From the NCBI GenBank assembly GCA_964016885.1, contig OZ024744.1, positions 113,150,001 to 113,214,000 on the forward strand: a DNA stretch of 64,000 bases, given 5' to 3'. The position numbers and the translations under genes were made by a program. Numbering within the stretch: position 1 is the first letter of the stretch; every line of letters begins with the position of its first letter. Below, in pieces: positions 1 through 64,000 of this stretch. The notes below the pieces were generated by a model. It was not told the origin of the DNA and did no database searches. It saw nothing but the letters and a program-made list of their open reading frames with translations. The DNA is from Eledone cirrhosa (lineage: Eukaryota).

Positions 1-3000
1 ACTTCAATGGTGAAGTCACTGCAGTGTTAGATGTAGTTAAGACTGTCATATATGTTAATGAAACACTTTAATGGTGAAGTCACTGCAGTGTTAGTCATAG
101 TTAAGACAGTCATATATGTTAATGAAACACTTTAATGGTGAAGTCACTGCAGTGTTAGTCATAGTTAAGACAGTCATATATGTTAATGAAACACTTCAAT
201 AGTGAAGTCACTGCAGTGTTAGATGTAGTTAAGACAGTCATATATGTTAATGAGAGACTTCAATGGTGAAGTCACTGCAGTGTTAGACATAGTTAAGACT
301 GTCATATATCCTAATGAGAGACTTCAATGGTGAAGTCACTGCAGTGTTAGATGTTGTTAAGACTGTCATATATCCTAATGAGATACTTCAATGGTGAAGT
401 CACTGCAGTGTTAGTCATAGTTAAGACTGTCATATATGTTAATGAGAGACTTCAATGGTGAAGTCACTGCAGTGTTAGATGTAGTTAAGACAGTCATATA
501 TGTTAATGAAACACTTTAATGGTGAAGTCACTGCAGTGTTAGACATAGTTAAGACAGTCATATATCCTAATGAGAGACTTCAATGGTGAAGTCACTGCAG
601 TGTTAGATGTAGTTAAGACTGTCATATATCCTAATGAGAGACTTCAATGGTGAAGTCACTGCAGTGTTAGACATAGTTAAGACTGTCATATATCCTAATG
701 AGAGACTTCAATGGTGAAGTCACTGCAGTGTTAGATGTAGTTAAGACTGTCATATATCCTAATGAGAGACTTCAATGGTGAAGTCACTGCAGTGTTAGAC
801 ATAGTTAAGACAGTCATATATGTTAATGAGAGACTTCAATGGTGAAGTCACTGCAGTGTTAGACATAGTTAAGACAGTCATATATCCTAATGAGAGACTT
901 CAATGGTGAAGTCACTGCAGTGTTAGACATAGTTAAGACTGTCATATATCCTAATGAGAGACTTCAATGGTGAAGTCACTGCAGTGTTAGACATAGTTAA
1001 GACTGTCATATATCCTAATGAGAGACTTCAATGGTGAAGTCACTGCAGTGTTAGACATAGTTAAGACTGTCATATATCCTAATGAGAGACTTCAATGGTG
1101 AAGTCACTGCAGTGTTAGACATAGTTAAGACTGTCATATATCCTAATGAGAGACTTCAATGGTGAAGTCACTGCAGTGTTAGATGTAGTTAAGACAGTCA
1201 TATATGTTAATGAGAGACTTCAATGGTGAAGTCACTGCAGTGTTAGACATAGTTAAGACTGTCATATATCCTAATGAGAGACTTCAATGGTGAAGTCACT
1301 GCAGTGTTAGACATAGTTAAGACTGTCATATATCCTAATGAGAGACTTCAATGGTGAAGTCACTGCAGTGTTAGACATAGTTAAGACTGTCATATATCCT
1401 AATGAGAGACTTCAATGGTGAAGTCACTGCAGTGTTAGATGTAGTTAAGACTGTCATATATCCTAATGAGAGACTTCAATGGTGAAGTCACTGCAGTGTT
1501 AGACATAGTTAAGACTGTCATATATCCTAATGAGAGACTTCAATGGTGAAGTCACTGCAGTGTTAGATGTAGTTAAGACTGTCATATATCCTAATGAGAG
1601 ACTTCAATGGTGAAGTCACTGCAGTGTTAGACATAGTTAAGACTGTCATATATCCTAATGAGAGACTTCAATGGTGAAGTCACTGCAGTGTTAGATGTAG
1701 TTAAGACTGTCATATATCCTAATGAGAGACTTCAATGGTGAAGTCACTGCAGTGTTAGACATAGTTAAGACAGTCATATATGTTAATGAGAGACTTCAAT
1801 GGTGAAGTTACTGCAGTGTTAGACATAGTTAAGACAGTCATATATGTTAATGAAACACTTTAATGGTGAAGTCACTGCAGTGTTAGTCATAGTTAAGACA
1901 GTCATATATGTTAATGAAACACTTCAATAGTGAAGTCACTGCAGTGTTAGATGTAGTTAAGACAGTCATATATGTTAATGAGAGACTTCAATGGTGAAGT
2001 CACTGCAGTGTTAGACATAGTTAAGACTGTCATATATCCTAATGAGAGACTTCAATGGTGAAGTCACTGCAGTGTTAGATGTTGTTAAGACTGTCATATA
2101 TCCTAATGAGATACTTCAATGGTGAAGTCACTGCAGTGTTAGTCATAGTTAAGACTGTCATATATGTTAATGAGAGACTTCAATGGTGAAGTCACTGCAG
2201 TGTTAGATGTAGTTAAGACAGTCATATATGTTAATGAAACACTTTAATGGTGAAGTCACTGCAGTGTTAGACATAGTTAAGACAGTCATATATCCTAATG
2301 AGAGACTTCAATGGTGAAGTCACTGCAGTGTTAGATGTAGTTAAGACTGTCATATATCCTAATGAGAGACTTCAATGGTGAAGTCACTGCAGTGTTAGAC
2401 ATAGTTAAGACTGTCATATATCCTAATGAGAGACTTCAATGGTGAAGTCACTGCAGTGTTAGATGTAGTTAAGACTGTCATATATCCTAATGAGAGACTT
2501 CAATGGTGAAGTCACTGCAGTGTTAGACATAGTTAAGACTGTCATATATCCTAATGAGAGACTTCAATGGTGAAGTCACTGCAGTGTTAGACATAGTTAA
2601 GACTGTCATATATCCTAATGAGAGACTTCAATGGTGAAGTCACTGCAGTGTTAGACATAGTTAAGACTGTCATATATCCTAATGAGAGACTTCAATGGTG
2701 AAGTCACTGCAGTGTTAGATGTAGTTAAGACAGTCATATATGTTAATGAGAGACTTCAATGGTGAAGTCACTGCAGTGTTAGACATAGTTAAGACTGTCA
2801 TATATCCTAATGAGAGACTTCAATGGTGAAGTCACTGCAGTGTTAGACATAGTTAAGACTGTCATATATCCTAATGAGAGACTTCAATAGTGAAGTCACT
2901 GCAGTGTTAGACATAGTTAAGACTGTCATATATCCTAATGAGAGACTTCAATGGTGAAGTCACTGCAGTGTTAGATGTAGTTAAGACTGTCATATATCCT

Positions 3001-3590
3001 AATGAGAGACTTCAATGGTGAAGTCACTGCAGTGTTAGACATAGTTAAGACTGTCATATATCCTAATGAGAGACTTCAATGGTGAAGTCACTGCAGTGTT
3101 AGATGTAGTTAAGACTGTCATATATCCTAATGAGAGACTTCAATGGTGAAGTCACTGCAGTGTTAGACATAGTTAAGACTGTCATATATCCTAATGAGAG
3201 ACTTCAATGGTGAAGTCACTGCAGTGTTAGATGTAGTTAAGACTGTCATATATCCTAATGAGAGACTTCAATGGTGAAGTCACTGCAGTGTTAGACATAG
3301 TTAAGACAGTCATATATGTTAATGAGAGACTTCAATGGTGAAGTCACTGCAGTGTTAGTCATAGTTAAGACTGTCATATATCCTAATGAGAGACTTCAAT
3401 GGTGAAGTCACTGCAGTGTTAGTCATAGTTAAGACAGTCATATATCCTAATGAGAGACTTCAATGGTGAAGTCACTGCAGTGTTAGTCATAGTTAAGACT
3501 GTCATATATGTTAATGAGAGACTTCAATGGTGAAGTCACTGCAGTGTTAGACATAGTTAAGACAGTCATATATGTTAATGAAACACTTTA
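1..3590. repeat. 64-bp minisatellite, at least ~56 copies (runs off window start)
   Basis: Unit acttcaatggtgaagtcactgcagtgttagacatagttaagactgtcatatatcctaatgagag; identical register at 1 and 961 (15x64); no unique spacers. Confidence 0.98.
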
Positions 3591-4260
3591 ATGCACCTGT
3601 CGGCACTGAATATTTGACCTGGAAAGGAGTGATTGGAAGGAATGGTGACCCCAATCTAAATATGAATGGAGATGCCTTATTAGACTCCTGTTCTGGCAAT
3701 GGACTCTCTATTTTGAACACCTTCTTCCAACACAGAGACATCCGTGGTAGAAGGACAGAGATCAATGATTGATTTTGTTATTGATTTTGTTATTGTCTCT
3801 GATCTCTCTGATTCTGTGCTAGATGTTCATGTTAATGAAGAGGCTGAGCTGTCAACTGATCACCATCTAGTTATTGGCAATTTGAGACTACCTAAAGCCA
3901 AGGAAGCCCACAAAACTAGCAGCCCCAGGACGATCTACAGGATATAGTGGAAAGCATTGGTGGATAAGGAAGTCAGGACCTGGTATACAGATACTATTGC
4001 ATCAAAATTCAGAAAACTCCCTGAGCAAACAGAGAAATGGAATGGAGATTGTTCAGCTTGGTAGTTTCTGCTTCAACTATTAAATGCTATGGGTGAAAGA
4101 GGCTCGGTTTGGCACTGGATGGCAGGAGAACCCTTTGTTCAATCAAGGGGTCAAAAATGCCATCTAAGCGAAAAAGGAGGTTTATAAAGCTTGGCTTGGA
4201 AATAAGTCATTCTTTTGGCACTTGTGGCACTTATAATAAAGAATGAGTGACCAGGGAATA
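3540..4260 (+). mobile_element. Decayed RTE-clade (Rex3/Expander-like) LINE, AP-endonuclease region
   Basis: Frameshifted peptides HFNAPVG..WKGVIGRNGDPNLN..GLSILNTFFQHR and SMIDFVIVS..ELSTDHHLV are EEP endonuclease motifs. Confidence 0.85.
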
Positions 4261-4363
4261 TAACAACCTAATTTTGACATCTTTTTCTGTGTCTCAAGTA
4301 CAGGACTGTACACTCTCTCCAACTCAGTAATGTAGCGTAATTTAGGGTAGTGGTAGTACTTAC

Positions 4364-4435
4364 ATATTTTGATGTTAAACTAGCAGCACTAATGTTGAAG
4401 AATGTAGCGTTAGATTCATTAGCCACAGCTTTTGC
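4364..4435 (-). CDS. SPAST: Spastin exon (72 bp) AKAVANESNATFFNISAASLTSKY
   Basis: Acceptor tgcag| and donor |gtaagt; phase 0-0; near-identical to the spastin AAA domain up to pore loop 1. Confidence 0.95.
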
Positions 4436-4681
4436 CTGCAATAAAAACACAAATAGGAAAGAAGGAATTTAAAATTTTACAAAACGAAGTTTAAATCCAA
4501 TTTTAAAAATAATTTTGTTTTTCTGAATTCATTGTTCATCATGTGAAAAGAAGGTCTTTAACTTGAAATATTTAGGGTAAACATATTTAGTTTTACCCCA
4601 TTTCCATCTCTATATATCTATCTATATTATACCAACTTTCCCCAACACTCTTTATTATTTCTAGCATATGCCATAATGCTT

Positions 4682-6440
4682 CATCATCATCGTTTTACGT
4701 CCCTTCTTCCACGCTAGCATGGGCTAGATGGGTTGTCCTGTTGTGGGCAGTGTCCGATCAGCTGACCTTGTCTTGCTCATACAGGAACTGATTCTGGCTT
4801 GATTTCTACACCAACCTCATTTACAGTGAGTGCTGGGTGCTTTTTTCCGTGGCACCTACACGTCCACATTCCAGTGTGGACTGGGTGCTTTTTTGCTGTG
4901 GCACCTCCACGACCACTTTGCAGTGGGAGGGGGTGGCGGTGTATTGTCTATATGCTTCAGCTTCGGCTTGTACCCGTGGGAAGTCGGGTCTTCTGTATTA
5001 CTGCCTGACGCCAGAGGTCACAGTCCTGTGTCATCGCCTTTGAGAGGTGTAATTGGGCAAGGTCGGCTTTTATCACCTCCTCCCAGGTCTTCTTGGGTCT
5101 CCCCACTCCACGGTTTCCATTGACTTGTAGTATTCTGCACCTTTTTATGCGGCTGTCATCCTTCATACGCATCACATGTCCATACCAATGTAACCGCTCC
5201 TGCACACAGCATTTGATTCCTCTTATGCTCAGACTCTCTCTCAATTCGTTTATGCTTTGCCGTTCATGTATATTACTATTACACATCCATCGGAACATAC
5301 AGGCTTCATTTCTTTCTAATCTACGCAAGTCTACACACAGTGCCCAGGTCTCATTACCATGTAACATTGTTGTTTGTATACACGCATCATACAGTCTGCC
5401 TTTCATTTTGAGGGAAAAGCCTTTTGCAGCTAGCAGTGGTAGTAGCTCCCTGAACTTCTTCCATCCCGTTCTTACCCTAGTTATTGTACTTTCTGAACAC
5501 CCACCTCCGCTGCTAATTCAGTCACCTAGGTAGCAGAAGCTGTCTACTGTTTCTACAGAGCCCTCCCAGAGATTGGTGGTACTTGTTTCCTGTGGCTGTT
5601 TGCTGCTTGCTGTCCCAGCACAGCTGCAACATGTGAAGCCTACATTCTTAGTTAAGCTTCCCGAGATCCCACTACATCTCTTGTGTACCCATTGTTTGCA
5701 TTTGGGGCAGAGAATGGAGTTCCTACCTACACCTTTCCTACATACTGAGCAAGGCCATTTCCCTGAGGGGATCTGGGTTCTGTTTTCTCGTCTACTTACA
5801 AGAACCTTAGTCTTTGTCAGGTTTATTTTGAGACCCTTTTTTTCTAGTCCCTGCTTTCATGTTTGGAATTTCTTCTCTAGTTCCACCATAGATTCATCTA
5901 TAAGTGCGAGATCATCCACCTATAGGAGTTCCTACAGGCGTCCGGTCTTAAACTCCTCCGTTATTGCCTGCAAAACTATAATGAACAGTGGACACCGACC
6001 TGTATGCTAAATTCCTCGCTATAGTCATTGCTAACTAACTTTGCTGACTGCTCCCCTAAACATGGCTTGTACAGCTTTCACAAGCTATTCATCTACTAAT
6101 TTTCTAAGAGCCTACTAGATTATAGCACGGGGTACTCTGTCGAAAGCTTTTTACAGATCAACGAATGCCAGGTAGAACGGCTTACTTTTAGCTAGGTACT
6201 TTTCCTGTAACTGCCTCACAAGGAAGAGGGCATCAGTGGTGCCTCCTCCTGGTACAAACCCAAATTACATCTCATCTACTTTCACCTGGTCCCTAATCAA
6301 CTGTGCTATAACTCTTTCCGTTACTTTCATGACCAGGTCCATCAGCTTTATACCTCTATAGTTTCCTCTATCTAGTGCCTCACCTTTACCCTTGTAGCAG
6401 TTGACAATGATGCTGCTGCACCAACCCTTTGGTATGATAC
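4682..6440 (-). mobile_element. 5'-truncated decayed RTE LINE (RT, C-terminal region, 3' UTR ending in (GAT)n)
   Basis: ORF 4957-5406 [29 protein letters not shown]; RT remnants to ~6440; same family as 28660-30780. Confidence 0.9.
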
Positions 6441-7119
6441 ATATATAAAAAAAAATACTTAGTGTATATATATTGTCCTTTTACATCTTTTACTGGTTTC
6501 AGTAATTAGACTACAGCCCCCCCCCATACTTCCCCTACATACCCCTATCTAACCCAAGCAAACATGGGAAATAGACATTAAACAGTGATGACATCATTAT
6601 GATCTTTTAACTTCTTGTTTTTAGACAATCAGGTGACCATGTCATGCTCACACTGATATGTATTTTAGCAGGATTTCTATAGTTGGATACCCTTCCTAAC
6701 ACCAGCCACATTACGGGGTGAACTGGGTGTTTTTGTTTTCTTATGAAACCCGCTCTACCACCTTACAAGGTGGACTGGGTACTTTTTGTCGTGTCACCAG
6801 CACTACCACCTTACAAGGTGAACTGGGTACTTTTTGTCGTGTCACCAGCATTGACTTGCCTTTTGTTTTTATTTCTTTTTTCCAATATTTTATGACATTA
6901 AATTTTGAACAATCCACAATTCATTGAAAAGCAAAAAAAAAACAAACCTTATTTAGTAAGAAAAAATAAACATTAAATTGTCTATTTGATGTAATAAACT
7001 GTAATTTTAACTAATTTTTTTGTAATATTTTAGAAAATTTAGTTTGAAATCTCACCCGAAATGTTCATGCATTTATTTACATTACTTATAAACTTAGAAT
7101 AAATTTTGTACATCAATTC

Positions 7120-7505
7120 ACATTGCAACTACTATCATCTCAGAGCACCCTCCCCAACTAATTAGATCACCTAGGTAACAGAAGCTATCAACTACTTCTA
7201 TCGTACCTCTGTTGTCAACAGAGGTAGTAGATCCCTAAACTTTTCCCATCCTGTCCTCATTCTAGCAACTATGTTCTCAGAACAACCTCCTCCACAACTA
7301 ATTAGGACACCTAAGTAGCAGAATCTAACAACTACTTCTATGTTACCTTCCTGAGATTGGAAAAGCTTATTTCACTAATACTCTTATTACTAATTTTCCC
7401 TATACATCTACCTACAAAGTCTACCTTTTCTGTTAGTCAACCTGATATCCCACTACACCTCTTGTGTAGCCAAGATTTATATTGTATGCATTGTATAGAA
7501 TTACT
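7120..7505 (-). mobile_element. Short RTE RT fragments
   Basis: Minus-strand VDSFCYLGD and WLHKRCSGI-like remnants. Confidence 0.6.
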
Positions 7506-7615
7506 ATATATACATGAAAGACAAAGCCTGGATGAGCAAAGAAAAAATGGATTTAAGAAGGCTCTGATGTAGTGTGCAGGAAAGTTAACTGTTAAAAAGG
7601 TAAAATGTAACTTAC

Positions 7616-7690
7616 CAACATGGTTTTACCATTTCCTGGGGGCCCAAAGAGTAATAAACCTCGTGCAGGCGCTCTTAGTCCAGTAAAAAG
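7616..7690 (-). CDS. SPAST: Spastin exon (75 bp) [25 protein letters not shown], Walker A
   Basis: Acceptor ttcag| and donor |gtaagt; Walker A GPPGNGKT; phase 0-0. Confidence 0.97.
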
Positions 7691-8727
7691 CTGAAACCAT
7701 ACAAAAAAACAAAACAAAACAATGAGACAGGAAATGAAAAGAAACCATTTTCAAACATATTAAGTTTCTCTTCAATTGCAAATATGGGGGATTCTAAATG
7801 GTAATTTAGTTTCGAAACAATTTTGACCTTTTTGGTACCAACTGGACCCCTAAACCAGCTCTGGGTCTATGAAACGCAACCTCACATTTTAAAGAGTTCC
7901 TACTTAATTCTTTGAACACAAACCTGACTACAAAACCAACTCTGGTTCTAGGAAACAACTACACGTCTTAAAGAGTTTCTATTTAATTAAAAATCTTCTA
8001 AGATAGTTTTATATAAGAACCATGTTAAGTTACTACCTTAGTAATGAATTAATAATTTCAGTAAAACCCTGAAAAATGTTCATTAACTCTTTTGCTACCA
8101 ACCGCAGCAAAGCCAGCACTGCTTCTACAAAACAAAACCACACACTCTAAAGGGTTCCTATTTAATATATATCTCACAAATACTACCATAATAATTATTT
8201 CTAAAATTGATACATGCAAGTAATTCTGTAAATTGAACCCAGTACTTGACTGGTACTTTATCAACCTTAACAAATAACACAAATACTGCCAATATATTTA
8301 CCCTTATACCATCTTAATGAAATAATAATTTTAGTAAATCCCTCTAAATATTTCCTTAATTGTTTGAGGCAGTATGTTTCATTAGAAATTGGTTAAGAAT
8401 GGGTTAAATAAAGTCAGCAGTCACACTGGGTACATCAGTCGCACTTAGTACAGCAGTCACACTGGGTACATCAGTCACACATGGTACACCAGTCACAGTT
8501 GATACAGCAATCAGACTGGATACAGCAGTCACATATCCTTACTTTTGCTATTTAATTTTGTTTTCTCTTTCTTTTTCGTGTTTTTTGTTTTGTTTTTAAA
8601 TATGCAAACATTGGTGAACTCTAAATTTCCACCCATAGCAAAGGTTTCTTTCTTTGTGGTTGTATACAGATTATTTCAAAATCAGAGGAGAAAACTAGAA
8701 AGGTGATCAAGTAGCAAAGATATTTAC

Positions 8728-8792
8728 CTCAGGTCGTAGCGATGGTAAAATAACTATTTCTTGCAGAGCTTGTTTAGCAATTTGTTGTCCAG
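8728..8792 (-). CDS. SPAST: Spastin exon (65 bp) (A)[21 protein letters not shown]
   Basis: Acceptor ttttag| and donor |gtaaat; phase 1-0; joins the G of the previous exon to give GCT (Ala). Confidence 0.95.
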
Positions 8793-9293
8793 CTAAAAAA
8801 TAAAAAAAATGGATGTAATGTTAATGAGGAGGGAATGAGAGGCAGACTACCCGCCTGTCAAGGTGGTATGTCTCATCTGTACCATATAATAGTGAAGATA
8901 GAGAACAACCAGCAACACCCACTGCCTTATCCACTCAACCTCAGAGATTACTTTCCTTAGACAAGATGCACTCTTCTCTATTTGGTGGAGAAAAAAATCA
9001 GTTCAAGGACACAAGGTTTTTATAGTGAACCATAAACGAAAAGGAGGCAATTGATCAGATCCCAGTATTTAGCTGTCTTCTTTTCACACACACACACACA
9101 CATTAAATTCCATTATAGCGAAAACCATTATGACAAATTTTTCAGTATAAAGAAATTTTTTCCATTCCCTGCCACACGGTCAATGTGTTAGGTCGATCTC
9201 ATTATGAAAGATTTTTCGTTACCGTTACAACAAATTTTTTTTATACCCTGTGAATTATGTTGTATCGGAATTTTAATGTATATCATTATTATT

Positions 9294-9487
9294 GTGGATT
9301 GGCAGTATCGGTAGAGGGTCGGACGCCATGCTTTCCAGCATAGTTACGTCCCTTTACGATCTGAGTTCAAATCCCGCCGAGGTTGACTTTGCCTTTCATC
9401 CTTACGGGGTCGATAAAATAAAGTACCAGTAACGCACTGGGTAATTGCTGGCCTTGTGCCTAAAGTAGAAACAATTATTATTATTAC
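9294..9487 (+). mobile_element. tRNA-derived SINE family A (core gcctttcatccttacggggtcgataaaata resembles the Meta-SINE core)
   Basis: A-box-like tggcagtatcggt, B-box gagttcaaatcc, (ATT)n tail; many copies in window. Confidence 0.85.
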
Positions 9488-9542
9488 TATATATCATTAT
9501 TATTATTACTATATATATATGTATGATATATATATATATAGT

Positions 9543-10150
9543 AATAATAATAATGATTTCTTTATTGGCCACAAGGGCTGACATCAAGAAAAACATTACA
9601 GACGGTACAGGACGGTACGATGTGGGTTTTGTTTGCGTAAAGATTTTTATTATTTATATAAGAAAAGAAAAAGACATAGAAACATATATATATATATATA
9701 TAAACAATAAAAATGAAAATTGAAACAATGAAAAATTCCCCAATAGGGGGGGAAACTTCCAAGGGTTACTCGTGGCGAAAATCACACAAAAGACCACGGC
9801 CACCCTGACCACCAGGGCAAGCGCCCTCTCTCAAACTACAGATGTATATTCAGAGCGGTCCCGTTCACTCGGACCATTCTCGCTACATTCACCCACCTTT
9901 CAACAAACTTGCTAGAAGGCAGCACTTGCCTCTCCACCCTGATTTTCCTCTTGAGGTGAAACTTGAAGAGGAAAGTGCCTGTCTTTAACCCTTTCAACCT
10001 TGTCCACCACACAATCTCTTTCGCCATGGCCACCAAGCAGATGAAAACCGCCTGCCCTTCCTCATCGAAGGAAGACGGTGAGACCATCTGCACAATGGAC
10101 TCAGTCGATAACCGGATCAGTCCTACATGCGACAGCAACTGTTCGACATA
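9543..10150 (-). mobile_element. 5'-truncated 3' end of Tx1/L1-like element
   Basis: ORF 9836-10138 aligns with the C-terminus of ORF2 at 40717; shared 3' end aataaagaaatc(att)n. Confidence 0.9.
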
Positions 10151-13100
10151 GGAAAGAATCTCTGAATTGAGAGATCACAGCTCTGATACTATGACATGTG
10201 GTTAGAATGTCTCAGGAAAGAATCTCTGAATTGAGACATCACAGCTCTGATACTATGACATGTGGTTAGAATGTCTCAGGAAAGAATCTCTGAATTGAGA
10301 GATCACAGCTCTGATACTATGACATGTGGTTAGAATGTCGCAGGAAAGAATCCCTGAATTGAGAGATCACAGCTCTGATACTACAGACATGGAGTTAGAA
10401 TGTCTCAGGAAAGAATCTCTGAATTGAGAGACCACAGCTCTGATACTACAGACATGTGGTTAGAATGTCTCAGGAAAGAATCTCTGAATTGAGAGATCAC
10501 AGCTCTGATACTATGTACATGTGGTTAGAATGTCTCAGGAAAGAATCTCTGTATTGAGAGATCACAGCTCTGATACTATGGACATGTGGTTAGAATGTCT
10601 CAGGAAAGAATCTCTGAATTGAGAGACCACAGCTCTGATACTATGACATGTGGTTAGAATGTCTCAGGAAAGAATCTCTGAATTGAGAGACCACAGCTCT
10701 GATACTACAGACATGTGGTTAGAATGTCTCAGGAAAGAATCTCTGAATTGAGAGATCACAGCTCTGATACTACAGACATGTGGTTAGAATGTCTCAGGAA
10801 AGAATCTCTGAATTGAGAGATCACAGCTCTGATACTATGACATGTGGTTAGAATGTCTCGGGAAAGAATCTCTGAATTGAGAGATCACAGCTCTGATACT
10901 ATGACATGTGGTTAGAATGTCTCAGGAAAGAATCTCTGAATTGAGAGATCACAGCTCTGATACTATGACATGTGGTTAGAATGTCTCAGGAAAGAATCTC
11001 TGAATTGAGAGATCACAGCTCTGATACTACAGACATGTGGTTAGAATGTCTCAGGAAAGAATCTCTGAATTGAGAGGTCACAGCTCTGATACTACAGACA
11101 TGTGGTTAGAATGTCTCGGGAAAGAATCTCTGAATTGAGAGATCACAGCTCTGATACTACAGACATGTGGTTAGAATGTCTCAGGAAAGAATCTCTGAAT
11201 TGAGAGATCACAGCTCTGATACTACAGACATGTGGTTAGAATGTCTCAGGAAAGAATCTCTGAATTGAGAGGTCACAGCTCTGATACTACAGACATGTGG
11301 TTAGAATGTCTCGGGAAAGAATCTCTGAATTGAGAGATCACAGCTCTGATACTACAGACATGTGGTTAGAATGTCTCAGGAAAGAATCTCTGAATTGAGA
11401 GGTCACAGCTCTGATACTACAGACATGTGGTTAGAATGTCTCGGGAAAGAATCTCTGAATTGAGAGATCACAGCTCTGATACTACAGACATGTGGTTAGA
11501 ATGTCTCAGGAAAGAATCTCTGAATTGAGAGATCACAGCTCTGATACTATGGACATGTGGTTAGAATGTCTCAGGAATGAATCTCTGAATTGAGAGATCA
11601 CAGCTCTGATACTACAGACATGTGGTTAGAATGTCTCAGGAAAGAATCTCTGAATTGAGAGATCATAGCTCTGATATTATGACATGTGGTTAGAATGTCT
11701 CAGGAAAGAATCTCTGAATTGAGAGATCACAGCTCCAGTACTATGGACATGTGGTTAGAATGTCTCAGGAAAGAATCTCTGAATTGAGAGATCACAGCTC
11801 TGATACTATGACATGTGGTTAGAATGTCTCAGGAAAGAATCTCTGAATTGAGAGATCACAGCTCTGATACTATGACATGTGGTTAGAATGTCTCAGGAAA
11901 GAATCTCTGAATTGAGAGATCACAGCTCTGATACTACAGACATGTGGTTAGAATGTCTCAGGAATGAATCTCTGAATTGAGAGGTCACAGCTCTGATACT
12001 ACAGACATGTGGTTAGAATGTCTCAGGAAAGAATCTGAATTGAGAGATCACAGCTCTGATACTACAGACATGTGGTTAGAATGTCTCAGGAAAGAATCTC
12101 TGAATTGAGAGATCACAGCTCTGATACTATGGACATGTGGTTAGAATGTCTCAGGAAAGAATCTCTGAATTGAGAGATCACAGCTCTGATACTATGGACA
12201 TGTGGTTAGAATGTCTCAGGAAAGAATCTCTGAATTGAGAGATCACAGTTCTGATACTATGGACATGTGGTTAGAATGTCTCAGGAAAGAATCTCTGAAT
12301 TGAGAGATCACAGCTCTGATACTATGACATGTGGTTAGAATGTCTCAGGAAAGAATCTCTGAATTGAGAGATCACAGCTCTGATACTACAGACATGGGGT
12401 TAGAATGTCTCAGGAAAGAATCTCTGAATTGAGAGATCACAGCTCTGATACTATGGACATGTGGTTAGAATGTCTCAGGAAAGAATCTCTGAATTGAGAG
12501 ATCACAGCTCTGATACTACAGACATGGGGTTAGAATGTCTCAGGAAAGAATCTCTGAATTGAGAGATCACAGCTCTGATACTATGTACATGTGGTTAGAA
12601 TGTCTCAGGAAAGAATCTCTGAATTGAGAGATCACAGCTCTGATACTACAGACATGTGGTTAGAATGTCTCAGGAATGAATCTCTGAATTGAGAGGTCAC
12701 AGCTCTGATACTACAGACATGTGGTTAGAATGTCTCAGGAAAGAATCTGAATTGAGAGATCACAGCTCTGATACTACAGACATGTGGTTAGAATGTCTCA
12801 GGAAAGAATCTCTGAATTGAGAGATCACAGCTCTGATACTATGGACATGTGGTTAGAATGTCTCAGGAAAGAATCTCTGAATTAAGAGATCACAGCTCTG
12901 ATACTATGGACATGTGGTTAGAATGTCTCAGGAAGAAATCTCTGAATTGAGAGATCACAGTTCTGATACTATGGACATGTGGTTAGAATGTCTCAGGAAA
13001 GAATCTCTGAATTGAGAGATAACAGTTCTGATACTATGGACATGTGGTTAGAATGTCTCAGGAAAGAATCTCTGAATTGAGAGATCACAGCTCTGATACT

Positions 13101-15250
13101 ATGACATGTGGTTAGAATGTCTCAGGAAAGAATCTCTGAATTGAGAGATCACAGCTCTGATACTACAGACATGGGGTTAGAATGTCTCAGGAAAGAATCT
13201 CTGAATTGAGAGATCACAGCTCTGATACTATGGACATGTGGTTAGAATGTCTCAGGAAAGAATCTCTGAATTGAGAGATCACAGCTCTGATACTACAGAC
13301 ATGGGGTTAGAATGTCTCAGGAAAGAATCTCTGAATTGAGAGATCACAGCTCTGATACTACAGACATGGGGTTAGAATGTCTCAGGAAAGAATCTCTGAA
13401 TTGAGAGGTCACAGCTCTGATACTATGGACATGTGGTTAGAATGTCTCAGGAAAGAATCTCTGAATTGAGAGATCACAGCTCTGATACTACAGACATGTG
13501 GTTAGAATGTCTCAGGAAAGAATCTCTGAATTGAGAGATCACAGCTCTGATACTACAGACATGTGGTTAGAATGTCTCAGGAAAGAATCTCGGAATTGAG
13601 AGATCACAGCTCTGATACTACAGACATGTGGTTAGAATGTCTCAGGAAAGAATCTCTGAATTGAGAGGTCACAGCTCTGATACTATGGACATGTGGTTAG
13701 AATGTCTCAGGAAAGAATCTCTGAATTGAGAGATCACAGCTCTGATACTACAGACATGTGGTTAGAATGTCTCAGGAAAGAATCTCTGAATTGAGAGGTC
13801 ACAGCTCTGATACTATGGACATGTGGTTAGAATGTCTCAGGAAAGAATCTCTGAATTGAGAGATCACAGCTCTGATACTACAGACATGTGGTTAGAATGT
13901 CTCAGGAAAGAATCTCTGAATTGAGAGATCACAGCTCTGATACTACAGACATGTGGTTAGAATGTCTCAGGAAAGAATCTCTGAATTGAGAGGTCACAGC
14001 TCTGATACTATGGACATGTGGTTAGAATGTCTCAGGAAAGAATCTCTGAATTGAGAGGTCACAGCTCTGATACTACAGACATGTGGTTAGAATGTCTCAG
14101 GAAAGAATCTCTGAATTGAGAGGTCACAGTTCTGATACTACAGACATGGAGTTAGAATGTCTCAGGAAAGAATCTCTGAATTGAGAGATCACAGCTCTGA
14201 TACTACAGATATGTGGTTAGAATATCTCAGGAAAGAATCTCTGAATTGAGAGGTCACAGCTCTGATACTACAGACATGTGGTTAGAATGTCTCAGGAAAG
14301 AATCTCTGAATTGAGAGGTCACAGCTCTGATACTATGGACATGTGTTTAGAATGTCTCAGGAAAGAATCTCTGAATTGAGAGGTCACAGCTCTGATACTA
14401 CAGACATGTGGTTAGAATGTCTCAGGAAAGAATCTCTGAATTGAGAGGTCACAGTTCTGATACTACAGACATGGAGTTAGAATGTCTCAGGAAAGAATCT
14501 CTGAATTGAGAGATCACAGCTCTGATACTACAGATATGTGGTTAGAATGTCTCAGGAAAGAATCTCTGAATTGAGAGATCACAGCTCTGATACTACAGAC
14601 ATGTGGTTAGAATGTCTCAGGAAAGAATCTCTGAATTGAGAGATCACAGCTCTGATACTATGTACATGTGGTTAGAATGTCTCAGGAAAGAATCTCTGAA
14701 TTGAGAGGTCACAGCTCTGATACTATGGACATGTGGTTAGAATGTCTCAGGAAAGAATCTCTGAATTGAGAGATCACAGCTCTGATACTATGTACATGTG
14801 GTTAGAATGTCTCAGGAAAGAATCTCTGAATTGAGAGGTCACAGCTCTGATACTATGGACATGTGGTTAGAATGTCTCAGGAAAGAATCTCTGAATTGAG
14901 AGGTCACAGCTCTGATACTACAGACATGTGGTTAGAATGTCTCAGGAAAGAATCTCTGAATTGAGAGGTCACAGTTCTGATACTACAGACATGTGGTTAG
15001 AATGTCTCAGGAAAGAATCTCTGTATTGAGAGGTCACAGCTCTGATACTATGACATGTGGTTAGAATGTCTCAGGAAAGAATCTCTGAATTGAGAGATCA
15101 CAGCTCTGATACTACAGACATGTGGTTAGAATGTCTCAGGAAAGAATCTCTGAATTGAGAGGTCACAGTTCTGATACTACAGACATGTGGTTAGAATGTC
15201 TCAGGAAAGAATCTCTGTATTGAGAGGTCACAGCTCTGATACTATGGACT
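10150..15250. repeat. 64/65-bp minisatellite, ~78 copies
   Basis: Unit ggaaagaatctctgaattgagagatcacagctctgatactacagacatgtggttagaatgtctca, with atgac/atggac/acagac variants. Confidence 0.98.
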
Positions 15251-15480
15251 AGAATGTGATAGGAAAATCTCTGGACAGATTTTACGGGCAAACCAACCAA
15301 CAGGAGACCCAGGGGTAGAGCCCGAGCAAGATGGTTGGATAACATCCATGAGCTTAGCTGGTCATGCTTGAGGATCCAGTCGGATCAGTTGGAGACAGTT
15401 GCTTCTGACAGGATTCACTAGAAGGAGTGGTTGAGGACTCTGCCCCAATGACCTTCAAATGGGAGAAGAAGAATGTATAA
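15250..15480 (+). mobile_element. 3' end of decayed Rex3/Expander-like RTE
   Basis: Reads RRPRGRARARWLDNIHELSWSCLRI, typical of the RTE ORF C-terminus (GRRPRGRPRTRW..). Confidence 0.75.
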
Positions 15481-15509
15481 AGGAATGTTATAAACTGCGA
15501 GTAACTTAC

Positions 15510-15636
15510 CAACATCATTAAATGCAACTGGTGGGCCTGAATCAACTATCTCATTTAATATGAGGTTAGCCAGTTTTTTGTCAACGTTTTTAAAACTAGC
15601 AGGTAACTGCTTTTCTTTTTTGGGAGAACTTTTCAT
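15510..15636 (-). CDS. SPAST: Spastin exon (127 bp) MKSSPKKEKQLPASFKNVDKKLANLILNEIVDSGPPVAFNDV(A)
   Basis: Acceptor ttgcag| and donor |gtaagt; phase 0-1; matches spastin pre-AAA helix FRNVDSNLANLIMNEIVD. Confidence 0.93.
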
Positions 15637-16151
15637 CTGCAACAACAAAAAAAAATACTTTAATTTAATTTCACATCAGATAAGTTTTCTAAAAAAAAAC
15701 CAATTACCCCTTTTTACATATTATATCAAGATTGGTGTCTATTTTACTACATTTGCATGGGTTATGAGACATATCAGGTCAGTTGACCACACTTGCCTGG
15801 GTTAGACAGGTTGTCACCATTATGAGACATGTCAGGTCAGTTGATGACATTTTATTCATATAGAGCTGTATTTTGGCTTGGTTTCTATAGCAGGATGCCC
15901 TTCCTAACACTGTTACAGTGTGGACTGGTTGCTTTTTCTAATGTCACCAGCACAATCACCTTATAGGGTGGGCTGGGTACTTTTTCTTGTGTGACCAGCA
16001 TAATCACCTTACAGGCAAGGTCAGATTTAATAGGGGCAATGGAGCAATTGGTCTGAGACCCTTGCAGCAGGGGGCTCCACCAGCGACAGCCGTAACAATT
16101 TATTTGTGCCCTAAGCAGGGCTTTTTAGTTTTATCCCTTTGATGAGAACTA

Positions 16152-19100
16152 TCATCATCATCATCATCGTTTAACGTCTATCTTCCACGCTAGCATGGGT
16201 TAGATGGGAGTTGTCCAACTTGAGGCAAGATTGGTCGGGTGACCGTGTCTCGCTCGTATAGGACTATCTGGCAGGTTTTCTATGGCTGGATGCCCTTCCT
16301 AACACAAACCACGTTTACAGTGTGGACTGGGAGGTTTTTACTGTGTTACCTACACAACCACATTACAGTGTGGACTGTGTTTTTTGTTGTGACACCTACA
16401 CGACCATTTATTTAGGACTGCATGTTGTGGTACCAACATAACTTTACAGAGAAAGGGTGGTGTTGGCGGTGTGAGATGGGGTGTATATTTGGTTTGGAGG
16501 GGCCTACTAACTTTAAGTTAACTTTGCATGTAGGGCACGCGGGTCTTCTATATTACTGCATAGCACCAAAGATCTCGGTCCAGTGACATTGTCTTGGAGA
16601 GGTGTAAGTGTGTGAGGTCGGAATTTATCAAGTCGTCCCAGGTTTTTCTGGGTCTGCCTACTCCGTAGCTTCCATCAATTTTGATCGCCCTGCACTTTTT
16701 TATACAGCTGTCGTCTTTCATGTGCATCACGTGACCATACCAACGTAGTCTTCTCTCGAGTAAACAGCATCTGATCCCTCTTATTCCTAATTTCTCACTT
16801 AGTTTGTTTATGTTTTGCCATTCATGTATATTACTATTACACATCCAACGGAGCATGTGTGCTTCGTTCCTTTCCAGTCTGCGCAGGTCCTCTGCACATA
16901 ATGCCCAGGTCTCACTGCCATGTAACATTGCTGTTCGTATGCAGGCATCATACAGCCTGCCTTTCATTTTTAGAGAGAACCCTTTAGCGGCCAATAGTGG
17001 TATAAGCTATCTGAACTTTTTCCATCCAGTTCTGACTCTAGCTACTGTACTTTCAGAGCACCCTCCCCCACTGCTGATTTTGTCACCCAGGTAACAGAAA
17101 GTGTCCACTATTTCTATAGAACCATCTGGTCAGTAGAAGGAGCTAGTGTCCTGTGGGCACTTGCTACTTATTGCACCTGAGCATTGGCCACATATAAAAT
17201 CTGCGTTCTTAGATAGCTTGCCTGTGATCCTACTACATCTTTTATGTACCCATACTTTGCATTTGGGACAGCAAATGGAATTTCTACCTATTCCTTTCCT
17301 TTCCTACACACTGAGCATGGCCATTTTCCAAAGGGCACCTGTGCCCTATTTTCCTTTCTACATACTAGAACTTTAGTCTTAGACAAGTTAACCTTAAGGC
17401 CTTTTGATTCTAGGCCAAGCTTCCATGCTTGGAATTTCTTCTCTAGTTCAGCCATAGATTCAGCTATGAGAGTTAGATCATCTGCGTAAAGTTCTCATGG
17501 GCAGCCGGTCTTAAACTCCTCTGTTATAGCCTGAAAGGCAATAATAAACAGGAGGGGCCAAAGAACAGAGCCTTGATGACACCTAGTTTTACGTTAAATT
17601 CTTCACTATATTCATTGTTAATTCTAACCTTGCTGACTGTTTCTTTATACATGGCTTGTATTGCTCTCACAAGCCATTCATCTACACCTTGTTTTCTAAG
17701 GACCCACCAGATAATTGAGCGGGTGACTCTGTCAAAGGCTTTCTCCAAGTCAACAAAAGCTAAGTAGAGGGGTTTACTTTTAGCTAGGTACTTCTCCTGT
17801 AGTTGTCGTACAAGGAAAAGAGCATCTGTGGTACTTTTACCTGACACAAACCCAAACTGCATTTCATCTAGATCAATTCGATCTCTGATTAGTTACGCTA
17901 TAACTGTTTCTGTGACCTTCATGACCTGGTCAACTACCTTAATGCCTCCATAGTTTCCCCTATCTAGGGCATCTCCTTTACCCTTGTAGCAGTTAACGAT
18001 GATGCCGCTACGCCAGTCATTTGGTATGACCCCATTCTGTATTACTTGGTTAACTATACGGGTGACCATAGTGTCTCCCACCATACCAGATGCTTTCAAC
18101 ATCTCAGCAACTATCTCCAGAGGCCCAGCTGCCTTGCCTGTCTTCATATCTTTGATTGCCTTACTTATTATACTACCTTTAACTTGCACAGCTGGTCCCT
18201 CTATTGGATCAATTTGGGGCAGACTATCTTTTTCCCATTTCTTCTCATTTACTAGTCTCTCGTAGTGACACTTTCAAGCTACCTTCTTGTCAGTATCAGT
18301 GAGGGCAAGTACACCATCATCATTATGGACACACTCCACCCCGACAATATCACGGTTTTTCTTGACACATTGTCTTGCAATCCTGAACACCTCACGTTTT
18401 GGGTCCTCACGTTGTAGAACATGCTTGAACTTACTATCCTCTGCTCCCTTCAAGTACACTTGTCTCATAGTTTCTCTCCTGGCCACTTGATAGTGTTCTC
18501 TACTTCCCCCATCCCGCCATACTTTCCAAGCCTGCTTTTTGGCCTTGATTGTCTCCCCCACCTTACTGTTTCACGACCAAGTTACTCTCCTCCTGCCTAT
18601 AGGTCTGCTCCAGCTAGATTTCATCTGTTGCCTTCAACAGGTTAATTTTCAAGAATTCCCACTGTTCCTCTATATTGTACATCTCTAATTGCTCTTCCTT
18701 ACTGTCAAAAGTATCAAGTAATATGCTTTTAAATTTGTCACTTGCTGTGGGGGTCCTTCAACTTCCATATTCTTATCAAGGTAGTCCTCCTCTGTCATCA
18801 AGTACTTCTGGTCCTGACTATGAGGTCACTAACTATGAGGCTATGTTGGGAGGTGCATTCTTCACGGGGGAGGGACTTAGTGTTTACAACAGACACTCTG
18901 TCACGTCTTCTAGTAAGGATATAATCTATCTGACTGGTGTGTTCCCCTGATCTATAGGTGATCAAGTGATTGTCTCGTTTTTTGAAGTTTGTGTTACAGA
19001 TAGTTAGGTTATTAGTGTCACAGAAATCTAGGATTCTGAAGCCTTCCTCATTTCTAGTACCAAACCCATAGCCTCCATGGATTCCGTCATAGCCATCACA

Positions 19101-19660
19101 ATGTTGTCCAACATGACCATTTAGGTCACCAGCAATAATTATGTAGTCACTGTCAGTTATTTGGGAGGTAGTAAACATTAGCGACTCATAGAATCTGTCT
19201 TTTATAACGCCAGGTAGTCCAGATTGGGGTGCATAAGCAGATATTATTGTCACAGTTGTTCTGTTTAGGACTAGTCTTATTTTAATTATTCTGTCGTTCA
19301 CTCTATTTACGGCAATTACCTTATCTACCCATTTTTCTGCTAAAATAATTCCTACTCCACCCCTCCACCTAGTCTCTTGAACACAACAAGCATCAACTTC
19401 CTTATGTTCAAGCTCATTTGAGCGACCTTTCAAGGTGCTTACATTCATGGTACCAACTCTGAAGTTTTGGGTTTCGTTGGGTGGGTGGAAGGAATGGGTT
19501 GGAGGCGCAGGGAGGGGTGTGGGAGATAGAATCCTGTTGGTCATCCATGTCTGAAATACAGAGGAGTCCTTGCGTTCTCGTCTGGCAGCAGGAGGTGAAT
19601 TTATCTTTATCTTTGACATCGTGAATGAGTGTCCAGATTGTTCAGACTCTCCAAATTCTG
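16152..19660 (-). mobile_element. Near full-length decayed RTE LINE (EN+RT)
   Basis: EN ORF 18798-19619 (GTMNVSTL, CVQETRW, AGDLNGHVG, QIDYIL); RT fragments 17524-18561; C-terminal 16548-16994; (GAT)n tail. Confidence 0.93.
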
Positions 19661-20494
19661 TAGTCTAGTCATATATATACACTACCAATATATATATATA
19701 CATATACATATCACATCCACTGATATGGGTTCTGAACAGGTGTACACGCTTAATCAGATTTAGGTCAACTGCATGAATCGGTGATAAATTACAAAAAAAA
19801 AAAAAAAAACTATATTTTTAACAAAAAGTATTTAATGACCATCATTTAGAGACATCAGATTGTTGTCAGAATAATATTCTAAAAAAAAGGTATTTGGAAA
19901 ACATGGGACAAAGTTGTAAAGAATGACATAAAAAAAAAAACTGACCCTGAAATAACATAGGACAGAGTTGATTAATGATATGCCATAATACAAAAGACAT
20001 GCCCACCAGTACAAGAACTGAGACACTAAAAGTAAGTGATTGGCAATCGAATGGAAACAATATAGTGATTAGGGGAACGCTTCAGCCTGGCCGAACATGT
20101 GTCCTCTTTAGTGCCACGATAAAATGCACCCTGTACATCCTGTAAATTGTTAATGTTGGTACTTTGATAGAATATACCTGGTCAATTGTGTTGGTATTGC
20201 AAAAACACTGCACCCAGTAAACACTAAAGTGGTTATGTTAGGAAGGGCATCCAGCCAAGCTGACTTTGATATGTAAAATAAGGGGTTTGCTGTGTATTGT
20301 AATTTTTTGTGTATGAGAAGAGGGGGTGGGGGCACGCCAAACATCTAAATTCAGCCCTGCTTACAGAGTAGACTGAGAGCCTCTTGTGTCACCAGCACAA
20401 CCATCTTACAGAGTGCATTTGGAGCTGCCTTTTATCATGTTATCTATACGACCACCTAACAATATGGAATGCGTGTTTTATAAAATAAAGGGTA

Positions 20495-20800
20495 AGATAA
20501 TTGTTTCTACGTTAGGCACAAGGCCAGCAATTACCCAGTGCATTACTGGTACTTTATTTTATCGACCCCGTAAGGATGAAAGGCAAAGTTAACCTTGGCG
20601 GGATTTGAACTCAGAAAGGTAAGGGCCGTAACTCTATACGTCAAAGCATGGCATCCGACCCTCTACTAATACTGCCAATCCAATAAAGGGTAAGATAATT
20701 GTTTCTATTTAGGCACAAGGCCAGCAAATACCCAGTGCATTAATGGTACTTTATTTTATCGACCCCGTAAGGATGAAAGGCAAAGTCAACCTCGGCGGGA
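20495..20800 (-). mobile_element. SINE family A, full copy plus tandem partial copy
   Basis: Reverse complement of the 9294 SINE; aataaagggtaagataattgtttcta duplicated. Confidence 0.85.
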
Positions 20801-21027
20801 TAGATAATGATAGAAGAAAAGAAAAGTATAATTATCATATTTAATGGCCAGGCTATGTATAGCAATGTTTTGTATCTCCTCCATTATTTAAATGGTTAAC
20901 TTCTTTGAATTTAAAATGTATTTTAATTCTGTTTCAGTCCTTCATATCATGAGTGGTATGCTTTGCATTCTACATTTTATGTAGTCCCTATCTTCAGTGA
21001 CATGTATTTTTGAATTCTATTTTCGTT

Positions 21028-21156
21028 TTGGTTCTGAAGATGAGATCATTTCTTAGTTCAGTTATATTATCATCGGCTCTTATCGATTATATAATCAATA
21101 ATTTTCTTTTTTATGTACTGAATTTCGATATGATTTATGAAACAATTGTAAACCAA
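21028..21156 (+). ncRNA. Putative minimal type I hammerhead ribozyme with long loop II (Penelope pLTR-type)
   Basis: ttggtt-CTGAAGA-t(g)agatcat...atgattt(a)t-GAA-ACAATTGT-A-aaccaa; 6-bp stem I, palindromic stem III, GUA site, overlapping aataaa. Confidence 0.7.
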
Positions 21157-21233
21157 TAAATATATTTGTTCCAGAATTTGGTATTGTATTCTCTAACAAT
21201 TAATTTATATATATATATATGTTTGTATACATG

Positions 21234-21555
21234 AGGGCACATGGCTTAGTGGTTAGAGCATTGGCCTTGCAATCGAAAGGTTGTGAGTTCAATTCTCAGA
21301 CCGGGTGATGTGTTGTTTCCTTGAGCAAGACACTTTATTTCACATTGCTCCAGTTTACTCAGCTGTAGAAATGAGATGATATGGACTGGGTCCCTATCAT
21401 TCCACAGCAAAAAAGCACCCAGCACTCACTGTAAATGAGGTTGGTGTTAGGAAGGGCATCCAGCTGTAGAAATCAAGCCAGAATCAGTTCCCGTCCCACC
21501 CTTGCAAGCAGGGAAAAAGCGGACGTAAAATGAAATGATGAAATGATGATGAAAT
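21234..21555 (+). mobile_element. tRNA-derived SINE family B with RTE-derived 3' tail
   Basis: A box tggcttagtggt, B box gagttcaattc, V-domain-like ccttgagcaagacactt, tail shared with RTE 3' UTR at 30640-30780. Confidence 0.88.
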
Positions 21556-21653
21556 GAGTGTATGTGGACCTATAACTCCTAATAGATAGATGGTTGTCTC
21601 ATAACAATTTGGACATAGTAATAAGAACAATACTTCAGTCAAACAGTACTTAC

Positions 21654-21811
21654 ATCGGGTTGTGACAACTGACGTTTATGAAGCTGCCTTTTAGGTGACA
21701 AAGTTGGACTTTCTTTCAAAGTTGAAGTTGACGTACTTCTAGTTCGGGGCAAAGTGTTGCTCTTGTGCACCAATAATTGGTTTTTGGAAGGCTTCAATGG
21801 CTTCGTTGCAA
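21654..21811 (-). CDS. SPAST: Spastin exon (158 bp) ..ATKPLKPSKNQLLVHKSNTLPRTRS..KRQLSQPD, linker/MTBD region
   Basis: Acceptor ttgtag| and donor |gtaagt; open frame, phase 1-0 in frame with the 15636 exon; SNTLPR motif like spastin SNSLPR. Confidence 0.85.
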
Positions 21812-21889
21812 CTACAAGTACAAAAAATAAGATATTAATGAAGGAGTTGCCTCTAAATGGGACAAATCTGTCTAACCTTTGCTAGTATG

Positions 21890-24800
21890 GAAGTTATGCA
21901 AGATATTGTGTGAGGTAAAGACTTTACTGTGAAAATACAATAGTATATATAGAGTAATGTAAATGTTATGCAAGATATTGTGTGAGGTAAAGACTTTACT
22001 GTGAAAATACAATAGTATATATAGAGTAATGTAAATGTTATGTGAGATATTATGTGAGGTAAAGACTTTACTGTGAAAATACAATAGTATATATAGAGTA
22101 ATGTAAATGTTATGTGAGATATTATGTTAGGTAAAGACTTTACTGTGAAAATACAATAGTATATATAGAGTAATGTAAATGTTATGTGAGATATTATGTG
22201 AGGTAAAGACTTTACTGTGAAAATACAATAGTATATATAGAGTAATGTAAATGTTATGTGAGATATGTTAGGTAAAGACTTTACTGTGAAAATACAATAG
22301 TATATACAGAGTAATGTAAATGTTATGTGAGATATTATGTGAGGTAAAGACTTTACTGTGAAAATACAATAGTATATATAGAGTAATGTAAATGTTATGT
22401 GAGATATTGTGTGAGGTAAAGACTTTATTGTGAAAATACAATAGTATATATAGAGTAATGTAAATGTTATGAGATATTATGTGAGGTAAAGACTTTACTG
22501 TGAAAATACAATAGTATATATAGAGTAATGTAAATGTTTTGTGAGATATTATGTGAGGTAAAGACTTTACTGTGAAAATACAATAGTATATATAGAGTAA
22601 TGTAAATGTTTTGTGACATATTATGTTAGGTAAAGCCTTTACTGTGAAAATACAATAGTATATATAGAGTAATGTAAATGTTATGAGATATTATGTGAGG
22701 TAAAGCCTTTACTGTGAAAATACAATAGTATATATAGAGTAATGTAAATGTTATGTGAGATATTATGTGAGGTAAAGACTTTACTGTGAAAATACAATAG
22801 TATATATAGAGTAATGTAAATGTTATGCGAGATATTATGTGAGGTAAAGACTTTACTGTGAAAATACAATAGTATATATAGAGTAATGTAAATGTTATGT
22901 GAGATATTATGTGAGGTAAAGCCTTTACTGTGAAAATACAATAGTATATATAGAGTAATGTAAATGTTATGTGAGATTATGTGAGGTAAAGACTTTACTG
23001 TGAAAATACAATAGTATATATAGAGTAATGTAAATGTTATGTGAGATATTGTGTGAGGTAAAGACTTTATTGTGAAAATACAATAGTATATATAGAGTAA
23101 TGTAAATGTTATGAGATATTATGTGAGGTAAAGACTTTACTGTGAAAATACAATAGTATATAAACAGTAATGTAAATGTTATGTGAGATATTATGTTAGG
23201 TAAAGTCTTTACTGTGAAAATACAATAGTATATATAGAGTAATGTAAATGTTTTGTGAGATATTATGTGAGGTAAAGACTTTACTGTGAAAATACAATAG
23301 TATATATAGAGTAATGTAAATGTTTTGTGAGATATTATGTTAGGTAAAGCATTTACTGTGAAAATACAATAGTATATATAGAGTAATGTAAATGTTATGA
23401 GATATTATGTGAGGTAAAGCCTTTACTGTGAAAATACAATAGTATATATAGAGTAATGTAAATGTTATGTGAGATATTATGTGAGGTAAAGCCTTTACTG
23501 TGAAAATACAATAGTATATTTAGAGTAATGTAAATGTTATGTGAGATATTATGTGAGGTAAAGACTTTATTGCGAAAATACAATAGTATATATAGAGTAA
23601 TGTAAATATTATGTGAGATATTATGTGAGGTAAAGACTTTATTGTGAAAATACAATAGTATATATAGAGTAATGTAAATATTATGTGAGATATTATGTGA
23701 GGTAAAGACTTTATTGTGAAAATACAATAGTATATACAGAGTAATGTAAATGTTATGTGAGTTATTATGTGAGGTAAAGACTTTACTGTGAAAATACAAT
23801 AGTATATATAGAGTAATGTAAATGTTATGTGAGATATTGTGTGAGGTAAAGACTTTGCTGTGAAAATACAATAGTATATATAGAGTAATGTAAATGTTAT
23901 GTGAGATATTATGTGAGGTAAAGACTTTATTGTGAAAATACAATAGTATAAATAGAGTAATGTAAATGTTATGCGAGATATTATGTGAGGTAAAGCCTTT
24001 ACTGTGAAAATACAATAGTATATATAGAGTAATGTAAATGTTATGTGAGATATTATGTGAGGTAAAGACTTTATTGTGAAAATACAATAGTATAAATAGA
24101 GTAATGTAAATGTTATGTGAGATATTGTGTGAGGTAAAGACTTTACTGTGAAAATACAATAGTATATATAGAGTAATGTAAATGTTATGTGAGATATTAT
24201 GTGAGGTAAAGACTTTACTGTGAAAATACAATAGTATATATAGAGTAATGTAAATGTTATGTGAGATATTATGTTAGGTAAAGCCTTTACTGTGAAAATA
24301 CAATAGTATATATAGAGTTACGTAAATGTTATGTGAGATATTATGTGAGGTAAAGACTTTACTGTGAAAATACAATAGTATATATAGAGTAATGTAAATG
24401 TTATGTGAGATATTATGTGAGGTAAAGACTTTACTGTGAAAATACAATAGTATATATAGAGTAATGTAAATGTTATGTGAGATATTATGTGAGGTAAAGC
24501 CTTTACTGTGAAAATACAATAGTATATATAGAGTAATGTAAATGTTATGTGAGATATTATGTTAGGTAAAGACTTTACTGTGAAAATACAATAGTATATA
24601 TAGAGTAATGTAAATGTTATGTGAGATATTATGTGAGGTAAAGACTTTACTGTGAAAATACAATAGTATATATAGAGTAATGTAAATGTTATGTGAGATA
24701 TTGTGTGAGGTAAAGACTTTATTGTGAAAATACAATAGTATATATAGAGTAATGTAAATGTTATGAGATATTATGTGAGGTAAAGACTTTACTGTGAAAA

Positions 24801-26650
24801 TACAATAGTATATAAAGAGTAATGTAAATGTTATGTGAGATATTATGTTAGGTAAAGACTTTACTGTGAAAATACAATAGTATATATAGAGTAATGTAAA
24901 TGTTTTGTGAGATATTATGTGAGGTAAAGACTTTACTGTGAAAATACAATAGTATATATAGAGTAATGTAAATGTTTTGTGAGATATTATGTTAGGTAAA
25001 GCCTTTACTGTGAAAATACAATAGTATATATAGAGTAATGTAAATGTTATGAGATATTATGTGAGGTAAAGCCTTTACTGTGAAAATACAATAGTATATA
25101 TAGAGTAATGTAAATGTTATGTGAGATATGTGAGGTAAAGCCTTTACTGTGAAAATACAATAGTATATTTAGAGTAATGTAAATGTTATGTGAGCTATTA
25201 TGTGAGGTAAAGACTTTATTGTGAAAATACAATAGTATATATAGAGTAATGTAAATATTATGTGAGATATGTGAGGTAAAGACTTTATTGTGAAAATACA
25301 ATAGTATATATAGAGTAATGTAAATATTATGTGAGATATTATGTGAGGTAAAGACTTTATTGTGAAAATACAATAGTATATACAGAGTAATGTAAATGTT
25401 ATGTGAGTTATTATGTGAGGTAAAGACTTTACTGTGAAAATACAATAGTATATATAGAGTAATGTAAATGTTATGTGAGATATTATGTGAGGTAAAGACT
25501 TTATTGTGAAAATACAATAGTATATACAGAGTAATGTAAATGTTATGCGAGTTATTATGTAAGGTAAAGACTTTACTGTGAAAATACAATAGTATATACA
25601 GAGTAATGTAAATGTTATGTGAGTTATTATGTAAGGTAAAGACTTTACTGTGAAAATACAATAGTATATATAGAGTAATGTAAATGTTATGTGAGATATT
25701 ATGTGAGGTAAAGCCTTTACTGTGACAATACAATAGTATATATAGAGTAATGTAAATGTTATGTGAGATATTATGTGAGGTAAAGCCTTTACTGTGAAAA
25801 TATAATAGTATATATAGAGTAATGTAAATGTTATGTGAGATATTGTGTGAGGTAAAGCCTTTACCATGAAAATATAATTGTTTCTACTTTTGGCACAAGG
25901 CCAGCAATTACCCAGTGCATTTCTGGTACTTTATTTTATCGACCCCGTAAGGATGAAAGGCAAAGTTAACCACGGCAGGATTTGAACTCAGAATGGCAAG
26001 GGCCGTAACTATGCATCAAAGCATGGCGTCCGACCCTCTACCGATACTGCCAATACACCGCATGAAAATACAATAGTATATATAGAGTAATGTAAATGTT
26101 ATGCGAGATATTATGTGAGGTAAAGCCTTTACCATTAAAATACAATAGTATATACAGAGTAATGTAAATGTTATGAGATATTATGTGAGGTAAAGCCTTT
26201 ACTGTGAAAATACAATAGTATATACAGAGTAATGTAAATGTTATGAGATATTATGTGAGGTAAAGCCTTTACTGTGAAAATACAATAGTATATATAGAGT
26301 AATGTAAATGTTATGTGAGATATTATGTGAGGTAAAGATTTACTGTGAAAATACAATAGTAAATATAGAGTAATGTAAATGTTATGTGAGATATTATGTG
26401 AGGTAAAGACTTTATTGTGAAAATACAATAGTATATATAGAGTAATGTAAATGTTATGTGAGATATTATGTGAGGTAAAGCCTTTACTGTGAAAATACAA
26501 TAGTATATATAGAGTAATGTAAATGTTATGTGAGATATTATGTGAGGTAAAGATTTACTGTGAAAATACAATAGTAAATATAGAGTAATGTAAATGTTAT
26601 GCGAGATATTGTGTGAGATAAAGCACTTACTGTGAAAATACAACAGTATA
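21890..26650. repeat. 72-bp AT-rich minisatellite, ~63 copies, interrupted by a SINE
   Basis: Unit gtgaaaatacaatagtatatatagagtaatgtaaatgttatgtgagatattatgtgaggtaaagactttact. Confidence 0.97.
25875..26060 (-). mobile_element. SINE family A inserted in the 72-bp array with a 10-bp TSD
   Basis: catgaaaata at 25865-25874 and 26061-26070. Confidence 0.88.
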
Positions 26651-26829
26651 TATTGAGTAATGATAGCTCTAAAAAGAATTGGTAAAGTGATGGAAGAGCA
26701 GTAATTCTCGTAGAAATATTAAGATGCTGTTTCTGCATGTTTGTTTAAAGTCTAAAGAGTGCTCAACCGAAGGAACCAAATAGTAATAATAAATGTAAAG
26801 ACTAAAATTCGAAGGGGGCTCGAGAAGGA

Positions 26830-27005
26830 TTATGGCTCCTCTAACCCTGTGGAGTAATTCTTTTGTGGTGATTGATTGGTTCAATGGCATATGCAAGAAG
26901 GAACATTGCCATTTTATCCAATTTGACATCAACAACTACTACTCTTCTACCACTTTACCACTTCTTAGAGCTATCAATTTCGCTAAAACGCCCATGACTA
27001 CCTTA
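26830..27005 (+). mobile_element. Penelope-like RT fragment
   Basis: VIDWFNGICKKEHCHFIQFDINNYYSS..LLRAINFAK resembles the PLE RT motif FDI.DFYPSI. Confidence 0.7.
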
Positions 27006-27048
27006 ATAGCATCAAATATATACACATATATATATATATATGTATATA

Positions 27049-27353
27049 TGGAGGCACATGGCTTAGTGGTTAGAGCATTGGCCTTGCAATCGAAAGGTTG
27101 TGAATTTAATTCTCAGACCGGGTGATGTTGTTCCTTGAGCAAGACACTTTATTTCACATTGCTCCAGTTTACTCAGCTGTAGAAATGAGATGATAGGGAC
27201 TGGGGTCCCTATCATTCCACTGCAAAAAAGCACCCAGTCCACACTGTAAATGAGGTTGGTGTTAGGAAGGGCATCCAGCTGTAGAAATCAAGCCAAAATC
27301 AGTTCCCGTCCTACCCTTGCAAGCAGGGAAAAGCGGACGTAAAATGATGATGA
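27049..27353 (+). mobile_element. SINE family B
   Basis: Near-identical to the 21234 copy; flanked by TA repeats. Confidence 0.88.
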
Positions 27354-27851
27354 TATATATATATAGTTTATTTTAAAGTTCATACACTCAACATGTACAA
27401 CCTTAGGCTCCAGGGGATCAGTTATGGCCACCACTGTATAGTGGAGCAGCTGTTCGAAATCTGGTCTCTTGTCAGCCACAAGGACAATTTTAAAGAAAAA
27501 AAAACATTACTTTACGATTAACGCTTAGAGTTCATAAAGTGTTCCATTCAAAAACAAAGAAGGATAACTCCTAAATTAAAAAAATAATTTTGCACAATAA
27601 AAACACACGCACCAATCACTTCAATTTATTATTACTAGATGAAAGCGACATCATCATCATCTCCCTTTTTCTGTCACATACACACTGTCTCTTTCCTTCT
27701 AAACAAATGACATTCCCTTTTCTCTATCTGTCTATGTACATATCTCTCGCTTGGCATTTCCCCTCTCTATATAAAGGGAGCGTGAAGGATGGAGGGATGG
27801 ACAGACAGTCAGCGCCCTTATCATATAGATTAGTTAACTAACTAATTTTTC

Positions 27852-27904
27852 TGTCAGTTAGAGCTCTTTCATAACACATTCTGTGATTATGTGACCTCTT
27901 CAGT

Positions 27905-27908
<4 letters not shown>
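27852..27908 (-). ncRNA. Hammerhead-like motif (imperfect), palindromic stem III AGAGCTCT
   Basis: tgtca-CTGAAGA-ggtcacat..atgtgttat-GAA-AGAGCTCT-A-(ac)tgaca; partial inverted copy at 28184-28217. Confidence 0.5.
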
Positions 27909-27956
<48 letters not shown>

Positions 27957-28214
27957 TATAAATATTTTAAAAAAATGGAAAACAATGACTTCATTTGATT
28001 TCACAAATTTGATTTAATTTTATATTATAATATTATGAGTTGGTAGATCTAGTAAGTTCTTTGTTAACTTCAGTGGGAAGATTTTTAAAGATTCCTAGTT
28101 AACTTCCTTGAACTTTCTCGCATTCGTCAGTGGCGATTGTCACACTGATCCCAGTTTGACAATCGCCACCAAGGATCTCACACATGTCACTAAGGAGGTC
28201 ACATAATCACAGAA

Positions 28215-28257
<43 letters not shown>

Positions 28258-28261
<4 letters not shown>

Positions 28262-28650
28262 TCATCATCAACGTTTAACGTCCGTGTTCCACGCTTGCAT
28301 GGGTTTGGACGGGGGTATTCCCACTTGAGGCAAGAGTGATTGTCTTGCTCGCATAGGACTGTCTGGCAGGTTTTCTACAGTTGGATGCCCTTCCTAACAC
28401 CAACCACATTTACAGTGTGGGACTGGGAGGTTTTTACTGTGTTGCCTACACGGCCACATTACAGCGTGGACTGTGTGTTTTTTTGTCGTGACACCTACAC
28501 GATCTCATTTGTTTCGGCCTGGATGTTGTGGCACCAACATAACTTTACATAGGAGGGGGTGGTGTGGATGGGGGTGGTGGGACGGGGTTGTTAGAGATGC
28601 CTACTGGCTGTAGTAGGTTTTACTATGTATTTAGGTAAGGCGGGTCTTCT
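28258..28650 (-). mobile_element. RTE 3' UTR fragment
   Basis: Similar to 16152-16550; (GAT)n tail abutting (TA)n. Confidence 0.75.
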
Positions 28651-28659
28651 CTATATATA

Positions 28660-30779
28660 TATATTTTGCAACGTAAGGACCAGAAACACGAGGTGTTCAA
28701 GATTGCGAGGTAGTGTGTCAGAGATAGTTGTGATGTCATTGGAGAGAAGTGTATCCGGAATGATAAAGGTGAGCTTGCCCTCACAAGTGCCGAGAAGAAA
28801 GATGCATGGAAGAGTCATTATGATAGATTACTAAATGAGGAGAATGCATGGGAAGAACAGACCCTACCCCAAGTAGACCCTATAGAGGGGCCAGCAGTAC
28901 AAGTCAGCAGCAACGTAGTAAGTAAGGCAATCAAAGATATGAAGACGAGGAAGGCAACCAGTCCATCGGGTATAGCTGCCGAGATGCTAAAGGCATCTGG
29001 ATCTGTAGGTGACACTATAACCACACGTATTGTTAACCAGGTAATACTAAAAGGTGTCATACCAAAACATTGGTGCAGTAGCATCATTGTCAACTGCTAC
29101 AAAGGTAAAGGTGATGAACTCGATAGAGGAAACTATAGAGGTATAGAGCTGATGGACCAGGTCATGAAAGTAACAGAAAGAGTTATAGCACAGTTGATTA
29201 GGGACTGGGTGAAACTAGATGAGATGCAATTTGGGTTTGTACCAGGAAGAGGCACCACTGATGCCCTCTTCCTTGTCAGGCCGTTACAGGAAAAGTACCT
29301 AGCTAAAAGTAAGCCACTCTACCTGGCATTTGTCGACCTTGAGAAAGCCTTTGACAGAGTTCCACGTGCTGTAATCTGGTGGGCTCTTAGAAAACTAGGA
29401 GTAGATGAATGGCTTGTGAAAGCTGTACAAGCCATGTATAGGAGAGTAGTCAGCAAAGTTAGGATTAGCAATGAGTATAGCGAGGAATTTAGCGTACAGG
29501 TTGGGGTCCACCAGGGCTCTGTTCTTAGACCCCTCCTGTTCATCATAGTCCTACAGGCAATAACGGAGCAGTTTAAAACCGGATGCCCATGGGAACTCCT
29601 GTATGCTGATGACCTCGCACTTATAGCTGAATCTATGGTAGAACTAGAGAAGAAATCCCAAACTTGGAAGCAGGGACTTGAAAGACAGGGTCTCAAAGTC
29701 AACATGACAAAGACTAAGGTCCTTGTAAGTAGACGAGAAAACAGAACCCAGATCCCCTCAGGGAAATGGCCTTGCTCAGTATGTAGGAAAGGTGTAGGTA
29801 GGAACTCCATTCTCTGCCCCAAATGCAAACAATGGGTACACAAGAGATGTAGTGGCATCTCAGGAAGCTTAACTAAGAATGTAGGCTTCACATGTAGCAG
29901 CTGCGCTAGTACAGCAAGCAGCAAACAGCCACGGGAAACAAGCACCACCTAACTCTGGGAGGGCTCTGTAGAAACAGTAGACAACTTCTGCTACCTAGGT
30001 GACCGAATTAGCAGCGGAGGTGGGTGTTCAGAAAGTACAATAACTAGGGTAAGAACGGGATGGAAGAAGTTCAGGGAGCTACTACCACTGCTAGCTGCAA
30101 AAGGCTTCTCCCTCAGAATGAAAGGCAGACTGTATGATGCGTGTATACGAACAGCAATGTTACATGGTAGTGAGACCTGGACGCTGAAGGTGGAAGACTT
30201 ACATAGATTAGAAAGAAACGAAGCCTGCATGCACCGATGGATGTGTAATAGTAATATACGGGAACGACAAAGCATAAATGAATTGAGAGAGATACTGAGC
30301 ATAAGAGGAATCAAATGTGTGAAGGAGAGGCAGTTGCGTTGGTATGGACATGTGATGCGTATGAAGGATGACAGCTGCATAAAAAGGTGCAGAGCACTAG
30401 AAGTCAATGGAAACCGCGGAGTGGAGAGACCCAAGAAGAGGTCATAAAAGCCGACCTTACCCAATTACACCTCTCAAAGGCGATGACACACGACCATGAT
30501 CTCTGGCGTCACGCAGTAATACAGAGTACCCGACCTCCCATGGGTACAAGCTGAAGCATATAGACAATATGCTCCCACACCCTCCCACTGCAAAAAAGCA
30601 CCCAGCCCACACTGTAAAGTGGACATGTAGGCGCCACGAAAAAGCACCCAGCACTCACTGTAAATGAGGTTGGTGTTAGGAAGGGCATCCAGCTGTAGAA
30701 ATCAAGCCAGAATCAGTTCCCGTCCCACCCTTGCAAGCAGGGAAAAAGCGGACGTAAAAATGAAATGATGAAATGATAA

Positions 30780-30780
<1 letters not shown>
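28660..30780 (+). mobile_element. 5'-truncated RTE LINE (RT plus cysteine cluster, C-terminal, 3' UTR)
   Basis: ORF 28939-29952 with QFGF, FVDLEKAFD, GVHQGSVL, LLYADD; ORF 30118-30447. Confidence 0.93.
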
Positions 30781-32409
<1,629 letters not shown>

Positions 32410-32410
<1 letters not shown>

Positions 32411-32742
32411 ATTATCATTTCATCATTTCATTTTACGTCCACTTTTCCCTGCTTGCAAGGGTGGGACGGGAACTGAGTCTGGCTTGATTTCTACAGCTGG
32501 ATGCCCTTCCTAACACCAACCTCATTTACAGTGAGTGCTGGGTGCTTTTTTGCCGTGGCACCTCCACGACCACTTTGCAGTGGAATGATAGGGACCCCAG
32601 TCCCTATCATCTCATTTCTACAGCTGAGTAAACTGGAGCAATGTGAAATAAAGTGTCTTGCTCAAGGAAACAACACATCACCCGGTCTGAGAATTGAACT
32701 CACAACCTTTCGATTGCAAGGCCAATGTGCCATGTGCCTCCA
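32410..32742 (-). mobile_element. SINE family B (small deletion in head)
   Basis: Reverse complement of the family B consensus. Confidence 0.85.
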
Positions 32743-32890
32743 TATACATACATATATATATACATACATATATACATACATACATACATACATATATACA
32801 TACATATATACATACATACATATATATATACATATATATAGATATATATATATAAAGAAGAAATTAAAAGATGATTAAAAAAGTTCCATA

Positions 32891-32960
32891 TATTTTATTA
32901 CGCGAATTTCGAAAACAACATCATCCTGGGACAAATATTGTGTTCTCATCAGATAAAATA
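32891..32960 (-). ncRNA. Putative type I hammerhead ribozyme, sense to spastin
   Basis: tattttat-CTGATGA-gaacacaa..ttgttttc-GAA-ATTCGCGT-A-ataaaata; 8-bp stem I, G-C closed stem II. Confidence 0.7.
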
Positions 32961-33389
32961 AGGTAGCATAACAAGAAAATGTTCGTCTACATGCCTGAAC
33001 CTATTCCCCCAAGATCATTGTGAAAATATTATAGGTTGAAAAATGATTGTAGAGTTATTTTAGAGTTAGTTATAGAAATATACATATATACACTCTAAGA
33101 TATATACATGGGTTTATAAGGAATCACATAATTATACTGAATTATTTTTTTTATTTTTTAATATATATTTCAAGAATATGGATATATTTATAATATTTAG
33201 ATGAGAATTATAATGAATTGTATTAAATTATAAACTATTAATTCATTAAAGCAATTACAACAATATAATATGTGAATGAATATACTCCGTATTTACATAT
33301 ATATACAAGTGCATTTATTTTTTTGCATATATTTTAATACTATGAATGTAGTTATAAATATAATGTATTGTAGTATATTATAAGACATT

Positions 33390-33780
33390 AGGATTGGCAG
33401 TATCGGTAGAGGGTCGGACGCCATGCTTTCAGCATAGTTACGTCCCTTAACGATCTGAGTTCAAATCCCGCCGAGGTTAACTTTGCCTTTCATCCTTACA
33501 GGGTTGGTAAAATAAAGTACCAGTAATGCACTGGGTATTTGCTGGCCTTGTGCCTAAAGTAGAAACAATTATTATATAAATAAAGTGGAGGTGGATTGGC
33601 AGTATCGGTAGAGGGTCGGAAGCCATGCTTTCCAGCATAGTTACGTCCCTTTACGATCTGAGTTCAAATCCCGCCGAGGTTAACTTTGCCTTTCATCCTT
33701 ACAGGGTCGGTAAAATAAAGTACCAGTAATACACTGGATAATTGCTGGCCTTGTGCCTAAAGTAGAAACAATTATTATAT
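33390..33780 (+). mobile_element. Two tandem SINE family A copies
   Basis: Copies at ~33390-33575 and ~33590-33778. Confidence 0.87.
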
Positions 33781-34199
33781 ATCGTTATTTAAAAATAAAT
33801 AATTATTTACTACATAAATGATAATGTGTGAATATAGATCTTATTTAAGTATATATATATTTATAAATGAGCATAGGAGAGATCAAGTAATTATATGTAT
33901 TTTATACATATACTTTAAGAATGTGAAACTAATTATATTTTTTAAGTAAAAATGTACAGTATTGTGGTATAATCTATTCTTGTATATGGTTAGTAATATA
34001 ATATTTAAACAGCTATGCAATTTGAAATGTATTGTATTTGTGAATTGTAAACAAAGAAATTTTTAGGGAGATAACTCTAATATTTAGTATTTTAATAATA
34101 TATTGTTTCATCTAGTGTTTAACCTAATAATTAATTATAATTTATATTATAATATAAGTAAATAATTCATATAAGATTTCAGAGCACCATATAGTAAAT

Positions 34200-34640
34200 A
34201 TGGTTTTGATAATAGTTTTTTACATTGATGCATTATTCATAGTCGATAAACATAATAGGGAACTTAGCAAAAAGAAAATTATTATAGACTTCTTTAATAA
34301 TTACGACCTTAAGTTAGAAATAGAAAACAATAATAAAATAGTTAATTTCTTAGATGTTACATTAAACCTTAACTCCGGCCTATATTACTCGTTCCATAAG
34401 ATTAATGAAATCTAAACTATGTCAGCTTTTACTCAAACCACCCTAAAAACCTTAAAAAATCTATAGCTAATAGTGTCCAGCAAACAATATCTAGACTCTC
34501 AGCTAATAAAAATATATTTGATAACAAAGCTGAATATTATAATGACGCACTACACAGAGCTAGATACAATAATAAAATTAACTACATAGATAGGAATAGT
34601 AAAAACCAACCTCCTAAAGTTTATTATAGTAATAATAAAT
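34200..34640 (+). mobile_element. Penelope-like RT C-terminal fragment
   Basis: KIVNFLDVTLNLNSG..SNHPKN..ISRLSANKNIF..YYNDAL. Confidence 0.8.
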
Positions 34641-34696
34641 TTAAACAAATTAACCAAAATAATAAATCAAATAGAAAATAGAAAAGCTAGAACTAG

Positions 34697-34741
<45 letters not shown>

Positions 34742-34759
34742 CAGATACATACAGCAATA

Positions 34760-37580
34760 AGACTAACCATGTTAGGGCTGCACACGGTAGTGGGGTGGCT
34801 AGTGAGGCCATGTGTGAGAACCCCACGACCGTCATCAAGCAATCGCACAACAGGAAAAAGAACGAGACGTCGCATCTCAGAGTTGCCACACTTAATGTTG
34901 GCACTCTCAGAGGTAGATCTGGTGAAATAGCGGAGATGCTGGAGAGAAGGCATGTGGATGTGTGCAAGAGGTGAGATGGAGAGGTGCCTCTGCAAGACTA
35001 ATCGCAGGCAAACATCGTAGTTATAAGCTTTTCTGGGTGGATAATGATGATGGGTTAGGTGGGGTGGGCATATTACTGGCTGAGAGATGGATCAATAAGA
35101 CAATAGAGGTAGTTAGTGTTAGTGATAGAATAATTAAGCTTAGATTAGTTGTAGGCAGGAGACTACTGACAATCATCTCTGTCTATGCTCCCCAAGCAGG
35201 CCTAGGTAAAGAAGAGAAAGACTGCTTTTACGAGCAACTTTTACAAACAGCCTCAATGACAGAGGACAGAGACATCGTTATGCTAGCAGGAGACTTCAAT
35301 GGTCATGTTGGACAGCTCCAGGGTGGTTCCACTGGGGTACATGATGGGCATGGTTACAGCTCAAGAAATGAAAAAGGAGTGAGGCTTCTTGAGTTTTGTG
35401 ATGCAAATGCACTAACCATTTGCAACACTAACTTCCAGAAGCCTACCAACCACCTAACAACCTACAAATCAGGCGAGCACATAAGCCAGATTGACTTCCT
35501 GCTAGTTAGACAGCAAGACAGACAGATGGTGTCAAATACTAAGGCATACCCCGGGGAAGAATGTACAGCATAGGTTAGTCGTTAGTGACATCTCATTAAG
35601 TATGAGAAAGAATGAGACATACAGGAAGGTGTGGAAAAGAAAGGTCTGGAAGCTAAAAGACCTTTCACTAAAATATAATTTTAGGAAAGCCCTTCAAGAC
35701 GTGTATGATGAAAGAGAAGATGATTTAGAGTTGTATGACATAGATAACTGGAATTTCTTGCGTGACGGCTTACTGCAGGCTACTGAAAAACTTTTGGTTG
35801 GGGCAGAGCTTCAACCAGACAGAGAGTGACCTGGTGGTGGAACAGCACAGTAGATAGGGCCATTAGAGACAAAAGACTAGCATAGAAGGCTTGGAGCAAT
35901 GGTGGGAGTAGGGAAGGATACACAGCCGCTAGGAGAGAAGCTAGACGTCAGGTGTACTTAGCACGCAGGGGAGCTGAGAGTAGGAGGTTTGCCAATGTTC
36001 TGCGACGGGAAGATCAGAGATGTGCGGTGTTCCACATTGTTCACATCAGGTAAAGTAGGCATTAAACTGGTTGCACGCATCATCAATCAAGCTATATATG
36101 GTGGTGTCATACCAAAACACTGGTGCAGCAGTATTCTCATAAATTGCTACAAAGGTAATGGGGATGCTCTAGAGAGGAGCAATTATAGGGGCATAAAGCT
36201 GATGGATCAGGTTATGAAAGTGGCAGAGAGAATATTGGCGCAACTGATTAGAGAAAGGGTCAAACTAGATGAGATGCAGTTTGGTTTGTGCCTGGGAAAA
36301 GTACAACAGATGCTCTCTTCTTAGTGAGGCAACTGCAACAGAAGTTCTTAGAGAAGAATAAGCCACTATACTTAGCTTTTGTTGACCTAGAAACCCCTTT
36401 GATAGGGTACCGCAATCTGTCATCTGGTGGTCCCTACGGAAACTAGGTGTAGAGGAATGGCTTGTGAGAACAGCGCTAGCTATGTACAGAGGTGCTGTCA
36501 GTAAAGTGAGAATAGGAACGGAGTTTAGTGAGGAATTCCAGATACAAGTAGGAGTACATCAGGGCTCGGTCCTCAGCCCGCTCTTGTTTATTATAGTCCT
36601 CCAAACCATAACAGAGGAGTTTAAGACTGGTTGTCCATGGGAACTTCTCTATGTTGATGATCTGGTTCTTATAGCAGAATCAGGAGAGGAGCTAGAGAAT
36701 AAATTCTGGCTATGGAAACAGCAGTTGAACATAGCTAAGACAAAAGTGTTGATGAGTAGAAAAGAGGACAAAACTCTGATTCCATCAGGGAAATGGCCAT
36801 GTACAATATGTAGAAAGGGAGTTGGCATAAATTCTATAAAATGTATGCAATGCAGATCTTGGGTACACAAGAGATGTAGTGGGATAGCAGGCAAACTAAC
36901 AGGTAGGGAAAACTACGTATGCAGTAGATGTACAGGGAAAGTTGGCAGTATTAATCGCAGGGATCGACACATTTTTCCAATGCAAGTGGGTTCTATAGAA
37001 GTGGTTGATGGCTTCCGGTACCTAGGTGATCTATTAGCAGGGGAGGGGGTGTTCCAAGGCTATAGTATCTAGAATAAGGACGGGTTGGAAGAATTTTAGG
37101 GAGCTGCTTCCTTTGTTGACAAAGAGTTTCTCCCTGCATACGAAAGGATGGTTATATGATGCCTGTGTGAGATGCACGATGCTGCATGGTAATGAGACAT
37201 GGGCAGCAACTGCAGAAGAGAAATGAAGTAAGCATGCTCCGTTGGATGTGCAATGTCAATGTGCGTGAACGACCAAGCATAGACGAGTTGAGAAAGAAAC
37301 TGGGTATAAGAGGGATAAATTGTGGTGTGCAGGAGAGAAGGCTGAGATGGTATGGACATGTGATACGCATGGAGGATGACTGCTGGGTAAAGAAGTGCTA
37401 AGAAATCCCGAAATCCCAGTAGAAGGAAGATGCAGTAGAGGCATACCACGTAAAACATGGGCGGAGGTGTTAAGAGCAGACCTCAGATCGCTGAAACTCA
37501 CGGAGGAGATGACAAAGGACCGTGACAAGTGGAGAGATGCTGTGCAAGCAGAGAAAAGCAGATGTAAAATGATGATGATG
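34760..37580 (+). mobile_element. Decayed, internally deleted RTE LINE (second subfamily)
   Basis: EN ORF 34962-35573 (AGDFNGHVG, QIDFLL); RT ORFs 35989-37072; (GAT)n tail. Confidence 0.9.
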
Positions 37581-37726
37581 ATATATATATATATATATAT
37601 ACACAGATATATATATATATATATACACACGGATATATATATACACACGGATATATATATATATACACAGATATATATATATACACAGATATAAATATAT
37701 ATACACAGATATAAATATATATACAC

Positions 37727-37763
<37 letters not shown>

Positions 37764-37769
37764 TATATA

Positions 37770-38516
37770 TATGGAAGAAGTTCAGGGAGCTATTGCCACT
37801 GCTAGCTGCAAAAGGTTTTCCCTCAAAATGAAAGGTAGACTGTATGATGCGTGTATCCGAACAGCGATGTTACAGGGTAATGAGACTTGGGCGCTGTCTG
37901 TGGAAGACTTGCGCAGATTAGAAAGAAATGAAGCCTGTATGTTCCGATGGATGTGTAATAGTAATATACACGAACGGCAAAGCATAAATGAATTGAGAGA
38001 GAGAGACAGAGCATAAGAGGAATCAAATGCTGTGTGCAGGAGAGGCGGTTGCGTTGGTATGGACATGTGATGCGTATGAAGGATAACAGCTGCATAAAAA
38101 GGTGCAGAGCACTAGAAGTCGATGGAAACCGTGGAGTGGGAAGACCCAAGAAGACCTGGGATGAGGTGATAAAAGCCGACCTTACCCAATTACACCTCTC
38201 AAAGGCGATGACACACGACCGTGACCTCTGGCGTCACACAGTAATACAGAGTACCCGACCTCCCATGGGTACAAGCTGAAGCATATAGACAATATGCCCC
38301 CTCCACCCTCCCACTGAAAAGTGGTTGTGGAGATGCCACGGCAAAAAAGCACCCAGCCCACACTGTAAAGTGGACGTGTAGGCGCCACGGAAAAAAAACA
38401 CCCAGCACTCACTGTAAATGAGGTTAGTGTTAGGAAGGGCATCCAACTGTAGAAATCAAGCCAGAATCAGTTCCTGTCCCACCCTTGCACGCAAGGCAAA
38501 GCGGACGTAAAAATGA

Positions 38517-38520
<4 letters not shown>
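37770..38520 (+). mobile_element. 5'-truncated RTE 3' fragment
   Basis: Highly similar to 30060-30780. Confidence 0.88.
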
Positions 38521-38553
<33 letters not shown>

Positions 38554-38586
38554 CGAAACATAAGTCAATTGATCGTAATGGTCCAT

Positions 38587-38629
38587 TACGAGCTGAGGAT
38601 CCGCTAAGGTGAAACAATTGTTCTCGGTA
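38587..38629 (+). ncRNA. Putative minimal type I hammerhead ribozyme
   Basis: tacgag-CTGAGGA-tcc gctaa ggt-GAA-ACAATTGT-T-ctcggta in a ~95-bp island between (TA)n tracts. Confidence 0.6.
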
Positions 38630-38643
38630 TGGTGAACTAACTC

Positions 38644-38716
<73 letters not shown>

Positions 38717-38902
38717 CATATATATATATATATATATAGACATATATATATATAGACATATATATATATATATATAGACATATATATATATATAGACATA
38801 TATATATATATATATAGACATATATATATATATATAGACATATATATATATATAGACATATATATATATAGACATATATATATATAGACATATATATATA
38901 TA

Positions 38903-38994
<92 letters not shown>

Positions 38995-39066
38995 TGTATA
39001 TATGAGAAACAAAATGGCGTAGGATAGAACAAAGGAGAGGCACAAAAACAAAGAAAAGAATCCCCA

Positions 39067-39109
39067 GTCACTGAAGAGGTCACAGAATGTGTGATGAAAG
39101 AACTTTGAC
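39067..39109 (+). ncRNA. Hammerhead-like motif related to the 27852 copy
   Basis: gtca-CTGAAGA-ggtcac agaatgt gtgat-GAA-agaact-T-tgac. Confidence 0.45.
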
Positions 39110-39264
39110 AATATATAAACAACCATCTGGTTGTGGAACCAACCAACCAACCGGAAATTTATAAATTTATTATAATAAATTGAAGTGAAAGCAACATGAC
39201 CCTCCCAAAGTATAACAATATATATACATACATATATATATATATACATACATATATACATACA

Positions 39265-39346
<82 letters not shown>

Positions 39347-39363
39347 CATATATATATACAGAC

Positions 39364-39398
<35 letters not shown>

Positions 39399-39417
39399 CA
39401 GACATATATATATGTAT

Positions 39418-39758
39418 CATCATCATCATTTCATTTTACGTCCACTTTTCCCTGCTTGCAAGGGTGGGACGGGAACTGATTCTGGCTTGATTTCTACAGC
39501 TGGATGCCCTTCCTAACACCAACCTCATTTACAGTGAGTGCTGGGTGCTTTTTTGCTGTGGCACCTCCACGACCACTTTGCAGTGGAATGATAGGGACCC
39601 CAGTCCCTATCATCTCATTTCTACAGCTGAGTAAACTGGAGCAATGTGAAATAAAGTGTCTTGCTCAAGGAAACAACACATCACCCGGTCTGAGAATTGA
39701 ACTCACAACCTTTCGATTGCAAGGCGAATGCTCTAACCACTAAGCCATGTGCCTCCAT
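39418..39758 (-). mobile_element. SINE family B, full length
   Basis: Reverse complement of the family B consensus. Confidence 0.88.
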
Positions 39759-39759
39759 G

Positions 39760-39823
<64 letters not shown>

Positions 39824-39867
39824 CAGACATATATATATATATATATATATATACAGACATATATACA

Positions 39868-39961
<94 letters not shown>

Positions 39962-39982
39962 CACATATATATATATATACAG

Positions 39983-40107
<125 letters not shown>

Positions 40108-40138
40108 CACATATATATATATATATATATATATACAG

Positions 40139-40225
<87 letters not shown>

Positions 40226-40345
40226 CATATATATAGATATATATATATACAGACATATATATATATATATATATACAGACATATATATATATATATACAG
40301 ACATATGATGGCTGCCCCCTCGCCATCGAGTATGGCCATTGCACA

Positions 40346-40455
<110 letters not shown>

Positions 40456-40716
40456 TTTCTTTATTAACCACAAGGGTTTACATAAAGTAGACATTAAGGA
40501 CAGTGCAGGACAATGCAGGACGGTACAAATGGGCATTTCTGCGTGTAAAAAAAACAAAAATAGAGGATGTAACAAAAATAACAATGAAAATAACAATGAA
40601 AAATTCCCCAATAGGGGGGAGACTTCGGAGGGACATTTGTGGAGAAAGCCCAGTAAAAAGCCACAATGACCCTGACCACCAAGGCAAGTGCCCTCTCCCA
40701 GTTTTCCACCTTTAGT

Positions 40717-43700
40717 TTACAGATATATACTCAGAGTCGGCCCATTCACTCGGGCCATTCTTGCTTCTCTCACCCATCTTTCAACAAAATGCTGGGAAGA
40801 GAGCACTTCCCTCTCTACTCTGATTTTCCTTTTCAAATGAAATTTGAAAAAGTCAATCAGAGCATCACCGAAGAGGTAAGTGCTCGTCTTCAGCCCTTTC
40901 AAACGTGTCCACCATACTATCTCTTTCGCCATGGCCACCAGGCAGATAAAAACTGCCTGCCCTTCCCGGCTAAAGGAGGAGGGCGGGGCAATCCTCACGA
41001 TGGACTCAGATGATAGCCGGATCCGTCCTAAACGCGACAGCAGGTGTTCGACATAAACCCACAAGTCAGCAATTTTCGGACACTGGACGAGTGCGTGCAG
41101 GACGGTTTCGTCGCCCTGCGCGCATCTCGGACATGCCCGGCTGACGGCACCTCCATGCCTGTAGAGTTTATCCCGAACTGGCAAGGCTCCTCGGTAGCAC
41201 TGCCAGGCCAGAGATTTCTGGAAGTTGTCCATAGGCCCTGGCCCGAAAGTTCTTCCGAAGAGATTGGCTAGTTGATTTTCGTCGACGCCTAGAGTTTCCC
41301 CAAGTACGTCGTCGCTCTTCCCCTCCACTAATCCTCTATAGAACGCCGAGGTGGAGTTTCCACCGATCACATTGCCCGATTGGTCGAGGGCTGTGAGCGC
41401 CTGAAGACATTCCAGTCTCCAGGCGCTCCCTCTCGGTCTTCGCTTGACCCAGGACTGCAGCTCCGTCAAGGAAACGAGCTGGGGAAAAACGCGTCTAGCA
41501 AACGGCGACCACACCTGATCACCGTCGAGGAAGAGGTGGAGATGTCGTAGCCTGAGCGCGTGCCTGCGCATCATCAGCCACGGCATGCCCAGCCCTCCAC
41601 GTAGCGGGTGTTGACAACAGATGGACCGCCTAACCATCGGAGCGCGTCCCTTCCACAAAAAGCGAAAGAGCAAACGCTCCAGCACAGTCAGGCGAGGCTT
41701 AGGACAAGGTACGACGGTCAGGCGGTAGCAGATGACGGACGCGATGTACGCGTTAGCCACCTCCGCTCGACCTTTCAGGGATAGCTTCCTCTCGGCCCAT
41801 TTCTGGGTGAGAGAAGCCACCCTGCTCGTCACCTCGTCCCAGTTTTTGTCCGTCTGGAGGTCCGGACCGAACCAGACCCCTAGCAATTTAACCGGTCCGT
41901 CCGTCCAGCGTCCGACGACGCTGTTGGACGGCATGGACCTGCCTCTCCAGGTGCCGAGCTGCAGGCCCACTGACTTTTCCTGGTTGATCATTGCTCCTGT
42001 CACCGCTTCGTATTCTCTTAGTGTAGTGCCGATCGCCTCGATATGTTTGGCGTTCGACACCACTACGGTGACATCGTCCGCATATGCTGACACGGATCTT
42101 CCGCATCCTAGTTCGCGCGGGACCCCCCTCAACGTCTCCAGTTTGTGCAGTAATGGCTCGAGAGTCAATACGTACAAGAGGGACGAGAGGGGACATCCTT
42201 GGCGGACCGAGCGCATGATGTTGAACGGTTCCGACAGGTGACCGTTCACTCTCACCACAGAGCAGATGTCGCTGTGCATGGCAGCGATCCAGCCTCTGAA
42301 GACGGGCCCAAAGCCAGCCGCCCTCAGGACTGCCGCTAGGTAACGATGGTCGACCCTATCGAAAGCTTTCGACTGATCTAAATTGATCAAGGACCCACCC
42401 GTGCCAGGTTCCCTAGCTACCCTCTCTACGATGTATCGCATGAGGTGGAGGTTGTCGTGGATGGATCTGTCGGGAATGGCGCATGTCTGCGCCTCTCCCA
42501 CCAGACCACCAACGACAAGCGCCAACCTCTTTGCTAGCACCTTGGCCAAAATCTTAAACTCTGTGTTTAGCAGAGTTATGGGCCGGAAATTGTCTATGTT
42601 ATCCCCCTTGTTCGGATCCTTTCTCAGCAGTGCCACCGCTCCTCGGCTCACAGAACTGGGAATTCTCCCGTTCTGTTGCCAGTTGCAGTAGACGTCCGCC
42701 AAGAGGCCTCCGAACAAGTCTGGCATCTGTACGTAAAGTTCATAGGGCAGACCATCCAAACCAGGCGATTTACCCCTTGTGCAGCCAGTCATTGCCTCCC
42801 GTACTTCAGCGGCTGTTATCGGCTTTTCGCAACACTTCGCCTCAGTGGCCGAGAGCCGCGGCAGTCCGTCGAGGTAGACACTAAAGTCCATCCCTCTACC
42901 CGGCCCCCCGCTGCCCCCGAACAGCTGAGCGAAGTGTCGCTGAAAAGCTTCACACATTTGCCCGGGATCGAGTAGCATGCGCCCGTCGTGGTCCACCAAA
43001 GACCGGATCGTGGCTTTGTTGCCACGACGCGCCTCCGCCACTCGGGCCCATTGAACGGCTTTCGTCCCCTCGTGTCTGAGAGCACGCACCCTAGCTCTGA
43101 CAACGCAGCCTTCGTGCTTTGCATTGAAGAATTGGTCAAGGGCCAATTTCGCCGCAAGCACGTCGGTCGCAATGCCTTTGCTAAGCGCCTCGTCTAATTT
43201 TCTAACTAGTTCTCCCTCTGCTCTATTTTTCTCTATTGCTAAAGCCTTACTAAACCTAATCGATTCTATTCTAATCGCTCTTTTCAGAGCAAACCACCAC
43301 TTGTTGTTGACGATGGCCCCCGTCAACGCCCGCTTAACTAGTTCGCTAATCCGGTCTCTGTAGGCCTTGCGCGCTGGTAAGGACGCGTTTAGCTTCCAGT
43401 AGCCGGGTCCTCGTCTATGAAGCCTATCTAAGTCAAGCACACAGGTCACGAATTTGTGGTCCGTGTAGCTGACTATCTTGAATTGTGGACAGCCTATGCT
43501 AGACCTATCTATTTCCCTACAAAATACTCTATCTAGATATGATCTGGATGACCCTATGCGGTTTGTCCAAGTCCACATTGGCACATTCGGGAAATCCAAT
43601 CGGTACCTGTCAGACAGTTCAAAACGCCTGAGCAGGTTGGTGAGGCTCTTGCACCCTCCACCCCTATCCGCTAATCCCACACAGTCCCAGCGTGCATCTA

Positions 43701-44136
43701 AGATCCCGTTCCAGTCGCCCACTAACACTAAAGAGCGGGACGTTCCAAGAAAGGTCTCCAGACGCCGGAAGAAATCAGGCCGCCCTGCTCCTGTCGGGGC
43801 ATAGACGGCCACTAGCCTGAAAGCTTGCCCGTCTCCGCTGGTCACGTCCAGCACCACCAGCTTACCCTCTGGGTCCAGGAAGATGGCCCGTATGGCGAGA
43901 TCCAAACCTCTCCGAAAAAGCACAGCAACTCCTCCACCCGATCCAGGACGGCTGGGAGATGCGTACACATCGTAGCCGCCGAAGATCGGTGCGAAGGCCC
44001 GTGCTTCGGAGATTCTGGTCTCGCTGATGGCCACTACATCTATGTTTAGTGACCTGAGGTCGTTGAGCAGGTGACCCTGCTTCCATGACGACCCCAAGCC
44101 ACGCGCATTTATGCTGCCTATTCTGAGTGAGGTCAT
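40717..44136 (-). CDS. Tx1/L1 ORF2 (1139 aa): AP endonuclease, reverse transcriptase, C-terminal CCHC
   Basis: SINARGL, ISET, GDWN, YLDR, YTDH (EN); SPGLDG, RPITLLN, DQSKAFD, QGCPLS, AYADD (RT); CPRC..ETVLHALVQC. Confidence 0.96.
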   Translation of the reverse strand: MTSLRIGSINARGLGSSWKQGHLLNDLRSLNIDVVAISETRISEARAFAPIFGGYDVYASPSRPGSGGGVAVLFRRGLDLAIRAIFLDPEGKLVVLDVTSGDGQAFRLVAVYAPTGAGRPDFFRRLETFLGTSRSLVLVGDWNGILDARWDCVGLADRGGGCKSLTNLLRRFELSDRYRLDFPNVPMWTWTNRIGSSRSYLDRVFCREIDRSSIGCPQFKIVSYTDHKFVTCVLDLDRLHRRGPGYWKLNASLPARKAYRDRISELVKRALTGAIVNNKWWFALKRAIRIESIRFSKALAIEKNRAEGELVRKLDEALSKGIATDVLAAKLALDQFFNAKHEGCVVRARVRALRHEGTKAVQWARVAEARRGNKATIRSLVDHDGRMLLDPGQMCEAFQRHFAQLFGGSGGPGRGMDFSVYLDGLPRLSATEAKCCEKPITAAEVREAMTGCTRGKSPGLDGLPYELYVQMPDLFGGLLADVYCNWQQNGRIPSSVSRGAVALLRKDPNKGDNIDNFRPITLLNTEFKILAKVLAKRLALVVGGLVGEAQTCAIPDRSIHDNLHLMRYIVERVAREPGTGGSLINLDQSKAFDRVDHRYLAAVLRAAGFGPVFRGWIAAMHSDICSVVRVNGHLSEPFNIMRSVRQGCPLSSLLYVLTLEPLLHKLETLRGVPRELGCGRSVSAYADDVTVVVSNAKHIEAIGTTLREYEAVTGAMINQEKSVGLQLGTWRGRSMPSNSVVGRWTDGPVKLLGVWFGPDLQTDKNWDEVTSRVASLTQKWAERKLSLKGRAEVANAYIASVICYRLTVVPCPKPRLTVLERLLFRFLWKGRAPMVRRSICCQHPLRGGLGMPWLMMRRHALRLRHLHLFLDGDQVWSPFARRVFPQLVSLTELQSWVKRRPRGSAWRLECLQALTALDQSGNVIGGNSTSAFYRGLVEGKSDDVLGETLGVDENQLANLFGRTFGPGPMDNFQKSLAWQCYRGALPVRDKLYRHGGAVSRACPRCAQGDETVLHALVQCPKIADLWVYVEHLLSRLGRIRLSSESIVRIAPPSSFSREGQAVFICLVAMAKEIVWWTRLKGLKTSTYLFGDALIDFFKFHLKRKIRVEREVLSSQHFVERWVREARMARVNGPTLSIYL

Positions 44137-44171
44137 GTTTAAAATAGAGTGGAAAAGATGGGAAAGACCAC

Positions 44172-46244
44172 TTACCGTACTTTTGGTAGAGGAGGGATGG
44201 TTTTTACATCCCTTTTCACTTGATCGTCTGGTGAAGGGACCGTTGAATCGTCCCTTCGGCTGGTCGTCGGCTCTTCTAAGAGAATGTCTGAATATACTCT
44301 TCGATTAATGGTTCCTCCTAGGTCCCTGAAATCACCAACAGCGTTGGGGAATTTCGTTTTAATGTTTGTGTATTGTTTCTGTGCTATTTTTAGCAGTCTT
44401 ATGTTAGTTGGCGTTTTGATTGGTGCTGGTATTATGTAGTCCTGTTGTGAAATGTCTGTGTGTTCAATTATGTAAGTCATTAGTTTCTTGTTGTGTGTGT
44501 TTATTGCCGTGCATTTGTTTTTCTGGGGGTGGGGTGTGGTTCTGCTATTTTCTTGTCGTTGTTGCTGGGTGTGTGTGTTTTGTTGTTGTGTTTGCGATGT
44601 TGGTGCTTGTGGTGGTGGTGTTGAAGGTGTTGTTGGCGGTGGGGTTGTCGCCGGTGGTGATGGTGGTGCTGGTGTGGGTGGTGATGGTGTTGGTGGTGTT
44701 GCTGCTGTGGGTCTCTTTGCAGTAGACTTTACCCTTTTCTCATTTCTTTCCTCCCTTTTCAAAGGCGACGATGCGCTGCTTCTGCGTTTGTGCCTTCTTG
44801 AGACCTTTTGCCATCCCTCTCCCACCTCACACTCCATGTCTGATTCTGTAAGGTCGGGGAGGGGTACCAGCTCCACTCTTTCACTTGTTGTTGTTGGTGA
44901 TGTTTGCACTGGAGTCTCTGTTGCAGCTGCATTTGGTATTGCTGTTGTTGTTGTTAATATTTCCACTGCTGCTGCTGTCTTTGATTTCCGTGGAGTGGGT
45001 ATGGGTGCCACGGACCTATCGTTCCTGGTTGCCGCTTGTCCTGTTGCTGGTAGCCGTGGAACCGGATTCGGGAGGAGGGGGGTTTTCTCCTTTCTCATGG
45101 TCTTCTCGTTGCAGAAGGCCCTGAGGTGAGTCTTCGATCCACAGCGAAAGCATTTCGGGCGTTTGCCCTCAACACTTATGGGCAGTTGAGTGCCGTTATC
45201 GAAGTCTATCACATCCGGGATAGCTTCGATGCACTCCTGGTTGGTTTGGATTAGCATCTCAATGGAGGAGCCGACCCAATCTTCTCTTACTTTTTTCTGT
45301 ACTTGCAGTACAGTTGTTTTGTCCTCGATTCCGACGAGGACAGACGCGGCCAGCCAAGAAGGGGTCATTCCGGGGGGGACGTGGGTCAGTTTGACCCTCA
45401 CAATTTTTTGCCCGCAGTAGGAGGGCACCAACACCATTTCCTCGCTCCTTAGGGTCACTACTGATTGGGCCTTTGCCTCCTGGGGTGTGGCAAAAAGTAC
45501 GTCTACGGTGGCGTATTTTTTGCCTCGGGTGATGTGCGTTTTCCTCTGCCACACAGACCCCAAGGCTTTTTGTATTTGGGCCTCTGTGGCTCTTTCCACC
45601 CTACGGGATTTTGTACTTACTGTACGGTACGTGACCGTACAGTGCTCTTGGGTTTCGAAAAATTTTTTCGCTGCCTTGCAGATTGCTCGGTGTCCGTTCT
45701 TTGTCACCATCTTCTTCGCTTCCTCTAATTCCTCATTTGTTATGAGGATTGTTTCCAGGTTTTTCGCAATACCTGCAAATGAGATTGGTTTTTCTCTGCT
45801 GTTGTTGTTGTCGTCAGAGCTGCTGGTACTTTTGTTGTTGCTGCAGGTACTACGACTACTGCCTCCGCCGCTGTTGCTGCTAATGCTGTTGTTGTTTATG
45901 CTGCTGGTGATGCTGTTGCGGCTGCTACTGTTGTTTTCATTGTCACTGTTGCTGTTGTTATTACGGCTGCTACTGCTATTATTCCTGACGTCAGACGAAT
46001 GAACTGGGTTTTCGTATTTCCCGCACACCTGTTTCGTCGCTGTCGTCGTCGTCGTGGAGAAACCTTGCACGCTTTGCACGAGACTTTTATTTTCTTTCGT
46101 CGCTTGCGAAAGAGAAGGGAGGGAGAGAGACACATTTAAAGAAGGGAGGGAGAGAGACAATCTTCTCTCTGCTGTAGTGATGATTGAGGAAGAAGAAGAC
46201 GGAATGAGTGGGAGTGACGTATGAAATTTCTTTTTGGTAGCCAT
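44172..46244 (-). CDS. Tx1 ORF1 (~690 aa from first ATG), gag-like with zinc knuckle
   Basis: CFRCGSKTHLRAFC knuckle, N/S-rich and P/T-rich linkers, WQKVSRRHKRR; position upstream of ORF2. Confidence 0.88.
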   Translation of the reverse strand: MATKKKFHTSLPLIPSSSSSIITTAERRLSLSLPSLNVSLSLPSLSQATKENKSLVQSVQGFSTTTTTATKQVCGKYENPVHSSDVRNNSSSSRNNNSNSDNENNSSSRNSITSSINNNSISSNSGGGSSRSTCSNNKSTSSSDDNNNSREKPISFAGIAKNLETILITNEELEEAKKMVTKNGHRAICKAAKKFFETQEHCTVTYRTVSTKSRRVERATEAQIQKALGSVWQRKTHITRGKKYATVDVLFATPQEAKAQSVVTLRSEEMVLVPSYCGQKIVRVKLTHVPPGMTPSWLAASVLVGIEDKTTVLQVQKKVREDWVGSSIEMLIQTNQECIEAIPDVIDFDNGTQLPISVEGKRPKCFRCGSKTHLRAFCNEKTMRKEKTPLLPNPVPRLPATGQAATRNDRSVAPIPTPRKSKTAAAVEILTTTTAIPNAAATETPVQTSPTTTSERVELVPLPDLTESDMECEVGEGWQKVSRRHKRRSSASSPLKREERNEKRVKSTAKRPTAATPPTPSPPTPAPPSPPATTPPPTTPSTPPPQAPTSQTQQQNTHTQQQRQENSRTTPHPQKNKCTAINTHNKKLMTYIIEHTDISQQDYIIPAPIKTPTNIRLLKIAQKQYTNIKTKFPNAVGDFRDLGGTINRRVYSDILLEEPTTSRRDDSTVPSPDDQVKRDVKTIPPLPKVR

Positions 46245-46564
46245 GTTTTTTTGTTTAAAATGAAATTTTGGGTACAAAACCCCAATAACTGGTTATTTAA
46301 CCCCGAAGGGCCAAATAACGGACAGAAAGACCCCTCTCACGAGGAGGAGGGTGTCTTTATCAACAATTTGGTTCAAGTTTTAAACAATTTACAATTGTTT
46401 TAACGGTTAAAAATTACTATACCTTACAGAGCCGAGCCTCCGTCAACCATGGCATTCAATAATAATAATAATAATAATAATAATAGCAATAATAATAATA
46501 ACGACAACAACAATAATAATATACATATTCATATATATATACACACACACGCACGCACATAAGC

Positions 46565-46602
<38 letters not shown>

Positions 46603-46610
46603 GATAGCAA

Positions 46611-48910
46611 CTAACAGTGCTGCGATCGAATGTGGCTTTTTAGCCCAGCCAATGATCCAAAATGTCTTGCACAGAGTCGGCAACCAAAACATTTACTGGG
46701 AATAGTCGGCTGTGGTTGGAGTTCGTGTACTTTTGCATGTCGCTTGAGTCCTCCTGCTGATTTACATTCTCTACCACATGTTTGGCAAGCATGATGAGTA
46801 GCATCTCCAACAGCAGCCTGGTAGTCAACCACTGGTCTTACTTTATGACTGCGAAGATGACTTTCGAGTCCAGCTTTGCTTAGGCAGAGTCTCGCACAGA
46901 CGCTGCATGTCAGAAACATAGGAGGACCCTCGCCGTCTGGAAGTGCAACAGCAATACCCTTCCTCACGTCCCGCTTTACTTTCTCGTGTGCGATTCGAGA
47001 TGCCTCAAAGGCAACTTTTCCCTCATATACAGTCTTTCTCCATTTATTACGATCAGCAGCAATATTTTCCCATGTATCAGCAGAGATGTTAGCGTCTTTC
47101 AGAGAGGCCTTCAAGGAATCCTTATACCTCTTTTTTGGTTTATGTGGCGGTCGTTTTCCTTTAACCAACTCTCCATAGAAGAGTTGTTTTGGTATTCTAG
47201 AATCCTTCATCCCGGCAAGGTGACCACTCCAACGGAGTCGCTGCTTAAGCACAAGAGCTTCTATACTGTCACACATAGAGCTTTCCAAAATCTCGACATC
47301 ACTGATGTGGTCCCTCCAGCGAACGCCATGTATCCGTCTGAGACACATCTGATGGAAACGCTCCAATTGCTTAAGGTGGCGTCGATATGTGACCCAGGTC
47401 TCGCAGGCATAAAGAAGACAAGAGAGTACACATGCCCTGTACACCCTTACCTTTGTCCTCCTGCATATGTCTCGCCGACCCCAGAGTCGCCTTTCTAGCT
47501 TTCCGAAAGCATCACTTGCTTTCCTAATCCTAAGTGAGATTTCACTGTCAAGGTTGCCGTATCGATTGACAGTGCTTCCCAGGTAGACAAACTGATCAAC
47601 CACTCCAAGTCGTTTGCCATACACATAGATGTTTGGTTCAGTGTACTGCCTACCAGGTGCAGGTTGGTACATGACGACGGTTTTCTTGAGACTGACAGTC
47701 AAACCCAGGGCAGTGCAAGCGTCAGAAAATACATTCAAAATGTGCTGCATATCACTCTCTGTGTGCGCTACAAGATCGCAATCATCTGCATACAAGAGGT
47801 CTCTTATGACTGATGTAAATACTTTTGTCTTCGCAGCAAAGCGCCTGATGTTAAATATGCTGCCTGAGGTTCGATATCGGATGTAAACACCATGCTCGCA
47901 ATTCCTGAATGCAATACAGAAAACCATTGCAAAGTATATGGCAAACAGGGTCGGTGCTGGAATATCCCCCTGTTTCACTCCATTTTTTACTGAGATAGGC
48001 TCCGACATGTTACCTCCGACATTAACCCAAGCCTTCATGTCGTCATGGAAAGACCTAACTAAAGCAAGGAACTTATCAGGGCAACCAAGTTTCTGGAGAA
48101 CCTTCCATAATGCATCTCTGTTGACAGTATCGAAAGCCTTTGTCAGATCGACAAAAACCTGATACAGATCCAAGCCCTGTTCAATGCACTTCTCCTGGAG
48201 CTGTCTAGCTGAGAAGATCATATCAGTAGTGCCGCGTCCAACACGAAAACCAGATTGACTTTCAGGAAGGACACAATCTGCAATGTGTGTCAGCAGACGG
48301 TCCAGAAGCACCCTACATAAAACTTTCCCCACGACAGAAAGCAATGATATACCTCTGTAGTTCCCACAATCATTCCTGTTACCCTTTCCATTGTACAAGA
48401 CCACCATTACTGCATCTCTCCAGTCCTCAGGCACGGATTCATTAGCCCATATCCTTCCAAACAGAGAGTGAAGATGTTGCAGGAGTCTCTCACTACCATA
48501 TTGTAGGAGCTCAGCATGTATGCCATCCATACCTGGAGATCTTCCACTGTTCAGCTTCGAAATAGCCACTGCAACCTCCACAAGTGTCGGAGGCTCTGCG
48601 AGAGCTACTTTCACAGGACTTTCCGGAATGAGATTGAGGAAATCTTCACTGACGACAGACGGCTGATTCAAAAGATCATCAAAGTGCTCCCGCCACCTTC
48701 GTAGAATTCCCTGTGAGTCACGAAGAAGTTCTTTGCCATCCTTGCTGCGAATCGGTGTCACCAGAGAAGAAGACGGTCCATAAACCTCACGCAAGAGACT
48801 GTACAACAGCTTTGTGTTATTGCAATCAGACGCAGTTTGTATCTCACCAGCCTTCTCACTCCACCACTGATCCTTCATCTGAGAAAGACTCCGCCTAACA
48901 CGTGATTTTA
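46611..48910 (-). mobile_element. 5'-truncated young RTE (BovB-like) LINE: uninterrupted RT plus three C-terminal C2H2 fingers
   Basis: [38 protein letters not shown]; no EN domain; the ORF-track extension into the microsatellite (48910-49394) is an artefact. Confidence 0.92.
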
Positions 48911-48971
48911 CAGACATATATATATATATATACACGTGATTATACAGACATATATATATATATATACAGAC

Positions 48972-49002
<31 letters not shown>

Positions 49003-49042
49003 TATATATATATATATACAGACATATATATATATATATATA

Positions 49043-49094
<52 letters not shown>

Positions 49095-49123
49095 CATATA
49101 TATATATATATATATATACAGAC

Positions 49124-49154
<31 letters not shown>

Positions 49155-49234
49155 CATATATATATATATACAGACATATATATATATATACAGACATATA
49201 TATATATATACAGATATATATATATATATATACA

Positions 49235-49280
<46 letters not shown>

Positions 49281-49328
49281 CATATATATATACAAACATA
49301 TATATATATATATATATACAGACATATA
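48911..49328. repeat. (TA)n/CAGAC microsatellite
   Basis: Same interrupted motif as 39760-40303. Confidence 0.9.
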
Positions 49329-49436
49329 TGAATAAAAAAAATGGCAGGCTGTGTGGTTGCAATTAAGTATAATGAAAATAAAAGTTACAGGCAAAAGAGG
49401 GTAATATCCATTGTCAGCTGCTTGCTAGGAATCATA

Positions 49437-49935
49437 GGTGTTTCTTCACATTACAGACAAGAAACTTCAGCCTAGGGTGAGCAATAAGTTATTGGGATAA
49501 AAAAAAAAGGGCAGAGAGAGGTGTTTCTTCACATTATAGACAAGAAACTTCAGCCTAGGGTGAGCAATAAGTTATTGGGATAAAAAAAAAAGGGCAGAGA
49601 GAGGTGTTTCTTCACATTACAGACAAGAAACTTCAGCCTAGGGTGAGCAATAAGTTATTGGGATAAAAAAAAGGGCGGAGAGAGGTGTTTCTTCACATTA
49701 CAGACAAGAAACTTCAGCCTAGGGCGAGCAATAAGTTATTGGGATAAAAAAAAAAGGGCAGAGAGAGGTGTTTCTTCACATTACAGACAAGAAACTTCAG
49801 CCTAGGGCGAGCAATAAGTTATTGGGATAAAAAAAAAAGGGTGGAGAGAGGTGTTTCTTCACATTACAGACAAGAAACTTCAGCCTAGGGCGAGCAATAA
49901 GTTATTGGGATTAAAAAAAAAGGGCGGAGAGAGAG
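49437..49935. repeat. ~81-83-bp tandem repeat, 6 copies, variable A-run
   Basis: ggtgtttcttcacattacagacaagaaacttcagcctagggtgagcaataagttattgggata(n)gggcagagaga starts at 49437, 49520, 49603... Confidence 0.92.
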
Positions 49936-50191
49936 AAAAAAATGTAAACAGACATGAAAGGTGAAGCAACGTAAAGAAAGGAAAAACATCAAGTCCTGGC
50001 TAGTTTGACGAGAGAAAAAAGACACGTCTTCACTGTAACAGTGTGAGCGAGAGAAGAGACTGCTTGCAGTGGCAGACGAGGGAGAAAGTGAGCTAGCAAA
50101 GAGGGAGTGAGTGAAAAAATAAGAGGAAGCGAGAAAGAGATAGTTATAGAGGCGATGGATATTACCTTCTTTCACCCATAACTTTTATATA

Positions 50192-50235
<44 letters not shown>

Positions 50236-50239
<4 letters not shown>

Positions 50240-51755
50240 AAAGATAACAAGGACGATTGGTTACTCCTTCATTACATTTATTGGTTGGTGACGCGCGTTT
50301 CGCCACTGATCAGCTCAAGGTTCGATCTGTTTCGATCTAGCCCGACTCTAATCTGCGGCTCGACTGACCCCTTGAAATGCTAGTAGAAAATGAATACATG
50401 CTATATGGTAAAGTCAGAAGTTCATATGTTGGTCAATAAAGTTTGTTCCGACTATGTTTAAGGAGCGCTGGTGTAACGACAGAAGCTCCTTTAAACACAG
50501 GCTCAAACGATCCCAAACTAGACTGGCCAATTTGCTCTGGGACCTCAAAGACAAGAACATCGAATTCCAGCTCATATGGTCAGTTAAAAGACGTGTGGCC
50601 CAACTCCCCAGTGACAGAAACCACTGCAGGTTATGCCTGGCCAAGGTGGCTGAGATCATTAAATTGAAATCTCCCATAAACTCTAGGTCTGACATAATTA
50701 TAAATTGTAGACGCACCAGGTTGAACACCTTCTCTGCACAAACATTCGGCCGAGGGCCACACACTAACCCTGACTCAACATAGTGATAACCACCTTTGCC
50801 TTGCCTCACCGTCCCACATTTGTTTTATATAACATGTAACCCTTTGTAAGTTCAGATTTTGTAAATATCATGTTGCATCCATCACCACCAAAAGACCATA
50901 CATCCCTCATCTCAGTACCATTGTGTTCTATCTGTCCTCTCTGTCAGGTTTTACCTTGTAAACCATAGTAACATCCGATCCTGTAAATATAATGTCGAAC
51001 ATATCACCCCATCGCCACCCTCCCACCCCCACCCCCACCACAGACATCGTTATACGTCCACCACCCCTCTTTCACAACCTTATTTTCCCCTGTGGTCCCT
51101 CTGTCACTTTTTAACCTGTAATCCATCGTAAAATTCGATCCTGTAAATATTTTGTCGCATACAACACCACCACCGCTAGGCACATCTCCATACTTCAACA
51201 ATCATTAAGATTATTAACATCATCAACACATACCTTCCCTCCCTAAACAACGCAACTGTGTGTGTGTCCGTGTGTAAGTATATTTATTTATACAACGCCA
51301 TCTCCACTGCCTCTCCCCCTCTCTCTACATACATACATACATATATATACACGTGTATGTATACTACGTTTTTGTCAGACTAAGTGTGTCTATGTATGTA
51401 TCTCATTAAATTTGACACCACCAACACACCCATCAAACCACCATTAACACCATTACCACAAACAACAAAACCACACACAAAAATCAGCCTCAACTACACG
51501 CTAATCTGTCTAGCGACAATCCACCATCTCCACCCCCCCCCCCCTGCCCACACACACACACATGCACTACAGACAAAAACATCCCTATGAACTATTCCAC
51601 CAATCAAAACAAACTTTATTGACCAACATATGAACTTCTGACTTTACCATATAGCATGTATTCATTTTCTACTGGCATTTCAAGGGGTCTGTCGAGCCGC
51701 AGATTACAGAGTCGGGCTAGATCGAAACAGATCCAACCTTATTATCTTTTCACTA
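50236..51755 (+). mobile_element. Penelope-like element fragment: GIY-YIG C-terminus flanked by a ~130-bp inverted repeat
   Basis: ORF 50454-50783 FKERW..SSFKH..LWDLKDKNIEFQLIWSV..CRLCL..INSRSDIIINCR; IR ~50318-50448 vs ~51608-51740 plus terminal agtgaaaagataa. Confidence 0.8.
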
Positions 51756-51881
51756 TAATACACTCTGTCTTGCTTGACACCTCGACACTGAAGTGAACTT
51801 AAATATCGAGTGCTCACCCGGGTGAACCTACAGTAACTCAAAGTTACACTCCCTGCGTATATATATATACAGACACACACA

Positions 51882-51921
<40 letters not shown>

Positions 51922-52149
51922 CATATAAGGGATAACAAAATATCGTTATAGGTAATCCAGTTAGAGGTTGTGAATACTTTGTATTGTGGATAGTTTTAGC
52001 GTACGGCGTTGTTTGACTGAACAAGAGGTTTCCTTGGGTGGCGAGTTTATGAGTTCTCTTGCATTCCTATGTAAGTTTATCTTGGAGTAATAATATTGAA
52101 AGAGTGAAGAATAATATGGTCAACAGTACAAAAAAGGGGGGTTTTATTT

Positions 52150-52265
52150 ACAGTCTTAACAATTGTTTCACTGATTAAGTTGTCTAAAAATTGCTGAACA
52201 CTTGAAGCTGCGCGACTCAATTTTAAATATGTTGCTAGCTTAACCAGATCACAAGAAAGGACTGT
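52150..52265 (-). ncRNA. Degenerate hammerhead of the U/U-ACAATTGT type
   Basis: acagtc(ct)tt-CTTGTGA-tctggttaag...cttaatcagt-GAA-ACAATTGT-T-aagactgt then aataaa; core mutated. Confidence 0.55.
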
Positions 52266-52999
52266 TAAAAACATACTCAGTTTCTACGAATTCAAATTAC
52301 AACATCATTAATAAAGAAAGAGAAAGAAAAGGAAAAAAGGAAAAAAGAAAAAGATATAGAGAAAAAAAGACAAAAGAAGAGAAAAAGATAAAGGAAAAAA
52401 AAATAAAAATAAAGTGAAAAATAATGACAACAATAAATGAATAAATGCTAATAAACAAGTTACATCGAGGATGATAAAAAGCAATACAAAATATGATAAA
52501 AAATAAATAAAAAACGTTTATATGTGCAAAGAAAAGTAAACATAGTATGATTATTGAGAGTAGTTGTGGTGTTGGTGGTTATGATGGTATAAATATGAAA
52601 ATGTTAAATATATGTATGTATTAGTTACTTTAATAAATTAATTAGATAATTAATTAATTATTTAATTAATTAATTGTAAGTTATATTAGAAGTGAAAATA
52701 ATACGATAAGATATAATGTAAGAGATGAAATAAATTTAGGGAAAGAAATAGAATTATGTGAGACAGATAGATAGACAGATAGATAGATAGATAGATAGAT
52801 AGATTTTGCATATACTGTCCAAAGACAGATAGATTCATGGGTAAGTAGCTATAAGTAACTGGTACATGACCACAGGACATCTTGTCAACACTATGTGAGA
52901 GAGATAGGTAGGGGAGAAGATATCAAATCAAAATTTCCTTGTCAAAGATAGTACAAAGTGCTATTGCAAAGATAGTACAAGTGCTTTCCTTATTAAAGG

Positions 53000-53190
53000 A
53001 GATAATTGTTTCTACTTTAGGCACAAGGCCAGCAATTACTCAGTGCATTACTGGTACTTTATTTTATCGACCCCGTAAAGATGAAAGGCAAAGTCAACCT
53101 TGGCGGGATTTGAACTCAGATCGTAAAGGGACGTAACTATGCTGGAAAGCATGGCGTCCGACCCTCTACCGATACTGCCAATTCACCGCC
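53000..53190 (-). mobile_element. SINE family A with TSD
   Basis: ccttattaa(a)ggagataat on both sides. Confidence 0.87.
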
Positions 53191-53262
53191 CTTATTAAAG
53201 GAGATAATGTTAGTTAGAAATACATGAGTTGAGTGATGAATGAAGAATGGCTTATGCTCTAC

Positions 53263-53433
53263 CTGGATGAGGTAAGGATGATGATGAAATTGAATATATG
53301 TTGGGGTGGTGAATAGGGCTAATGACTTGGCTGTTGTCATGTTTTCTTTTCAGTTGTGGAGTCATTGGTATGCCTTTCATCTCACAATTTTCTCGATCCA
53401 TGCCATCCAAGCCAGATACCTTCAATATATTTT
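53263..53433 (-). CDS. SPAST: Candidate spastin exon (171 bp) (E)NILKVSGLDGMDRENCEMKGIPMTPQLKRKHDNSQVISPIHHPNIYSISSSSLPHP(V)
   Basis: Polypyrimidine tract tttccccatttttag|, donor |gtagag (weak); stop-free; phase 1-1 compatible with the 21811 exon; unique sequence amid repeats; no recognisable homology. Confidence 0.5.
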
Positions 53434-53489
53434 CTAAAAATGGGGAAAATATAAAGTTACAAATAAATTAAAAGAAAATTATAATTGTA

Positions 53490-54640
53490 ATAATGATTTC
53501 TTTATAAGCCAGAAAAGGGCTGACATGAAGAAAACATTAAGAACAGCACAGGACAATATAATGTAGGTTTTTCATGTAAAAAGTGTGATAATAGAAAACA
53601 ACAAACAGAAAAATTTAAATTAAGAAAAAATTCCTGAATAGGATGAGACTTCCAAGAGTTACTAATGGAGAAAAAGATAAAAAGATAAAAAGCCATAACC
53701 ACCCTGACCATCAAGGCAAGTTCCACCACCACCACCACCACCAGATGTCCTCCTCCAATTCATTGGTGCACACACAGTAGGACCATTCATTTAGACCATG
53801 CTTGACACTCTCATCCACCTTTCATCAAAGAGAAAAGTGCCTGTTCCCAACTTTTTCAACTGCATCCCCCACACAAGCCCTTTAATCATACCCATCAGGT
53901 AGTTGAAAACTTGCTACACTGCTGCTGCAGTTGTTGGTCCTACTATCAGTGCTATTTGAGCTGTTGTTAGGGCCCTGGTTTGGCAGCATGGAAGGGGTTG
54001 CAGTACCATGTATTTTGTTGAAGTCAGAAAGTACTTAGGTGGTTAGCAATATCACATAAAAGACACTGAGGTCTCTTTCTAAAGCAGCTGAATAACATCT
54101 GGCAAATTATTCAGGTTTTCTGGTTTGATCTGCAACAGGACCTCTAAAGTTATCCTAGTGTAGTTTTCCTGCTGAGTTCTTTTTACATCCAGAAAGGCAT
54201 TGCTCCCCTCACCCACCAGATGTCCAGCTCTAATTGGACATCCAAAATCTTGACTGTTACTGTTCTTAACTAAGACAAAAAAAAGGAACATTATTGCTTC
54301 ATCAGGAACCACAGAATATTTTAGATTAAGACCTTTGCTTCTGAAAAGAATTTCCACACCTCCAAACTGCTTTGCCTTTATGACAAATTCAATGTCGGGC
54401 CATATTTCCTTTAAGGCCCTCTAAATTTGGGCCTTTGGCGTGCTTCGAAGTGTTGGGTTTTAGTGACATGCAGCAATACAGCAGCCTTTTTTTTTTTTTT
54501 TAGCAGTTCCTGCCAATATTTCTAATGGGATGGCTAATCAGGCCCTTCTTTCCTCCATTTTGACCAATTCAGCCAGCTGTGTCCTTGTTCTGCTGGTTTT
54601 GCTCCTGTAAATGTTACTTTTATGGTTGTTGTAAATGTTA
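53490..54640 (-). mobile_element. Old internally deleted Tx1-like element: ORF1 remnant plus 3' end
   Basis: KAQI*RALKEIW..GGVEILF and LEVLLQIKPENLNNLPDVI align to ORF1 EAQIQKALGSVW..TVDVLF and IEMLIQTNQECIEAIPDVI; 3' end ataaagaaatcattatt. Confidence 0.75.
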
Positions 54641-57480
54641 TCATTAGTAATGGTACTAGAACATCTGTTACTATTACTATGTTATCATTAGTAATGGTAC
54701 TGGAACATCTGTTACTATTACTATGTTATCATTAGTAATGATACTGGAACATCTGTTACTATTACTATGTTATCATTAGTAATGGTACTGGAACATCTGT
54801 TACTATTACTATGTTATCATTAGTAATGGTACTGGAACATCTGTTACTATTACTATGTTATCATTAGTAATGGTACTGGAACATCTGTTACTATTACTAT
54901 GTTATCATTAGTAATGGTACTGGAACATCTGTTACTATTACTATGTTATCATTAGTAATGGTACTGGAACATCTGTTACTATTACTATGTTATCATTAGT
55001 AATGGTACTGGAACATCTGTTACTATTACTATGTTATCATTAGTAATGGTACTGGAACATCTGTTACTATTACTATGTTATCATTAGTAATGGTACTGGA
55101 ACATCTGTTACTATTACTATGTTATCATTAGTAATGGTTCTGGAACATCTGTTACTATTACTATGTTATCATTAGTAATGGTACTGGAACATCTGTTACT
55201 ATTACTATGCTATCATTAGTAATGGTACTGGAACATCTGTTACTATTACTATGTTATCATTAGTAATGGTTCTGGAACATCTGTTACTATTACTATGTTA
55301 TCATTAGTAATGGTTCTGGAACATCTGTTACTATTACTATGTTATCATTAGTAATGGTACTGGAACATCTGTTACTATTACTATGTTATCATTAGTAATG
55401 GTACTGGAACATCTGTTACTATTACTATGTTATCATTAGTAGTGGTACTGGAACATCTGTTACTATTACTATGTTATCATTAGTAATGGTTCTGGAACAT
55501 CTGTTACTATTACTATGTTATCATTAGTAATGGTACTGGAACATCTGTTACTATTACTATGTTATCATTAGTAGTGGTACTGGAACATCTGTTACTATTA
55601 CTATGTTATCATTAGTAGTGGTACTGGAACATCTGTTACTATTACTATGTTATCATTAGTAATGGTACTAGAACATCTGTTACTATTACTATGTTATCAT
55701 TAGTAGTGGTACTGGAACATCTGTTACTATTACTATGTTATCATTAGTAATGGTACTGGAACATCTGTTACTATTACTATGTTATCATTAGTAGTGGTAC
55801 TGGAACATCTGTTACTATTACTATGTTATCATTAGTAATGGTACTGGAACATCTGTTACTATTACTATGTTATCATTAGTAATGGTACTGGAACATCTGT
55901 TACTATTACTATGTTATCATTAGTAATGGTACTGGAACATCTGTTACTATTACTATGTTATCATTAGTAATGGTACTGGAACATCTGTTACTATTACTAT
56001 GTTATCATTAGTAATGGTACTGGAACATCTGTTACTATTACTATGTTATCATTAGTAATGGTTCTGGAACATCTGTTACTATTACTATGTTATCATTAGT
56101 AATGGTACTGGAACATCTGTTACTATTACTATGTTATCATTAGTAATGGTACTGGAACATCTGTTACTATTACTATGTTATCATTAGTAATGGTACTGGA
56201 ACATCTGTTACTATTACTATGTTATCATTAGTAATGGTACTGGAACATCTGTTACTATTACTATGTTATCATTAGTAATGGTTCTGGAACATCTGTTACT
56301 ATTACTATGTTATCATTAGTAGTGGTACTGGAACATCTGTTACTATTACTATGTTATCATTAGTAATGGTTCTGGAACATCTGTTACTATTACTATGTTA
56401 TCATTAGTAATGGTTCTGGAACATCTGTTACTATTACTATGTTATCATTAGTAATGGTACTGGAACATCTGTTACTATTACTATGTTATCATTAGTAATG
56501 GTACTGGAACATCTGTTACTATTACTATGTTATCATTAGTAGTGGTACTGGAACATCTGTTACTATTACTATGTTATCATTAGTAGTGGTACTGGAACAT
56601 CTGTTACTATTACTATGTTATCATTAGTAATGGTTCTGGAACATCTGTTACTATTACTATGTTATTAGTAATGGTACTGGAACATCTGTTACTATTACTA
56701 TGTTATCATTAGTAGTGGTACTGGAACATCTGTTACTATTACTATGTTATCATTAGTAGTGGTACTGGAACATCTGTTACTATTACTATGTTATCATTAG
56801 TAATGGTACTAGAACATCTGTTACTATTACTATGTTATCATTAGTAGTGGTACTGGAACATCTGTTACTATTACTATGTTATCATTAGTAATGGTACTGG
56901 AACATCTGTTACTATTACTATGTTATCATTAGTAGTGGTACTGGAACATCTGTTACTATTACTATGTTATTAGTAATGGTACTGGAACATCTGTTACTAT
57001 TACTATGTTATCATTAGTAATGGTACTGGAACATCTGTTACTATTACTATGTTATCATTAGTAATGGTACTGGAACATCTGTTACTATTACTATGTTATC
57101 ATTAGTAGTGGTACTGGAACATCTGTTACTATTACTATGTTATCATTAGTAATGGTACTGGAACATCTGTTACTATTACTATGTTATCATTAGTAATGGT
57201 TCTGGAACATCTGTTACTATTACTATGTTATCATTAGTAATGGTACTGGAACATCTGTTACTATTACTATGTTATCATTAGTAATGGTACTGGAACATCT
57301 GTTACTATTACTATGTTATCATTAGTAGTGGTACTGGAACATCTGTTACTATTACTATGTTATCATTAGTAATGGTACTGGAACATCTGTTACTATTACT
57401 ATGTTATCATTAGTAATGGTTCTGGAACATCTGTTACTATTACTATGTTATCATTAGTAATGGTTCTGGAACATCTGTTC
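54638..57480. repeat. 44-bp minisatellite, ~64 highly homogeneous copies
   Basis: Unit tatgttatcattagtaatggtactggaacatctgttactattac; same register at 54661 and 55321 (15x44). Confidence 0.98.
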
Positions 57481-57639
57481 CCAAAGCAAAGTCACTAGAT
57501 GTCTTATTCTCTTCCAAACTATCTCTCACTGAAAATAACCTCTGTCTAACATAACTGTTTCAAATAAAACCCATATCTATTTTTTTTTTCAAAAGAAAAC
57601 GTAAGATTTTAAAATAAAAACTTTGTAACTCACTGCGCC

Positions 57640-57880
57640 CCCACTCTCCCACCAAAGAGAGGGGGTAACATTCTAGAGATGAGGACCACACCCTCCCACC
57701 AGGGGCAGGGTAACATTCTAGAGATGAGGACTATATCTTCCTACCAAAGAGAGGGGTAACATTCTAGAAATGACAACCACACCCTCATACCAGGGAAAGG
57801 GGTAACACATTCTAAAGATGAAGACAGCACCCTTTAACCAAAGCGAGGGAGGTAACATTCTAGAGATGAGAACCCCACCT
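57640..57880. repeat. Degenerate ~45-50-bp repeat, 5 copies
   Basis: Recurrent ggtaacattctagagatgag core. Confidence 0.7.
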
Positions 57881-57994
57881 GGAGTTACCAGGCATGCCTT
57901 TCTATGGTTGTGCCAACTTTATCTAAATTAGTTGAAAAATACCAATTTAAAACAAGAAAACTATAACTTACAAGAACATTTGTTTCTCTTCTGG

Positions 57995-58350
57995 TAGTTG
58001 TTGATGATGATAGTTGTTGATGATGATAGTTGTTGATGATGATAGTTGTTGATGATGATAGTTGTTGATGATGATAGTTGTTGATGATGATAGTTGTTGA
58101 TGATGATAGTTGTTGATGATGATAGTTGTTGATGATGATATTTGTTTCAATATTTAGCACAAGAACAGGAATTTGAAGAGAAAGGGAAAGTTGATTAAAT
58201 CAACCCAGTGCATTACTGGTACTTAATTTTATCAACTCCATAAGGATGAAAGTGAAAGCTAACCTTGGTGGGATATGAACTCAGAATATGAAGAGTTAGA
58301 CTAAATACCTCACTAGCATTTTGTCAGACGCTCTACCAATTCTGCCAATC
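57995..58350 (-). mobile_element. Older SINE family A copy with an expanded 16-bp tail repeat
   Basis: SINE core 58200-58350; (gttgttgatgatgata)n at 57995-58140. Confidence 0.7.
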
Positions 58351-58354
58351 CATC

Positions 58355-58770
58355 ATAATGCCAACACTACGAAATACCAACAGAAAAAAGATGGTACAGA
58401 CACACACCAGAAAAGTTACCAGAAAATGACAAAACAACCATTCTCTGCGATATGCCTATACACCGAAACACGGAGATCATAGACAACCAAGCAGATATTA
58501 TAGTAACAGACCAGAAAGAAAAAAAATATCTTCTAATTGACAATATATACAGATGACAATATATCTATCATGGAAATGGGGAAATTATCAAAATATAAAG
58601 ATCTAGAGATAGAAATAACTTAAATATGGATGGTGAAAACAGAAACAATCCCTATATGTGCTCCAGGACTGATAGAAAAAAACAAAACAAATACATAACC
58701 AAAATCCTAGGACATACAAATATATACAGTATACTACAAGGAACTACACACATATTACATAGAGTACTCC
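58355..58770 (+). mobile_element. R4/Dong-like restriction-like endonuclease fragment
   Basis: WYRHTPEK..TILCDMPI..ADII..LLID..KLSKYKDLEIEI..GTTHILHRVL matches the PD-(D/E)xK RLE C-terminus. Confidence 0.78.
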
Positions 58771-61432
58771 GGCTACAATGGGATCCATGGAGGTTATGGG
58801 TTGGTACTAGAAATGAGGAAAGTTTCAGGATCCTGGAATTTTGGAAGTCCCTTCCTAGTGAAGAATGCATCTCCAAACATAACCCAATAGTTAGTGACCT
58901 CATAGCCATGGCTAAATGAACTCAATGACAGAGGACAACCTTGAAGAGAAGCGTGTGGAAGTTGAAGGACCCCACAGCCAGTACAAATTTAGAGGCATGT
59001 TACTCAATGCTTTTGACAGTAAGGAAGAGCAATTAGAGACATACAATATAGAGGAACAGTGCGAATTCTTGAAAGGTAACCTACTGAAGGTGACAGATGA
59101 AATCTGTGGCTGGAGCAGGTCTCTAGGGAGGTGAGTGACTTGGTGGTGGAACAGTTAGGTGGAGGAGTCAATTAAGGACAAAAGGTAGGCATGGAAAGAA
59201 TGGCAGGAGGAAGGAAGTAGAGAACACTATCAAGTGGCTAAGAGAGAAACTCGGTGACAACAGTACCTTGCAAGATGGGAAGCAGAGGATAAAAAATTAT
59301 AGCATGCTACAAAATGTGAGGACCAAAGACGTGAGGTGTTCAGGATTGCAAGACAATGTGTCAAGGATAATTGTGATGTTGGTGAGGAGAAGTGTGTTTG
59401 AGATGATAATGGTGCACTTGTCACTGATGCTGAAACAAAGGTAGCATCGAAGTGCCACAATGAAAGATTACTAAATGAGGAGAATGAATGGGATGTAAAT
59501 AGTTTGCCCCAAGTTGACCCAAAAGAGGGACCAGCTGTGCAAGTTTGTAGCAGTATAGTAAGTAAAGCAATCAAAGATATAAAGACAGGCAAGGAAACTG
59601 GACCTTTGGAGATAGTGCTGAGATGCTGAAAACGTCTGGAATGGTGGGACACACCATAGTCACTTGTATAGTAAACCGAGTAATACAAAATGGGGTCATA
59701 CCCAATGACTGGCATAGCAGCATCATCGTCAACTGCTACAAGGGCAAAGGAGACGCTCTAGATAGAGAAAACTATAGAGGCATTAAGTTGGTTGACCAGA
59801 CCATGGAGGTCACAGAAAGAGTTATCGCACAGTTGATTAGAGACTGAATTAACCTTGATGAAATACAGTTTCGATTTGTGCCAGGTAAAAGTACCACAGA
59901 TGATCTCTTCCTCATGGGAGAACCACAGGAAAAGTACCTAGCTAAAAGTAAACACCTCTACTTAGCTTTTGTTGACTTGGAGAAAGCCTTTGACAGAGTC
60001 CCCCGTTCCTTAATCTGGTGGGCCCTTAGAAAACTAGGAGTAGATGAATGGCTTGTGAGAGCTATACAAGCCATGTATAGAGACACAGTCAGCAAGGTTA
60101 GAATTAACAATGAATATAGTGAAGAATTTAGCCTACAGGTAGGTGTTCATCAGGGCTACGTCCTTAGCCCCTCCTGTTTATTAATGTCCTGGGAACTTCT
60201 ATATGTAGATGATCTAACTCTCATAGCTGAATCTATGGCTGAACTACAGAAGTTCCAAACATGGAAGCAAGGCCTAGAATCAAAAGGCCTTAGATTTAGC
60301 TTGTCTAAGACTAAAGTTCTAGTATGTAAAAAAGAAAATAAGGCACAGATGCTCTCTGGGAAATGGCCGTGCTCAGTGTTTAAGAAAGGAGTAGGTAGAA
60401 ATTCCATTCTATGTCCCAAATGCAAACTATGGGTACATAAAAGATGGTGGATGTAGTGGGATCACAGGTTAGCTAACTAAGAATATAGATTTTATATGTG
60501 GTCGATGCTCAGGTGCAGTATGTAGCAGGTGCCCACAGGATACTAGTTCTTTCTACTGCCCAGATGGTTCTATAGAAATAGTAGACACTTTCCGTTACCT
60601 GGGTGACAAAATCAGCAGTGGAGGAGGGTGCTCTGAAAGTACAGTAGCCAGAGTTAGAACGGGATGGAGAAAGTTCAGAGAGCTAATACCGCTCTTAGCT
60701 ACAGAAGGTTTTTCCCTTAAAACGAAAGGCAGATAGTACGATGTTTGTTACATGACAGTGAGACATGGGCATTGTGTGCAGAGGACCTGCGCAGATTGGA
60801 AAGAAATGAAGTTTGCATGCTCCAATGGATGTGTAACAGACGACAAAGCGTAAATGAACTAAGTGAGAAATTAGGAATAAGAAGGATCAGATGCTGTTTA
60901 CTTGAGAAGATTACGTTGGTATGGTCACGTGATGCAAATAAAGGATGACAGCTGTATAAAAAGGTGCATGGCAATCAAAATTGATGGAAACTATGGAGTA
61001 GGAAGACCCAGAAAAACGTAGGACAAGGTGATAAAAGCTGACCTTGCTCACTTACACCTCTCTAAAACAACGACACTGGATTGAGGTCTTTGGCGTTATG
61101 CATTAATACAGAAGACCTGCCTTCCCTTGCACATGGGTGCAAGCATACATCCAATAGGCACCTTTTAACCACCTAATCCACTATACCCCCATTCTATACA
61201 CCCCCCATGCCCGTACACCACCCTACCACTCTTGTCCACACCACCCTTACACTGTAAAGTTATGTTGGTATCACAAAAACATCCAGTCCACACAGTAAAT
61301 GTAGTAGGCATTAGGAAGGGCACCCAGCCATAGAAATCTAGCCTGAAACAATTCTATATGAGCGAGACACAGTCACCTGACCCAACTTACTTCTAATGGG
61401 ACAGCCCATGCTAGCCTGGAAAATGATGATGA
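58770..61432 (+). mobile_element. Decayed RTE LINE
   Basis: RT ORFs 59623-60456 and 60745-60948; similar to the 16152-19660 subfamily; (GAT)n tail. Confidence 0.9.
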
Positions 61433-61462
61433 TATTTATATATCTATTTATCTATCTATCTG

Positions 61463-61925
61463 TATCATCATCATTTTACGTCCGCTTTTCCCTGCTTGCA
61501 AGGATGGGATGGGTCCTACTTAGCACAGCATCTCTCCACTTGTCACGGTCCTTCGTCATTTCCACCGTGAGCTTCAGCGATCTGAGGTCTGTTCTCACCA
61601 CCTCTGCCCATGTTTTTCATGGTCTACCTCTACCACGTCTTCCTTCAACTGGCATTTCCTGGCACTTCTTCACCCATCGGTCATCCACCATGCGCATCAC
61701 ATGTCCATACCACCTCAGTCTCCTCTCCTGCACACTACATTCTATCCCTCTCAGACAGTTCCTCTCTCAACACATCCATGTTGGGTCGTTCACATACATT
61801 GACATTGCACATCCAACGGAGCATGCTTGCCTCATTTCTCTCCAGCCGTTGCATATCATCTGCAGTTGCTGTTATGCAGCATCATGCACCTCACACAGGC
61901 ATCATATAACCGGCCTTTCGTACAT
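61463..61925 (-). mobile_element. RTE 3' fragment (34760-type subfamily)
   Basis: Reverse complement resembles 37140-37580. Confidence 0.8.
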
Positions 61926-62249
61926 ATATGCCCCAAGTGGGCGAAATATGGTCCCCTGACCTGATTCTCTCCCAAAGGGTCAGCCTGTCCTACCCATGCT
62001 AGCATGGAAAATGGACGTTAAACGATGATGATGATATATATATATATATAAAACTTACAGAAAATAGAAGTACTGGGTATTGCACACATGAAAAGCACTC
62101 TTAATACAATAGAAACAACACCACCAGAAAACCACACTGCACATACCCAAGGAACACAGACCCGTGCTCAGTATTGCAGTGACAACATACAATAAAAATA
62201 AAACTAATAATAATGGTTTCTGATTTAGACACAAGGCCAACATTTATTT

Positions 62250-63710
62250 GTTTCTGAGGGGTAACTGTTCACTGAGCACAACAAATGCAGCTGTGCATTG
62301 CAGCAATCCATCCTCTGAAAATGGGCCAAAAGCTGGCTGCCTGGGGGACTACCACTAGTTCTGATGGTTGACTCTATCAAAAGCTTTATATCCTTAGCCA
62401 CACTCTCTATGATGCATCACATAAGGGAGAGGTTGTCATGGATGGCTCTGTTTGGGATGGCAAATGTCTGTGCCTCCCCTACCACTGATGTCAAGTGCCA
62501 ACCTCACTGCTAATACCTTGGTTAAAACTTTGAACTGTGCATTTAGCAGTGTTATGGGCCTAAAACTATCCATATAATCCCCCTTATTCAGCGCCTTTCT
62601 CAGCAGGCTCACAGAACCGAGAATTCTCCCGTTCTGCTGCCAAATGCAGTAGATGGTTGCCAAGAGGTCACTGAACAAGCCTGGGATATAAACGTAAAGC
62701 GAATCATGCAAACCAGGTGATTTACCCCTCGTGCAGATAGTCATTGCCTCCAGGGATTTCAGTGGCTGTTATTGGCTTTTCACAACACTGTCAGGCAGGC
62801 CATAGAGGTAGGCATTAAAGTCCATCCCATGATCTGGCCCACCACTGCTCCTGAACAGTTGAGCCAAGTGCTGATGAAAAGCCACACATCTGCTTGGGAT
62901 TGTGTAACGTGCACCTGTCATAGTGCACCACAGATCAGATTGTGAATGTTACTATGCTGTGCTTCCACCACTCGCGTCCATTGACCGGCTTTGGTCTCCT
63001 CATGTCTAAGAGTGCACACCTTAGCTCTGACCATGCAACCGTGGTGCTTAGCATGAAGAATTGATCCAGGGCCAATCTTGCCACAAGAACGTCGGTTGCG
63101 ATGCCTTTGTTAATTGCATCTTTTAGTTTCTTTAACTAGCTCCCTCTCAACTCTAATGATTCTACTTTAATTGCTCTTGTCAGGGCATACCACCACTTGT
63201 TGACGATTGCCCCTGTCAGCATCCACATAACTAATTCACTCTCTCAAGGCTTTGTGTGTTGGGAATGAAGCGTTCAGTTTCCAGTAACCGGGTCCTTGCC
63301 AATGGAGCCTATCTAGATCTACTACACATGTCACAAATTTGTGGTCTGTGTATTCAACTATTTTAAATTGTCGACAACTTAAGCTATCCCTGCCTTCTTC
63401 CCTTCAGAATACTCTATCTAGAATCGATCTGGATGACACGATGCAGTTAGTCCATATCCACATTCGGGAAATCCAGTCGGTACCTGTCAGACAGTTGGAA
63501 ACGTCTGAGCAGGTTTGCAAAGCTTTTATGCCCTCCTCCCCTATCCACATGCATCTAAGATCCCGTTCCAATTGCCCATTAACACTAAAGAGCAGGACTT
63601 TCTTAGAAAAGTCTCCAGGCACCTGAAGAAATTAGTTTGTCCAACCCGTCGGAGCAGAGACGGCGACTAGCCTGAAGGCATGCCTTCCGCTGTTGGTCGC
63701 ATCCAGCAGT
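62250..63710 (-). mobile_element. Decayed Tx1 ORF2 fragment (EN to RT)
   Basis: RGKSPGL..FRPITLLNAQFKVLTKVLA and SSRSILDRVF align to ORF2 at 40717-44136. Confidence 0.88.
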
Positions 63711-63739
63711 CTTCTTTCATTTGTTTCTGTATAATAGCT

Positions 63740-63900
63740 TCAGATTTAGGCAGAAGGCCAACAATTTTGGAGGAGGGGAAAGTCGATTAAATCGACGCCA
63801 GTGCATTACTGGTACTTTATTTTATCAGCCCCGTAAGGACAAAAGACAGAGCTAACCTCAGCGGAATTTGAACTCAGACTGTAAAGGGCTGTATACTATA
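63740..63900 (-). mobile_element. Old SINE family A copy
   Basis: gcattactggtactttattttatc..gaatttgaactcag core. Confidence 0.65.
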
Positions 63901-64000
63901 GTGAAACCAGATTGTCTGACACTCAACTATAATAATAGACCCTGTGGCCAGTACTGTCTATTGGAAGTTATAACATTTGAAAGGGAGTCAATTAAATGAT

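What the first reader, a model, noticed from the sequence alone, without database searches (positions are those of the whole stretch)
1..57480. Multi-kb minisatellites repeatedly born from retrotransposon coding sequence
Seen: three of four large arrays sit at the edge of, or inside, a LINE remnant, and their unit translates as that LINE's protein in register with the flank (EN motif, RT C-terminus, ORF1 linker). The arrays reach similar copy numbers (~56+, ~78, ~63, ~64) in introns of one gene. Inference: a recurrent process amplifies 44-72 bp pieces of dead LINEs, for example slippage or template jumping during TPRT, rolling-circle amplification or unequal exchange, and inflates these introns.
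Basis: partly seen in the sequence, partly recalled or inferred. Interest (0 to 1): 0.75.

Follow-up and report, generated by a model that had tools for sequence, protein, structure and literature searches.

The report
Minisatellite spreading among dead LINE copies
Four multi-kilobase tandem repeats fill introns of an octopus-like spastin gene; two are pieces of a dead retrotransposon's coding sequence and one comes from a small DNA transposon, such repeats are no more retrotransposon-derived than the genome average, and one of them likely spreads between old retrotransposon copies by DNA-to-DNA copying.

Summary
The four arrays are real and lie in three introns of a spastin gene. A1 (64 bp, 86 copies) and A2 (65 bp, 79 copies) are endonuclease and C-terminal codons of one RTE-like LINE family. 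A3 (72 bp) comes from a MITE-like DNA element. A4's LINE origin is unproven. Complex arrays cover 17-29% of sampled DNA. Copy numbers are not similar (7 to over 360). The sharper result concerns A2. Its junction occurs 21,281 times. Of 73 duplicated LINE copies, 50 lie on three small chromosomes (2.5% of the genome). None lies in 294 Mb of the largest chromosome, which holds 100 unduplicated copies. Units are homogenised between loci (18 of 30 share an identical 56-mer) while flanks are 80% alike. A piece of A1 was copied 6.3 Mb away without a LINE 3' end. Best reading: DNA-level duplication, unequal exchange and copying between loci, not TPRT. The scan noted similar cases on other DNA of this genome. 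A variant of known TE-derived minisatellites; no function shown.

The parts
1..3593 (+). A1: 64-bp minisatellite; 86 copies in all, starting at -1902; the unit is about 21 codons of an RTE-like LINE endonuclease
   Evidence: junction found at 4 loci only
3594..4250 (+). Decayed LINE endonuclease region, collinear right flank of A1
   Evidence: blastx to P0003, E 4e-62 on the collapsed locus; family copies 78-81% alike
4364..4435 (-). spastin exon
   Evidence: tblastn with Octopus spastin
7616..7690 (-). spastin exon (Walker A)
   Evidence: PDB spastin match, 25 of 25 residues
8728..8795 (-). spastin exon (edges approximate)
9541..10149 (-). 3' fragment of an L1/Tx1-like LINE abutting the left edge of A2; the host LINE's own left flank is absent
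   Evidence: sequence read directly, similar to the end of the ORF2 at 40717-44304; the L1/Tx1 label is recalled
10150..15244 (+). A2: 65-bp minisatellite, 79 copies; the unit is the C-terminal motif of the same RTE-like LINE family; member of a dispersed family
15245..15475 (+). LINE 3' end (last codons and GAA-like tail), right flank of A2
15510..15636 (-). spastin exon; its 42 residues are 100% identical to Octopus spastin
21654..21816 (-). spastin exon
21893..26662 (+). A3: 72-bp minisatellite from the 3' part of a short non-coding inverted-repeat element; this copy has neither parent end
25875..26056 (+). SINE-like insertion inside A3
53700..54634 (-). L1/Tx1-like ORF1 remnant of a rare family, joined to a 3'-end fragment; left flank of A4 (edges approximate)
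54635..57479 (+). A4: 44-bp low-complexity minisatellite, 65 copies; no other locus found; LINE origin of the unit unproven

Best explanation
These arrays are products of a genome-wide minisatellite process that draws on LINE coding sequence in proportion to its share of the DNA and likely works by DNA recombination rather than reverse transcription. Shown: A1 and A2 are LINE codons, A3 is part of a MITE-like element, and LINE-derived arrays are not enriched. Inferred step 1: a 44-72 bp piece of an already inserted, decayed element is duplicated once at weak microhomology. Inferred step 2: unequal exchange or conversion within the locus expands it to kilobases in blocks. Inferred step 3: successful units are copied between loci. 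The A2 unit likely enters other old copies of its own LINE through the 65 bp that they share with it (ectopic gene conversion or template switching, or reinsertion of circles), mostly on small chromosomes and chromosome tips. Pieces are sometimes dropped into unrelated DNA, as with the second A1 copy and A3 here. No function is shown; the effect is intron inflation (21% of the spastin span).
For: No enrichment: 14 of 88 against 15.8%. Arrays cover 17-29% of sampled DNA in every group. Unit variants recur in long blocks within A1. A2 junction: 21,281 exact matches, control 0. Duplicated copies with a native left edge: 73, of which 50 on C25-C27 and three on C1/C2, all within 15 Mb of the end. 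Unduplicated copies: 1,956, with 100 listed on C1:14-308 Mb where no duplicated copy lies (expected 3.7, P=0.026). An exact-pattern subsample of unduplicated copies has 0 of 11 on C25-C27. Upstream flanks of duplicated copies are as old as those of single copies (80.2% against 81.6%; 12 and 8 loci) with no diagnostic column, while modal units are 95.6% alike against 87.7%. 18 of 30 duplicated loci and the window (17 of 79 units) hold the same 56-mer; 0 of 21 single copies do; longer arrays are closer to it (rho -0.58). An array-type 16-mer is in 37 of 73 first units (counted by eye) against 7 of 1,956 single copies. A one-base deletion variant was found only at 4 loci of distal C28 among all fetched loci. 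L081 carries A1 units plus about 60 bp of flank with variants absent from the 13 other family copies listed, inverted, 6.3 Mb away, with no LINE 3' end. A3 units are 97% alike across 13 loci while the parent parts are 81% alike across 8.
Against: One shared junction is also what a source element carrying the duplication would leave, and 65-bp go-back joints occur in contigs of all four organisms laid, so the duplication may be old. Short 2-3 unit arrays keep near-ancestral or private units, 2-6.5 differences from the shared type. The flank tree is star-like and cannot exclude one origin (15 rows). Part of the shared unit type can arise by convergent CpG decay. Hints of LINE enrichment exist among big arrays (5 of 16, P=0.095) and on C28 (3 of 7, P=0.03 uncorrected). 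The sample was evenly spaced by hand and over-weights small chromosomes (46 of 80 stretches). The LINE library is incomplete. No exchange event was observed directly.
Confidence: 0.6

Rival explanations
1. A source LINE already carried the 65-bp (and another the 66-bp) duplication and retrotransposed it. Arrays then grew in place where recombination is high and collapsed elsewhere.
For: Identical junction at nearly all 65-bp loci. The A1 junction is shared by two C2 copies, one with an in-frame 66-bp period. Go-back-65 joints in four organisms. Ahmed and Liang give this explanation for LTR12 hotspots (PMC3389668, passages).
Against: No duplicated copy among 100 single copies on C1:14-308 Mb. 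No diagnostic upstream flank column. Units are much younger between loci than flanks, which local growth alone does not predict. It does not explain L081 or the flankless A3.
Confidence: 0.2
2. Each array arose independently at a sequence hotspot; shared junctions and unit types reflect the same microhomology plus convergent CpG decay, with no exchange between loci.
For: Several different periods at the same LINE site. Three of four diagnostic unit columns can be read as CpG decay. Some short arrays repeat locus-private variants (L186).
Against: The ancestral microhomology is only 2-3 exact bases and the junction needs one extra change that is the same everywhere. Exact 56-mer identity at 18 of 30 loci. 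A regional one-base deletion variant. L081.
Confidence: 0.1
3. One reading: the reverse transcriptase slips back and recopies a short stretch during insertion, telomerase-like.
For: Most LINE-derived arrays in the sample come from LINE 3' regions, 5 of 14 events from the A2 site. Several hosts are 5'-truncated at the array.
Against: A MITE-like parent and many non-LINE sequences behave alike. Arrays are 95-97% homogeneous inside hosts that are 10-12% decayed. The tandem state depends on chromosome position. 3' ends are also the commonest LINE part because of 5' truncation (established knowledge).
Confidence: 0.07
4. Array lengths are inflated or created by assembly error.
For: Long near-exact blocks recur within A1. 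Lengths were not checked with long reads.
Against: Arrays have many unit variants and one holds an insertion. Tandem junctions of A2 and A3 appear in independent public contigs.
Confidence: 0.03

Closest known systems
SINE-derived satellites of squamates (Vassetzky et al. 2023, PMC10702118; read: abstract, background, start of results, passages, whole Discussion)
   Same: Tandem units from part of a retroelement with parent sequence left at the ends; many loci; longer arrays more homogeneous within and between loci; subtelomeric bias.
   Different: The parent here is LINE coding sequence and a MITE-like element, and units are shorter (44-72 bp against about 70-290). Flank-versus-unit age and a flankless daughter copy point to a route of spread, which the parts read do not establish.
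Human TE-derived minisatellites (Ahmed and Liang 2012, PMC3389668; read: passages)
   Same: 23% of minisatellites/satellites come from TEs; hotspots inside TE consensus; local expansion after insertion; gene conversion as main force.
   Different: Most human cases have about two units. Here arrays reach kilobases, and one junction has 21,281 copies shared across loci.
Rsp-like spread into 1.688 clusters in Drosophila simulans (Sproul et al. 2020, PMC7403614; read: abstract and passages)
   Same: One rare microhomology junction, then spread to loci that already hold homologous sequence, by interlocus conversion or circles.
   Different: The landing pads here would be dead LINE copies and the invader a piece of that same LINE; circles were not tested here.
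LINE-ORF2- and MITE-derived satellites: chicken HinfI/CR1, Phodopus PROsat, Xenopus Xstir and miDNA4 (review PMC9659126; read: passages)
   Same: Satellite monomers from LINE ORF2 or from inside a MITE.
   Different: Those are single families; here LINE, SINE-like, MITE-like and gene sequences all seed arrays in one genome.

Membership tests
TE-derived minisatellite | Unit matches a transposable element and is single in the parent | tested here: met
   A1 and A2 against P0003; single state at 1,956 loci for A2 and no tandem at the A1 site in 11 of 11 family copies. For A3 the parent is recognised by its ends; a single-unit form was seen only incidentally (L085).
TE-derived minisatellite | Array in register with parent flanks | tested here: inconclusive
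   A1 both sides; A2 right side only; A3 none in the window; A4 not significant.
LINE-specific amplification process | LINE-derived arrays exceed the LINE share of DNA | tested here: not met
   14 of 88 against 15.8%, P=0.53; with tails 22 of 88 against 19.7%, P=0.13.
TPRT-generated tandem duplication | Array as old as its host insertion and independent of location | tested here: not met
RTE-clade LINE (parent of A1 and A2) | Single ORF with AP-type endonuclease and RT | tested here: met
   Relatives at 60% identity are about 1,050-residue EN+RT proteins.
RTE-clade LINE (parent of A1 and A2) | RT phylogeny places it in the RTE clade | not tested
   The RTE label is recalled from motifs; no tree was built.
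piggyBac-type MITE (parent of A3) | Short non-coding element, terminal inverted repeats with CCC...GGG ends, TTAA target site | tested here: met
   Seen in L087 and L096, partly in L091 and L092; the piggyBac label for this signature is recalled.
piggyBac-type MITE (parent of A3) | Autonomous partner with the same ends | not tested
   not searched
Satellite spread by interlocus conversion or circles (Rsp-like model) | One junction at many loci; young units in old homologous flanks; regional sharing of variants | tested here: met
Satellite spread by interlocus conversion or circles (Rsp-like model) | Empty orthologous site in a sister species; extrachromosomal circles | not testable with these tools
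   No related genomes are held; contigs did not span the loci.

The most novel reading that the evidence does not exclude
A homing minisatellite: a 65-bp piece of a LINE, once duplicated, uses the thousands of dead copies of that LINE as landing sites and converts them into arrays, each a new donor. It spreads epidemically over small chromosomes and chromosome tips without any encoded enzyme.
Probability: 0.35. Interest if true: 0.62.

Novelty: new variant of a known kind. Interest (0 to 1): 0.33.

Why it matters
How minisatellites start and reach new loci is still open. Here the same LINE site exists in about 2,000 single and at least 73 duplicated copies, with old flanks as internal clocks, so source-element inheritance, recurrent birth and interlocus copying become separable by orthologue comparison. 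It also suggests that about a fifth of the sampled DNA in this octopus-like genome is complex minisatellite, which bears on intron size and repeat annotation. I found no paper on cephalopod TE-derived minisatellites in the listings of six searches; most subscription journals are not covered. The headline claim of a LINE-specific birth process does not hold.

Tried and rejected
LINE enrichment: rejected. Similar copy numbers: rejected. A 60-72 bp period preference: 21 of 119 arrays, with the 40-49 bp bin the largest; no null model was run. A1 and A2 as two halves of one LINE insertion: rejected, since three spastin exons lie between them. A4 unit as ORF1 linker: not significant. Flank tree of tandem against single copies: star-like and uninformative. 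The downstream identity (0.70) is distorted by deleted tails; one search gives 85.8% against 82.7%. Laying public contigs on the left edge of A3 to find an empty site: no spanning piece. Contig depth over the A2 unit was high in two organisms and not in two, but the tool says depth is no copy number, so it is not used. Sequence look-up in earlier findings returned nothing. Supplements of the papers were not opened.
Full report
Setting. The window is G000:C28:113150001-113214000 in a 3.0-Gb animal assembly. One exon of 42 residues is identical to Octopus spastin, and another matches PDB spastin at 25 of 25 residues. tblastn places 14 exons of this minus-strand gene between 78,716 and -24,260 in window coordinates; the first exons were not found in the 204 kb examined. 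A1, A2 and A3+A4 occupy three introns. Complex arrays make up 21,689 of 102,976 bases (21%) of that span.

Observation. TRF confirms the four arrays. With neighbouring DNA, A1 extends to -1902 and has 86 copies. Collapsed to one unit, A1 reads on both sides as the endonuclease of a LINE whose intact relatives are about 1,050-residue EN+RT proteins at 60% identity. The A2 unit is residues 966-986 of the same relative and continues into the LINE 3' end. Its left side abuts an unrelated L1/Tx1-like fragment. A3 has no LINE match. It is at 30 or more loci at 95-99% identity, and 8 of 12 fetched loci carry the left part of a short inverted-repeat element with CCC...GGG ends and TTAA-like sites. The window copy has neither end. 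A4 lies beside an ORF1 remnant of a rare family, but its unit is low in complexity and does not align significantly (194 of 1000 shuffles as high).

Is it LINE-specific? I fetched 80 stretches of 10 kb at evenly spaced positions of my choosing: 20 on C1, 46 on C22-C27 and 14 on C28. Arrays with period 20 or more, at least 3 copies, at least 85% matches and not low in complexity cover 21%, 17% and 29% of these groups, and 26% of the 204-kb neighbourhood. After collapsing arrays and merging same-family arrays within a stretch (119 arrays, 88 events), 14 events were LINE-coding against 15.8% of non-tandem bases (P=0.53). One of the 14 is probably a low-complexity false positive. An earlier scan note (e1-10330994) places the 48-bp family in a LINE tail, so I added tails: 22 of 88 against 19.7%, P=0.13. 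Against this null: 5 of 16 arrays of 1.5 kb or more are LINE-coding (P=0.095), and 3 of 7 on C28 (P=0.03 uncorrected). The MITE-like parent of A3 gave 9 events from a 1.3% share, but that library was chosen after seeing the arrays.

A2 is a dispersed family. All 11 best matches to the A2 edge carry the same 65-bp tandem, but that query was biased. With the downstream part alone, 6 of 29 copies are tandem (periods 65, 99, 123), 15 are single and 8 lack the anchor. The junction has 21,281 exact matches, control 0. With exact patterns, 73 copies have a native left edge followed by the junction and 1,956 are unduplicated; arrays that lost the left edge, like the window's, are missed. Of the 73, 50 lie on C25-C27 (75.5 Mb, 2.5% of the assembly) and three on C1/C2, all near the end. 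None lies on C1:14-308 Mb, where 100 single copies are listed (expected 3.7, P=0.026). A subsample of single copies has 0 of 11 on C25-C27.

Young units in old hosts. For the first 30 of the 73 loci, the 12 with at least 150 bp of LINE upstream are 80.2% alike, as are single copies (81.6%, 8 of 21 usable), with no diagnostic column. Modal units are 95.6% alike against 87.7% for the same stretch in single copies. Eighteen of 30 loci, and 17 of 79 window units, hold one identical 56-mer; 0 of 21 single copies do, and longer arrays are closer to it. A derived 16-mer is in 37 of 73 first units (counted by eye) and 7 of 1,956 single copies. A one-base deletion variant was seen only at four loci of distal C28. 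Under neutral turnover within a locus, an array's consensus should drift as fast as its flank (inference from standard theory), so exchange between loci is needed. A3 shows the same pattern: units 97% alike over 13 loci, parent parts 81% alike over 8.

A direct daughter. The A1 junction exists at four loci only (77 matches). One of them, 6.3 Mb away and inverted, has 12 A1 units plus about 60 bp of flank with variants found in the window but in none of 13 other family copies listed. It sits in unrelated DNA with no LINE 3' end. This is DNA-level copying, not retrotransposition. The two C2 loci share the junction inside full LINE context, and another array at the same site has a different junction and a 56-bp period.

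Mechanism. Shown: parentage of A1-A3, no LINE enrichment, position dependence, homogenised units in old flanks, a flankless daughter. Inferred: a first duplication at weak microhomology, block-wise growth by unequal exchange (repeated variant blocks), and spread by ectopic conversion or circle reinsertion. These last two routes cannot be separated here. The main rival is a source LINE that carried the duplication. It is supported by the uniform junction, by near-ancestral short arrays, and by go-back-65 joints in contigs of four organisms (4, 6, 1 and 9 contigs in the best row). The two readings can both be partly true: an old junction with later homogenisation.

Known context. TE-derived minisatellites, hotspots within TEs, MITE- and ORF2-derived satellites, subtelomeric homogenised SINE satellites and homology-seeded satellite spread are all in print (PMC3389668, PMC9659126, PMC10702118, PMC7403614; what was read is stated under Closest known systems). 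An Octopus vulgaris repeat paper was searched by term and showed no treatment of such arrays in the passages returned (PMC13282606). Earlier scan notes on other DNA of this genome reach similar readings. I looked at them after forming my reading, and they are not independent evidence.

Verdict. The features are real; the LINE-specific and TPRT readings are not supported. The remaining interest lies in the A2 family as a testable case of a minisatellite spreading among dead copies of its own parent. Interest 0.33; new variant of a known kind.

Noticed in passing
window 40717-46292 (-): An L1/Tx1-like LINE with open ORF1 (706 codons stop to stop) and ORF2 (1195 codons; EN, RT, zf-RVT by Pfam), apparently intact and young, in the 45-kb spastin intron.
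   Followed up: partly
window 46611-49424 (-): An RTE-like RT ORF that stays open into C-terminal C2H2 zinc fingers (Pfam).
   Followed up: no
window 25867-26056 and L091:3309-3400: The same SINE-like element joins the 72-bp unit at the same base and orientation in two arrays on different chromosomes; either shared by copying or a target preference.
   Followed up: partly
L129, L166, L178, L082, L090: A 61-bp array family that reads as the C-terminal codons of a CR1/L2-like LINE (label recalled); one array has over 140 units.
   Followed up: partly
L132, L145, L153: Arrays from the C-terminal region of other RTE-like families, homologous or adjacent to the A2 site.
   Followed up: no
L134, L179, L180: 80-84 bp arrays that look like C2H2 zinc-finger coding repeats (by eye).
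   Followed up: no
L089 and L095, left of the 72-bp array: The 72-bp array is fused to the end of another repeated element; 1.5 kb of left flank is 91% alike between C28 and C8.
   Followed up: no
L113 (C1:280.00-280.01 Mb), L158: GC-rich higher-order arrays of 227/196-bp and 54/172-bp units, unlike the other minisatellites.
   Followed up: no
genome-wide: Strong strand imbalance of the A2 junction (4,899 against 16,382), suggesting one or a few very large arrays.
   Followed up: no
window 58380-58800 (+): A decayed fragment resembling the restriction-like endonuclease end of an R4/Dong-type LINE (recalled motif, by eye); this family was not in my LINE library.
   Followed up: no
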